Origin: Deltaproteobacteria bacterium
GTDB taxonomy: Bacteria > Desulfobacterota > Desulfuromonadia > Geobacterales > Pseudopelobacteraceae
NCBI GenBank assembly: GCA_021780495.1
Contig: JAJXYO010000062.1
Coordinates: 86,302-118,301 of the forward strand
DNA length: 32,000 nucleotides
Direction: 5' to 3'
The notes beneath the pieces were generated by a model, which worked only from the letters and a program-made list of their open reading frames with translations, had not been told where the DNA came from and did not search any database. Shown here one piece after another: positions 1 to 32,000 of this stretch. The translations under genes and the position numbers were made by a program. Numbering within the stretch: position 1 is the first letter of the stretch; each line of letters opens with the position of its first letter.

Positions 1-87
1 TTACCAGAGCAGCTGCAACCATGCTCACCCCAAGCGGATAGATCGGATATGGTGAAAGTGTTACATTGGCTGATATCAGCAGAACCT

Positions 88-1359
88 TCATTCAGGGCTC
101 ACAATATCTTTATTAACATCCCATTTTCTTCGTACGGGACTGGTATGCCGATACGTTCCATCGGCCTTCTCTTTCTCGATGACCTTGAGAAACAGTTTAG
201 CCATTTTCAAGTTCTGACTGCTGTCGCTGTAGAATCTGTCCCACGCGTAATAATAAAGATCCTGCAGTTTGGAAGGACTCATCTTTGCCGGTTGGTAAAC
301 GACTTCACCGCCGGTATAGCGATTCCAGTCATTGGATAGAATCCTGCCCTGCTGCGCAAGGGTCTCGCGGATCGGCGTGTGAGGAAACGGGGTCAGGATC
401 GTGAATTCCGCAAGATCCAGATTGATCTCAAGCAGGAAATCGACCAGTCGTTTGATGTCATCCTCACTCTGGTCATCGGTACCCAGAATTATCGTCCCCT
501 CGACTCCAATGCCGCGTTCCTGTAAACGCTTTACCCGTTTGCGAATGTGATCCGAAGTGTCGAAGATCGCCTGATATACATACCAGCAACCGGCCTCGGC
601 AGCCAGGTCAAGGATTTCATCGTCGTCTTTGATCGGGTGGCACACCCATTTCTTCTTAAGTGGAATCAGCGCCTTAAACAGATCCTTCTCCCATTGGTCG
701 TTCTGGGACATGGAATTATCAACAAAGAACAGACGGTTGTTATTTATTGACTCAATTTCACGCAGTACATCATCGATCGGGCGCGGCCTGAATTCGTTGC
801 CGCCGAGAAACGGCGTACAACACGGAAAGCAGTTGAACCGGCAGCCACGCGAAGCATGGATCAGGTCAACCATCTGTACCCCGCGATAGTTATATAACTC
901 GCGATTAAGAATCCCGCGTCTGGCGGGTCCAACCAGATTGATGTCCGGGAAATTGTTCTTATAGTCGTATACCTTGAGCAAATTACCGTTGTTCAGGTCT
1001 GTAATAATTTGCCCGAAACGTCCTTCGGCCTCTCCCAGAAACACTGAATCAGCATGCCGCATGGTTTCTTCGGCATGGAGTTGCGTACCGATGCCACCAA
1101 AGATCACCGGGATTCCTTTGGCACGATAGATGTCGGCGATCTCCCAGCCGCGCGCAATCTGGCAGGTAAGCATGCAGGAGATTGCCACAAGGTCGGCATG
1201 CTCGTCAAAATTGATCGCTTCAACATGTTCGTCGGTAAAGATGAGCTCAATATCGCCAGGCACCGTAGCTGCGAAACAGACCGGGCCATGGGGCGGGAGA
1301 TGAAAATCCGTCTGTCGCTGCAGTTTCGGCCATTTCGGGTAAATTAGTTTTATCTTCAC
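88..1359 (-). CDS. B12-binding-domain radical SAM enzyme (class B rSAM), last visible gene of the lipid operon
   Basis: 423-aa ORF. The N-terminus (MKIKLIYPKW...IPVIFGG) looks like a B12-binding domain. rSAM cluster motif CRFNCFPC (CX3CX2C). The GTG start overlaps the upstream stop as GTGA (1356-1359). Confidence 0.85.
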   Translation of the reverse strand: MKIKLIYPKWPKLQRQTDFHLPPHGPVCFAATVPGDIELIFTDEHVEAINFDEHADLVAISCMLTCQIARGWEIADIYRAKGIPVIFGGIGTQLHAEETMRHADSVFLGEAEGRFGQIITDLNNGNLLKVYDYKNNFPDINLVGPARRGILNRELYNYRGVQMVDLIHASRGCRFNCFPCCTPFLGGNEFRPRPIDDVLREIESINNNRLFFVDNSMSQNDQWEKDLFKALIPLKKKWVCHPIKDDDEILDLAAEAGCWYVYQAIFDTSDHIRKRVKRLQERGIGVEGTIILGTDDQSEDDIKRLVDFLLEINLDLAEFTILTPFPHTPIRETLAQQGRILSNDWNRYTGGEVVYQPAKMSPSKLQDLYYYAWDRFYSDSSQNLKMAKLFLKVIEKEKADGTYRHTSPVRRKWDVNKDIVSPE

Positions 1360-2030
1360 GCGATACCTTTCTTAATCTTCAGGATTGAAAGCTGACGTAG
1401 AATTTCTGGTATTCCATGTGTTGATTCCACGATCGACCGGGCCTCAATGAGGCTACAGAAAGCATTGCCTTCCTGTTTGCCATCAATAACGAAATACAGG
1501 GCTTCATCTTCCACTATGTTGCCTACGAGCATCCGGCCTGTTTCACCGGCAACAATCATCTCGACCGACATATCAAAAAACTCTGCAAACGAGCCATCCA
1601 GCGCCGTCGCATATAAAAGAGGACCAATCAAACCGAAGTGGATGGCCGCTTCACCCAGCGCACTCGAAGGGAGCGTATAGATGAACAGGTTTGCCCGTGA
1701 AAGCGTGCGACCGTTTTCTACATAATCCTTGAAATAGTCAATGTCCGATTTCAGGGAGCCTTCACGGCTTGTACCGATAATCCCGATGTCCTGCTTGCAT
1801 GCAGATGAGTACTCCACGCCGGCATCCTGCAGGGCAAGGGCAACAGCACTGACAGTCTTCCGCGACATTCCGTCAAGTCGCCCGAAATTCTTGAACGGCT
1901 GCGAAAATATTCCCAATTTCGCAAGAGAGTGAATCCCCTCCCCCTGGGCAAACTGATGTTGCAGCCCGAGCCTGACAGACCCGTAACCTGTGCTTGTCAC
2001 CCACCCTATGCCACGTACTGAAATCATCAT
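1356..2030 (-). CDS. Half-size ketosynthase-like protein lacking the active-site Cys (chain-length-factor / ApeC-like KS partner)
   Basis: The ORF track gives 1356..2084. I prefer the ATG at 2030 (MMISVRGIGWV...), which lies 10 nt after the upstream KS stop and gives a KS-like N-terminus. The protein is about 224 aa. The position where a KS carries its catalytic Cys reads YTLPSSALGEAA. There is no His-His C-terminal half. Confidence 0.7.
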   Translation of the reverse strand: MMISVRGIGWVTSTGYGSVRLGLQHQFAQGEGIHSLAKLGIFSQPFKNFGRLDGMSRKTVSAVALALQDAGVEYSSACKQDIGIIGTSREGSLKSDIDYFKDYVENGRTLSRANLFIYTLPSSALGEAAIHFGLIGPLLYATALDGSFAEFFDMSVEMIVAGETGRMLVGNIVEDEALYFVIDGKQEGNAFCSLIEARSIVESTHGIPEILRQLSILKIKKGIA

Positions 2031-2040
2031 CGAAGCTTTC

Positions 2041-3162
2041 TCAGGCCAGAACCAAAGCAGAGTTAATGCCACTGAAACCGGCATTGGTCACGAGAGCTAT
2101 CGCGTTCGGTTCGACAACCCGGCGGTGATCTGATACCCAAGCGATCGCATCATCATCAGCATCTTTCAGATTTACGGTTGGCGGAACGACGTTCTCACGT
2201 CGAGCCCGCTGCGCAATTGCCATTTCGACCAGACCGGCGGCACCCATCGTGTGGCCGATACCGCCTTTGATGGAATAGACCGGCACATTCCGGCCCCGGA
2301 ATACCGCGCGGAAAGCCCGCATTTCCATGGCATCGTTATACGGGGTACCGGTGCCGTGTGCCGAAACAAAGCCGACGCGATCAGCAGAAATACCCGCAGA
2401 GTCCAGGGCGGCGTTGATGGCGCGAACCAACCCTTCGCTTTCGCGGGAGGGACCGGTCATGTGGTTGGCATCATCGCTCATGCCCCAACCGGCAATTTCT
2501 CCTGTGATGGGCCTTTTTTCACGCAGAGCACGTTCTTCGCTCATGACGAGCAGATATGCGGCAGCTTCTCCGACACTTAGTCCGGCCCTGTTCTTATCAA
2601 AAGGCCGGGCCGGGACCTTATCCAGCGCCATGAGCGAAGAAAAACCTGAAAATACAAACTCCGACACACAATCACAGGCTACTACCAGCACACAATCAGC
2701 ATGTCCACTGCGAATGGTTGCCGCTGCACGCGCAGCCGCAGCCGACGACGAGGTGCATGCCGCCGACACAACCAGGCCACCGCCCGTGGTTCCGGTGAGG
2801 TTAATGACCTTTTTGAGTAGATTGCTAAGAGAGCTTTCAGCACCATCGCCAGTTCCGGTAATGATGCTTTTCTCCAGAAGATCGATTTCTCCCTTGGTTG
2901 TCGCCAGCAGAAGTTTTGCATCAGTCGGTATCTTTGTACCGGTTCTGGCAAACAGCTGGGAAATCATCTGCATGACCAGAGACATTTCGCCGTGATACGT
3001 CAAACCAGGAATTGTTCCGGCATAGTCGGAGAATAACGCCTTCGTACTGAATCGGGTCAGGCGGGAAATTGCGGTCCGGTTGGCCAGAAGTCCATCCCAG
3101 CATGCGTCGATACCCGGACCGAATGGGGTCAGGATATCCGTTTCAACGATAACCGCCCTCAT
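2041..3162 (-). CDS. Beta-ketoacyl-ACP synthase (elongating KS, ApeO-like)
   Basis: Catalytic triad motifs are present: SAACTSS (Cys), SAHGTGTPYND (His), GHTMGAAG (His). The ORF track start at 3192 is GTG. The ATG at 3162 forms an ATGA overlap with the upstream stop (3159-3162) and gives MRAVIVETDILTPFG. Confidence 0.9.
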   Translation of the reverse strand: MRAVIVETDILTPFGPGIDACWDGLLANRTAISRLTRFSTKALFSDYAGTIPGLTYHGEMSLVMQMISQLFARTGTKIPTDAKLLLATTKGEIDLLEKSIITGTGDGAESSLSNLLKKVINLTGTTGGGLVVSAACTSSSAAAARAAATIRSGHADCVLVVACDCVSEFVFSGFSSLMALDKVPARPFDKNRAGLSVGEAAAYLLVMSEERALREKRPITGEIAGWGMSDDANHMTGPSRESEGLVRAINAALDSAGISADRVGFVSAHGTGTPYNDAMEMRAFRAVFRGRNVPVYSIKGGIGHTMGAAGLVEMAIAQRARRENVVPPTVNLKDADDDAIAWVSDHRRVVEPNAIALVTNAGFSGINSALVLA

Positions 3163-3644
3163 GGGCAACAAAGGAATTCTCCGGCTTTCCACCTGCTGCG
3201 GCAGCGATCAAGCATCACCGGCGAGAGCATGCAGGGTTCTCCTGTTCGGTGATCCGTAAAAAGCTGAATGGTGTAGCCGCTTGTTGCCAGGCTGCCATCC
3301 TGTTTGTAAACGTGGAATTCGGTGTTTATCCGCGCGCCCTCGTGCCAGACCATGGAAGCCCGGATGGTGAATTCCTCCGCCAGAAAGAGAGACTGAAAAT
3401 AATCTATATGGAGTGAGATGATGGGGGCTCTCAAACCGGCTTCAAGATACTCATTATATGACATCCCGCAGCGTCGGCCGAGTTCTTCAGACGCCTCCTC
3501 GAACAGGAGCGGATAGCGGCCATGCCACATGATAGCCATAGGATCGGCCTCATTGAAGCGAACGCGACGTTTGACCTCGACGAAGATCGGTTCCGGCGCT
3601 CCGGGAACCGGATCAAAGTACGTTTTTTTCCGCTTGATCTTCAT
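3159..3644 (-). CDS. Hotdog-fold acyl-CoA/acyl-ACP thioesterase (4HBT/YbgC-like, ApeK-like)
   Basis: 161-aa ORF. YbgC-type N-terminal signature VRFNEADPMAIMWHGRYPLLFEEA. ATGA overlap with the upstream gene at 3641-3644. Confidence 0.8.
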   Translation of the reverse strand: MKIKRKKTYFDPVPGAPEPIFVEVKRRVRFNEADPMAIMWHGRYPLLFEEASEELGRRCGMSYNEYLEAGLRAPIISLHIDYFQSLFLAEEFTIRASMVWHEGARINTEFHVYKQDGSLATSGYTIQLFTDHRTGEPCMLSPVMLDRCRSRWKAGEFLCCP

Positions 3645-4021
3645 ATCGCATCACCCAGGGCAACACGCAGTTTCAGATCAGACACCTTTTCTTCTCCCTT
3701 AGTAACACGAACCTTACAGGTAAATTCATTGCCGGCATCCGCAACGCTACTCACGGTACAAATCAGGTGATCTCCAGGCAAAACGGGCGCTACGTACTTG
3801 GCCAGTACTATTTCTTTTAGAAAAACGCGCTGCTGCAGACCTTGCCTGAGTGTTGAAATTGCACACTGAATCTGGCATGCCCCCGGCAGAACCATCTTAG
3901 TCGGGAAATGTCCCTGAAAACCGATAAACTCGGGCGGAAAGGTGAAACTCGATGTCATAACAGAGTCAGTCCGCGTTGGTCCATCCATGTAGCGCTCAAT
4001 ATCCGCTTGTACCTTGCTCAT
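3641..4021 (-). CDS. FabZ/FabA-like 3-hydroxyacyl-ACP dehydratase (hotdog, ApeP-like)
   Basis: 126 aa. Catalytic-His motif FQGHFPTKMVLPGACQIQ. ATGA overlap at 4018-4021. Confidence 0.8.
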   Translation of the reverse strand: MSKVQADIERYMDGPTRTDSVMTSSFTFPPEFIGFQGHFPTKMVLPGACQIQCAISTLRQGLQQRVFLKEIVLAKYVAPVLPGDHLICTVSSVADAGNEFTCKVRVTKGEEKVSDLKLRVALGDAI

Positions 4022-4683
4022 GAATACAACTCCTTTTGCCGGACCGTCAGTTGGTAACCATACTTGTAATTAATCATGATAATCCCTTGAGGATAATGTT
4101 TCCCATTCTGCTCACGATATTCATAGTAGGATACCCGCCACACGATTTCATTGTTCTCATAATAAACCTTCTCGACAAGATCCCGCCCTTTCCCGGCAAA
4201 TTCATATTCCATTTCACCGGAACCGTACGGTTGCCAAAAATTTACCTTGTATTTACTCTTCCAGGTACGTGCTCTGTCTGACGGGATCAGATCAAAATAG
4301 ATTCTGCGGATGTCGGTGCCAACCGCTTTCGGAAGGTCACCGTACTGCATGAGGGCGGGCAGTGCATTCTGGGTAACAATGGTATCCCTGTCGCCAGACA
4401 GTTCAAACAACTGGACACCCAATGGGTTAAGACAGACCACTTTAAATTGATTATTCTGACGGTTTATGTCGATGTAGCCGATCCCCATAAAGGATTTCCA
4501 GGAATACTCAAATACGACAGAATTGAGGACTTGGAAGCGTTCCGGGGTGTGAGCTTTAAATTGCGCCACGACACTTTTGGGCTCGACAGATTCAAAGGAT
4601 ACACGTTCAGCTTTCTGAAACGGAATGTGGGTACACCCGGCAGACAATATAATCAGCATCAACAGGGCAACAAATTTGATCAT
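4018..4683 (-). CDS. Lipoprotein of unknown function (LolB-/DUF3261-like position in Ape-type clusters)
   Basis: 221 aa. Signal peptide with lipobox MIKFVALLMLIILSAGC. The ATG directly abuts the MMPL stop (TAG|ATG, 4681-4686). The family assignment rests on cluster position only. Confidence 0.75.
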   Translation of the reverse strand: MIKFVALLMLIILSAGCTHIPFQKAERVSFESVEPKSVVAQFKAHTPERFQVLNSVVFEYSWKSFMGIGYIDINRQNNQFKVVCLNPLGVQLFELSGDRDTIVTQNALPALMQYGDLPKAVGTDIRRIYFDLIPSDRARTWKSKYKVNFWQPYGSGEMEYEFAGKGRDLVEKVYYENNEIVWRVSYYEYREQNGKHYPQGIIMINYKYGYQLTVRQKELYS

Positions 4684-7101
4684 CTATCGGTTTTCCTCTG
4701 TATCAATCAGACTGCACAGAGGTGGAACCACCAATATGGCAGAGAGATATCCGGTAATTATGCAGATAAACATGGCGACTCCGGTAGAGTGGAGTGCGGG
4801 ATGCTTTGCAAACAGAAGCGCACCGGTGCCGATGACATTGGTTATTGCCGAAATAGTCACGGCGATGATGGTCCCGGTACGCAATCTGTGGCGGTATTGA
4901 TAGGTGATCCCCAAGCCATAATCCACGATAACTCCGGTCGAGACGATGGAAGCCACAATATTTATGACGTTCAAGGGAATCTTCAGAAATGACATAATCC
5001 CGACAAACCAGACAATTCCGGTGACCAGCGGTACCAGGGCAATCAGGGTATACTTCCAATCGCCAAAAAACAGCCACGCCAGCACCACATTAAATAGAAA
5101 CGCAAGCGGCGCCAGAATTCTGATCTCCTTGGCTGTAAATGAGGAGATCGAGGCAGACATGGCCTTTCCCGATACGACGAATGTGCCGGGATACTTTTTC
5201 GTGATTTCTGTCAATGAATCAATATAGTTCTGTTCATCCGGAAAGTACGAAAGAATACGGTATTCTCCGTTTTTGCTCAACACAAATCTTTCCTGCAGTT
5301 GAGCTATAAGGCCGTTGGAACCGGCGTTTTCTGCTTGATGACGATAGAGGCCATCGAAAAATGGAGAAAAAGCGCTATCAGAAAATTGATACGCCGCAGA
5401 CGTTTCGCGAATCAGCTTTTTAAGCTCAAGCTCTTTTCCTTGTCTCCAAAAACTGTCCCAATGTGCACTGTTTTCCTTCCGCAGCCGTTCAGAAGGCCAA
5501 AACTGCGCAAGGCTCGTAAATTCACCTTTTTCAACAAGGTTATGTGCAGCATGAAACACAGCGTCGTTAACTTCCATGGCATCTTCGAGGCTTTTTCCCG
5601 TTACCACGAAAATTGCCTGACTGGTTTTGCCACCCCACACATTGTGAAACCTCTGTTCGGCGCGCAGAACTCCCGGATCGCTACCGTCAAGTTTTTTGAC
5701 ATCGCTGTCAAATGTGACAGATAAAGCGCTATACAATGCCAGACAAAACAGCACACCCCATACGCCGATGCAGGTCTTGACCGGCCAGCGAATCGTCGTG
5801 AGCTTGTCATCGATACTGGAGTCTGTTACAGGAATGACCTTCATGTGTGAAAGGACGATGGGAAGAACAAAGAGAGCTATCATCAGACAGATGAACACGC
5901 AGAGGGCAGAGAAAAGTGCGAGCTGGTGATACCCCTGAATTTTCGAAAAAAACAAGACCAGAAAACTGAACATGGTAGTTGTAGCGCTGACCGTAATCAA
6001 TCGTGATAGTTTCACAAACTGCGTGCTATCGACTCCGCGCTTCAATGCAATAAACATGTGCAAGCCATAGTCAACCGAAAAGCCTGCGATTGCAGTACCG
6101 AGTCCGATTACCATATACAGCAGTTTCCCTTCAATGGCTGAGGCCAGTACAATTGACCATACGATAGCAATAAAGGGGATAATAAAGATAAAAAGCACGC
6201 GAAGGTCACGAAATACCATCAGGAACAGCAAAAGAAATGTCACGGAAGCTATGGTAGAAACTATTGATATGTCACGTTTGATCACGCGCTCATTACTGAC
6301 CGTATGCAGATGACCACAGATAATATCGGCCGACACGTATCCCGGCAGCTCTTTAATATGGCCCTGCAGCGCAGCAATGAGTTCTTTGCTGCGTGGGCTA
6401 TCCATCATTGCAACGGAAGTTTGCAGTATCATCAAGGCATGACGACCGTCACGACTGATAAAATGCCCATCCTCAATAGCAACGTCGTATCCCATGGACG
6501 CGGGGAGTGCCCGCATCTTTTCAAGGAGTAGCATCTTGATTCCCAGTGGATCGGCACGGGACAACGACGAAGTGAATACACTTTCCGGGCGCATGGACTG
6601 CAGATAGATACCCCGCATTTTCTGGGATACCGTTTTGCTATTGATAAGACCGTTTATGGCTTCCAGATCCTGCCTTCCAAGCACCTGCGGCGCGTAGTGG
6701 AGAACTGAGAATTCATCCATGACATTCGCAACGGAAAAGCCGGAAACCACCTTCATAAAAAGCGGCGGGGTGAGGGATGCGGATAACTGATCTACGGCGA
6801 GGAAGAGGTCTTTTTTAGTTTTGGCAGGGTCTGTCAATGCAATGGAAACTATAACCTTATCCGAAAAGCTGGAGCCCCTCAGAAAATCCATGCTCCGGGC
6901 AATTTCCTTGTCCGGCGGCAACATCAGGTCGATATTGCCCTCGAAGTGCGTAAAAAACAGGGCTGAGCCAGCAAGCGCCGTGATCAGCAGAACAAACGCT
7001 AAAACCAGTTTTGTATGCTTGCGTACGATCGTCTGAAACAGCAAGAAAACTTTTTCAAACACGCCCTTTAACCTCAAATTGTTTACTGGTAAGTGGCGCA
7101 T
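4684..7101 (-). CDS. MMPL/RND-superfamily membrane exporter (ApeM-like)
   Basis: 805 aa. Two blocks of about 5-6 hydrophobic helices are separated by large soluble loops, as in MMPL/RND transporters. The ATG at 7101 overlaps the upstream gene by 47 nt. An alternative GTG at 7062 would give an 8-nt overlap. Confidence 0.85.
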   Translation of the reverse strand: MRHLPVNNLRLKGVFEKVFLLFQTIVRKHTKLVLAFVLLITALAGSALFFTHFEGNIDLMLPPDKEIARSMDFLRGSSFSDKVIVSIALTDPAKTKKDLFLAVDQLSASLTPPLFMKVVSGFSVANVMDEFSVLHYAPQVLGRQDLEAINGLINSKTVSQKMRGIYLQSMRPESVFTSSLSRADPLGIKMLLLEKMRALPASMGYDVAIEDGHFISRDGRHALMILQTSVAMMDSPRSKELIAALQGHIKELPGYVSADIICGHLHTVSNERVIKRDISIVSTIASVTFLLLFLMVFRDLRVLFIFIIPFIAIVWSIVLASAIEGKLLYMVIGLGTAIAGFSVDYGLHMFIALKRGVDSTQFVKLSRLITVSATTTMFSFLVLFFSKIQGYHQLALFSALCVFICLMIALFVLPIVLSHMKVIPVTDSSIDDKLTTIRWPVKTCIGVWGVLFCLALYSALSVTFDSDVKKLDGSDPGVLRAEQRFHNVWGGKTSQAIFVVTGKSLEDAMEVNDAVFHAAHNLVEKGEFTSLAQFWPSERLRKENSAHWDSFWRQGKELELKKLIRETSAAYQFSDSAFSPFFDGLYRHQAENAGSNGLIAQLQERFVLSKNGEYRILSYFPDEQNYIDSLTEITKKYPGTFVVSGKAMSASISSFTAKEIRILAPLAFLFNVVLAWLFFGDWKYTLIALVPLVTGIVWFVGIMSFLKIPLNVINIVASIVSTGVIVDYGLGITYQYRHRLRTGTIIAVTISAITNVIGTGALLFAKHPALHSTGVAMFICIITGYLSAILVVPPLCSLIDTEENR

Positions 7102-7738
7102 TCAGGATCGTATGTAGAAAATTGATGGTAGTAACATCTCCACTGATCTCTTGGATACGCAACTGCTGCAGATAATTTTGATCATTGCGAAACGTGATGG
7201 TTATACTTTTAATGACTTTTTTTGACACGTTATTGTCCCGTGGAACGAATTCGATCACAAGAGGATTTCGTTTTTTAATCCGAACATCATTGCTATCGAG
7301 AAGCGAGCCATACTCGCCGGAAAACCAGACCGTCATTTGACCAAGAACATTTTGAAAAATAGGATTCTTGGCCAGGGATATTTCCTGTACTTTATTGGTA
7401 TCCTCGTCCCATTGACGAATCAATTTGTCTGTTATCAGTACCGAGTAACGAACAGGAGAATCAACGTGCCATGCAATCTTGTTCGGCTTTTCAAGATAGA
7501 TCCTTCCCTTCATAACGAGCTTTTTCTTGAACATGACCATCTTTTTTTCTTGTATAAACTCTGTCTTGAGTGTTTTGAAACTGGAGGCCTTTTTTCCGAT
7601 GTCGTGCAAGAAAGCTGACAAATCGGCCGGCTGCGCCACGCCGCCAGTTCCGGTTTCAGCTGCATCAATTCGGCCTGTCTGCAGCATGACGATTATGATC
7701 ATCGATATTGCCGCGATACATCTTGTCAAGACTCTCAT
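7055..7738 (-). CDS. LolA-like outer-membrane lipoprotein/lipid carrier protein (ApeL-like), secreted
   Basis: 227 aa. Signal peptide MRVLTRCIAAISMIIIVMLQTGRIDAAE. LolA-like pattern FIQEKK...MKGRIYLEKPNKIAWHVDSP...ITDKLIRQWDEDTNKV. TAATG junction with the upstream gene (7736-7740). Confidence 0.75.
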   Translation of the reverse strand: MRVLTRCIAAISMIIIVMLQTGRIDAAETGTGGVAQPADLSAFLHDIGKKASSFKTLKTEFIQEKKMVMFKKKLVMKGRIYLEKPNKIAWHVDSPVRYSVLITDKLIRQWDEDTNKVQEISLAKNPIFQNVLGQMTVWFSGEYGSLLDSNDVRIKKRNPLVIEFVPRDNNVSKKVIKSITITFRNDQNYLQQLRIQEISGDVTTINFLHTILNAPLTSKQFEVKGRV

Positions 7739-9225
7739 TATGCCACCCCTGTTGTGTCACTTTGCCATACCTTGATTTCACCACGCGCAATCAGCTCTTC
7801 GCCTTTATACACTTCACCGCTCAGGATACCGAAATCTCCAAATTTGGCTTTTTTGTACAATGATATGCGCAGGGTATCGCCCACGTAAGAATCACCAAAA
7901 ATCTCCAGGTTTTTAATCCCCAACAAGAACCCCTCTACCAAGGGGTTACGACCTCCGAACCTTCGAAATCCCTCCTGAGCAGCCACAGCCTGGGAGATGA
8001 TCTCGGGATAGGAAGCATCGTCAAGATGGCCGTTTTCATCTACGAAGATCATGTCAGCCCGTACCGTCATTTCAGAAACCGATGCACGCTCTTTCACTTC
8101 CAGCAGTCGGTCTATGAGGAGCATCGGCGGTTTATGAGGGATAACATGGGCAACATCCACCGGCAAAAACATGATTTCATCCCGCCGGTCGATATTTTTC
8201 CAGCAGAGTGGATCGGAAGCAAGATAATCTCCCGTCAACTGATAAGCGGTGCCACGGCAGCCATAACACGTTTCAAGTGATGCACATTCTCCACAAGGGC
8301 CTTTTATCGTTTCCCTGTAGTTTTTGAGATCCTGCACCACCTCACTGTCACGCAGGATCTCTTTCAGGCTCTGTTGCCTCAGGTTGCCGAGCGGTATCGT
8401 AATTCCGACGCATGATTGCACAAAGCCCTCAGAATTTACTGCGCAGGAATATTGATGCCGCAGACACTCTCCCCCAACCAAAGGCGGTTTCGGATCCCAG
8501 TGAATATCGTACTTGATCTTGTCAATTTCTGATATTTCCTGAAAGAACACCTCAAGAGTCCGTGAATCCAGCTCTAGCATGTTGTGCTCGCGGGCCCCCC
8601 CTTGCGGCGTCATAATTTCGAAATAGGGAAGGATGTTCTGATCCCGCAGCCATTGCCACAAGCGCGGCAACTCATGAATATTCTGCTGACAGATGATTGA
8701 ACTTACGCCCAATGGATTTTCCAGTGAGGGGTAACCAGCCAGCTTCAGATTCTTCAGGGCTTCCTGGATCTGGATATATGATCCCTTGCGACCGGATAAC
8801 GTGTCTTGGAGACTCTCATCAAAGGTGTTCATTTTGAGTACAGCCCGGACCCCATTATCAAACAATTCCTGCGCTACCGCTGGTGTGATATTGGTTCCGT
8901 TAGTGAACAGCTCTATCTCCATATCCAACGATTTGATGTGGCCGATCATCTCCATAATATGGGGATAAAGCATCGGCTCGCCGCCGAGAATAATTATTTT
9001 CCGCGCTCCCAGTTCCCTGGCCTGATTAATGACACCTATAAACTCATCCTGAGTCAGTTCTTCAGGTCGTTTGGCACGGTCCAACGCATAACAATACAGG
9101 CACTTGAAATTGCAGCTCTGGTTGAACTCGATCTCCATCGACAACAGTCGTCCGTCCCGAACAGCATCGCTGATTTCCTGTGCAGTAAACTCTGATCCAT
9201 AAATCCTATCTATACAGGGCTTCAT
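7738..9225 (-). CDS. Fusion protein: radical SAM/SPASM domain joined to a C-terminal FabA/ApeI-like hotdog dehydratase domain
   Basis: 495-aa uninterrupted ORF. The rSAM motif is CNFKCLYC (residues 38-45). The SPASM-type Cys pattern is SCAVNSEGFVQSC ... CGECASLETCYGC ... DPLC (residues about 261-341). The hotdog region runs from about residue 352, with HVIPHKPPMLLIDRLLEV and LLGIKNLEIFG. Confidence 0.85.
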   Translation of the reverse strand: MKPCIDRIYGSEFTAQEISDAVRDGRLLSMEIEFNQSCNFKCLYCYALDRAKRPEELTQDEFIGVINQARELGARKIIILGGEPMLYPHIMEMIGHIKSLDMEIELFTNGTNITPAVAQELFDNGVRAVLKMNTFDESLQDTLSGRKGSYIQIQEALKNLKLAGYPSLENPLGVSSIICQQNIHELPRLWQWLRDQNILPYFEIMTPQGGAREHNMLELDSRTLEVFFQEISEIDKIKYDIHWDPKPPLVGGECLRHQYSCAVNSEGFVQSCVGITIPLGNLRQQSLKEILRDSEVVQDLKNYRETIKGPCGECASLETCYGCRGTAYQLTGDYLASDPLCWKNIDRRDEIMFLPVDVAHVIPHKPPMLLIDRLLEVKERASVSEMTVRADMIFVDENGHLDDASYPEIISQAVAAQEGFRRFGGRNPLVEGFLLGIKNLEIFGDSYVGDTLRISLYKKAKFGDFGILSGEVYKGEELIARGEIKVWQSDTTGVA

Positions 9226-10526
9226 AGGCTCTTTCTCTCGTCCACAAAACGGGTTAATTTCCGGGGATTTCCTGCATACACCTTACTCTTGACATGCTCA
9301 TCACTTGTGATGACAACTTCAGGCCGCACGCGCAGGCGGGCTTGTAATTTATCCATGATCATCTCTGCGGAACAGGCTTCGCTACCGGCTGCAACAAAAA
9401 TCTTAACTACATCGGAAAGGTCATAATCCGTCGTTGCCATCACATAATACTCCTTGACTTCAGGAAGGATGTCGAGAACGGCGTTGATCGAGTTTGGGTA
9501 GAGTGTCGTACCCTTGAACTTGATCATCTGATTTTTTCTTCCAAGGATCGGGCCGAGGCGCAGGGAATTCCGGCCACATGGGCACGGCTCATCAATCAGA
9601 AAGCTCACGTCACCCGTCTTGAAGCGAACAAGCGGCATCCCTTCAATACCCATCGGCGTCACAACAACTTCGCCGGTTTCGCCAATCGGAGCCACAGCTC
9701 CATGGTCATCGACTATCTCCACAATCGCCAGATCGGGATGCAGATGCCCGCCCTGTTGTGCAGTGCATTCACAGAAGGATGTGATGGTTTCAGACGATGC
9801 ATAGGTCGAATAAATCCTTGCGCCCCACAGATGTTCCAATTTTTCTCCGACCTTCAGAAAGGCAAGCTGCCGGTCGCGGATCGGCTCACCAATGCAGACC
9901 AGTTTTTTAACTCCGCTCAAGGCGGGATCGAAACCTTCTGATGAAAGAAACTGTCCGAGCTTCAGTAAAAACGTCGGGACACCGACAATCACGGTCGGTT
10001 TCAATCGCCTGATAATCTCCAGGTGACTTTCGACGCTGCTGAGCCCGTTTCTGATTGCCGAGGCTCCCAGATTCCTGACCCCCGAGAAATACGCCAATCC
10101 AGCGATAAAACACCGGTCGATCGTGCAGGTCAACAAAACGATATCATCAGGGCACAGACCACAGCTCGCAAATGAAATTTCCTCGTTGTACGCCAGACGC
10201 CGCAGATCATGTTCGGTATACATGACCTTGGTAGACCTGCCCGTGGTACCAGATGACAACACGATATCAACAATCTGTGACATGGGTACGGCGAGAAAAT
10301 TGTCGTTTTGTTCACCCAGTACGGTCTTGTCAGTGAAGGGAATCGTGTTCAGAGAATTCATGGTTATACTGGTCACATCTATCCCGTGTTCACGGAACAT
10401 TGTCTGATAAAATGGCGAGTGGGAAGCAACATACGCAAGATGCGTTTTCAGCCTGCTTTCCTGTAGGCTATGGATTTCATCCGAACGGCAATACTCGAGT
10501 TTTCGTTGACCATCACATACTGTCAT
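9222..10526 (-). CDS. Adenylate-forming enzyme, phenylacetate-CoA ligase (PaaK)/F390-synthetase-like (candidate starter-unit activating enzyme)
   Basis: 434 aa. AMP-binding P-loop SSGTTGRSTKV, then YASSET, FKTGDV, and GRKNQMIKFKGTTLYP, which is typical of the PaaK-type family. ATGA overlaps at both ends (9222-9225, 10523-10526). Confidence 0.8.
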   Translation of the reverse strand: MTVCDGQRKLEYCRSDEIHSLQESRLKTHLAYVASHSPFYQTMFREHGIDVTSITMNSLNTIPFTDKTVLGEQNDNFLAVPMSQIVDIVLSSGTTGRSTKVMYTEHDLRRLAYNEEISFASCGLCPDDIVLLTCTIDRCFIAGLAYFSGVRNLGASAIRNGLSSVESHLEIIRRLKPTVIVGVPTFLLKLGQFLSSEGFDPALSGVKKLVCIGEPIRDRQLAFLKVGEKLEHLWGARIYSTYASSETITSFCECTAQQGGHLHPDLAIVEIVDDHGAVAPIGETGEVVVTPMGIEGMPLVRFKTGDVSFLIDEPCPCGRNSLRLGPILGRKNQMIKFKGTTLYPNSINAVLDILPEVKEYYVMATTDYDLSDVVKIFVAAGSEACSAEMIMDKLQARLRVRPEVVITSDEHVKSKVYAGNPRKLTRFVDERKSL

Positions 10527-11278
10527 ATTCTGTTCTCCATACGGGACAGTTCATGGTCTATGATATTCCAGACTCTCTTTTTTAAAGCAAAAGCGGTAAG
10601 ATGCTTATATTCATCCCATGCAATCGCCGGCAATCTGCGAACGGTTATGACTCCTGGACGCAGAAGCGCTGACCCTTTGGGCGGAATATTTTCACTACCC
10701 GTGATACAGAGAGGGACAATCGAAGCCTTTGACGCAAGCGCAAGGCGGAAAGCCGAGCCATGAAAAGTTCCCATCCTGGCGCTTGCCGACCTGGTCCCTT
10801 CAGGGAAAAAAACAATGGAGACCCCAGCCTTCAGCAGATCAGTGGCGCTCTGCGTAAATTCTTCAGGTGGCATCATCCTGATATTCAGGTATCCGGCAAA
10901 TTTTGCATACACACCAAGGACCGGTATCCGAAAAGGCCATACATTTACAATCTGTACCAATTCATGAGGAAGAATACCCATGAGAAAAGCGTCAGAAGCC
11001 GAGCGGTGATTGCAGACAAAGATGTATGGTTCCCCGGAGCCGTTGGTTTCACGATTTTCGTAACGAAGCTTTATGAATGGATATGGGCAGGCTATTATGA
11101 CCATTCCATACCAGTTAATGGCGCGCCGGAAGCGCTTCATCGTCTGACGCTGAGAAGGGATCAAGAGGCCTAAACTGACAACATACAGCGTGAGAACCGG
11201 AATCACAGTCGCGGAGAGTGCGGCGAATAGTATATAGAGATACAGATTCAGAAAATACAGCTTGAGACGAGCTATCAT
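10523..11278 (-). CDS. Lysophospholipid / 1-acyl-glycerol-3-phosphate-type acyltransferase (PlsC family, ApeD-like)
   Basis: 251 aa. N-terminal TM helices. HX4D catalytic motif NHRSASD and second block FFPEGTRS. Confidence 0.85.
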   Translation of the reverse strand: MIARLKLYFLNLYLYILFAALSATVIPVLTLYVVSLGLLIPSQRQTMKRFRRAINWYGMVIIACPYPFIKLRYENRETNGSGEPYIFVCNHRSASDAFLMGILPHELVQIVNVWPFRIPVLGVYAKFAGYLNIRMMPPEEFTQSATDLLKAGVSIVFFPEGTRSASARMGTFHGSAFRLALASKASIVPLCITGSENIPPKGSALLRPGVITVRRLPAIAWDEYKHLTAFALKKRVWNIIDHELSRMENRI

Positions 11279-11280
11279 CG

Positions 11281-11547
11281 CTATACGTTCTTTGTGCCTT
11301 CCTCGTTCTTGATTGAGGAAATGAATTGATAGAGATCCTGAAGCGTTCTAATGTCCCGGACCTTTTCCTCGTTCCTGATCTTTACACCGAAACTGCTTTG
11401 AAGTGCGACAATCAAGTCAACGATATCAAGACTATCGAGACCTAAATCAACGAAAATATTAGCGTCCGGCACCAGACGTTCTTTCTCGATTTCAAATGAC
11501 TCCTCAAAGACTTTGTTCGTCTTTTCAATGATCTCTTGCCCAGTCAT
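11281..11547 (-). CDS. Acyl carrier protein
   Basis: 88 aa, acidic. Phosphopantetheine attachment motif DLGLDSLDIVDL. Its own strong Shine-Dalgarno GGAGGA lies upstream (revcomp of about 11551-11556). Confidence 0.9.
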   Translation of the reverse strand: MTGQEIIEKTNKVFEESFEIEKERLVPDANIFVDLGLDSLDIVDLIVALQSSFGVKIRNEEKVRDIRTLQDLYQFISSIKNEEGTKNV

Positions 11548-11573
11548 GTATCCTCCAGAAAAATAATTCAGAA

Positions 11574-12800
11574 CTATATTTTTTTACATACCAGTGCAGC
11601 GTTGATTCCGCCAAAGGCAAAACCATTTTTCAGCACTGTGTTCACCTGTTTCTTCAACGGATGCATCACGTGCTGAATCCCTTCACAATCCTGACTGACA
11701 TTCTCGAGGTTGAGCGTCGGATAGATCATGCCCGTCTCCATCATTTTGAGGGAGGCAGCCAGTTCAATTGCACCTGCAGCACCGAGTGTGTGCCCAATGT
11801 TCCCTTTCAGACAACTCACCGGAACCAATGCACCAAAAATTTCACGAATCGCTTCGGCCTCTTCCTGGTCTCCCTGGAGAGTAGCCGTGGCATGGGCATT
11901 AATATAATCAATCTCTTCCGGTTTCACTCCGGAATCAGCAAGCGCCTGCCGTATACACATGACCATGGATTCCTTGTTTGACTGGCTGACATGGATACCA
12001 CTTGCAGTTGTACTAAAACCCGTTATCTCGGCATAGATTGTAGCATTTCGCTTGACTGCTCTTTCATATTCCTCCAGGACGAGGATTCCGCTTCCTTCGC
12101 CGCACACCAACCCATCCCTGTCCCTGTCGAATGGACGAGGGGTTTTCCCGGGATTGTCGTTGAATTTGGTGGATGTTGCAAAAAGAATGTCAAATGAGCC
12201 CGTCACGGTTGGGTGCAGCTCTTCGGCGCCTCCGCAGAGGAGGATGTCCTGACGTCCCAACCGGATCAGATCATAACCAATACCAATGGCATGCAACGCC
12301 GATGCGCAGGCAGCTGAAGCGGCCATGATCGTCCCGGTAAGTCCCAAGTACTGGGCAACATTAACCGTAGCGGTATGCGACATGCATTGAAAGAACATGG
12401 TGGAATTCAGTTTACTCAAATCCTTGTCGGGAAGCATTGTTTCAAAGACATCATTGATGCTCTTGGCACTTCCCATAGTCGAACCGACTACACAGCCGAC
12501 CCGCCATAGATCTTCATCAGCAAGCATAATGCCGGCATCGGCCAGTGCTTCGTCAGCAGCCTGGGCGGCGAAGATACTCATGCGTCCCATGGAACGTCTC
12601 TTCTGACGCGGGATGCTCATTTCACCTTGCATTGTTACAGGCGCGCCGACCAGACTCTGCAGGCCGTTGTACTGATCCCACCCTTCCATGAAGCGGACAG
12701 CGCTGCGCCCTTCTTCGATTCCTTTCATCAGTGCCGGGACGCCGTTACCAAAGGGGGAAACGACACCAATTCCAGTAATCACAACTCGTTTTAATGACAT
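11574..12800 (-). CDS. Beta-ketoacyl-ACP synthase II-like (FabF family; ApeR-like)
   Basis: 408 aa. Cys motif AASAACASALHA and His motifs NAHATAT and GHTLGAAG. The start overlaps the upstream stop by 10 nt (ATGTCATTAA, 12791-12800). Confidence 0.9.
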   Translation of the reverse strand: MSLKRVVITGIGVVSPFGNGVPALMKGIEEGRSAVRFMEGWDQYNGLQSLVGAPVTMQGEMSIPRQKRRSMGRMSIFAAQAADEALADAGIMLADEDLWRVGCVVGSTMGSAKSINDVFETMLPDKDLSKLNSTMFFQCMSHTATVNVAQYLGLTGTIMAASAACASALHAIGIGYDLIRLGRQDILLCGGAEELHPTVTGSFDILFATSTKFNDNPGKTPRPFDRDRDGLVCGEGSGILVLEEYERAVKRNATIYAEITGFSTTASGIHVSQSNKESMVMCIRQALADSGVKPEEIDYINAHATATLQGDQEEAEAIREIFGALVPVSCLKGNIGHTLGAAGAIELAASLKMMETGMIYPTLNLENVSQDCEGIQHVMHPLKKQVNTVLKNGFAFGGINAALVCKKI

Positions 12801-14293
12801 AATGTTCCGTCCAGGATTTTTCCGTAGTGCTCTTTTCCAACAATAGCGCGGCCAACAATAAGCGACGACATCATGGCTCCGATTATCCCGGGTAAGAGTG
12901 AACTCTGCCCGGCTGCAAAAAGGTTATGCAGAGGAAGCTTGCCGATGAGATTGAACTGCCCCATTTTCTGTTTGACACCATACGCACTACCATCTGGGCT
13001 GCAGAGGTAATCCTTGAACGTAAGCATTGATCCCGCATCGATAAAATCCAGTGTTTCTCGAAATTCAGGAAAAACGCTGAACAGGTGCTCCTTGATCGCC
13101 TCGACCCGATTGTGTTTATACGTCAGATATTCTTCCGGCCTGTTCCCTCTTTTGGAATCAATCCAGTTAGAAACATGTTCGCCAAACGAAGGCTCAACAA
13201 TACAGATACCTTTTCCTGTACCGCCATTACCCAGATTGGGTGATTTTACAACCACCAGGGCGGGTACTCCATTATAGGCTGGATCCAGCAGATTATTTAC
13301 ATCGGCATCCGGAAAAATGGATACGATTGATGCATCAGGATTTTGATCAATGCTACCCGGCTTGAATGTGGCAAACGCCGAGAAAAGGCCCAGGGAAGGT
13401 TCAAATGCTGAAATCCGATGCGCAAACGCCTTGCTGTAATTTTTCTCAGGAAGAAGCCCCAAAATATCCTTGGGATGGATTGTGAAGACACAGGCATCAG
13501 ACAGAACCTCTTCCCCGGTATTCAGGACAAAACGGCCAACCTTGTTGTCACGGATATCAGCCAGTTCCGTAATATACGTACTGCAGCTGATATCAATATC
13601 ATAATCCTTGAATTTCTCCGTGAACGCCCTCACAAAAGCATCGCCACCATCTTTCACGAAGGCGATGGATTCATAGAAGCTGAGAACCATCCTGCTGTGG
13701 TTTGCAAATGAGATTTCATCCGGCCGAACCCCATAACACATGGCATATCCGGAAAACAGACCTCGCAAAAGTTCATTAGGGGTCAACTTCCGCAAAACCG
13801 TGTCGAGTGAGATATAATCTTCTTCCAGATTTGGCGGGCCTATCGCGTTTTCACGAAGATTGAGTGAAGGAGTCCGGTTACAGACCGATTGGACCTTCTC
13901 GAAATACCGGTCAATGGCCGAGGTTTCTGCGGGAAAGTACCCCTTGAAAGAATTCTTTATATTCTCAATCCCACAGGGATGCTCGAACCTTTTACCATGC
14001 GATTCGAAGATAAATTGATTTTGAGATGAATTGGGTAGAAAGATTGGCTCAATGGAATCTCTCAGTCCAAGCAGAGTTAATATATCGGAAAGGATTCCAC
14101 CTTCATGAAAACCGCCCGTAAAATGAAAACCGGTATCAAACGGGATTCCTCTTTTATTGAAACGGGTAAGTGAACCTCCAATAATCGGGGACTTCTCGAT
14201 AAGCAAAACTTTATTACCGCTCATGGCCAGCAAAAGCGACATCGTTAACCCACTGATGCCGCTTCCCACTACAATGTGATCATATTTTTTCAT
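12791..14293 (-). CDS. FAD-dependent oxidoreductase, phytoene-desaturase (CrtI)/amine-oxidase-like
   Basis: Dinucleotide-binding fold YDHIVVGSGISGLTMSLLLAMSGNKVLLIEK at the N-terminus. About 500 aa, matching CrtI-like size. The ORF track start at 14338 is TTG. The ATG at 14293 (MKKYDHIVVGSG) fits a Rossmann N-terminus, with GGAG 13 nt upstream. Confidence 0.8.
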   Translation of the reverse strand: MKKYDHIVVGSGISGLTMSLLLAMSGNKVLLIEKSPIIGGSLTRFNKRGIPFDTGFHFTGGFHEGGILSDILTLLGLRDSIEPIFLPNSSQNQFIFESHGKRFEHPCGIENIKNSFKGYFPAETSAIDRYFEKVQSVCNRTPSLNLRENAIGPPNLEEDYISLDTVLRKLTPNELLRGLFSGYAMCYGVRPDEISFANHSRMVLSFYESIAFVKDGGDAFVRAFTEKFKDYDIDISCSTYITELADIRDNKVGRFVLNTGEEVLSDACVFTIHPKDILGLLPEKNYSKAFAHRISAFEPSLGLFSAFATFKPGSIDQNPDASIVSIFPDADVNNLLDPAYNGVPALVVVKSPNLGNGGTGKGICIVEPSFGEHVSNWIDSKRGNRPEEYLTYKHNRVEAIKEHLFSVFPEFRETLDFIDAGSMLTFKDYLCSPDGSAYGVKQKMGQFNLIGKLPLHNLFAAGQSSLLPGIIGAMMSSLIVGRAIVGKEHYGKILDGTLCH

Positions 14294-14343
14294 TCTGGAC
14301 AACCAACTCCTCAAAAACACATCGTATCGGATTTTCAATCACG

Positions 14344-15063
14344 CTACATCGCCAACCCGCCATTAATTCCGATTACCTGACCATGGATATACATATGCTC
14401 TTCGGTACAAAGAAAATTAACGACAGAAGCAACATCTTCAACACTGCCGACACGGTTGAGCGGGATCAAGGGCAGAACCATCTCCGTGGGGATTTCGGTG
14501 GTCATTTCAGTTTCAATGAATCCGGGGGCCACCACGTTCACCAAAATCTTTTTCTTGCCAACCTCACGTGCCAGGGCTTTGGCAGCACCGATCAAACCAG
14601 CCTTGGAGGCAGAGTAATTAACCTGGCCCGCCTGTCCGATCTGACCTGAAGTCGAAGATACGACGACGATACGCCCCCGCTTTGCCTTCAACATGGCGAA
14701 AACAACCGCACGGGTAACGTTAAAAAAACCGTCCAGATTCGTCGATATAACCGAACTCCACTCGTCCTTGGTCATCCACATCAGGAGGTTATCGCGGGCA
14801 ATGCCGGAATTATAGACCAGAACATCGGGGGATACTGTTTCCAAGCGGACGCCTAATGCCGCCTCGGTTTCCTCGAAACTGGAGACATCAAAAGGGATAA
14901 GGTCACAGGTGCTTCCGGCAGCCTCTATCTCTGATTTTGCCGAAAGTGCCGCGTCATGATTGCCTTTGTATGTCAACCAGATTGCAAAACCGGACTTTGC
15001 CAACCTGATTGCAACTGCGCGACCTATCCCGCGACTGCCTCCAATTATTAAAGCAATTTTCAT
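14344..15063 (-). CDS. fabG: 3-oxoacyl-ACP reductase (SDR, FabG/ApeQ-like); first gene of the operon
   Basis: SDR motifs GGSRGIGRA (cofactor binding), NSGI and YSASKAG (YxxxK). ATG codons lie at 15069 and 15063. The latter has better spacing from GGATAGG and gives MKIALIIGGS. Confidence 0.9.
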   Translation of the reverse strand: MKIALIIGGSRGIGRAVAIRLAKSGFAIWLTYKGNHDAALSAKSEIEAAGSTCDLIPFDVSSFEETEAALGVRLETVSPDVLVYNSGIARDNLLMWMTKDEWSSVISTNLDGFFNVTRAVVFAMLKAKRGRIVVVSSTSGQIGQAGQVNYSASKAGLIGAAKALAREVGKKKILVNVVAPGFIETEMTTEIPTEMVLPLIPLNRVGSVEDVASVVNFLCTEEHMYIHGQVIGINGGLAM

Positions 15064-15149
15064 AATCATGCCTATCCAAATACATTTTCCCAGCTAGTCC
15101 GCCACAGTGAGTCACAACCTCTAACGGCAAGTAACATATTAATTTATGG

Positions 15150-15178
15150 ACATTACACTAACGATTTTTGACTGTCAA
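15150..15178 (-). promoter_or_regulatory. Candidate sigma70-type promoter of the 15-gene lipid operon
   Basis: The minus strand reads TTGACA (15178-15173), a 17-nt spacer, then TAATGT (15155-15150), about 85-90 nt upstream of the fabG-like start. The -35 element is half of the palindrome TTGACTGTCAA (15168-15178). Confidence 0.4.
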
Positions 15179-15223
15179 GCAGGATGACTCGCGATCTCAA
15201 GCAAATGAAAATTACGACACAAA

Positions 15224-15229
15224 TATAAT
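15224..15229 (+). promoter_or_regulatory. Possible -10 element for the plus-strand B12-rSAM gene
   Basis: A perfect TATAAT lies 32 nt upstream of the ATG at 15262. No convincing -35 was found (gcaaat). Confidence 0.25.
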
Positions 15230-15261
15230 ATTGATTAATAGTGCCGGGTCCCGCAAGGAAT

Positions 15262-16860
15262 ATGGATAGACTAAGAATATTTTTGCATGATATGTTGACG
15301 GCTCAAATTAAATGGAAAGAATTGCCTTGGCGAGCACCCAAAGGACAATCCTGCGACATCTATAGACCAACGCCACAAAATATCATTCTCCGAGGCACGG
15401 CTCAATTGAACCAATCAAAGAAAATACTTTTCGTCCACCCGCTCGGTGAAAACTGGATACCAGGCGAACAAAATGTTGCCCGTGTCGTAAACATCATGGC
15501 ACCGCTGGGTCTCCTCTCACTGGCTGCCTGGTTGGATACCTACGGGCATCAGACGAAAATTCACGACTGTTATGCGTTTCCGGGAGATGATGATAAGATT
15601 TACTCCTATCTGAGGGAAGAACGCCCGGATTTCATAGGGTTTTCCACAACAACCTCCAGTTTCCTTGATGGTATCCGTCTGGCAACCAAGGCTAAGGAAA
15701 TTCTGCCCTCGGTACAGGTTGTGTTTGGCGGCGTCCATATTTCGGCGGTGCGCGATCAGCTTCTGGGAGACTTTCCTGTCATCGATTTTGGGGTTGTCGG
15801 TGAAGGTGAAGAGGTTTTACGGGAACTGATTGAATCGAACGGAGTAGGCTTGCGCAACATTGCAGGACTCATCTTTCGCGAGCAGGACAATGTTGTCTTT
15901 AACGGCTTTCGAAAAGAACTGATCGATATGGACACACTCCCCTTTCCTGCGTATGAAAAATTGCAGGATTTTCCCGGCAGTTACTGTCTCCCTATTTTCA
16001 GTTATCCCAAGGCACCTAACACCACTGTCATCACAAGCAGAGGCTGCCCCTATACCTGTTCCTATTGTGATCGCTCAGTCTTCCAGCGAACGTATCGCTA
16101 CAATTCACCTGAGTATATGATGAAGTATCTTACCTATCTCCAGCAACGCTTCAATATTAAGCATGTGAATATCTACGACGACACCTTCACTCTGCATCGA
16201 CAGCGGGTAATGGAATTCTGTGAACTCAAGATACGGTCCGGTTTGAAGATGACCTTTAATTGCGCTGCCCGTACCGAGCAACTCGATGGCAGCATGCTCG
16301 AGGCGCTGAAAAAGGCCGGCTGCTGGATGATCAGTATCGGCATCGAAACGGGTGATCCTGACCTGCTGAAAAAGCATCGCTCCTATATATCAAACAAAGA
16401 AATGGACAATCCGCTGGAAAATATCCGCAAGACTGTCCATCTGATCAAGAAATCAGGCATCCGTGTCAAGGGCCTGTTCATGCTGGGGCTACCCGGTGAA
16501 ACCGAGAGAAGTATTGAAACAAGTATGGCGTATGTATTCAGCCTCCCATTAGATGAGTTCAATCTGTCGAAACTGACCCCCTTCCCCGGGGCACCCATGT
16601 ACGGTGATATCCACAACCATGGCACATTCGACGAGAACTGGGGCATAATGAATGCGGCTAATTTCACCTTCATTCCGACGGGGTTTACCAAAGAACTGCT
16701 GGAAGAAAGACACCTCGAATTTTATCGCCGATATTTCTCAAGACCGAAGGTATTGCTGAACTATGCAACCATGATATGGAAATCACCCGACAGCTGGCGG
16801 CGTTTTTGGAAGGATTTGCCGACGTTTCTGAGTTTTACGAGAAAAAACAGAAAAAAGTGA
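15262..16860 (+). CDS. B12-binding-domain radical SAM enzyme (class B rSAM), divergent from the lipid operon
   Basis: The ORF track starts at GTG 15241. I prefer the ATG at 15262, which is preceded by AAGGAA. The B12-binding-like region is KILFVHP...DFIGFSTTTSS...VVFGGVHIS. The rSAM motif is SRGCPYTCSYCD. Confidence 0.85.
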   Translation: MDRLRIFLHDMLTAQIKWKELPWRAPKGQSCDIYRPTPQNIILRGTAQLNQSKKILFVHPLGENWIPGEQNVARVVNIMAPLGLLSLAAWLDTYGHQTKIHDCYAFPGDDDKIYSYLREERPDFIGFSTTTSSFLDGIRLATKAKEILPSVQVVFGGVHISAVRDQLLGDFPVIDFGVVGEGEEVLRELIESNGVGLRNIAGLIFREQDNVVFNGFRKELIDMDTLPFPAYEKLQDFPGSYCLPIFSYPKAPNTTVITSRGCPYTCSYCDRSVFQRTYRYNSPEYMMKYLTYLQQRFNIKHVNIYDDTFTLHRQRVMEFCELKIRSGLKMTFNCAARTEQLDGSMLEALKKAGCWMISIGIETGDPDLLKKHRSYISNKEMDNPLENIRKTVHLIKKSGIRVKGLFMLGLPGETERSIETSMAYVFSLPLDEFNLSKLTPFPGAPMYGDIHNHGTFDENWGIMNAANFTFIPTGFTKELLEERHLEFYRRYFSRPKVLLNYATMIWKSPDSWRRFWKDLPTFLSFTRKNRKK

Positions 16861-16904
16861 GGTAAATACTCACGATACATTCAACTTCTGAAGGGTCGTT
16901 ATGC

Positions 16905-18278
16905 CTACTGAGTCACCGCTGGATATCGGTGTCCTCCAGAATGGGACCCCCTCACCAGGTCCACAGACTCATCTTTCAACGCTGCGTCAATAACAGCATC
17001 GCAGACATCTTCAACAAAATAAGCACCATATCGTGTAAGCCGTATTGAGTCGGAATCCTGGGTGATGCACCCAAAATCACTAAGTTTCGCCAGCAACTGT
17101 CCAAAAACATCAAGAGCACATTCACCATACATACCCTGAAAGTGGTTGGTATCAAGTCCACTCTTCAGTTGCAGTCCCAGCATGAGTGTACGGTACATCC
17201 GCTCTCTCTTCGTAAGGGGGATATATCTGCCAATCGGGAGGATCCCTTTACCTATCATTCGGTTATAGGTTGAGAGATCTTCATGTTTGTCGTAGCAGAT
17301 TGTCTTGGTATAGGATCTTGTGCGCGAGCCGAAAGCAATGATAGGCATCTCATTCAACCAATGGTATCGGTAGCCCCACTGTTTGTCGTCGCTGAATCTG
17401 CCGTTTTGTTCATAGCCAAGATTCTCCATCCATTCCTGAGTGATGTACACCATTTCAAAAAGGGTATCATCCTCAACGATAAGATCAGGCCGGGCCTTAT
17501 ACAGTTTGACGACAAGCGGGTTAACAATTTCGTGCCTGATATATTCAACCGCATTCGGACGTATTTTTTCCAGAATCTCAAGATCCGTCCTCACACTTGC
17601 GATAGTCTGGCCAGGAAGTCCAGTCATCATGTCAATATTGATAGCTAAGCCATGCTTCTGCGCGGTCGTGACAATTTGTTGTATCTGGGCTGGGGTGTTA
17701 CTTCTGTTACAGTGGATGAGAATTTCAGGATCGAATGTTTGACAGCCGATACTGATTCTGTTGATGCCTATTTCAGCCAGTTCTGCTATCCGTTTTTCAC
17801 TGCTGATCGTTAAGGGATGGGCTTCAGAGGTAATATTACAATTCTCAGACAGTTCGATCGACGATCTGATTTTATCGATTACAAGCTTGAGATCACCGTT
17901 AGAAAAAGAGGTCGGCGTCCCTCCCCCGAAGTAGATGCATTTAGCCTTTTTGCCCTCAAAAAGACCATATTCCGAAAAAAACTCAATTTCCTTAAGCAAA
18001 TGTTGTAGATAATTCTGCTGGATTTCCTTATCTACTTTGAGCGGGAATGAATTACAAAAAAAGCACTCTGAAAAGCAGAATGGAAGATGGAAATAGAGAA
18101 GGATTTCTTGCTCGTCCTTGATGCTTTCTTTCAGAGTCTCGACAAATGAATCAACCTGTGAAGGGGCAAGCATCTTGAAATGATGGGGAACGAAAAGATC
18201 TGGCTGGTTTTTGGTGTAATTGGACGAACCATAGAATAATTCATTTCTGATTTTGCTCAGAGTTGCAGTAAGTTCCAT
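16905..18278 (-). CDS. HemN-family radical SAM enzyme, not a canonical coproporphyrinogen dehydrogenase (HemN-like methyl/methylene-transferase class candidate)
   Basis: 457 aa. HLPFCFSECFFCNSF (CX3CX2C, but no fourth Cys at +2) and YFGGGTPTSF. There is a HemN-type C-terminal domain region. It is convergent with 15262-16860. Confidence 0.8.
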   Translation of the reverse strand: MELTATLSKIRNELFYGSSNYTKNQPDLFVPHHFKMLAPSQVDSFVETLKESIKDEQEILLYFHLPFCFSECFFCNSFPLKVDKEIQQNYLQHLLKEIEFFSEYGLFEGKKAKCIYFGGGTPTSFSNGDLKLVIDKIRSSIELSENCNITSEAHPLTISSEKRIAELAEIGINRISIGCQTFDPEILIHCNRSNTPAQIQQIVTTAQKHGLAINIDMMTGLPGQTIASVRTDLEILEKIRPNAVEYIRHEIVNPLVVKLYKARPDLIVEDDTLFEMVYITQEWMENLGYEQNGRFSDDKQWGYRYHWLNEMPIIAFGSRTRSYTKTICYDKHEDLSTYNRMIGKGILPIGRYIPLTKRERMYRTLMLGLQLKSGLDTNHFQGMYGECALDVFGQLLAKLSDFGCITQDSDSIRLTRYGAYFVEDVCDAVIDAALKDESVDLVRGSHSGGHRYPAVTQ

Positions 18279-18408
18279 ATCTATTAATTCCTGTCAGTTG
18301 CTGCTTTCTTATAATGATCGCTGTTTAAGGTAGTTCTAAGGCTTGAAAACATTTCGGGAGTGATCACCAGTTATAAGTTTGAAAGCACTTTCTGTCAATC
18401 AGCATTTA

Positions 18409-18553
18409 AAATCCAGGTTTCATTTGACATTTCAACTTAAATTGTCAGCGAATAACAATTACGTCCCTATCAATGAATTCGGATCTGATATTGCCTTGAC
18501 GGACAAATAGTTGGATGATATTTATTAAAGATTCTAGAAATGAAATCCAGGTT
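18409..18553. repeat. Two copies of AAATCCAGGTT (18409-18419 and 18543-18553) with flanking AAATGAAA / TTTCATTT dyad symmetry
   Basis: Read directly from the sequence: aaaATCCAGGTTTCATTTGACATTTC versus AGAAATGAAATCCAGGTTC. Both copies lie in the 290-325 bp divergent intergenic region. Confidence 0.5.
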
Positions 18554-18567
18554 CAGATGGGACTACT

Positions 18568-19185
18568 GTGCGCAGCTTGCAAAGAAAATTTTACATAAAG
18601 ACCATGCTTAGAATCATCATTTACTCGATAATCCTTTTTTCATCATATCACGCATATGCTGCTGAAAACAATCGGGTCACCACGTCACCAGGAGAATTTG
18701 CCCTACTCAGTGGATATGGTATTACTCACAGGGGGTATGGAGCCACCCGGACCCAGGTGCAGACGTACGACATCATCCTCAGGTATGGTCACTTTCTCTC
18801 TGGCGAGCTCGGCACAGGTCACTGGTACCAGGGGCGGCACGAAGTGTTATTAGAGTTGCCATACCATCTTGCAGTTGACCATAACGGTCGTTCCATGGTT
18901 GGAGGAACAATTCTGGGGAGTTGGAAGTTTACGGGATCCGATCAGATTACACCATTCCTTTTCGCGGGGGGTGGAGTTCTCTTCGTTGACCTGGGATTGC
19001 CCAGTATGGGCAGCCGGCTAAATGGTAGCTACCAATTTGGTGGGGGCATCCAGCATCTCATCAACGAAAATCTGGCATTCAATGGTGAATACCGTTTCCA
19101 TCATATATCCAATCTCAATACAGCTTCACCGAATGAACCTCTCAACTCAAGTAAAGTGCTTTTCGGCTTTTCATATTTCAGATAA
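18568..19185 (+). CDS. Outer-membrane beta-barrel acyloxyacyl hydrolase / lipid A 3-O-deacylase (PagL-like)
   Basis: Signal peptide ending HAYA|AEN. Alternating beta-strand pattern with a C-terminal aromatic end (FGFSYFR). PagL-type His-x-Ser motif YRFHHISNLNTASPNEPLNS. The GTG at 18568 is preceded by GGGA. An alternative ATG lies at 18604. Confidence 0.7.
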   Translation: MRSLQRKFYIKTMLRIIIYSIILFSSYHAYAAENNRVTTSPGEFALLSGYGITHRGYGATRTQVQTYDIILRYGHFLSGELGTGHWYQGRHEVLLELPYHLAVDHNGRSMVGGTILGSWKFTGSDQITPFLFAGGGVLFVDLGLPSMGSRLNGSYQFGGGIQHLINENLAFNGEYRFHHISNLNTASPNEPLNSSKVLFGFSYFR

Positions 19186-19244
19186 ATGAGATATCATTTC
19201 AAAATCTCTACCAACTCCCAAATAGAGCCAAATCCCTTTCAAGC

Positions 19245-19976
19245 ATGAAATATTTATTCTTCATACTACTAATAACAGGAACACTTGTTTCAGGTTATGC
19301 CTCAGAAGGCCATTGCAAGACAGTGGTTTTCTTTATCGGGGGCTGGAGAATGACTCACGAACAGATGGAATCGTTCTCCAGATCGGTTCCCGATTCAAAA
19401 AAAGTCAAATTCCGTTTGCCTGAAGCCCTGTCGGAACTTGTAAGGCCATGGCATTGCGCAAATTTGGTTTATAGCTATATCAAGACAAACCATCTTTCGG
19501 AAGAGGATTTAATAATAGTTTCTTTTTCTCTTGGGGGGACGGTTGCCCAGTGGCTTTTAAGCGATCACCCGGAACTTCATGTAAAAAGGTTGATTCTGGT
19601 AGGTTCCCCGGTTGGAGGCTACAAGTTTATCCCTCCCAACAATTTTTTTTCAAACAGCTTTCCGAAGGATTTACCAATATATGTGATCGCAGGGAACAAG
19701 AGCCAGGATGTCTGGTTTCTTCGGCATGAAAATGATGGCGTGGTGGACCTTGAAAGCGCCCTCGATATACCTGATAACAATCTGAAAGATACTGCCGTTT
19801 TTTATGCCAACCACACAGAACTGGAAGAAATGCCAGAAGTACAGGCACAGATATCAACATGGCTTAATCTTCATCAAGAGCCGGAACCCAATGTTCTAGC
19901 GGTAAATAACGGACACTTGAACCCATCAACTGATGTTGACCGGATTCATCCGCTCCCCCCCGAATACCCTAATTAA
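19245..19976 (+). CDS. Secreted alpha/beta-fold hydrolase (lipase/esterase-like)
   Basis: 243 aa. Signal peptide MKYLFFILLITGTLVSGYA. Nucleophile-elbow-like SFSLGG and LVGSPVGG. Substrate unknown. Confidence 0.7.
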   Translation: MKYLFFILLITGTLVSGYASEGHCKTVVFFIGGWRMTHEQMESFSRSVPDSKKVKFRLPEALSELVRPWHCANLVYSYIKTNHLSEEDLIIVSFSLGGTVAQWLLSDHPELHVKRLILVGSPVGGYKFIPPNNFFSNSFPKDLPIYVIAGNKSQDVWFLRHENDGVVDLESALDIPDNNLKDTAVFYANHTELEEMPEVQAQISTWLNLHQEPEPNVLAVNNGHLNPSTDVDRIHPLPPEYPN

Positions 19977-20119
19977 CAGGCAGCAGTACAATCTGCAAAA
20001 CTGTCACCAGAACAGAGCTTTATGGTAGCATTGGCCTCGCAATCAAGGTATAACACACTAATATCAAGTCCGGTCACCACTGTACCCATTAGTTCATTCC
20101 ATACCAGGAGATACTCGCC

Positions 20120-20599
20120 ATGTTTGGGAAAAAAGCCTTATTGCAAGAAGCGGAGATAGCCATCAGACAACAGCAGGAACAGCTTGATCGCTATAAGCGG
20201 CAATACGAGAAGCAACAGGACTATATCGAGGGGTTATACGATGTTATTGGTGACCTGTCACGTCAGCTCGGTTCCGTGCTGAAAAAAGACAACCTTGAGC
20301 GCCTGCAGAACAACCCCTTCCTGGAAGAAAACAGCAATTTTTTTCTCGACCTGCACGCGCTTTTTAGCTCAAAAATCAAAAAAGGCCAGAACGTTACCTG
20401 TTATTTTGGAAAAGAGCTGAGCGAGATCAATCGAAAATTCCAAGAAAGGGATTTCAAAAACGGCAAATTGATACACCTGACAGAGCGCTTTACACTCGAA
20501 GATTTGCGAAAACTCTTCAAAGACTGGATGTGGAAAAAACCGCTTGAAGAAGGATTGTCAGCGATACGAAAAGAAAGAGAACTTGATTCCAACTCATGA
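20120..20599 (+). CDS. Hypothetical protein, predicted coiled-coil N-terminus
   Basis: 159 aa. AGGAGA lies 8 nt upstream of the ATG. The segment QEAEIAIRQQQEQLDRYKRQYEKQQDYIEGL is heptad-like and Q/E/K-rich. I recognised no family motif. Confidence 0.6.
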   Translation: MFGKKALLQEAEIAIRQQQEQLDRYKRQYEKQQDYIEGLYDVIGDLSRQLGSVLKKDNLERLQNNPFLEENSNFFLDLHALFSSKIKKGQNVTCYFGKELSEINRKFQERDFKNGKLIHLTERFTLEDLRKLFKDWMWKKPLEEGLSAIRKERELDSNS

Positions 20600-20637
20600 C
20601 ATTCCCACACCAATCACTGAATCTGCCGTGCCGCTGC

Positions 20638-22779
20638 CTACTTCAGACCATATAACTGCCGGTAGGTTGCAGCCGATGCATAGACCTTTTTGACGTAATC
20701 CCGCGTTTCCTGATACGGTATGCTCTCGATAAACTCATCCTTCTTCAATCCTTTCAATCCTTTTCTCCAGCGATTCACGGTAGCAGTACCAGCGTTGTAC
20801 GCAGCTATCGAGTAAACGACTTCCCCATCGAATGCTTTCAGCAAACCACGGAAATGACTCGTACCCAGTCTGATATTGTAGTCCGGAATGACGAGATTCT
20901 GAGGGTTGAACGTTCTTTTTTCACCTGAGGCGGCCTTGGCGGTAGCCGGCATCAGTTGCATCAACCCGATTGCGCCGACATGCGATTTAATCGCAGGAGA
21001 AAAACCACTCTCAGCCCGGATCAGGGCGTAGATCAAGCCTTCGGAAAGCTTATTTGTTGCAGTATACCGGGCAACCGGCGCGTTATACACCAACGGATAG
21101 CCCGCAGACCAAAGCGGCAGACTGGCGGAATCCCATTTCACCGACCGATTCTGGATAAACAGGGTTATTGCCGAACGATAGTCCTTCATCTCCAGATACG
21201 TGCGGGCCAGACCGGGAATGAGGGATTTCTTGTCACCGGCTTTTTTCCTGGCTGCCACCATTTCCGTACGAGACTCTGCCGTCATCCCCAATAACGCCAG
21301 CAGCCGGGGCTTGTCAAAACCAGTTATTCGCGGCAAATCCACGGCAGCACTGCGCGACCCCAATGGTTCACGCATATCCCTGATGCCCTTTTGATCGCGG
21401 TACCAGGTAGCATAAAATCCAGACGGGTAGCCCACCAACAATATGTGGTAATAATAATCCGCATCCCCGCTGCCGGTATTCTCCAAAGCCCGGGCCAGCC
21501 AGTAGGTGACTTTTTCCCGCATGGATTCAACCTTCAATAGCGGTTTGAACATTTCTACTGCAAGAGCATACTCACCGGCAAGATAATGGCACCAGCCGGA
21601 TTGCCATGCCGCCCTAGAAATAAATTTTGATTTGGGGAAACACGTGGCGACCTGCGCAAACAGGCGTGCCGCTTCACGATACCTACCCTGGCTCCGACGC
21701 AATCCAGCCGCTTCCATCAAGGCAACATCGGCAAATTCCTGTTTTTTACCTTCATCGGCCAAATCCATATATTGTTCATAGGCCTGCTCACTCTTGTTCT
21801 GACGTTCCAGCGTCTTGGCCAGCCAGAAACGGGCCTTGGAACCGATTCCTGGAAGCATGCTGCCGGATGCCTCAACCAGATTCTTCTCCGCCTCTTTCCA
21901 GTTTCTCAGGCCATAGCATGCCATGCCGGACCGCAGTGCAATGCGGGCAGCAATAGACGGTGTCCGCCCTTCTATGGGGATTGACCTTAGCACCAGTAGC
22001 GCGCTGGAATAGGCATGTTGGGAGGCAAGCGTCGCGGCCCGCCGGAGGAGTTCTTCAGAGGTATAGGGCAGGCTTTTTACGCCTATTTTTTCAAGCTCTT
22101 TGAGTCGTTCCCGACACTTCGACGACTGTCCTGACATAGGATTGTTCAGCCAGATCGTGCGATATATCAGAGCGCTACCATCCTTGTCACCTGTTTCCTC
22201 CCGACATCGTGCCAGCTGATAAAGAGCATCGACAGAATCGGAGCCTGCAGGATATTTTTCTACAAACACCTGATAAGCCTTGAGAGCAGCTGCATAATTA
22301 CCGGCATCATACAGTATGTCGGCATAGTATTTTTCCGCTCGGCGGATCAATAGCGATGTCGGGTATTTCTTTGCTATGGAAGCTGCTTTAGCTGCAGCTT
22401 CAGGGTATCTTTTAAGTTTCAGCAGTGCTTCGACCTGATACAGAGCGGCATAATCGCCTATAAGCGGCAGTTTTGATTCCGCTTCTGCCAGTAGTGGCAA
22501 ACTGTCACCAGCCTGATCCATACTTAGCATCGCAACACCAAGCAAAAAAGTGCGCTGTGGAGATGCTGCCGCATTCTTCGCAAGACGAGTCGCTTCAGCA
22601 TAATCCTTATTACGATATTGAGCCGCAGCCTGGTCAAGCAGGGTGTCAGCAGCAAAGGAGACAGATGCCAGAGAACAGATAAATATGATTGTTATTGTGA
22701 ATACCGACAACTTTTCAGAGAGATGCAAGATCCAACCTTCCTTTCGCAAAAATGGCCTTGGGCACACGCCTTTGGCCAT
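20638..22779 (-). CDS. Soluble lytic murein transglycosylase (Slt70-like: TPR/superhelical N-domain plus C-terminal SLT domain)
   Basis: The C-terminal SLT motifs are ALIRAESGFSPAIKSHVGAIGLMQLMPATA (catalytic Glu-Ser) and AAYNAG. The long alpha-helical repeat region is rich in A/L/Y. A likely alternative start is the TTG at 22728, preceded by AGGAAGG, which gives the signal peptide (M)HLSEKLSVFTITIIFICSLASVSFA. Confidence 0.85.
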   Translation of the reverse strand: MAKGVCPRPFLRKEGWILHLSEKLSVFTITIIFICSLASVSFAADTLLDQAAAQYRNKDYAEATRLAKNAAASPQRTFLLGVAMLSMDQAGDSLPLLAEAESKLPLIGDYAALYQVEALLKLKRYPEAAAKAASIAKKYPTSLLIRRAEKYYADILYDAGNYAAALKAYQVFVEKYPAGSDSVDALYQLARCREETGDKDGSALIYRTIWLNNPMSGQSSKCRERLKELEKIGVKSLPYTSEELLRRAATLASQHAYSSALLVLRSIPIEGRTPSIAARIALRSGMACYGLRNWKEAEKNLVEASGSMLPGIGSKARFWLAKTLERQNKSEQAYEQYMDLADEGKKQEFADVALMEAAGLRRSQGRYREAARLFAQVATCFPKSKFISRAAWQSGWCHYLAGEYALAVEMFKPLLKVESMREKVTYWLARALENTGSGDADYYYHILLVGYPSGFYATWYRDQKGIRDMREPLGSRSAAVDLPRITGFDKPRLLALLGMTAESRTEMVAARKKAGDKKSLIPGLARTYLEMKDYRSAITLFIQNRSVKWDSASLPLWSAGYPLVYNAPVARYTATNKLSEGLIYALIRAESGFSPAIKSHVGAIGLMQLMPATAKAASGEKRTFNPQNLVIPDYNIRLGTSHFRGLLKAFDGEVVYSIAAYNAGTATVNRWRKGLKGLKKDEFIESIPYQETRDYVKKVYASAATYRQLYGLK

Positions 22780-22861
22780 TACAATGATTCACTCTGTGCT
22801 CAGTGAGGATTCGGAAGCTCGTTCATCAGCTTAAATACATTCACAGGGTATCTGCGTCGCG

Positions 22862-23122
22862 TCACCACTTTCTCTTAGCCAACTCTTCCTGATAATACTT
22901 ATGATACAGGATATCCCAGTCTCGACTGCCGGGAACTTTTGTCTTCAGTTTGACACGTACCGTCTCTTCAATTTCATCTGCTACATGAAAATAAGCGGCC
23001 AACGACTCTTTGATACGTTCCAGAGCACGCCGTTCATCAGTCCAGTCTGCCAGATCGTCGCGCCAGATGCGCTCCATGATCTTGTGAGCCAGATGGGATA
23101 CCCGGTCTTCAGAGATACTCAT
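22862..23122 (-). CDS. Small conserved hypothetical protein (possibly DUF507 family), paralogue B
   Basis: 86 aa. GAGGGA overlaps the upstream stop 7 nt before the ATG. It shares an N-terminal pattern with its neighbour (SEDRVSHLAHKIMERI versus KEEQIQRLSEKVYNDL) and a basic C-terminus (ELAKRKW versus RLAKERKI). The DUF507 label is from memory. Confidence 0.65.
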   Translation of the reverse strand: MSISEDRVSHLAHKIMERIWRDDLADWTDERRALERIKESLAAYFHVADEIEETVRVKLKTKVPGSRDWDILYHKYYQEELAKRKW

Positions 23123-23129
23123 AGGTCCC

Positions 23130-23417
23130 TCATAATACGATCTTCCGCTCTTTTGCCAGCCTGTCCTTGATCATTCTGAGCATCTTGCGGCGGTCGATAT
23201 CAGCGGTAGCGCGACCCAGTCCAGCGATGGTCTCATTCAGCAGCCGTTCAGCATCACGCTCCAGTGCTTGCTCACCGGACATATCCAGAGAAATGGCTTT
23301 CGATATCCCTTCAACAACGGCTCCTCGTTCGCGGCGAGGCGTTATCAGGCCGGCAGCGGACAGATCGTTGTAGACCTTCTCGGACAAGCGCTGTATCTGT
23401 TCTTCTTTTAATCGCAT
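23130..23417 (-). CDS. Small conserved hypothetical protein (possibly DUF507 family), paralogue A
   Basis: 95 aa, helical and charged. It sits in tandem with 22862-23122, separated by 7 nt. Confidence 0.65.
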   Translation of the reverse strand: MRLKEEQIQRLSEKVYNDLSAAGLITPRRERGAVVEGISKAISLDMSGEQALERDAERLLNETIAGLGRATADIDRRKMLRMIKDRLAKERKIVL

Positions 23418-23814
23418 GGAGCCTCAAATCAATAAGACCGCCTTCCGGCAGGCCTTTTGCAATGCCTCGAACTGATTAATTTGCCTCTATCTGAAATTCC
23501 GTTATTTTACCTGTTCCAGTTTAAATTGCAATCCAGAACATCACAAAAACACTAATATCCTTGAATTGTTATAAACACTCCCTGTTTATGTAAATTCGGG
23601 ATCGGATTGGTGATTGCCAGTCTTTGAGGACTGTTGTTAACGACGATGCCGGCCGTGCCCGGCAATAGTCACATAAATTAAGTTGATTACAACGTAAGTT
23701 ATCCCGATGGTGTCAATTCTGTAGCGCTAGCAAACGTATTATGATTAGATGAAGAAACCGGCTCAATGCCGTTAGCGTATCGTTCTTAGTGCAGTTGTCA
23801 ATAAAAGGTACATA

Positions 23815-24963
23815 ATGTTCACACGCCTCTATATCCATATACCCTTCTGTCAAAAGAAATGCCCTTACTGCGCTTTTTTCTCACAGGAGCACACGGCCGA
23901 AAGCCTCAGCGAATACGCAGGACTGCTGTGTACGGAGATGAACCTCGTCGCGCAGAATTCAGCCTCGCAGCACAAGTTGGACTCCATATATTTCGGAGGC
24001 GGTACCCCCTCACTGATGAATTCCCGTCAGCTGGCACGCTTGATTGAGCAGGCTGAACAGCTCTTTGGACTGGCCGCTCAGGCTGAGATAACTCTGGAGG
24101 CCAATCCGGGTACTGTTGACTATCACAAACTGGCTGATTTCCGCAGGGCCGGGATCAACCGGCTGTCTGTGGGTGTTCAATCTTTTGACGACCAGATGCT
24201 GGCAACACTCGGCCGTATCCACACGGCTCAAGAGGCAAAGAAATCTTTTGCAGCGGCACGTCAGGCAAATTTCAATAATATCGGCATCGATCTGATCAAT
24301 TCTTTGCCGGGCCAGACACGGGAAATGTGGCAAACCGATCTGGAGCAGGCCTTGCAACTTGCCCCTGAACATATTTCGGTCTATGGGCTAACCATAGAAG
24401 ATGATACCAGATTCGCAGAACAGTATACCGAAGGCAGTATGCTGCTCCCTGACGAGGATTTGTCAGCAGAGATGTTTGAAGCGGCGGACGATCGGCTTGG
24501 CTCCCATGGCTATGAGCACTACGAGATCGCCAACTACGCACGGCCAGGATTTCGCAGTCACCACAACAGCGGATATTGGCATAGAGATGGTTATCTGGGG
24601 GTGGGAACCGGAGCCCATTCGTACTTGCGAGACACGGGCTATGGCACCCGCTTTAGTAATGTCGCGAATTTTGATACATATGCTCAGACACTGTGCAAAG
24701 GAAAATTGCCGCGCATTGACATATCGGATCTAACTCGCGAAGACGCGATGGCCGAATATATGTTTCTGGGGCTGCGCATGTCAGATGGAATTGTCATTAA
24801 ATCCTTCGAGAAGGAATTCGGGATGCAACTCAACGATGTCTATGGGCAGGCATTGGACGTATTGAAATTCCAGCAGTTGTTGACAACCGACCCAGCTGCA
24901 GTTCGTCTCACCCGTCGCGGCATGCTGCTCTCCAACCAGGTATTCCGACACTTCCTGCCATGA
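23815..24963 (+). CDS. hemW: Radical SAM heme chaperone HemW (HemN-like, oxygen-independent coproporphyrinogen-III oxidase-like protein)
   Basis: 382 aa. LYIHIPFCQKKCPYCAF (CX3CX2C followed by A-F, not the fourth Cys of HemN), YFGGGTPS, and a HemN_C-type C-terminus. Size and motif match HemW/YggW. Confidence 0.85.
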   Translation: MFTRLYIHIPFCQKKCPYCAFFSQEHTAESLSEYAGLLCTEMNLVAQNSASQHKLDSIYFGGGTPSLMNSRQLARLIEQAEQLFGLAAQAEITLEANPGTVDYHKLADFRRAGINRLSVGVQSFDDQMLATLGRIHTAQEAKKSFAAARQANFNNIGIDLINSLPGQTREMWQTDLEQALQLAPEHISVYGLTIEDDTRFAEQYTEGSMLLPDEDLSAEMFEAADDRLGSHGYEHYEIANYARPGFRSHHNSGYWHRDGYLGVGTGAHSYLRDTGYGTRFSNVANFDTYAQTLCKGKLPRIDISDLTREDAMAEYMFLGLRMSDGIVIKSFEKEFGMQLNDVYGQALDVLKFQQLLTTDPAAVRLTRRGMLLSNQVFRHFLP

Positions 24964-25095
24964 TCAGCTGCCATGCTTGCTAACGAATGACCATCTTGTG
25001 AGTGAAGCAGCTGCAGGTATTAAATATTTGCACACATAACCAACTGATTGTATGCGATTAAAGCAGTTCAGCCCGACGAACAACAAAAATAGTTA

Positions 25096-25124
25096 TTGAC
25101 TATAACAGACAGGTCGGCTATAAA
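25096..25124 (+). promoter_or_regulatory. Sigma70-type promoter for the tRNA-fMet gene
   Basis: TTGACT (25096-25101), a 17-nt spacer, then TATAAA (25119-25124). The -10 ends 17 nt before the mature tRNA 5' end. Confidence 0.6.
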
Positions 25125-25141
25125 CATGTTTCTTCAATTGT

Positions 25142-25218
<77 letters not shown>

Positions 25219-25228
25219 AACAATCACA

Positions 25229-25257
25229 GGGGTCTACAGCGATGTAGCCCCCTTTTT
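25229..25257 (+). terminator. Rho-independent terminator after the tRNA
   Basis: GGGGTCTACA-GCGA-TGTAGCCCC forms a 9-bp stem with one bulged T and a GNRA-type loop. It is followed by C-TTTTT (25253-25257). Confidence 0.75.
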
Positions 25258-25346
25258 CATGCCCTGACGTTGAGCTGGGCTCACAAGACTACAACGCCTG
25301 AAGAGGCCGCCGAGAAGCACTTATGCGAAGTACCTTCTTCGCCGTT

Positions 25347-25730
25347 TCACAACCAACCGAGGCGCTTGCACGCGCCGTAGACAAGGTAAACCCCTACGCC
25401 AGAGACAAACAGGCCGAAGAAGAGACGTAGATGGGGACCCTTCATCTGGTTCGCTAGGAATGCGCCTCCCCAGGCGCCAACAAACATGGTTGCTGCGACA
25501 ATCATTGCCGCTCTGAGATCCACATTCCCGCTCCGATAATATTCAAAAGTCGCTGCGAGTCCAATCGGTGGGAGCAACACAGCCAGACTGGTTCCTGTTG
25601 CCTTATGCTGTGAAAATCCGGCCCAGTAGATCAGAGCCGGAACAATGACGATCCCGCCACCAACACCAAACAGACCGGATGACACCCCCCCAATCAGACC
25701 GATGATTACGAATATAATCCATTGAGGCAC
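25347..25730 (-). CDS. Half-size TauE/SafE (DUF81)-like membrane protein (putative anion/sulfite exporter family)
   Basis: The ORF track start at 25841 is TTG with no SD. The GTG at 25730 is preceded by GGAGGA plus a 6-nt spacer. The resulting 127-aa protein has 4 predicted TM helices and Gly-rich TauE-like motifs GLIGGVSSGLFGVGGGIVIVPAL. Confidence 0.7.
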   Translation of the reverse strand: MPQWIIFVIIGLIGGVSSGLFGVGGGIVIVPALIYWAGFSQHKATGTSLAVLLPPIGLAATFEYYRSGNVDLRAAMIVAATMFVGAWGGAFLANQMKGPHLRLFFGLFVSGVGVYLVYGACKRLGWL

Positions 25731-25849
25731 CAGAAAATCCTCCGTTCGATCTATATACACCGCTTGATGTGTAATCAGATTCCTAGCCTGACCACCAATG
25801 CAGCTTCTGAGCCGTCGCCAGTAACTGCACACAATAAACAAATCTATCC

Positions 25850-26179
25850 TTAAATTATCTCATACACGATGAGTCCACAGATCAGCGCCATCATTGACAG
25901 AGCAAAAATAAAAAGGTAGTCAGCGATATTTGTCAACAATTCCTTTTGGCTGAGACGACTACCCATTTTCAAGGCTATGTAGGAAAGAATACAACAAAAG
26001 AGAAACAGAAATGCATCGAGGGCCAGTAATTCCTCCCCAAAATGAGACGTCCGGGCACCTCCTAAATGTCGCATTATCCCTATGACGGTCAAACAAACGC
26101 CAACCAGAGTTGCCGAAACTGTAAAGATATGGATTGTAAGGTCAAGCTCAACAAATGCCTTCGATGGTTCATGTGACAT
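25850..26179 (-). CDS. Small integral membrane protein, unknown function
   Basis: 109 aa with three hydrophobic helices (IFTVSATLVGVCLTVIGI, LALDAFLFLFCCILSYIAL, YLFIFALSMMALICGLIVY). I recognised no family motif. Confidence 0.55.
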   Translation of the reverse strand: MSHEPSKAFVELDLTIHIFTVSATLVGVCLTVIGIMRHLGGARTSHFGEELLALDAFLFLFCCILSYIALKMGSRLSQKELLTNIADYLFIFALSMMALICGLIVYEII

Positions 26180-26353
26180 AACAGCGCCTAAGTGGTGTGA
26201 GTAGATTAAATCTTATTGCGACAAAAATAATTCGTTATTTAAAGGTACATTTTTTTGTAATGTCCATTAAAAACAGCAGGTATCAAGCCTTGTGGATTTC
26301 TGTGACAACGGCATCCGCAGATCACAACGGGAAACAGTTGCTTGGCAATACGT

Positions 26354-26932
26354 TCATAGCTCCCGCCCGGTAAATTGGATGAACCGATTCAAGGATTCCC
26401 TGACCTTGTCAAGTAGACCGTCATCTACATTCCACCATTTTGCCGCAGCATCAGGAGACCATATTTGTTCGATTGAATTAATCGCAATATTTTGACGCGT
26501 ATCAATCTGGCCATATTTTGCCGTAACTCCACAACAGAGAGCTCTTTTCCATTCGTCCTCATTGCCTTGGTTCCATGTTTCCTTATACTCTTGAAAAGTC
26601 AATTTCCCGCCAAAATTCATCTCACTTACATCTATTGCAGAAGCACTGCCCTGGCTATCCCTATGTACCTTTTCAACATAGGCAACATGCCAGTATTTAC
26701 CGAGATCGAATATGGCAACATCGCCTGCTGCAACTTTGGAGATTTCCTCGTTTTTGAGGGTAGTGATTTCAGCAACAGAATTTGGGATTGGAAATGTCGC
26801 GATCTTGGTTTTTACATAATCGACACAATAACCACCCCGTTTGACCCAATCATCACAGTTGCAACCGGCACAACTGTTTTTACTTACCATTACCAGGGCA
26901 AAGATTATAATTATTTCAAGACAACGTTTCAT
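26354..26932 (-). CDS. Secreted CHAP-domain protein (Cys/His amidohydrolase/peptidase fold)
   Basis: The ORF track start at 26959 is TTG. The ATG at 26932 gives the signal peptide MKRCLEIIIIFALVMVSKNSCAGC. The CHAP-like catalytic pattern is GGYCVDYVK (Cys) ... GDVAIFDLGKYWHVAYVEKV (His). Confidence 0.65.
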   Translation of the reverse strand: MKRCLEIIIIFALVMVSKNSCAGCNCDDWVKRGGYCVDYVKTKIATFPIPNSVAEITTLKNEEISKVAAGDVAIFDLGKYWHVAYVEKVHRDSQGSASAIDVSEMNFGGKLTFQEYKETWNQGNEDEWKRALCCGVTAKYGQIDTRQNIAINSIEQIWSPDAAAKWWNVDDGLLDKVRESLNRFIQFTGREL

Positions 26933-26962
26933 ATCATCTTCACCACTCTCCTTTACCAATAA

Positions 26963-28024
26963 TCAGAAGCTGATTTTCTTACAAACAGCACCAGAATATT
27001 TTTTTTCTTCCGGAACTCCGAAAATCAGAGAGATTGCGCACTTTGAAGCGAGCATTTCTTCATAGCTGTGACCTACGCCAATAACTTCGTAGCCTCGATG
27101 TTTGAGCTTGACCTGATTGTCAGCCAGATGGTGCTCGTATCGGATATACGCCAGGCCACGTTTCAGACGGTTCGCGCCTTGGGCCTCAGCACTGCACGAT
27201 TTGTCCAGCAATCTGTGGTTCGGGTCTTTATCATCAGACCCCAGAAGATATGTAACATCACGATCGGCATAACGCATGAACAGCTGCTGCCCCGTGTGCT
27301 TCCCCGCATAGGGAATAATTTTGTCGATTCCGTAACGGTATTCGTTGTAGGAATGACAGCCGGCGGGGTTGAAGTAGGTAAAGGTATGGCCGTTTGGTCG
27401 TTCGCGTGTGAAATACAGATATGACGGGGAATTAGCAACGACATACCGAAGTTCAATGCCGGAAGAGAGGATGCGTTTGTGGATTTTGTTTAAAGCAGCA
27501 TACCGTTGAACAAAGGCCCCGCCGTCAGAATGCCCAACAACCACGATACGTACCAGAGCCGGGAAGCGGCTTCTATTTGCCACAAATGACAACAGATCAT
27601 CGAATACCTTAAATGAACTTAGATATGGCGCATTAATAGATACTTCGCCGCTTGGCCATCCCATTACCTTCCAGAAGGGCAACCCTTGCATCTCTGCTAT
27701 TTCGACGTCAGGCGTTGCCAAGAAGTCCGGAGCGATCAACAGGGTTTTATCATTGGTGACACCGCGGGCCATCATCAACCTCATCCCTTCGTTAAAATAA
27801 TCTTGCCCGTTTCGCTGCAAGCCATGTTGTATGACGACAACACGCTTGACCCGTTTCATATCCGAATTCATCGGCCTGTTGGCATACACGGAGAAAGAGT
27901 ATGTTGCTGACCCCTTACCCAATTCAATCCTCTGTGGTTGAAGCAAAGCAGCAGGGGTATCCATTGCCGTCCCGGAACAGATCGAGACAGCCCAGAAAAA
28001 GATCGTTAACAAAAAGGTAGTCAT
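26963..28024 (-). CDS. Secreted alpha/beta-fold hydrolase (esterase/depolymerase-like)
   Basis: 353 aa. Signal peptide MTTFLLTIFFWAVSICSGTA. Oxyanion-type VVVIQHGLQRNG and nucleophile elbow VVVGHSDGGAFVQRY (GxSxG). Confidence 0.75.
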   Translation of the reverse strand: MTTFLLTIFFWAVSICSGTAMDTPAALLQPQRIELGKGSATYSFSVYANRPMNSDMKRVKRVVVIQHGLQRNGQDYFNEGMRLMMARGVTNDKTLLIAPDFLATPDVEIAEMQGLPFWKVMGWPSGEVSINAPYLSSFKVFDDLLSFVANRSRFPALVRIVVVGHSDGGAFVQRYAALNKIHKRILSSGIELRYVVANSPSYLYFTRERPNGHTFTYFNPAGCHSYNEYRYGIDKIIPYAGKHTGQQLFMRYADRDVTYLLGSDDKDPNHRLLDKSCSAEAQGANRLKRGLAYIRYEHHLADNQVKLKHRGYEVIGVGHSYEEMLASKCAISLIFGVPEEKKYSGAVCKKISF

Positions 28025-28131
28025 AAGGTTTCTGCCTGTTAGTTTATATTTTTATAAAAGCCTTTATATGGCTGAACCAGTGCCAGCAGACACATTCTGC
28101 GCAAGGCAACTGCCCGGATGTAACGGGTGTG

Positions 28132-28473
28132 TTAGGCAAGAGGAGGTAATCCGGGGGGAGCCCGTGGTGGTGAGAGCCCCAGCGACAACGGGGGTACAGG
28201 TAAATAATTGTGGTGGAGTTCTTGAGAGGCGGTACCGACAACAGGACGAAAAACGAGGCTGAGTTGAATTGCTATAGCAGGGTCTTCAGCAACCTTTACA
28301 ACAGAATGAACCATTGTACGGGAAGGAGTATTATCCAGAACAGCACGTCGCATAGGCTTGGGCTTATGCTGACATGAAAAGTCTGTTACCTTCATCCCCA
28401 CAAAGACGAGAAACAATGGGATCAGAAGGGTTATGAAACGAAAACTGCGTCCATGTTTTGCGAACTTATTCAT
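28132..28473 (-). CDS. Doubtful small ORF (N-terminal TM anchor, Pro-rich tail)
   Basis: 113 aa with an ATG start and weak SD. The N-terminus MNKFAKHGRSFRFITLLIPLFLVFVGM looks like a membrane anchor. The C-terminal third (PVPPLSLGLSPPRAPPGLPPLA) is encoded by a GC-rich, hairpin-rich stretch that also carries an ORF on the opposite strand. The coding status is therefore uncertain. Confidence 0.3.
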   Translation of the reverse strand: MNKFAKHGRSFRFITLLIPLFLVFVGMKVTDFSCQHKPKPMRRAVLDNTPSRTMVHSVVKVAEDPAIAIQLSLVFRPVVGTASQELHHNYLPVPPLSLGLSPPRAPPGLPPLA

Positions 28474-28545
28474 GATGCCAACCTACCAGATTCTTAAATT
28501 CAGCACAAGCTGGTATACGGACAATACGGGCGCAACGCGGCTGCA

Positions 28546-28950
28546 TTATGGCAAAGAAGCAGTGATGATGAACTCGGGAGGGTCGGACATAACCTTTTTA
28601 ACCGTGCAAAGTTCCGCTGTCTTTACAATGGCGTTCAGGTATTTCTCAGGGAAACCTGGGGGGAGCAGAATATCGATTGTCAGCCTCGAAAGCCTTTTCT
28701 TGCCAGTATCGTCGATACTGAATTCCATCTGCTGGGTGAGCAGCATCCCTTCCGTGTCGATCCCCCGTTGCTGACAGAAGCTGAGAACGTAAATCCCGGC
28801 ACAGGTGCCGAGTGAAGCGAGAAAATAGATGAAAGGGCTTGGCGCAGATCCTTCACCTCCATCTTCCACCGATTGATCCGTAGGAATGACCACCTCCCCG
28901 ATTTCCGCATTTACCTTTTTCCCGCCCGGGAACGTGATCCTCATCTCCAT
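28546..28950 (-). CDS. OsmC/Ohr-family peroxiredoxin-like protein
   Basis: 134 aa. SD AAGGAAAGGG lies 8 nt upstream. Two conserved-Cys contexts typical of OsmC are present: LASLGTCAGIYV and TAELCTVKKV. Confidence 0.8.
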   Translation of the reverse strand: MEMRITFPGGKKVNAEIGEVVIPTDQSVEDGGEGSAPSPFIYFLASLGTCAGIYVLSFCQQRGIDTEGMLLTQQMEFSIDDTGKKRLSRLTIDILLPPGFPEKYLNAIVKTAELCTVKKVMSDPPEFIITASLP

Positions 28951-28991
28951 ACATTCACCCTTTCCTTTATGTTACGGCAATACGAGCAGCA

Positions 28992-30194
28992 TCATGGCGA
29001 AATTGTCACAGATGCTTGCGGCCGCTCGTTGAGCAGCAACTGAAGCTGAAGCGTGCCAGGCAGATGTGCATTTTTGGCGGCGTGAATCATAAAGATGACT
29101 TCACGGTGCTGATTTGCCGCCACCTCGATGTCATGTACCTGCCCAAGCAGTTCGACACCACCGGTAGGTTCACCGTTAACGCGGAGCGAGTACACCTGGG
29201 AAGCTTGGGAGCGATTACCGATGATTGCCCGCCAGGGCTGTGCAAGCGAGCCGTCCGGCAAACGACGCTGATCGGCAGTTGCAACCCTTTGAACAGCAAA
29301 GACAGACTGGGTTCTGGTTATTACTCCCCAGATCAGACCTGCCAGCAGCAGCAGCGTCGCCAATAACAGTATCGCCGTTATGTTGCCGAGACGAAACCTG
29401 GTACCTTTTACCGTCCCGAAACGGTAGCCGATCAACCCGAGCCCGTCAGGTTTTTTCTCCATGACGGCCCGACACGCATCGATACAGCGCCCGCAGCCAA
29501 TACATTCAACCTGAAAACCGTTACGGATATCGATTCCCATCGGGCAGCTGCGAACGCAGGCGTTACACCGCACGCAACGCTCCCGGGTTTCTTCCAGAAA
29601 GGACAGGTTCAGGGTGCCGGCATCCATCAAGGCCGTCTGGAATCTGCCGTAGGGACAATAACTGCGGCAGAAACTCCGCTTGATCAGCATCAGGTTGAGA
29701 TAACCGCACAGCGTCATCACCAGGAAGATCACAACCATGAAGCGGTGATCGGAGAGATGAAGAAGGTCTGTAACAACCTGACCGGGAGGCATGAACCAAC
29801 AGAACATATTGAAGGCGATCAACTTCGCAAGAATCAAGGCTGACAGGTGTTCGAGAGGTCGCACAACTGAAACAGGCACCGTCGTTTTGAATCTTCGCGT
29901 CACCACATCCATCAGATCATTGAAAACCGTTTGCGGACAGAGCCAGCCGCACCAGACCCTTCCAAGCACGGTCGTCACCAGCAAAAAAGAAACCACACCC
30001 AGTAAAACCACCAGCAGCACAAGATAAAACTGATCGATCCTAAGCGGTATCCCCGCCAGAAAGAGCGTCATCCCGGCGATATCCATGCGGAGAAAAGGAT
30101 TGCCCGCTATCGTCACAAACGGCAGGAGCAACGCCGTAACGATCAAGAGGCCCTGAACAAACTGGCGTTTATGGGTAATTCGCGGGAGAGGCAT
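28992..30194 (-). CDS. FixG/CcoG-like membrane polyferredoxin (4Fe-4S binding)
   Basis: 400 aa with N-terminal TM helices. Motifs CGWLCPQTVF and CRSYCPYGRFQ are present. There are two ferredoxin motifs, CVRCNACVRSCP and CIGCGRCIDAC, followed by a further TM helix and an Ig-like C-terminal region. It is shorter than typical CcoG. Confidence 0.8.
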   Translation of the reverse strand: MPLPRITHKRQFVQGLLIVTALLLPFVTIAGNPFLRMDIAGMTLFLAGIPLRIDQFYLVLLVVLLGVVSFLLVTTVLGRVWCGWLCPQTVFNDLMDVVTRRFKTTVPVSVVRPLEHLSALILAKLIAFNMFCWFMPPGQVVTDLLHLSDHRFMVVIFLVMTLCGYLNLMLIKRSFCRSYCPYGRFQTALMDAGTLNLSFLEETRERCVRCNACVRSCPMGIDIRNGFQVECIGCGRCIDACRAVMEKKPDGLGLIGYRFGTVKGTRFRLGNITAILLLATLLLLAGLIWGVITRTQSVFAVQRVATADQRRLPDGSLAQPWRAIIGNRSQASQVYSLRVNGEPTGGVELLGQVHDIEVAANQHREVIFMIHAAKNAHLPGTLQLQLLLNERPQASVTISP

Positions 30195-30289
30195 GATGAA
30201 AGTTAGCCCCGATCAATACATTGTACATTTATTGCACTCGTGATCCTGCATAGATAGCACGTCGAGCTGACTGATGCAGCCTTACTACG

Positions 30290-31969
30290 TCAGCTTGCGT
30301 CTCTGAGCGGATATGGCCACGCAAGAATGCCGCCATCCATGTATTTTGTATTCTCAAAACCTGCGGCGTCAAGGATTCTGTGGGCTTCGTACCCTCGCAG
30401 GCTGACCTTGCAGAACGTGATGATCTCCTTGTTCCTGGGGAGTTCTTCCAGTTTTTCCCGCAACAGGCCCAAAGGCATCAGTGTTGCCCCCTCGATCCCG
30501 GTTTCGTCATACTCTGCCGGTGAGCGCACATCGAGCAGGATGAAATCCTCCTCTGCGTCAAACTTACGCTTCACGTCATGCGGCGAGACACCTCTGGCAT
30601 GGCCGGCCAGCTTGTTTTTCAGGATATCCGCAGCCACGATCAGGTTATCCATGGCTGCGGAATACGGTGGGGCATAGGCAAGGTCCAGCTGCGACAGCTG
30701 CTCGGCGGTGGCATGGAAGGTTATGGCGGTTGCCGCGGCATCAAGCCGTTTGTCCACGGCACCCTCACCTGCGGCCTGCAGACCGAGCAATCTACCGGTT
30801 GTGCGTTCTGCGACCAACTTCAGGACGATCGGCTTGGCGCCGGGGAAGAAGTGCGCCTTGTCGTGGGCCGGCGAGAGTACTGTCTCCACGTCAAAGCCAT
30901 TGGCCCGCGCCTCGCTTTCGCTCAGACCGGTTTTGCCGGCATTGATATTGAAAACCTTGAGGATGCTGGTGCCGATAACTCCAGCAAAGACAGCCTCACC
31001 TCCGGCAGCATTGATTCCGGCGACACGCCCCTGTTTATTGGCGGTACTGCCCAGCGGGATATAGACCTTTTTACCCGTGATCAGATGGTTGGTTTCGCAG
31101 CAGTCACCACAGGCATAGATAGCGGGATCATTGGTACAGAGCCGCGCATCGACCGAGATAGCGCCGGTTACCCCTAGATCGAGACCTGCGGCCCGAGCCA
31201 GTCCGACATTGGGGGTCACGCCGGGTGCCAGCACCACCAGATCGGCGGGCAGTTCCTGTCCGCCGATACGCACAGCCGATACCGTTGTATGCCCGATGAA
31301 CCCGGTCACAGCGCAACCGGTCATAACCGTCACCCCCTGCTGCCTGAGGTGTTTCTCGACGAGGTACGCCATTTCCGGGTCCAGTACTCCCGGCAGGAGC
31401 TGATCGCGCATTTCGATGACCGTCACCCGCATACCCTTTTTCTGCAAGGCCTCAGCGGTTTCCAGACCAATCAGTCCACCGCCGACAATACACGCCCTAT
31501 CGCCGGAAATGGCGCAGTTTTTCAGCAACTCGGCGTCTGCAATGGATTTGACCGTCAGGATATTGGGCAGGCCGACCTTGTCGATGGCGGGAATGAACGG
31601 TGAGCTGCCGGTGGCGAGGATCAACCGGTCATATCCAAGCGATGAGCTCTGTCCGGTTGACGTATCGAGGAGATGGACAACCTTTGATTCACGGTCGATA
31701 CCGGTCACTTCAACACCGGTCTGGACTGTTACTCCCTTGACCTTTTTAAAAAAGTGGGCATCGCGGACAACGCCCACCGCCGTACTCATCAGCTCCTTCA
31801 CGTCAGCTACGGTATCGGACACGAAATAGGGTATGCCACACGCGCCGTACGAGATAAAAGTGCCTCTGTCAATCAAGGTGACTTCCGCCTTGGGATTGAT
31901 TCGTTTCGCCTTTGAGGCGGCCTTGGCCCCGGCGGCGTTTGCGCCGACGACAACTATTCGCATCTTCAT
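30290..31969 (-). CDS. CoA-disulfide reductase-family FAD/NAD(P)H oxidoreductase fused to a C-terminal rhodanese domain (persulfide/polysulfide reductase-like)
   Basis: 559 aa. FAD fold MRIVVVGANAAGAKAA. The single redox Cys sits in the context SYGACGIPYF, typical of CoADR/Nox. NAD fold IVGGGLIGLETAEAL. C-terminal rhodanese active-site loop FCKVSLRGYEA. SD GGGGAG upstream. Confidence 0.85.
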   Translation of the reverse strand: MKMRIVVVGANAAGAKAASKAKRINPKAEVTLIDRGTFISYGACGIPYFVSDTVADVKELMSTAVGVVRDAHFFKKVKGVTVQTGVEVTGIDRESKVVHLLDTSTGQSSSLGYDRLILATGSSPFIPAIDKVGLPNILTVKSIADAELLKNCAISGDRACIVGGGLIGLETAEALQKKGMRVTVIEMRDQLLPGVLDPEMAYLVEKHLRQQGVTVMTGCAVTGFIGHTTVSAVRIGGQELPADLVVLAPGVTPNVGLARAAGLDLGVTGAISVDARLCTNDPAIYACGDCCETNHLITGKKVYIPLGSTANKQGRVAGINAAGGEAVFAGVIGTSILKVFNINAGKTGLSESEARANGFDVETVLSPAHDKAHFFPGAKPIVLKLVAERTTGRLLGLQAAGEGAVDKRLDAAATAITFHATAEQLSQLDLAYAPPYSAAMDNLIVAADILKNKLAGHARGVSPHDVKRKFDAEEDFILLDVRSPAEYDETGIEGATLMPLGLLREKLEELPRNKEIITFCKVSLRGYEAHRILDAAGFENTKYMDGGILAWPYPLRDAS

Positions 31970-32000
31970 GCCTGTCTCCCCTATGGATAATTATGCAGCT

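Follow-up and report, generated by a model that had tools for sequence, protein, structure and literature searches.

What might be assembled by an operon that joins the gene set of aryl polyene biosynthesis to several radical SAM (rSAM) enzymes? The window analysed here, a stretch of 32,000 nucleotides from a Geobacteraceae MAG, contains all 15 co-directional minus-strand ORFs described for positions 88-15069 by an initial annotation. Adjacent ORFs overlap or lie no more than 26 bases apart, as would be expected of a single operon. Its predicted continuation to the left of the window was confirmed: the full operon has about 27 genes in about 29 kb, with genes 1-15 and the start of gene 16 inside the window. 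The remainder encodes, besides a TIGR04072 "ladderane-type" B12 rSAM and a class I methyltransferase, a GT2/DUF2062 glycosyltransferase and an LpxL-like acyltransferase. A second KS/CLF pair, a second ligase and two more ACPs also lie there, as do a deacetylase, a condensation-like protein and a further FAD oxidoreductase. Clusters of this family have been noticed since 2009, yet none has been characterised or has a known product. We consider it probable that the operon encodes a pathway of the aryl polyene lipid (APE/APEL) type that permanently carries three rSAMs and a CrtI/CRTISO-like flavoprotein, in which an ACP-bound polyene would be remodelled by the rSAMs before its export to the outer membrane.

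The chain-building genes provide the scaffold of this proposal. Searches with Pfam and NCBIfam models reproduced all gene content and domain calls of the initial annotation. The first gene of the operon (14344-15069, minus strand, as are all operon genes below) encodes a FabG/FlxB-like ketoreductase (KR) in the ApeQ position (PF00106, 170 bits), with a YSASK motif and a FlxB model score of 288 bits against a cutoff of 340. A full-size ketosynthase in the ApeR position (KS_R, 11574-12800; PF00109, 133 bits; PF02801, 108 bits; PRK09116, 437.8 bits against a cutoff of 470) retains the Cys-His-His residues. It precedes an acyl carrier protein with a DSL motif (11281-11547; PF00550), an ApeJ-like acyltransferase of the PlsC family (10523-11278; PF01553 at 5.6e-19; HX4D motif HRSASD) and a PaaK/FlxY-type adenylating ligase in the ApeH position (9222-10526), the presumed loader of the starter unit, which matches the FlxY model NF053551 over its full length (467.7 bits, cutoff 520). 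Farther along lie a 4HBT/YbgC-type thioesterase in the ApeK position (3159-3644; PF13279 at 6.5e-15, PF03061) and the ketosynthase KS_O in the ApeO position (2041-3192, alternative start 3162; PF00109, PF02801), which also has Cys-His-His intact and carries the motifs AACTSS, SAHGTGT and GIGHTMG. Its partner, a half-size KS-like protein of 242 residues (1356-2084, alternative start 2030), matches PF00109 in its N-terminal part only (26 bits), has the catalytic Cys replaced by Ser in LPSSALGEA, and resembles the ApeC-type chain-length factor; it follows KS_O in 36 of 46 loci. Note that, among solved ketosynthases, KS_O scores higher with amxFabF2 of B. fulgida (155 bits) and with FabF (147 bits) than with ApeO (6qsp_A; 116 bits, 2e-32), an observation that runs against an APE-type reading.

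The dehydratase is split, as in APE clusters. One half is a free ApeI-like hotdog protein of 126 residues (3641-4021; PF22818, 28.4 bits against a cutoff of 28.5) that bears the His motif GHFP, as FQGHFP, and finds its top PDB match in 6qsr_A, from the X. doucetiae ApeI:P complex. The other half belongs to a fusion protein (7738-9225; Pfam Radical_SAM and SPASM) in which residues 1-345 form an rSAM and SPASM twin-cluster domain and residues 350-495 an ApeP-type hotdog half. The fused dehydratase had been assigned to the ApeI type; it is instead of the ApeP type (PF22817, ApeP-like). In Foldseek comparisons of an AF2 model of the fusion (pLDDT 88.7), the N-terminal region matched SkfB, SuiB, PqqE and anSME, and the C-terminal region matched ApeP (6qsr_B; TM 0.80, E 2.5e-10). 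Glu408 and Gln412 are invariant, and 64 fused orthologues were recovered among species-representative genomes. Some distant fusion homologues lack CxxxCxxC, and the rSAM half is therefore perhaps not catalytic everywhere. The motif is intact in all four rSAMs of the window.

Three export genes separate the two halves: a LolA-like periplasmic carrier in the ApeL position (7055-7738; PF03548 at 7.7e-18; LolA2_flexi, 113 bits against a cutoff of 125), an MMPL/HAE3 RND transporter in the ApeM position (4684-7101; PF03176; TIGR00921, 83 bits; HpnN-like, 81 bits) and a DUF3261/LolB-like lipoprotein in the ApeN position (4018-4683; PF11659 at 1.1e-7; lipobox LSAGC). The proposed Ape-type type II PKS/FAS core with LolA/MMPL export is thus supported, DUF3261 included. 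Overall, 15 of 18 Ape roles (ApeB-ApeR, with ApeE/ApeF counted as one ACP) have a homologue in the window or in the rest of the operon. APE/APEL clusters (apeA-R of E. coli CFT073 and Xenorhabdus doucetiae), whose product structure and gene roles have been described (10.1101/2020.12.19.423268), share with the operon the ketosynthase with its Cys-less partner, the second ketosynthase, the FabG-type ketoreductase, the split ApeI:ApeP dehydratase and ACPs. They also share the PaaK-type ligase, the 4HBT thioesterase, PlsC and LpxL-type acyltransferases, GT2/DUF2062, the class I methyltransferase and the LolA-MMPL-DUF3261 series. The methyltransferase and glycosyltransferase had been reported missing, which holds within the window but is an artefact of its edge, since the operon encodes both farther on. 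Unlike APE/APEL clusters, the operon has ApeP fused to an rSAM-SPASM enzyme and adds two B12-rSAMs, the CrtI/CRTISO-like flavoprotein, the FAD oxidoreductase, a second ligase, a second KS/CLF pair, a third ACP, the deacetylase and the condensation-like protein. Furthermore, its hosts are strict anaerobes that belong to neither Proteobacteria nor Bacteroidota, and the curated flexirubin and Ape models score just under their cutoffs, none reaching it. Flexirubin and xanthomonadin clusters supply the closest curated NCBIfam models for the ligase (FlxY), KR (FlxB) and LolA (LolA2_flexi); here, by contrast, rSAM genes are present, and no tyrosine ammonia-lyase, dialkylresorcinol genes or recognised halogenase were found.

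Two B12-domain enzymes complete the rSAM complement of the core. B12rSAM_A (88-1359; 423 residues; Pfam B12-binding, 33.9 bits; Radical_SAM, 32.7 bits; motif CRFNCFPC) matches no NCBIfam family at or above cutoff. It and KR are the most conserved proteins of the cluster, and its identity of about 64-95% (median 73%, minimum 65%) in every related locus argues for strong selection. B12rSAM_B, only 26% identical to it, is a fifth rSAM gene that the initial annotation did not list; it starts at 91 and runs past the left edge, leaving its first 30 codons in the window (1-91; MKVLLISANVTLSPYPIYPLGV). The full gene, located at 11269-12639 of locus L001 on the identical ENA contig, encodes 456 residues; with 614 bits (cutoff 360), its product belongs to TIGR04072 (rSAM_ladder_B12, "lipid biosynthesis B12-binding/radical SAM protein"). 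Its closest characterised relatives are TsrM (119 bits; top solved relative, 6wte, 1.7e-33) and BzaD (model, 202 bits), both class B (cobalamin) rSAM C-methyltransferases. At Glu273 and Glu236, which we take to be the residues that make TsrM non-radical, B12rSAM_B differs in having Val and Tyr, respectively, and a TsrM-style non-radical enzyme was rejected on that account. A 2026 review files the "ladderane" rSAM group under other or unknown transformations (PMC12931638).

The taxonomic distribution of the cluster shows which of these genes belong together. The gene order from KR to GT2, namely KR-CrtI-KS-ACP-AT-ligase-[rSAM-SPASM-ApeP]-LolA-MMPL-DUF3261-ApeI-TE-KS-CLF-B12rSAM_A-B12rSAM_B-GT2, is kept in 64 species-representative genomes of Geobacterales, Nitrospirota, Omnitrophota, Planctomycetota and the PVC lineages Verrucomicrobiota/Kiritimatiellia/Lentisphaerota, including the cultured Victivallis vadensis. 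Each gene of the block is present in 75-98% of the loci that cover its position, and the hosts of the operon family are strict anaerobes from at least five named lineages. Three rSAMs are conserved: the SPASM-ApeP fusion, B12rSAM_A (88-1359) and the off-window TIGR04072 enzyme. The claim that the rSAM and CrtI-like genes are co-conserved with the Ape-like core consequently holds for these three and the flavoenzyme, which are co-inherited with that core, and fails for two other rSAM genes of the window, discussed below. These patterns bear on whether the operon is an ordinary aryl polyene cluster in which the rSAMs are passengers or act on the head group only (e.g., by ring C-methylation), the product being a classical APE lipid. 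The coverage of Ape roles, class I methyltransferase and glycosyltransferase included, would fit such a product, as would the methylation of aromatic sp2 carbons by TsrM and BzaD (PMC12931638). However, three rSAMs and a flavoprotein occupy fixed operon positions in at least five named lineages, and one rSAM is fused to the chain-building dehydratase; both features are unexpected for passengers and for pure head-group tailoring alike, and classical APE clusters as described (10.1101/2020.12.19.423268) have no rSAM genes. We therefore regard this explanation as rather unlikely.

The CrtI/CRTISO-like FAD protein (12791-14338, with the true start likely the ATG at 14293; PF13450, PF01593) matches a carotenoid isomerase model over its full length (60.7 bits) and scores 43.6 bits with crtI_fam (cutoff 238); its gene was found in 43 of 52 loci. 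This co-conservation would also suit the anaerobic pathway to PUFAs or hydrocarbons proposed by Rattray et al., in which an acyl chain built by FAS-like enzymes is desaturated without O2 by the CrtI-like flavoprotein and rSAMs to yield a membrane PUFA or hydrocarbon instead of an anchored pigment. Desulfotalea psychrophila, which carries a related cluster, is reported to have polyunsaturated hydrocarbons, not pigments, as its unusual lipids (PMC2649909), a point against the APE/APEL-type pathway, and the nearest families of the rSAM-SPASM enzyme include AhbD and NirJ, which convert propionate side chains to vinyl groups or remove them. The Desulfotalea/Desulfobulbales-type cluster shares the rSAM-SPASM enzyme (54-59% identity over residues 1-345), a B12-rSAM, KS, acyltransferases, GT2 and the CrtI-like gene. 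In these loci (L070-L083), however, the enzyme lacks the hotdog fusion, and the cluster is a smaller variant without the colinear Ape block. Moreover, the operon has the complete Ape machinery for anchoring and export (GT2/DUF2062, acyltransferases of two types, LolA, MMPL, DUF3261), which bulk membrane PUFAs do not need, and KS-KR-DH cycles without an enoyl reductase give conjugated polyenes with no need of a desaturase. A PUFA or hydrocarbon product is accordingly improbable.

A tie to ladderane candidates and to deltaproteobacteria had been pointed out in the initial annotation, correctly so (PMC2649909; TIGR04072; KS_O versus amxFabF2). Could the operon then direct the synthesis of fused-cyclobutane ladderane lipids outside anammox bacteria? 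The TIGR04072 membership of B12rSAM_B points that way, as does the top PDB match of KS_O (9s5h_B, 1.8e-44, residues 11-382), the amxFabF2 of B. fulgida from anammox Cluster I; a phytoene-desaturase homologue, an ACP and a KS/CLF pair occur in the operon as in Cluster I. Anammox candidate clusters (K. stuttgartiensis Cluster I, kuste3603-3608, and kuste3335-3352; B. fulgida amxFabF2/amxFabFmut) share the TIGR04072 B12-rSAM family, the phytoene-desaturase homologue, the KS/CLF heterodimer logic and a dedicated ACP, and kuste3335-3352 adds methyltransferases, a glycosyltransferase, a phenylacetyl-CoA-ligase-like enzyme and a deacetylase-like protein. When the anammox homologues were expressed heterologously, nothing was obtained (PMC4790861), which also counts against the APE/APEL-type pathway. 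Against a ladderane product, the host here is a Geobacteraceae MAG, the CLF is half-size, unlike amxFabFmut, the gene order differs from the kuste order given in PMC4790861, and the operon carries the whole Ape set for export and anchoring. Export to the outer membrane is encoded, whereas ladderanes are reported from the intracellular anammoxosome membrane. Ladderanes have been found in anammox bacteria only and were not detected in Desulfotalea (PMC2649909), and the relatives of the Planctomycetota fusion copy include no named anammox genus. A ladderane product is highly improbable.

Under the preferred APE/APEL-type pathway with rSAM remodelling, a carboxylic-acid starter, probably aromatic by analogy, would be activated by the FlxY/PaaK-type ligase and loaded on an ACP. 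"Aryl" is an assumption, because the operon contains no starter-supply gene (ammonia-lyase or chorismate lyase). The chain would be extended through KS-KR-DH cycles by KS_O with its Cys-less partner, KS_R, the FabG-type KR and the split dehydratase, composed of an ApeI-like His half and an ApeP-like Glu half; the gene set is observed, and its chemistry is extrapolated from APE work in X. doucetiae and E. coli. The operon proteins that were scanned include no enoyl reductase, and the expected product is consequently a conjugated polyenoyl-ACP. Given its covalent tether to the ApeP half, the rSAM-SPASM enzyme may work at the dehydratase on an ACP-bound beta-hydroxy, enoyl or polyene intermediate. 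B12rSAM_A, the TIGR04072 enzyme and the flavoprotein may further remodel the chain or head group, plausibly by methylation of sp2 or sp3 carbons or by C-C bond formation; co-inheritance and the fusion are observed. Methylation, cyclopropanation and cyclisation had been put forward in the initial annotation as candidate reactions. The thioesterase, the PlsC and LpxL-type acyltransferases, GT2/DUF2062, the deacetylase, the condensation-like protein and the class I methyltransferase would build a glycolipid-anchored product, with a second acyl chain possibly supplied by the second KS/CLF-ACP set, as in APELs. By homology to ApeL/M/N, LolA, MMPL and the DUF3261 lipoprotein would carry it to the outer membrane, perhaps assisted by a PagL-like barrel.

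The two remaining rSAM genes were part of the proposed set of four, which did not survive comparison, the conserved B12-rSAM partner lying off-window. A divergent BchE/HpnJ-like B12-rSAM (15241-16860, plus strand; Pfam hits; HpnJ, 179 bits against a cutoff of 578) has orthologues adjoining the cluster in only two of 40 loci with sufficient upstream DNA (L012, 55% identity; L061, 46%). A HemN/ChuW-like (class C) rSAM (16905-18278, minus strand; Pfam Radical_SAM, HemN_C; ChuW/HutW, 182 bits against a cutoff of 400) is linked in one of 40 (L025, 65% identity), where it heads a HemN-KS3-KS4 unit; a terminator-like hairpin lies beside it at 16873-16857, and it is possibly its own transcription unit. 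Both are at most strain-level accessories outside the core. A PagL-like outer-membrane beta-barrel gene (18568-19185, plus strand; PF09411 at 1.2e-14), which the initial annotation had missed, is a recurrent accessory of the cluster: homologues flank it in eight other loci of three lineages, and in Omnitrophota the gene opens the operon, directly upstream of KR.

The minus strand carries 15 genes, running from 15069 down to 88, that are all co-directional, as the initial annotation had it; every one was recovered by ORF calling in the window, and neighbouring reading frames either share 1-47 bases or lie at most 26 bases apart. Pfam and NCBIfam scans reproduced every domain assignment made in that annotation. 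The series (all on the minus strand) begins with a FabG/FlxB-like ketoreductase (KR; gene 1, 14344-15069), a CrtI/CRTISO-like FAD protein (gene 2, 12791-14338, likely start at 14293), the full ketosynthase KS_R (gene 3, 11574-12800), an ACP (gene 4, 11281-11547), a PlsC acyltransferase (gene 5, 10523-11278) and a PaaK/FlxY-type ligase (gene 6, 9222-10526). These are followed by a radical SAM (rSAM) enzyme of the SPASM type with a C-terminal hotdog domain (the fusion; gene 7, 7738-9225), LolA (gene 8, 7055-7738), an MMPL/HAE3 transporter (gene 9, 4684-7101) and a DUF3261 lipoprotein (gene 10, 4018-4683). The remaining genes encode a 126-aa hotdog protein (gene 11, 3641-4021), a 4HBT thioesterase (gene 12, 3159-3644), KS_O, the second ketosynthase with Cys-His-His (gene 13, 2041-3192), a 242-aa ketosynthase fragment with Ser in place of the catalytic Cys (CLF; gene 14, 1356-2084) and a B12-domain rSAM (B12rSAM_A; gene 15, 88-1359). 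The translations contain the motifs YSASK, DSL, HRSASD and GSGISG and the lipobox LSAGC, and all four rSAM enzymes of the window carry CxxxCxxC.

The operon does not end with gene 15. A further gene opens on the minus strand at 91-1, starting MKVLLISANVTLSPYPIYPLG..., and these first 30 codons belong to a second B12-dependent rSAM (B12rSAM_B, 456 aa). The proteins of the window match those of a Geobacteraceae MAG with 100% identity, and the rest of the operon was read from identical ENA contigs, where the predicted continuation past the left edge was indeed found. Besides B12rSAM_B, this part encodes a GT2 glycosyltransferase joined to DUF2062, an LpxL-type acyltransferase, a second ACP, a polysaccharide deacetylase, a ketosynthase with a Cys-less partner, a third ACP, a 438-aa protein of no family, an FAD oxidoreductase (410 aa), a FadD-type ligase, a class I SAM methyltransferase and possibly a YceI protein, after which come the unrelated genes PTA, histidine kinase and MutS. 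The whole operon, of 29 kb (ENA contig k141_2205283, about 43.8-68 kb), is twice as long as the window reveals. It had been stated that the window has neither a methyltransferase nor a glycosyltransferase; both are encoded in the off-window part, and their reported absence was an effect of the window edge. The 438-aa protein had no significant match in Pfam, NCBIfam or PDB sequences; a DHRLFDARG motif and a Condensation match at 0.034 suggest a CAT/condensation-type acyltransferase. Homologues of the FAD oxidoreductase form more than 120 clusters at 53% identity or higher. We also noted sub-threshold NCBIfam matches of the ligase at 9222-10526 to the DVU_1553 ligase family and of the terminal methyltransferase (L084, 12638-13363) to the DVU_1556 methyltransferase family, a pairing that may point to a related cassette in Desulfovibrio, as yet uncharacterised.

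Aryl polyene clusters have been described as the biosynthetic gene cluster family that is spread most widely among bacteria, and they make antioxidant lipids of the outer membrane. Of the 18 roles that ape genes encode (ApeB-ApeR, ApeE/ApeF being represented by one ACP), 15 have counterparts in the operon when the downstream genes are included. KS_O followed by the CLF reproduces the ApeO:ApeC arrangement, and KS_O matched ApeO (6qsp_A) at 2e-32 and 116 bits, FabF and amxFabF2 scoring higher. KS_R, the KR, the ACP and the thioesterase correspond to ApeR, ApeQ, the Ape ACP and ApeK, and the LolA, MMPL and DUF3261 genes form a contiguous ApeL/M/N trio (4018-7738). Components for a lipid anchor include PlsC within the window and, on the same contig beyond its left edge, the LpxL-type acyltransferase, GT2/DUF2062 and the methyltransferase. 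The operon proteins that were scanned yielded no enoyl reductase domain.

The two dehydratase halves are matched to ApeI and ApeP, the heterodimer itself being only predicted. The free 126-aa hotdog protein reached 28.4 bits against a cutoff of 28.5 in the ApeI-like family PF22818, with 6qsr_A as its best PDB match. The hotdog domain of the fusion had been called ApeI-type and is instead ApeP-type (PF22817); in an AF2 model of the fusion (pLDDT 88.7), the C-terminus superposes on chain B of 6qsr, the ApeI:P complex of X. doucetiae, with a TM score of 0.80 (E 2.5e-10). The ApeI-like protein bears the GHFP histidine, and the alignment and the AF2 model place an invariant Glu408-x3-Gln412 on the central helix of the ApeP-like domain. 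By analogy with FabZ, this histidine and the Glu/Gln pair would fit the needs of a split active site.

Curated flexirubin models were approached closely and from just below their cutoffs by the ligase (FlxY, 467.7 versus 520 bits), the KR (288 versus 340 bits) and LolA (113 versus 125 bits). The likeness of the ligase to FlxY is the only indication of an aromatic (4-hydroxybenzoate-type) starter and of a putative yellow conjugated aryl polyene product; no starter-supply gene was found in the operon. In the aryl-polyene lipid APEL, GalNAc-phosphate-glycerol carries an aryl polyene together with a conjugated C26:5 acyl chain, and ApeL/M/N export the molecule (10.1101/2020.12.19.423268). This structure provides ready functions for two KS/CLF sets, three ACPs, acyltransferases, a glycosyltransferase and a deacetylase.

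The conservation of the cluster was assessed by scanning one genome per GTDB species with a 10-sequence alignment of the fusion protein, and the 80 loci that resulted were annotated by ORF calling and best BLASTP match to the operon proteins. The fused enzyme was present in 64 of them, in the order KR-CrtI-KS-ACP-AT-ligase-fusion-LolA-MMPL-DUF3261-ApeI-TE-KS-CLF-B12rSAM_A-B12rSAM_B-GT2. This order is carried by Geobacterales and Pelobacter, Nitrospirota/Thermodesulfovibrionia, Omnitrophota, Planctomycetota MAGs, Verrucomicrobiota, Kiritimatiellia and Lentisphaerota, including the cultured Victivallis vadensis DSM 14823 (L068). Individual genes were found in 75-98% of loci in which their expected positions are covered, and second-half genes were co-located and rearranged in six loci (L015, L025, L058, L065, L066 and L069). 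B12rSAM_A and the KR are the most conserved proteins of the cluster; identity of the former is 65-95% everywhere (median 73%), with the highest minimum in the operon, while median identity is 39-45% for MMPL, LolA and CLF. In the Nitrospirae MAGs L017 and L018, the cluster is otherwise colinear, but no FlxY-type ligase was detected in the interval from the acyltransferase to the fusion gene. Distant fusion homologues (P0152, P0158 and P0186 in alignment A1) have lost CxxxCxxC and retain the SPASM cysteines and the hotdog domain.

The other 16 loci, mostly Desulfobulbales and Desulfobacterales MAGs, encode an unfused rSAM-SPASM enzyme with 52-59% identity across about the first 345 residues; the cluster it belongs to is smaller and contains KS, acyltransferases, a B12-rSAM and a CrtI-like gene. 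The unfused clusters of L070-L083, in which the B12-rSAM is BchE-like, probably represent the Desulfotalea-type cluster of Rattray et al.

The initial annotation had further linked four rSAM genes and the CrtI-like gene to the Ape-like core. This stood for the fusion, B12rSAM_A and the CrtI-like gene, which keep their places, as does the off-window B12rSAM_B, and their fixed linkage and order across loci led us to reject chance neighbourhood of the rSAM genes. It failed for the two rSAM genes upstream of the operon, and neighbour counts across loci rejected the four window enzymes as one conserved set. The divergent BchE/HpnJ-like B12-rSAM (15241-16860, plus strand) had adjoining orthologues in 2 of the 40 loci with enough upstream DNA (L012, 55%; L061, 46%) and scored far from family membership (HpnJ, 179 versus 578 bits; BchE, 172 versus 481). 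The HemN/ChuW-like rSAM (16905-18278, minus strand), which has its own terminator-like hairpin in the window, had a single adjoining orthologue (L025, 65%), which is the leading gene of a divergent HemN-KS3-KS4 unit; it too fell below the cutoffs of its relatives (ChuW/HutW, 182 versus 400 bits; HemW, 151 versus 205; HemN, 144 versus 325). Both genes are accessories at best. A PagL-like outer-membrane beta-barrel gene (18568-19185, plus strand) had been missed. It flanks the cluster in eight other loci of three lineages (L035, L037, L043, L060, L064, L078, L080 and L081) and, in three Omnitrophota genomes, is the first gene of the operon, directly upstream of the KR; it may serve export or anchoring as an accessory that has gone unrecognised.

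In non-anammox phyla, clusters of the ladderane type are picked up by routine genome-mining tools. The link drawn in the initial annotation between the present gene set, the ladderane candidates of anammox bacteria and deltaproteobacteria was borne out on three counts. B12rSAM_B belongs to TIGR04072 (rSAM_ladder_B12, lipid biosynthesis B12-binding/radical SAM protein), scoring 614.3 bits against a cutoff of 360, and B12rSAM_A, at 47.8 bits, lies outside the family. The best solved match of KS_O was chain B of 9s5h (1.8e-44, residues 11-382), at 155 bits versus 147 for B. subtilis FabF and 116 for ApeO; 9s5h is the amxFabF2/amxFabFmut heterodimer of Brocadia fulgida (supplementary table of the preprint). 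Finally, Rattray et al. reported that K. stuttgartiensis has FAS clusters in which rSAM enzymes and homologues of phytoene desaturase occur, that D. psychrophila, Geobacter species and Pelobacter carbinolicus have clusters resembling them, and that Desulfotalea contained polyunsaturated hydrocarbons but no ladderanes (PMC2649909). The kuste3335-3352 list comprises a glycosyltransferase, a phytoene-desaturase homologue, methylases, FabZ, ACPs, FabG, two rSAMs, a phenylacetyl-CoA ligase, FabFs and a deacetylase-like protein (PMC4790861); its gene content is like that of the window operon, but the gene order is unlike. The anammox homologues of the CrtI-like protein lack CrtI activity (PMC4790861), and the protein encoded here falls outside crtI_fam (TIGR02734; 43.6 bits versus a cutoff of 238), its best full-length similarity being to carotenoid isomerase (60.7 bits versus 587).

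The host of the locus is a Geobacteraceae MAG and not an anammox bacterium with cyclobutane lipids. Matches to the Planctomycetota copy of the fusion, from a Brocadiaceae-labelled MAG, were Planctomycetota MAGs, with no anammox genus names among them. Literature searches returned no characterised product for the Geobacter, Nitrospirota or PVC cluster. Ladderane biosynthesis itself has neither in vitro activity nor a genetically accessible producer (2026 preprint), and a review files the "ladderane" group of B12-rSAM enzymes under other or unknown transformations (PMC12931638). The locus is a member of an orphan cluster family noticed since 2009 in Geobacter, Pelobacter and Desulfotalea and, relative to characterised systems, a new variant of the aryl-polyene-lipid pathway; cluster anatomy, true extent and conservation pattern are what is added here. 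The initial interpretation was largely correct, with three amendments: which rSAMs belong to the cluster, how far the operon extends, and ApeP for ApeI.

By analogy with aryl polyene biochemistry, a starter would be loaded by the ligase and extended by iterative KS-KR-DH cycles to a conjugated polyenoyl-ACP, and the product would be anchored to a glycolipid and exported via LolA, MMPL and DUF3261. Because it is fused to a dehydratase half, the SPASM enzyme would be expected to act on an intermediate tethered to the ACP. In structure its neighbours are SkfB, SuiB, PqqE, BlsE and anSME, and in sequence AhbD and NirJ. The genes of B12rSAM_A and B12rSAM_B are adjacent, with overlapping reading frames, and their products, only 26% identical, probably act together. 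B12rSAM_A rises barely above the Pfam thresholds for B12-binding and Radical_SAM and belongs to no NCBIfam family; it represents an uncharacterised and strongly constrained enzyme family. The nearest characterised relatives of B12rSAM_B are TsrM and BzaD, both sp2 C-methyltransferases. It has Val and Tyr at the positions of TsrM Glu273 and Glu236, the former of which ligates the unique iron in TsrM, and therefore looks competent for radical chemistry.

A bolder proposal, which we regard as improbable, is that the three co-inherited rSAMs might turn an ACP-bound conjugated polyene into an undescribed carbocyclic or cross-linked lipid scaffold, the SPASM enzyme being docked on the polyene-forming dehydratase and the B12 pair including a ladderane-family enzyme. 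If this were true, this widespread anaerobe operon, which the cultured V. vadensis carries, would give the enzyme set proposed for ladderane synthesis its first model that can be cultured and that may also be amenable to genetics. Apart from this proposal, the family is a sharply conserved, rSAM-bearing pathway of aryl-polyene type in strict anaerobes of at least five named lineages, with one rSAM fused to a chain-forming dehydratase and with B12-rSAM and KS types that are those picked as candidates for ladderane synthesis in anammox bacteria. A homologous cassette in culturable non-anammox bacteria would make the chemistry of these enzymes testable and would probably reveal a new class of outer-membrane lipids; the family is widespread and strongly conserved, and its culturable members bring the enzymes implicated in ladderane synthesis within reach.

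Within the window, an Rfam search at gathering thresholds returned only a tRNA-Met, and no cobalamin or SAM riboswitch was found before the B12-rSAM genes. This tRNA-Met (CAT; 25142-25218, plus strand) was the sole match of either Rfam or ARAGORN. A HemW-like gene (23815-24963, plus strand, 382 aa), the second of the HemN family in the window and 5.5 kb from the HemN/ChuW-like gene, looks like a housekeeping copy. Of two small adjacent ORFs on the minus strand, 22862-23122 matches the C-terminal half of the DUF507 model and 23130-23417 its N-terminal half; they represent either one gene that has been split or two paralogues of half length. Similarly, of the minus-strand ORFs 25347-25841 and 25850-26179, the first matches only the C-terminal half of the TauE/SafE model and the second, just upstream, has no family; a stop codon or frameshift may have broken a single gene into this pair.

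What the first reader, a model, noticed from the sequence alone, without database searches (positions are those of the whole stretch)
7738..9225. Single polypeptide fusing a radical SAM/SPASM domain to an ApeI/FabA-like hotdog dehydratase
Seen in the sequence: one uninterrupted 495-aa ORF.
- Residues about 30-345 carry CNFKCLYC (CX3CX2C) and a SPASM-type auxiliary-cluster Cys pattern (C-x10-C, then CGEC-x5-C-x2-C, then a final C).
- Residues about 352-495 look like a hotdog fold beginning HVIPHKPPMLLIDRLLEV, the N-terminal signature I associate with the dehydratases of polyene clusters.

Established knowledge: SPASM/twitch rSAMs mostly act on peptides, proteins or cofactors. ApeI-type dehydratases work as a heterocomplex with an ApeP-type partner, and a candidate partner sits at 3641-4021.

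Inference: the hotdog domain may dock the ACP-tethered hydroxyacyl or enoyl intermediate so that the rSAM domain acts on a carrier-bound lipid. That would place radical chemistry inside the elongation cycle. I know of no characterised enzyme with this architecture.
Basis: partly seen in the sequence, partly recalled or inferred. Interest (0 to 1): 0.8.

Follow-up and report, generated by a model that had tools for sequence, protein, structure and literature searches.

The report
Radical SAM enzyme fused to dehydratase subunit
This gene from an anaerobic Geobacter relative joins a radical-chemistry enzyme to one half of the two-part dehydratase that builds polyene pigment lipids; the fusion is real, is conserved in anaerobes of several bacterial phyla, has never been characterised, and suggests that radical chemistry is wired directly into the chain-building cycle.

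Summary
Window 7738-9225 (-) is one 495-aa ORF with CX3CX2C, a full eight-Cys SPASM domain and a C-terminal hotdog domain. It is not a frameshift artefact: more than 120 protein clusters (at least 68% identical) and 73 of 80 genome loci carry the same architecture.

The hotdog domain is ApeP-type, not ApeI/FabA-type. Its best solved relative is chain B of the ApeI:ApeP heterocomplex 6QSR. Conservation points to one composite active site: His38 of the ApeI-like protein and Glu408 of the fused domain.

The gene sits in a conserved 15-gene aryl-polyene/flexirubin-like type II PKS operon that also carries a B12-radical SAM and a phytoene-desaturase-like gene. Clusters of this kind were noted in 2009 as "ladderane-like" and remain uncharacterised.

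What the radical SAM domain does is not shown. The best guess is a radical step on the ACP-bound chain right after dehydration, as with Jaw5.

Caveats:
- Desulfobulbus has unfused orthologues.
- Many distant fused relatives have lost CX3CX2C.
- The hotdog domain also fuses to other operon neighbours.

Verdict: a new variant of a known kind, moderately high interest.

The parts
7738..9225 (-). Fused gene: radical SAM / SPASM / ApeP-like hotdog, 495 aa. Identical to NCBI MDA8430426.1, Geobacteraceae MAG.
8491..9144 (-). Radical SAM core, residues ~28-245. CX3CX2C at C38/C42/C45 (nt 9091-9114) and the GGE SAM-binding motif at 81-83 (nt 8977-8985).
   Evidence: Pfam PF04055 80.4 bits. Motifs invariant in 27 homologues. 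Codons checked.
8191..8466 (-). SPASM domain, residues ~254-345, with eight invariant Cys (254, 261, 272, 311, 314, 320, 323, 341). Predicted to hold two auxiliary [4Fe-4S] clusters.
   Evidence: PF13186 30.2 bits. Invariance. Foldseek matches to SuiB, PqqE, CteB and anSME. The assignment of Cys to clusters is inference.
7756..8163 (-). ApeP-like hotdog domain, residues ~355-490. Glu408 (nt 8002-8004) and Gln412 (nt 7990-7992) are the putative catalytic pair. The linker from the SPASM end is 8 residues or fewer.
   Evidence: 6qsr_B: phmmer E 1.5e-6; Foldseek TM 0.80, rmsd 2.5 A. E408/Q412 invariant in 47 sequences down to 29% identity.
3641..4021 (-). Stand-alone ApeI-like hotdog protein, 126 aa, the predicted heterodimer partner. 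His38 lies in the GHFP motif (nt 3908-3910).
   Evidence: PF22818 28.4 bits against cutoff 28.5. Best PDB hit 6qsr_A, E 3.9e-4. His38 invariant in 54 of 54 loci; the Glu-equivalent position is Gln in 48 of 54.
11281..11547 (-). Acyl carrier protein, 88 aa, GLDSLD motif.
   Evidence: PF00550; sequence
9222..10526 (-). Aryl/acyl AMP-ligase (ApeH/FlxY-like), immediately upstream and translationally coupled.
   Evidence: NCBIfam FlxY_rubin 467.7 bits, cutoff 520. Pfam AMP-binding.
10523..11278 (-). Lysophospholipid-type acyltransferase (ApeD-like).
   Evidence: PF01553
11574..15069 (-). Ketosynthase (11574-12800), phytoene-desaturase-like FAD enzyme (12791-14338) and SDR ketoreductase (14344-15069).
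   Evidence: NCBIfam
4018..7738 (-). Export/localisation set: LolA-like (7055-7738), MMPL/RND transporter (4684-7101), DUF3261/LolB-like (4018-4683). These correspond to ApeL/M/N.
   Evidence: E. coli APE gene table in PMC8253772
88..3644 (-). 4HBT thioesterase (3159-3644), ketosynthase (2041-3192), short CLF-like protein (1356-2084) and B12-binding radical SAM with CX3CX2C (88-1359).
15241..16860 (+). Divergently transcribed second B12-binding radical SAM. It is conserved next to the operon in only a few loci, so membership is uncertain.

Best explanation
The gene encodes a bifunctional subunit of an aryl-polyene/flexirubin-like type II polyketide synthase of a strictly anaerobic Geobacteraceae bacterium.

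Step 1, well supported. The C-terminal ApeP-type hotdog domain pairs with the stand-alone ApeI-like protein (3641-4021) to form a heterodimeric 3-hydroxyacyl-ACP dehydratase. It has one composite active site: His38 from the ApeI-like protein and Glu408 from the fused domain. No other dehydratase-type hotdog gene was found in the operon.

Step 2, supported by sequence. The N-terminal domain is an intact AdoMet radical enzyme. It has the SAM-cleaving [4Fe-4S] cluster and two SPASM auxiliary clusters that are predicted, from eight invariant Cys, to be fully Cys-ligated. That arrangement is typical of enzymes that pass an electron from a substrate radical to an acceptor.

Step 3, inferred. The radical domain abuts the dehydratase subunit with almost no linker. 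It therefore most likely works on the same ACP-tethered chain, taking the enoyl or polyenoyl thioester directly after dehydration. It would abstract an H atom, then oxidise the radical (an extra desaturation) or form a C-C bond. The logic is that of Jaw5 in jawsamycin biosynthesis, but with a SPASM-type enzyme physically fused to the dehydratase.

Step 4, inferred by analogy. The finished chain is presumably released by the thioesterase or acyltransferase onto a lipid anchor and moved to the outer membrane by the LolA/MMPL/DUF3261 set.
For: Fusion is real and conserved:
- More than 120 clusters at 68% identity or higher.
- 73 of 80 genome loci in Geobacterales, Nitrospirota/Thermodesulfovibrionia, Planctomycetia, Omnitrophota, Verrucomicrobiota, Kiritimatiellae, Lentisphaerae and Pseudodesulfovibrio.
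- The cultured Pelobacter propionicus DSM 2379 carries it as Ppro_0911.

ApeP and ApeI assignment:
- Fused domain to 6qsr_B at E 1.5e-6, TM 0.80, rmsd 2.5 A.
- Neighbour gene to 6qsr_A at E 3.9e-4, and PF22818.
- ApeI/ApeP are described as a heterodimer with a single active site (PMC8041823).

Composite active site:
- E408 and Q412 are invariant down to 29% identity.
- The fused domain's own His-equivalent, residue 400, varies.
- ApeI-like His38 is invariant in 54 of 54 loci and its Glu-equivalent is Gln in 48 of 54.

Rosetta-stone support: natural ApeP-ApeI double-hotdog proteins exist (P0197; 14 of the 150 best representatives).

Operon context:
- A 15-gene order is conserved across phyla.
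- The genes match E. coli ApeC, D, E, H, I, K, L, M, N, O, P, Q and R functions.
- The ligase is FlxY-like at 467.7 bits.
- There is no enoyl reductase, which fits a polyene product.

Intact radical SAM features:
- CX3CX2C, GGE and eight SPASM Cys are invariant.
- The high-confidence single-chain model (pTM 0.88) implies a fixed domain arrangement.

Other support:
- The unfused orthologue in Desulfobulbus also sits beside ACP, KS and acyltransferase genes.
- Jaw5 acts stepwise directly after dehydration (PMC13459092).
Against: - No experiment or structure shows the substrate of the radical SAM domain.
- Orthologues at 53-57% identity are free-standing (352 aa) in Desulfobulbus and Desulfobacteraceae. 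No ApeI, ApeP, LolA or MMPL gene lies within 10 kb of them, so the radical enzyme does not need the hotdog domain.
- Among distant full-length fused representatives, 17 of 26 have no CX3CX2C and, in those inspected, no GGE motif. Some have lost the middle of the barrel, yet they keep SPASM plus hotdog in the same operon slot. The fusion therefore persists without radical SAM chemistry.
- The ApeP-like domain is also found fused to the acyltransferase, to LolA and to ApeI. This fits general scaffolding, or easy fusion of overlapping neighbour genes, as well as it fits substrate channelling.
- Pfam ApeP-like is below its gathering score for this protein (14.2 against 27).
- The nearest radical SAM families (AhbD, NirJ, PqqE, SkfB) are all far below their cutoffs, so the chemistry cannot be read from homology.
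Confidence: 0.5

Rival explanations
1. Scaffold-only fusion. The radical SAM domain is an active enzyme of the same pathway, but it acts at another stage: on the starter unit, on the released polyene acid, or on the lipid-linked product. It is fused to ApeP only because the dehydratase subunit is a hub of a multi-enzyme complex, or because adjacent overlapping genes fuse easily.
For: - The ApeP-like domain is fused in other lineages to the acyltransferase (P0136, P0174, P0176, P0200, P0247, P0253), to LolA (P0154), to ApeI (P0197 and others), and in a triple fusion (P0134).
- ApeI is fused to the ligase ApeH in A. baumannii (PMC8041823).
- Genes in this operon overlap by 1-4 nt.
- Free-standing orthologues at 55% identity work without a hotdog domain in Desulfobulbus.
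Against: - The junction is nearly linker-free, and the single-chain model is confident as a whole (pTM 0.88).
- The fusion is kept over very large phylogenetic distances.
- The unfused orthologue still sits with ACP, KS and acyltransferase genes, so an ACP-bound substrate remains the simplest reading.
Confidence: 0.28
2. The N-terminal domain is mainly a structural or redox (Fe-S) partner of the dehydratase. Radical SAM catalysis is dispensable or vestigial. The conserved functional unit is SPASM plus hotdog.
For: - 17 of 26 distant full-length fused representatives lack CX3CX2C. Those inspected also lack GGE, yet most keep the SPASM Cys and all keep E408/Q412.
- 'Mini' forms join residues ~1-110 directly to ~250-490 (P0131, P0133, P0139, P0141, P0178, P0225).
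- These variants occupy the same operon slot.
Against: In the window's own clade every radical SAM motif is invariant across 27 sequences at 67-89% identity. More distant canonical members (P0123, P0166, P0190, P0193, P0208) also keep them. That indicates purifying selection on catalysis here.
Confidence: 0.1
3. The hotdog domain is a non-catalytic acyl- or ACP-recognition module that only presents the substrate to the radical SAM domain, as RRE domains do in peptide maturases. Dehydration is done elsewhere.
For: - The fused domain lacks a conserved His of its own.
- Its Pfam and FabZ scores are below cutoffs.
Against: - Glu408/Gln412 are invariant and align with the FabZ catalytic Glu motif and with the Glu of X. 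doucetiae ApeP.
- The partner's His38 is invariant while the partner lacks the acid residue. The two proteins are therefore complementary halves.
- No other dehydratase-type hotdog gene was found in the operon.
Confidence: 0.1
4. Artefact: two genes joined by a sequencing or assembly frameshift.
For: None found.
Against: The same uninterrupted ~495-aa protein occurs in more than 120 independent protein clusters and in 73 genome loci from many studies, including a complete isolate genome.
Confidence: 0.01

Closest known systems
ApeI:ApeP dehydratase heterocomplex of the aryl polyene type II PKS (Xenorhabdus doucetiae, PDB 6QSR; E. coli ApeI/ApeP)
   Same: - The fused C-terminal domain is the best sequence and structure match to chain B (ApeP), and the neighbour gene matches chain A (ApeI).
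- His and Glu are split between two different hotdog proteins, giving a single active site.
- The surrounding gene set is the same: KS/CLF, KR, ACP, ligase, thioesterase, acyltransferase, LolA/RND/DUF3261.
   Different: - Here ApeP carries a 345-residue radical SAM/SPASM enzyme at its N-terminus.
- Identity to 6qsr_B is only ~24%, and the Pfam ApeP-like score is under the cutoff.
- The operon adds a B12-radical SAM and a phytoene-desaturase-like gene. It lacks the SAM methyltransferase ApeB, the glycosyltransferase ApeJ and a second ACP.
- The hosts are strict anaerobes.
ApeH-ApeI fusion of Acinetobacter baumannii
   Same: It sets a precedent for fusing one dehydratase subunit of the APE pathway to another ACP-dependent enzyme of the same pathway (PMC8041823).
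   Different: There the other subunit (ApeI) is fused, and the partner is an adenylating ligase, not a radical enzyme.
'Ladderane-like' FASII clusters of anammox bacteria and Deltaproteobacteria (Rattray 2009; K. stuttgartiensis kuste3335-3352 and kuste3603-3608)
   Same: - They combine ACP, KS plus an inactive KS, FabG, FabZ-type dehydratase, phytoene-desaturase-like enzyme, phenylacetyl-CoA-ligase-like enzyme, a membrane protein and several radical SAM enzymes.
- Geobacter and Pelobacter are named as carriers (PMC2649909).
- In Kuenenia the ligase gene kuste3344 has the locus tag next after the SAM-radical genes kuste3342/3343 (PMC4790861).
- The products and the radical SAM functions are unknown there too.
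   Different: - No radical SAM-hotdog fusion is described there, and the FabZ is a separate homodimeric type.
- The window's B12-radical SAMs do not reach the NCBIfam ladderane-type model (47.8 and 95.9 bits against 360).
- Orthology of the SPASM domain to a Kuenenia gene could not be tested.
Jaw5 / C10P radical SAM cyclopropanases of jawsamycin-type iterative PKS
   Same: A radical SAM enzyme modifies a growing carrier-bound chain stepwise, directly after the dehydration step (PMC13459092). This is the same logic proposed here.
   Different: - Jaw5 is a HemN-like (class C, two-SAM) enzyme, free-standing, and works with a type I iterative PKS.
- The window enzyme is SPASM-type, covalently fused to a type II dehydratase subunit, and its chemistry is unknown.
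SPASM/twitch radical SAM enzymes with solved structures (SkfB, SuiB, PqqE, CteB, anSME, BlsE)
   Same: They share the fold and the Cys pattern of the N-terminal 345 residues.
   Different: - Sequence similarity is low (best E 3e-14).
- All of these act on peptides, proteins or small molecules, often with an N-terminal peptide-recognition domain.
- None has a hotdog domain.

Membership tests
Radical SAM superfamily (PF04055) | CX3CX2C motif binding the SAM-cleaving [4Fe-4S] cluster | tested here: met
   C38-x3-C42-x2-C45; invariant in 27 homologues
Radical SAM superfamily (PF04055) | Profile score above the Pfam gathering cutoff, and a partial TIM-barrel fold | tested here: met
   80.4 bits against 29.5. 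The model matches SkfB, SuiB, MoaA and viperin.
Radical SAM superfamily (PF04055) | Reductive cleavage of SAM to the 5'-deoxyadenosyl radical | not testable with these tools
   Needs anaerobic biochemistry.
SPASM subfamily (PF13186) | C-terminal seven-Cys motif CX9-15GX4C - gap - CX2CX5CX3C - gap - C for two auxiliary clusters | tested here: met
   C261-x5-G267-x4-C272; C311-x2-C314-x5-C320-x2-C323 (x2 rather than x3); C341; plus an upstream C254. All are invariant. PF13186 scores 30.2 against 21.5.
ApeP-type dehydratase subunit (PF22817; 6QSR chain B) | Profile score above the Pfam gathering cutoff | tested here: not met
   14.2 bits against 27. Distant fused relatives score 16-25 bits. The precomputed PF22817.3 hits listed for all homologues use a newer model version.
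ApeP-type dehydratase subunit (PF22817; 6QSR chain B) | Closest solved relative is ApeP rather than ApeI or FabZ, over the full domain, with a hotdog fold | tested here: met
   phmmer to 6qsr_B at E 1.5e-6, query 5-144 of 147; next is FabZ at E 4.5e-3. Foldseek TM 0.80, rmsd 2.5 A.
ApeP-type dehydratase subunit (PF22817; 6QSR chain B) | An ApeI-type partner is encoded in the same cluster and the catalytic residues are complementary | tested here: met
   ApeI-like gene at 3641-4021. His38 is invariant in 54 of 54 loci and its acid position is Gln. E408 is invariant in the fused domain.
ApeP-type dehydratase subunit (PF22817; 6QSR chain B) | Physical heterodimer and dehydratase activity on 3-hydroxyacyl-ACP | not testable with these tools
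   No multimer prediction or assay was available.
FabZ / FabA homodimeric dehydratases | Both the catalytic His (GHFP) and the Glu/Asp in the same chain, with an equivalog score above cutoff | tested here: not met
   NCBIfam FabZ scores 28.2 bits against 113. The His-equivalent, residue 400, is variable.
Aryl polyene / flexirubin-type type II PKS gene cluster | KS + CLF, KR, split DH, ACP, aryl-acid ligase, thioesterase, acyltransferase and LolA/RND/DUF3261 export genes, with no enoyl reductase | tested here: met
   All were found in one co-directional operon at 88-15069. The ligase is FlxY-like at 467.7 bits, just under the 520 cutoff. The comparison table is in PMC8253772.
Aryl polyene / flexirubin-type type II PKS gene cluster | Product is an aryl polyene lipid | not testable with these tools
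   No source for an aryl starter was found in the window. An aromatic ammonia-lyase lies next to a related cluster (L084).
AhbD / NirJ / PqqE and other named SPASM equivalogs (NCBIfam) | Score above the curated equivalog cutoff | tested here: not met
   Best hits: AhbD 129.3 against 500; NirJ2 123.6 against 500; PqqE 103.9 against 381.
Anammox ladderane-cluster B12 radical SAM (TIGR04072), for the operon's B12 enzymes | Score above cutoff 360 | tested here: not met
   47.8 bits (88-1359) and 95.9 bits (15241-16860).

The most novel reading that the evidence does not exclude
The fused protein is a new kind of in-cycle tailoring enzyme. The SPASM radical SAM domain takes the enoyl- or polyenoyl-ACP straight from the ApeI/ApeP-type dehydratase site. 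It then performs an oxygen-independent desaturation or C-C ring closure at each round, or at a chosen round, of chain extension. That would make this widespread anaerobe operon the first tractable model for radical chemistry embedded in a type II FAS/PKS cycle. This is the 'type c' mechanism long proposed, but never demonstrated, for ladderane lipids.
Probability: 0.3. Interest if true: 0.85.

Novelty: new variant of a known kind. Interest (0 to 1): 0.62.

Why it matters
- A 2026 review states that radical SAM modification of fatty-acid or polyketide-type ("ketoacyl") lipids is so far only proposed for ladderanes and shown for Jaw5 (PMC13459092). The function of the radical SAM enzymes in "ladderane-like" clusters has been open since 2009.
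- A covalent link between a radical SAM enzyme and a subunit of the chain-elongation dehydratase is conserved across at least eight bacterial lineages. It is genomic (Rosetta-stone) evidence that these radical enzymes belong to the ACP-centred assembly line.
- The fusion names concrete partners to test: His38 of the ApeI-like protein, Glu408 of the fused domain, and the 88-aa ACP.
- The fused gene also exists in a cultured, fully sequenced organism (Pelobacter propionicus DSM 2379, Ppro_0911), so the question is experimentally approachable. That is not so for anammox bacteria, which have no genetic system (PMC10139942).
- The lineages that kept the fusion but lost CX3CX2C offer natural controls.
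- If the chemistry turns out to be an anaerobic desaturation or cyclisation on a carrier-bound chain, it would be a new enzymatic reaction class for lipid and polyketide biosynthesis.

Tried and rejected
- **Frameshift or assembly artefact:** rejected, because of conservation in independent assemblies.
- **ApeI/FabA-type identity of the fused domain:** rejected in favour of ApeP-type.
- **My first ungapped alignment to E. coli FabZ (from memory):** it put the catalytic Glu on Ala413 and suggested a dead domain. The HMMER alignment to 6qsr_B showed the correct register, with Glu408/Gln412 matching the E-x3-Q motif.
- **His364 in the PHKPP motif as catalytic:** not retained. It aligns outside the FabZ GHFP motif (E. 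coli FabZ sequence from memory) and is Gln in several distant relatives.
- **Function from the nearest radical SAM family:** AhbD, NirJ, PqqE and SkfB similarities are generic and far below cutoffs, so no chemistry could be transferred.
- **Membership of the operon's B12 enzymes in the ladderane-type family TIGR04072:** not met.
- **HemN-like gene at 16905-18278 as part of the cluster:** rejected. It is conserved next to the operon in only one of 80 loci.
- **First structure model:** built on 27 close homologues, it was poor (pLDDT 64.9). Adding 22 distant representatives fixed it.
- **Literature searches:** nothing found for a radical SAM-hotdog fusion, for Geobacter cluster genes (GSU0455-0460), or for the Grammbitter 2019 paper.
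- **Geometry between the two active sites:** could not be examined, because model coordinates are not exposed.


Full report
**1. The observation**

Window 7738-9225 (minus strand) is one uninterrupted 495-aa ORF.
- Its ATG overlaps the stop codon of the upstream AMP-ligase gene (ATGA). Its stop overlaps the start of the downstream LolA-like gene (TAATG). It is therefore an internal, translationally coupled member of an operon.
  - CNFKCLYC at C38/C42/C45.
  - A GGE SAM-binding motif at 81-83.
  - The SPASM pattern C261-x10-C272, C311-GE-C314-x5-C320-x2-C323 and C341, plus an eighth Cys at 254.
- Pfam gives Radical_SAM at 80.4 bits and SPASM at 30.2 bits, both above cutoff. ApeP-like is a weak hit (14.2 bits, cutoff 27) over residues 358-453.

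**2. It is not an artefact**

- A search of 5.8 billion proteins returned more than 120 clusters at 68-100% identity. All are ~495 aa and all carry the same three domains. They come from Geobacteraceae, Desulfuromonadales and Nitrospirota.
- A scan of one genome per GTDB species gave 80 loci.
  - In 73 the match covers residues 1 to ~490. These are from Geobacterales, Nitrospirota/Thermodesulfovibrionia, Planctomycetia, Omnitrophota, Victivallales, Verrucomicrobiia, Kiritimatiellae, Lentisphaerae and Pseudodesulfovibrio.
  - Nearly all of these records are metagenome-assembled genomes.
- The cluster of P0044 (74% identical) contains the protein of the cultured Pelobacter propionicus DSM 2379 (Ppro_0911, WP_011734849.1). 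The window protein itself is NCBI MDA8430426.1, annotated only as "radical SAM protein".

**3. The hotdog domain is ApeP-type and the neighbour is ApeI-type**

- A first AlphaFold2 model from 27 close homologues was poor (pLDDT 64.9). A second, built on 47 sequences down to 29% identity, is confident (pLDDT 89.8, pTM 0.88).
- Residues 373-488 form the strand-strand-long helix-four strand pattern of a hotdog fold.
- Foldseek against the PDB gives 6qsr_B as the best hotdog match. That is the ApeI:P dehydratase heterocomplex of Xenorhabdus doucetiae (E 6.6e-11, TM 0.80, rmsd 2.5 A). FabZ structures follow, including the anammox amxFabZ.
- By sequence alone the domain hits 6qsr_B at E 1.5e-6 over its whole length; the next hit is a FabZ at 4.5e-3.
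- The stand-alone 126-aa protein at 3641-4021 hits the other chain, 6qsr_A, best (E 3.9e-4). It also hits Pfam ApeI-like.

**4. One composite active site**

ApeI/ApeP are described as a heterodimeric dehydratase with a single active site, unlike homodimeric FabZ (PMC8041823).

*The fused domain*
- In the HMMER alignment, PEIISQ of the fused domain lines up with IEMMAQ of X. doucetiae ApeP.
- That segment corresponds to the LEAMAQ motif of FabZ, where the Glu is catalytic (E. coli FabZ numbering from my own knowledge).
- Glu408 and Gln412 are invariant in all 47 fused proteins compared, down to 29% identity.
- The position equivalent to the FabZ catalytic His (residue 400) varies freely.

*The ApeI-like protein*
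- It has the GHFP motif, with His38 invariant in 54 of 54 loci.
- Its Glu-equivalent is Gln in 48 of 54.

*What follows*
- The two proteins are complementary halves.
- Natural ApeP-ApeI double-hotdog proteins exist: P0197, and 14 of the 150 best representatives. This is independent Rosetta-stone support for the pairing.
- No other dehydratase-type hotdog gene was found in the operon. The fused protein is thus probably required for dehydration, not only for docking.

**5. Genomic context**

The gene lies in a co-directional operon, 88-15069. The genes are listed here from 15069 down to 88:

| Gene | Note |
|---|---|
| SDR ketoreductase | |
| Phytoene-desaturase-like FAD enzyme | |
| Ketosynthase | |
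| ACP | |
| Lysophospholipid-type acyltransferase | |
| AMP-ligase | NCBIfam FlxY, flexirubin ligase, 467.7 bits against cutoff 520 |
| **The fusion** | 7738-9225 |
| LolA-like protein | |
| MMPL/RND transporter | |
| DUF3261/LolB-like protein | |
| ApeI-like hotdog protein | |
| 4HBT thioesterase | |
| Ketosynthase | |
| Short CLF-like protein | |
| B12-binding radical SAM | carries its own CX3CX2C |

- Apart from the desaturase-like gene and the two radical SAM enzymes, this is the gene set of the E. coli aryl polyene cluster: ApeC, D, E, H, I, K, L, M, N, O, P, Q and R (PMC8253772).
- There is no enoyl reductase, which fits a polyene product.
- tblastn of all window proteins against the 80 loci shows the same gene order across phyla.
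- Clusters combining FASII-like genes with SAM-radical enzymes, phytoene-dehydrogenase-like genes, a phenylacetyl-CoA-ligase-like gene and a membrane protein were described in 2009. The carriers named were Kuenenia, Desulfotalea, Geobacter and Pelobacter (PMC2649909).
- Such clusters are what genome-mining tools call "ladderane" in non-anammox phyla (PMC9902471).
- I found no mention of the fusion in the held papers I searched or read.

**6. The radical SAM domain**

- All catalytic motifs are invariant in the window's clade.
- Eight conserved SPASM cysteines suggest two fully Cys-ligated auxiliary clusters. As I recall from anSME, that arrangement suits electron transfer from a substrate radical. 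This is inference.
- Homology does not reveal the reaction.
  - The best NCBIfam hits are AhbD (129 bits), NirJ2 (124 bits) and PqqE (104 bits), all far below cutoffs of 380-500.
  - The best PDB hits are SkfB and PqqE, at E about 1e-14 to 1e-13.
- The SPASM domain ends at about residue 344. This is shown by the free-standing 352-aa orthologue in Desulfobulbus rhabdoformis, which stops shortly after DPxCWKN.
- The ApeP homology starts at FLPVD, residues 353-357, which aligns with YLPVD of X. doucetiae ApeP.
- The linker is therefore at most about eight residues. The single-chain pTM of 0.88 suggests a fixed arrangement of the two domains.

**7. What it most likely does**

- *Shown or well supported:* a split dehydratase in which one subunit carries an intact radical SAM/SPASM enzyme, inside an aryl-polyene/flexirubin-like type II PKS of anaerobes.
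- *Inferred:* the radical domain acts on the same ACP-tethered chain, most plausibly on the enoyl or polyenoyl thioester just produced by the dehydratase.
- The one documented case of a radical SAM enzyme acting on a growing polyketide, Jaw5, does so "stepwise, directly after dehydration" (PMC13459092). A stepwise in-cycle mechanism is also one of the three standing proposals for ladderane formation (PMC10139942; PMC13459092).
- The chemistry is a guess: H-abstraction followed by oxidation through the auxiliary clusters (an extra desaturation), or a C-C bond closure.
- I put about 0.8 on the dehydratase pairing and about 0.4 on the ACP-bound, in-cycle substrate.

**8. Evidence that tempers the inference**

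(a) *Unfused orthologues.* Seven loci from Desulfobulbus, Desulfobacteraceae and one MAG labelled Cytophagia carry orthologues at 53-57% identity.
  - In D. rhabdoformis (L073) the gene is a complete free-standing 352-aa ORF, and the protein family is 340-360 aa with PF04055+PF13186 only.
  - Where the flanks are long enough, no ApeI, ApeP, LolA or MMPL gene lies within 10 kb.
  - In L073 the gene lies between two B12-radical SAM genes. An ACP, a KS, an acyltransferase, a KSIII-like gene and a FakA/DegV gene are nearby.
  - The radical enzyme therefore does not need the hotdog domain, although it still keeps company with an ACP system.

(b) *Degenerate relatives.* I searched the hotdog domain alone against 1.84 billion representatives. 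The 150 best hits divide as follows:

| Class | Count |
|---|---|
| Stand-alone hotdog proteins | 89 |
| Full-length fusions | 26 |
| Proteins with a shorter N-terminal extension | 22 |
| ApeP-ApeI double hotdogs | 14 |

  - Only 9 of the 26 full-length fusions keep CX3CX2C.
  - The other 17 have no CX3CX2C. Those I inspected also lack GGE, yet most retain the SPASM cysteines and all keep Glu408/Gln412.
  - They sit in the same operon slot.
  - Some "mini" forms join residues ~1-110 directly to ~250-490.

(c) *Other fusion partners.* The ApeP-like domain is also fused to the acyltransferase, to LolA, or to both neighbours. ApeI is fused to the ligase in Acinetobacter.

Together these observations make "dehydratase subunit as assembly hub" a serious rival to strict substrate channelling. 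They also show that the SPASM-hotdog unit has value even without radical SAM catalysis.

**9. Comparison, novelty and verdict**

- Both halves belong to known superfamilies, and the operon belongs to a known, widespread but uncharacterised cluster type.
- The fused architecture has no characterised member, no dedicated NCBIfam model and no solved structure. It appears in databases only as "radical SAM protein".
- I class it as a new variant of a known kind: an ApeI/ApeP-type split dehydratase whose ApeP subunit carries a SPASM radical SAM enzyme.
- Interest is moderately high (0.62).
  - In favour: the fusion gives a concrete, testable handle on an open question, namely what radical SAM enzymes do in FAS/PKS-like "ladderane-type" clusters, and it is available in a culturable host.
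  - Against: the central mechanistic claim is unproven, the cluster type has been noticed before, and the concept has a precedent in Jaw5.

Noticed in passing
P0122, P0129, P0135, P0138, P0144, P0145, P0149, P0155, P0158, P0160, P0164, P0165, P0177, P0228, P0230; loci L082-L085: These distant full-length relatives of the fusion (29-47% identical) have no CX3CX2C and no GGE motif. They keep most SPASM cysteines and the hotdog Glu/Gln, and they occupy the same operon slot. They look like a 'pseudo-radical-SAM'-SPASM-hotdog lineage.
   Followed up: partly
P0131, P0133, P0139, P0141, P0178, P0225: These are 'mini' fusions of 307-372 aa. Residues ~1-110 of the radical SAM domain join directly to the SPASM plus hotdog part (~250-490), so the middle of the barrel is deleted. 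Two of them still have CX3CX2C.
   Followed up: no
P0136, P0174, P0176, P0200, P0247, P0253 (acyltransferase-hotdog); P0134 (717 aa: acyltransferase-SPASM-hotdog); P0154 (720 aa: radical SAM-SPASM-hotdog-LolA); P0197 and 13 others (ApeP-ApeI double hotdog): The ApeP-like hotdog domain is fused in different lineages to each of its operon neighbours. This suggests it is a hub of a multi-protein complex, or that these overlapping genes fuse easily.
   Followed up: partly
L073 (Desulfobulbus rhabdoformis DSM 8777) 35-13545; also L071, L078, L080: A different lipid-type cluster holds the unfused 352-aa orthologue. Its genes are a B12-radical SAM (64% identical to window 88-1359), an AMP-ligase, a FakA/DegV fusion, a GT2, a LpxL-like acyltransferase, an ACP, a KS, an acyltransferase, a B12-radical SAM, the SPASM radical SAM, another B12-radical SAM and a KSIII-like gene. 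It is probably the Desulfotalea-type cluster of Rattray 2009.
   Followed up: partly
window 88-1359 (-): This B12-binding radical SAM is among the most conserved proteins of the operon, and usually the most conserved (64-95% identity across phyla). It also travels with the SPASM enzyme in the Desulfobulbus cluster. The two radical enzymes may form a conserved functional pair. Its Pfam hits are weak (B12-binding 3e-8, Radical_SAM 1e-7).
   Followed up: partly
window 1356-2084 (-): The CLF-like partner of the ketosynthase is only 242 aa, with a partial N-terminal KS hit. It overlaps the end of the KS gene by 44 nt. A similarly short protein (218 aa, no Pfam hit) follows the KS in L083.
   Followed up: no
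window 18568-19976 (+): A PagL-like lipid A 3-O-deacylase and an alpha/beta hydrolase lie beside the cluster. PagL homologues also flank related clusters in L001, L053, L059 and L060. This hints at outer-membrane lipid remodelling linked to the product.
   Followed up: no
window 16905-18278 (-) and 23815-24963 (+): These are two HemN/HemW-like radical SAM genes. The first (best hit ChuW/HutW, 182 bits against cutoff 400) is adjacent to the cluster but is conserved there in only one other locus (L004), so it is probably unrelated.
   Followed up: partly
L084 1-432: An aromatic amino-acid ammonia-lyase (PF00221) lies next to a related cluster. This fits a coumarate- or cinnamate-type aryl starter, as in flexirubin. 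No such gene is in the window.
   Followed up: no
P0395 (member of the P0044 cluster): The fused protein occurs in a cultured organism with a complete genome: Pelobacter propionicus DSM 2379, Ppro_0911 / WP_011734849.1 / UniProt A1AMH0, 497 aa. That makes it a practical experimental entry point.
   Followed up: no
window 15070-15240: A 171-bp divergent intergenic region lies between the ketoreductase gene, which is first in the operon, and the second B12-radical SAM gene. It is the likely promoter region of the operon. I did not analyse it.
   Followed up: no
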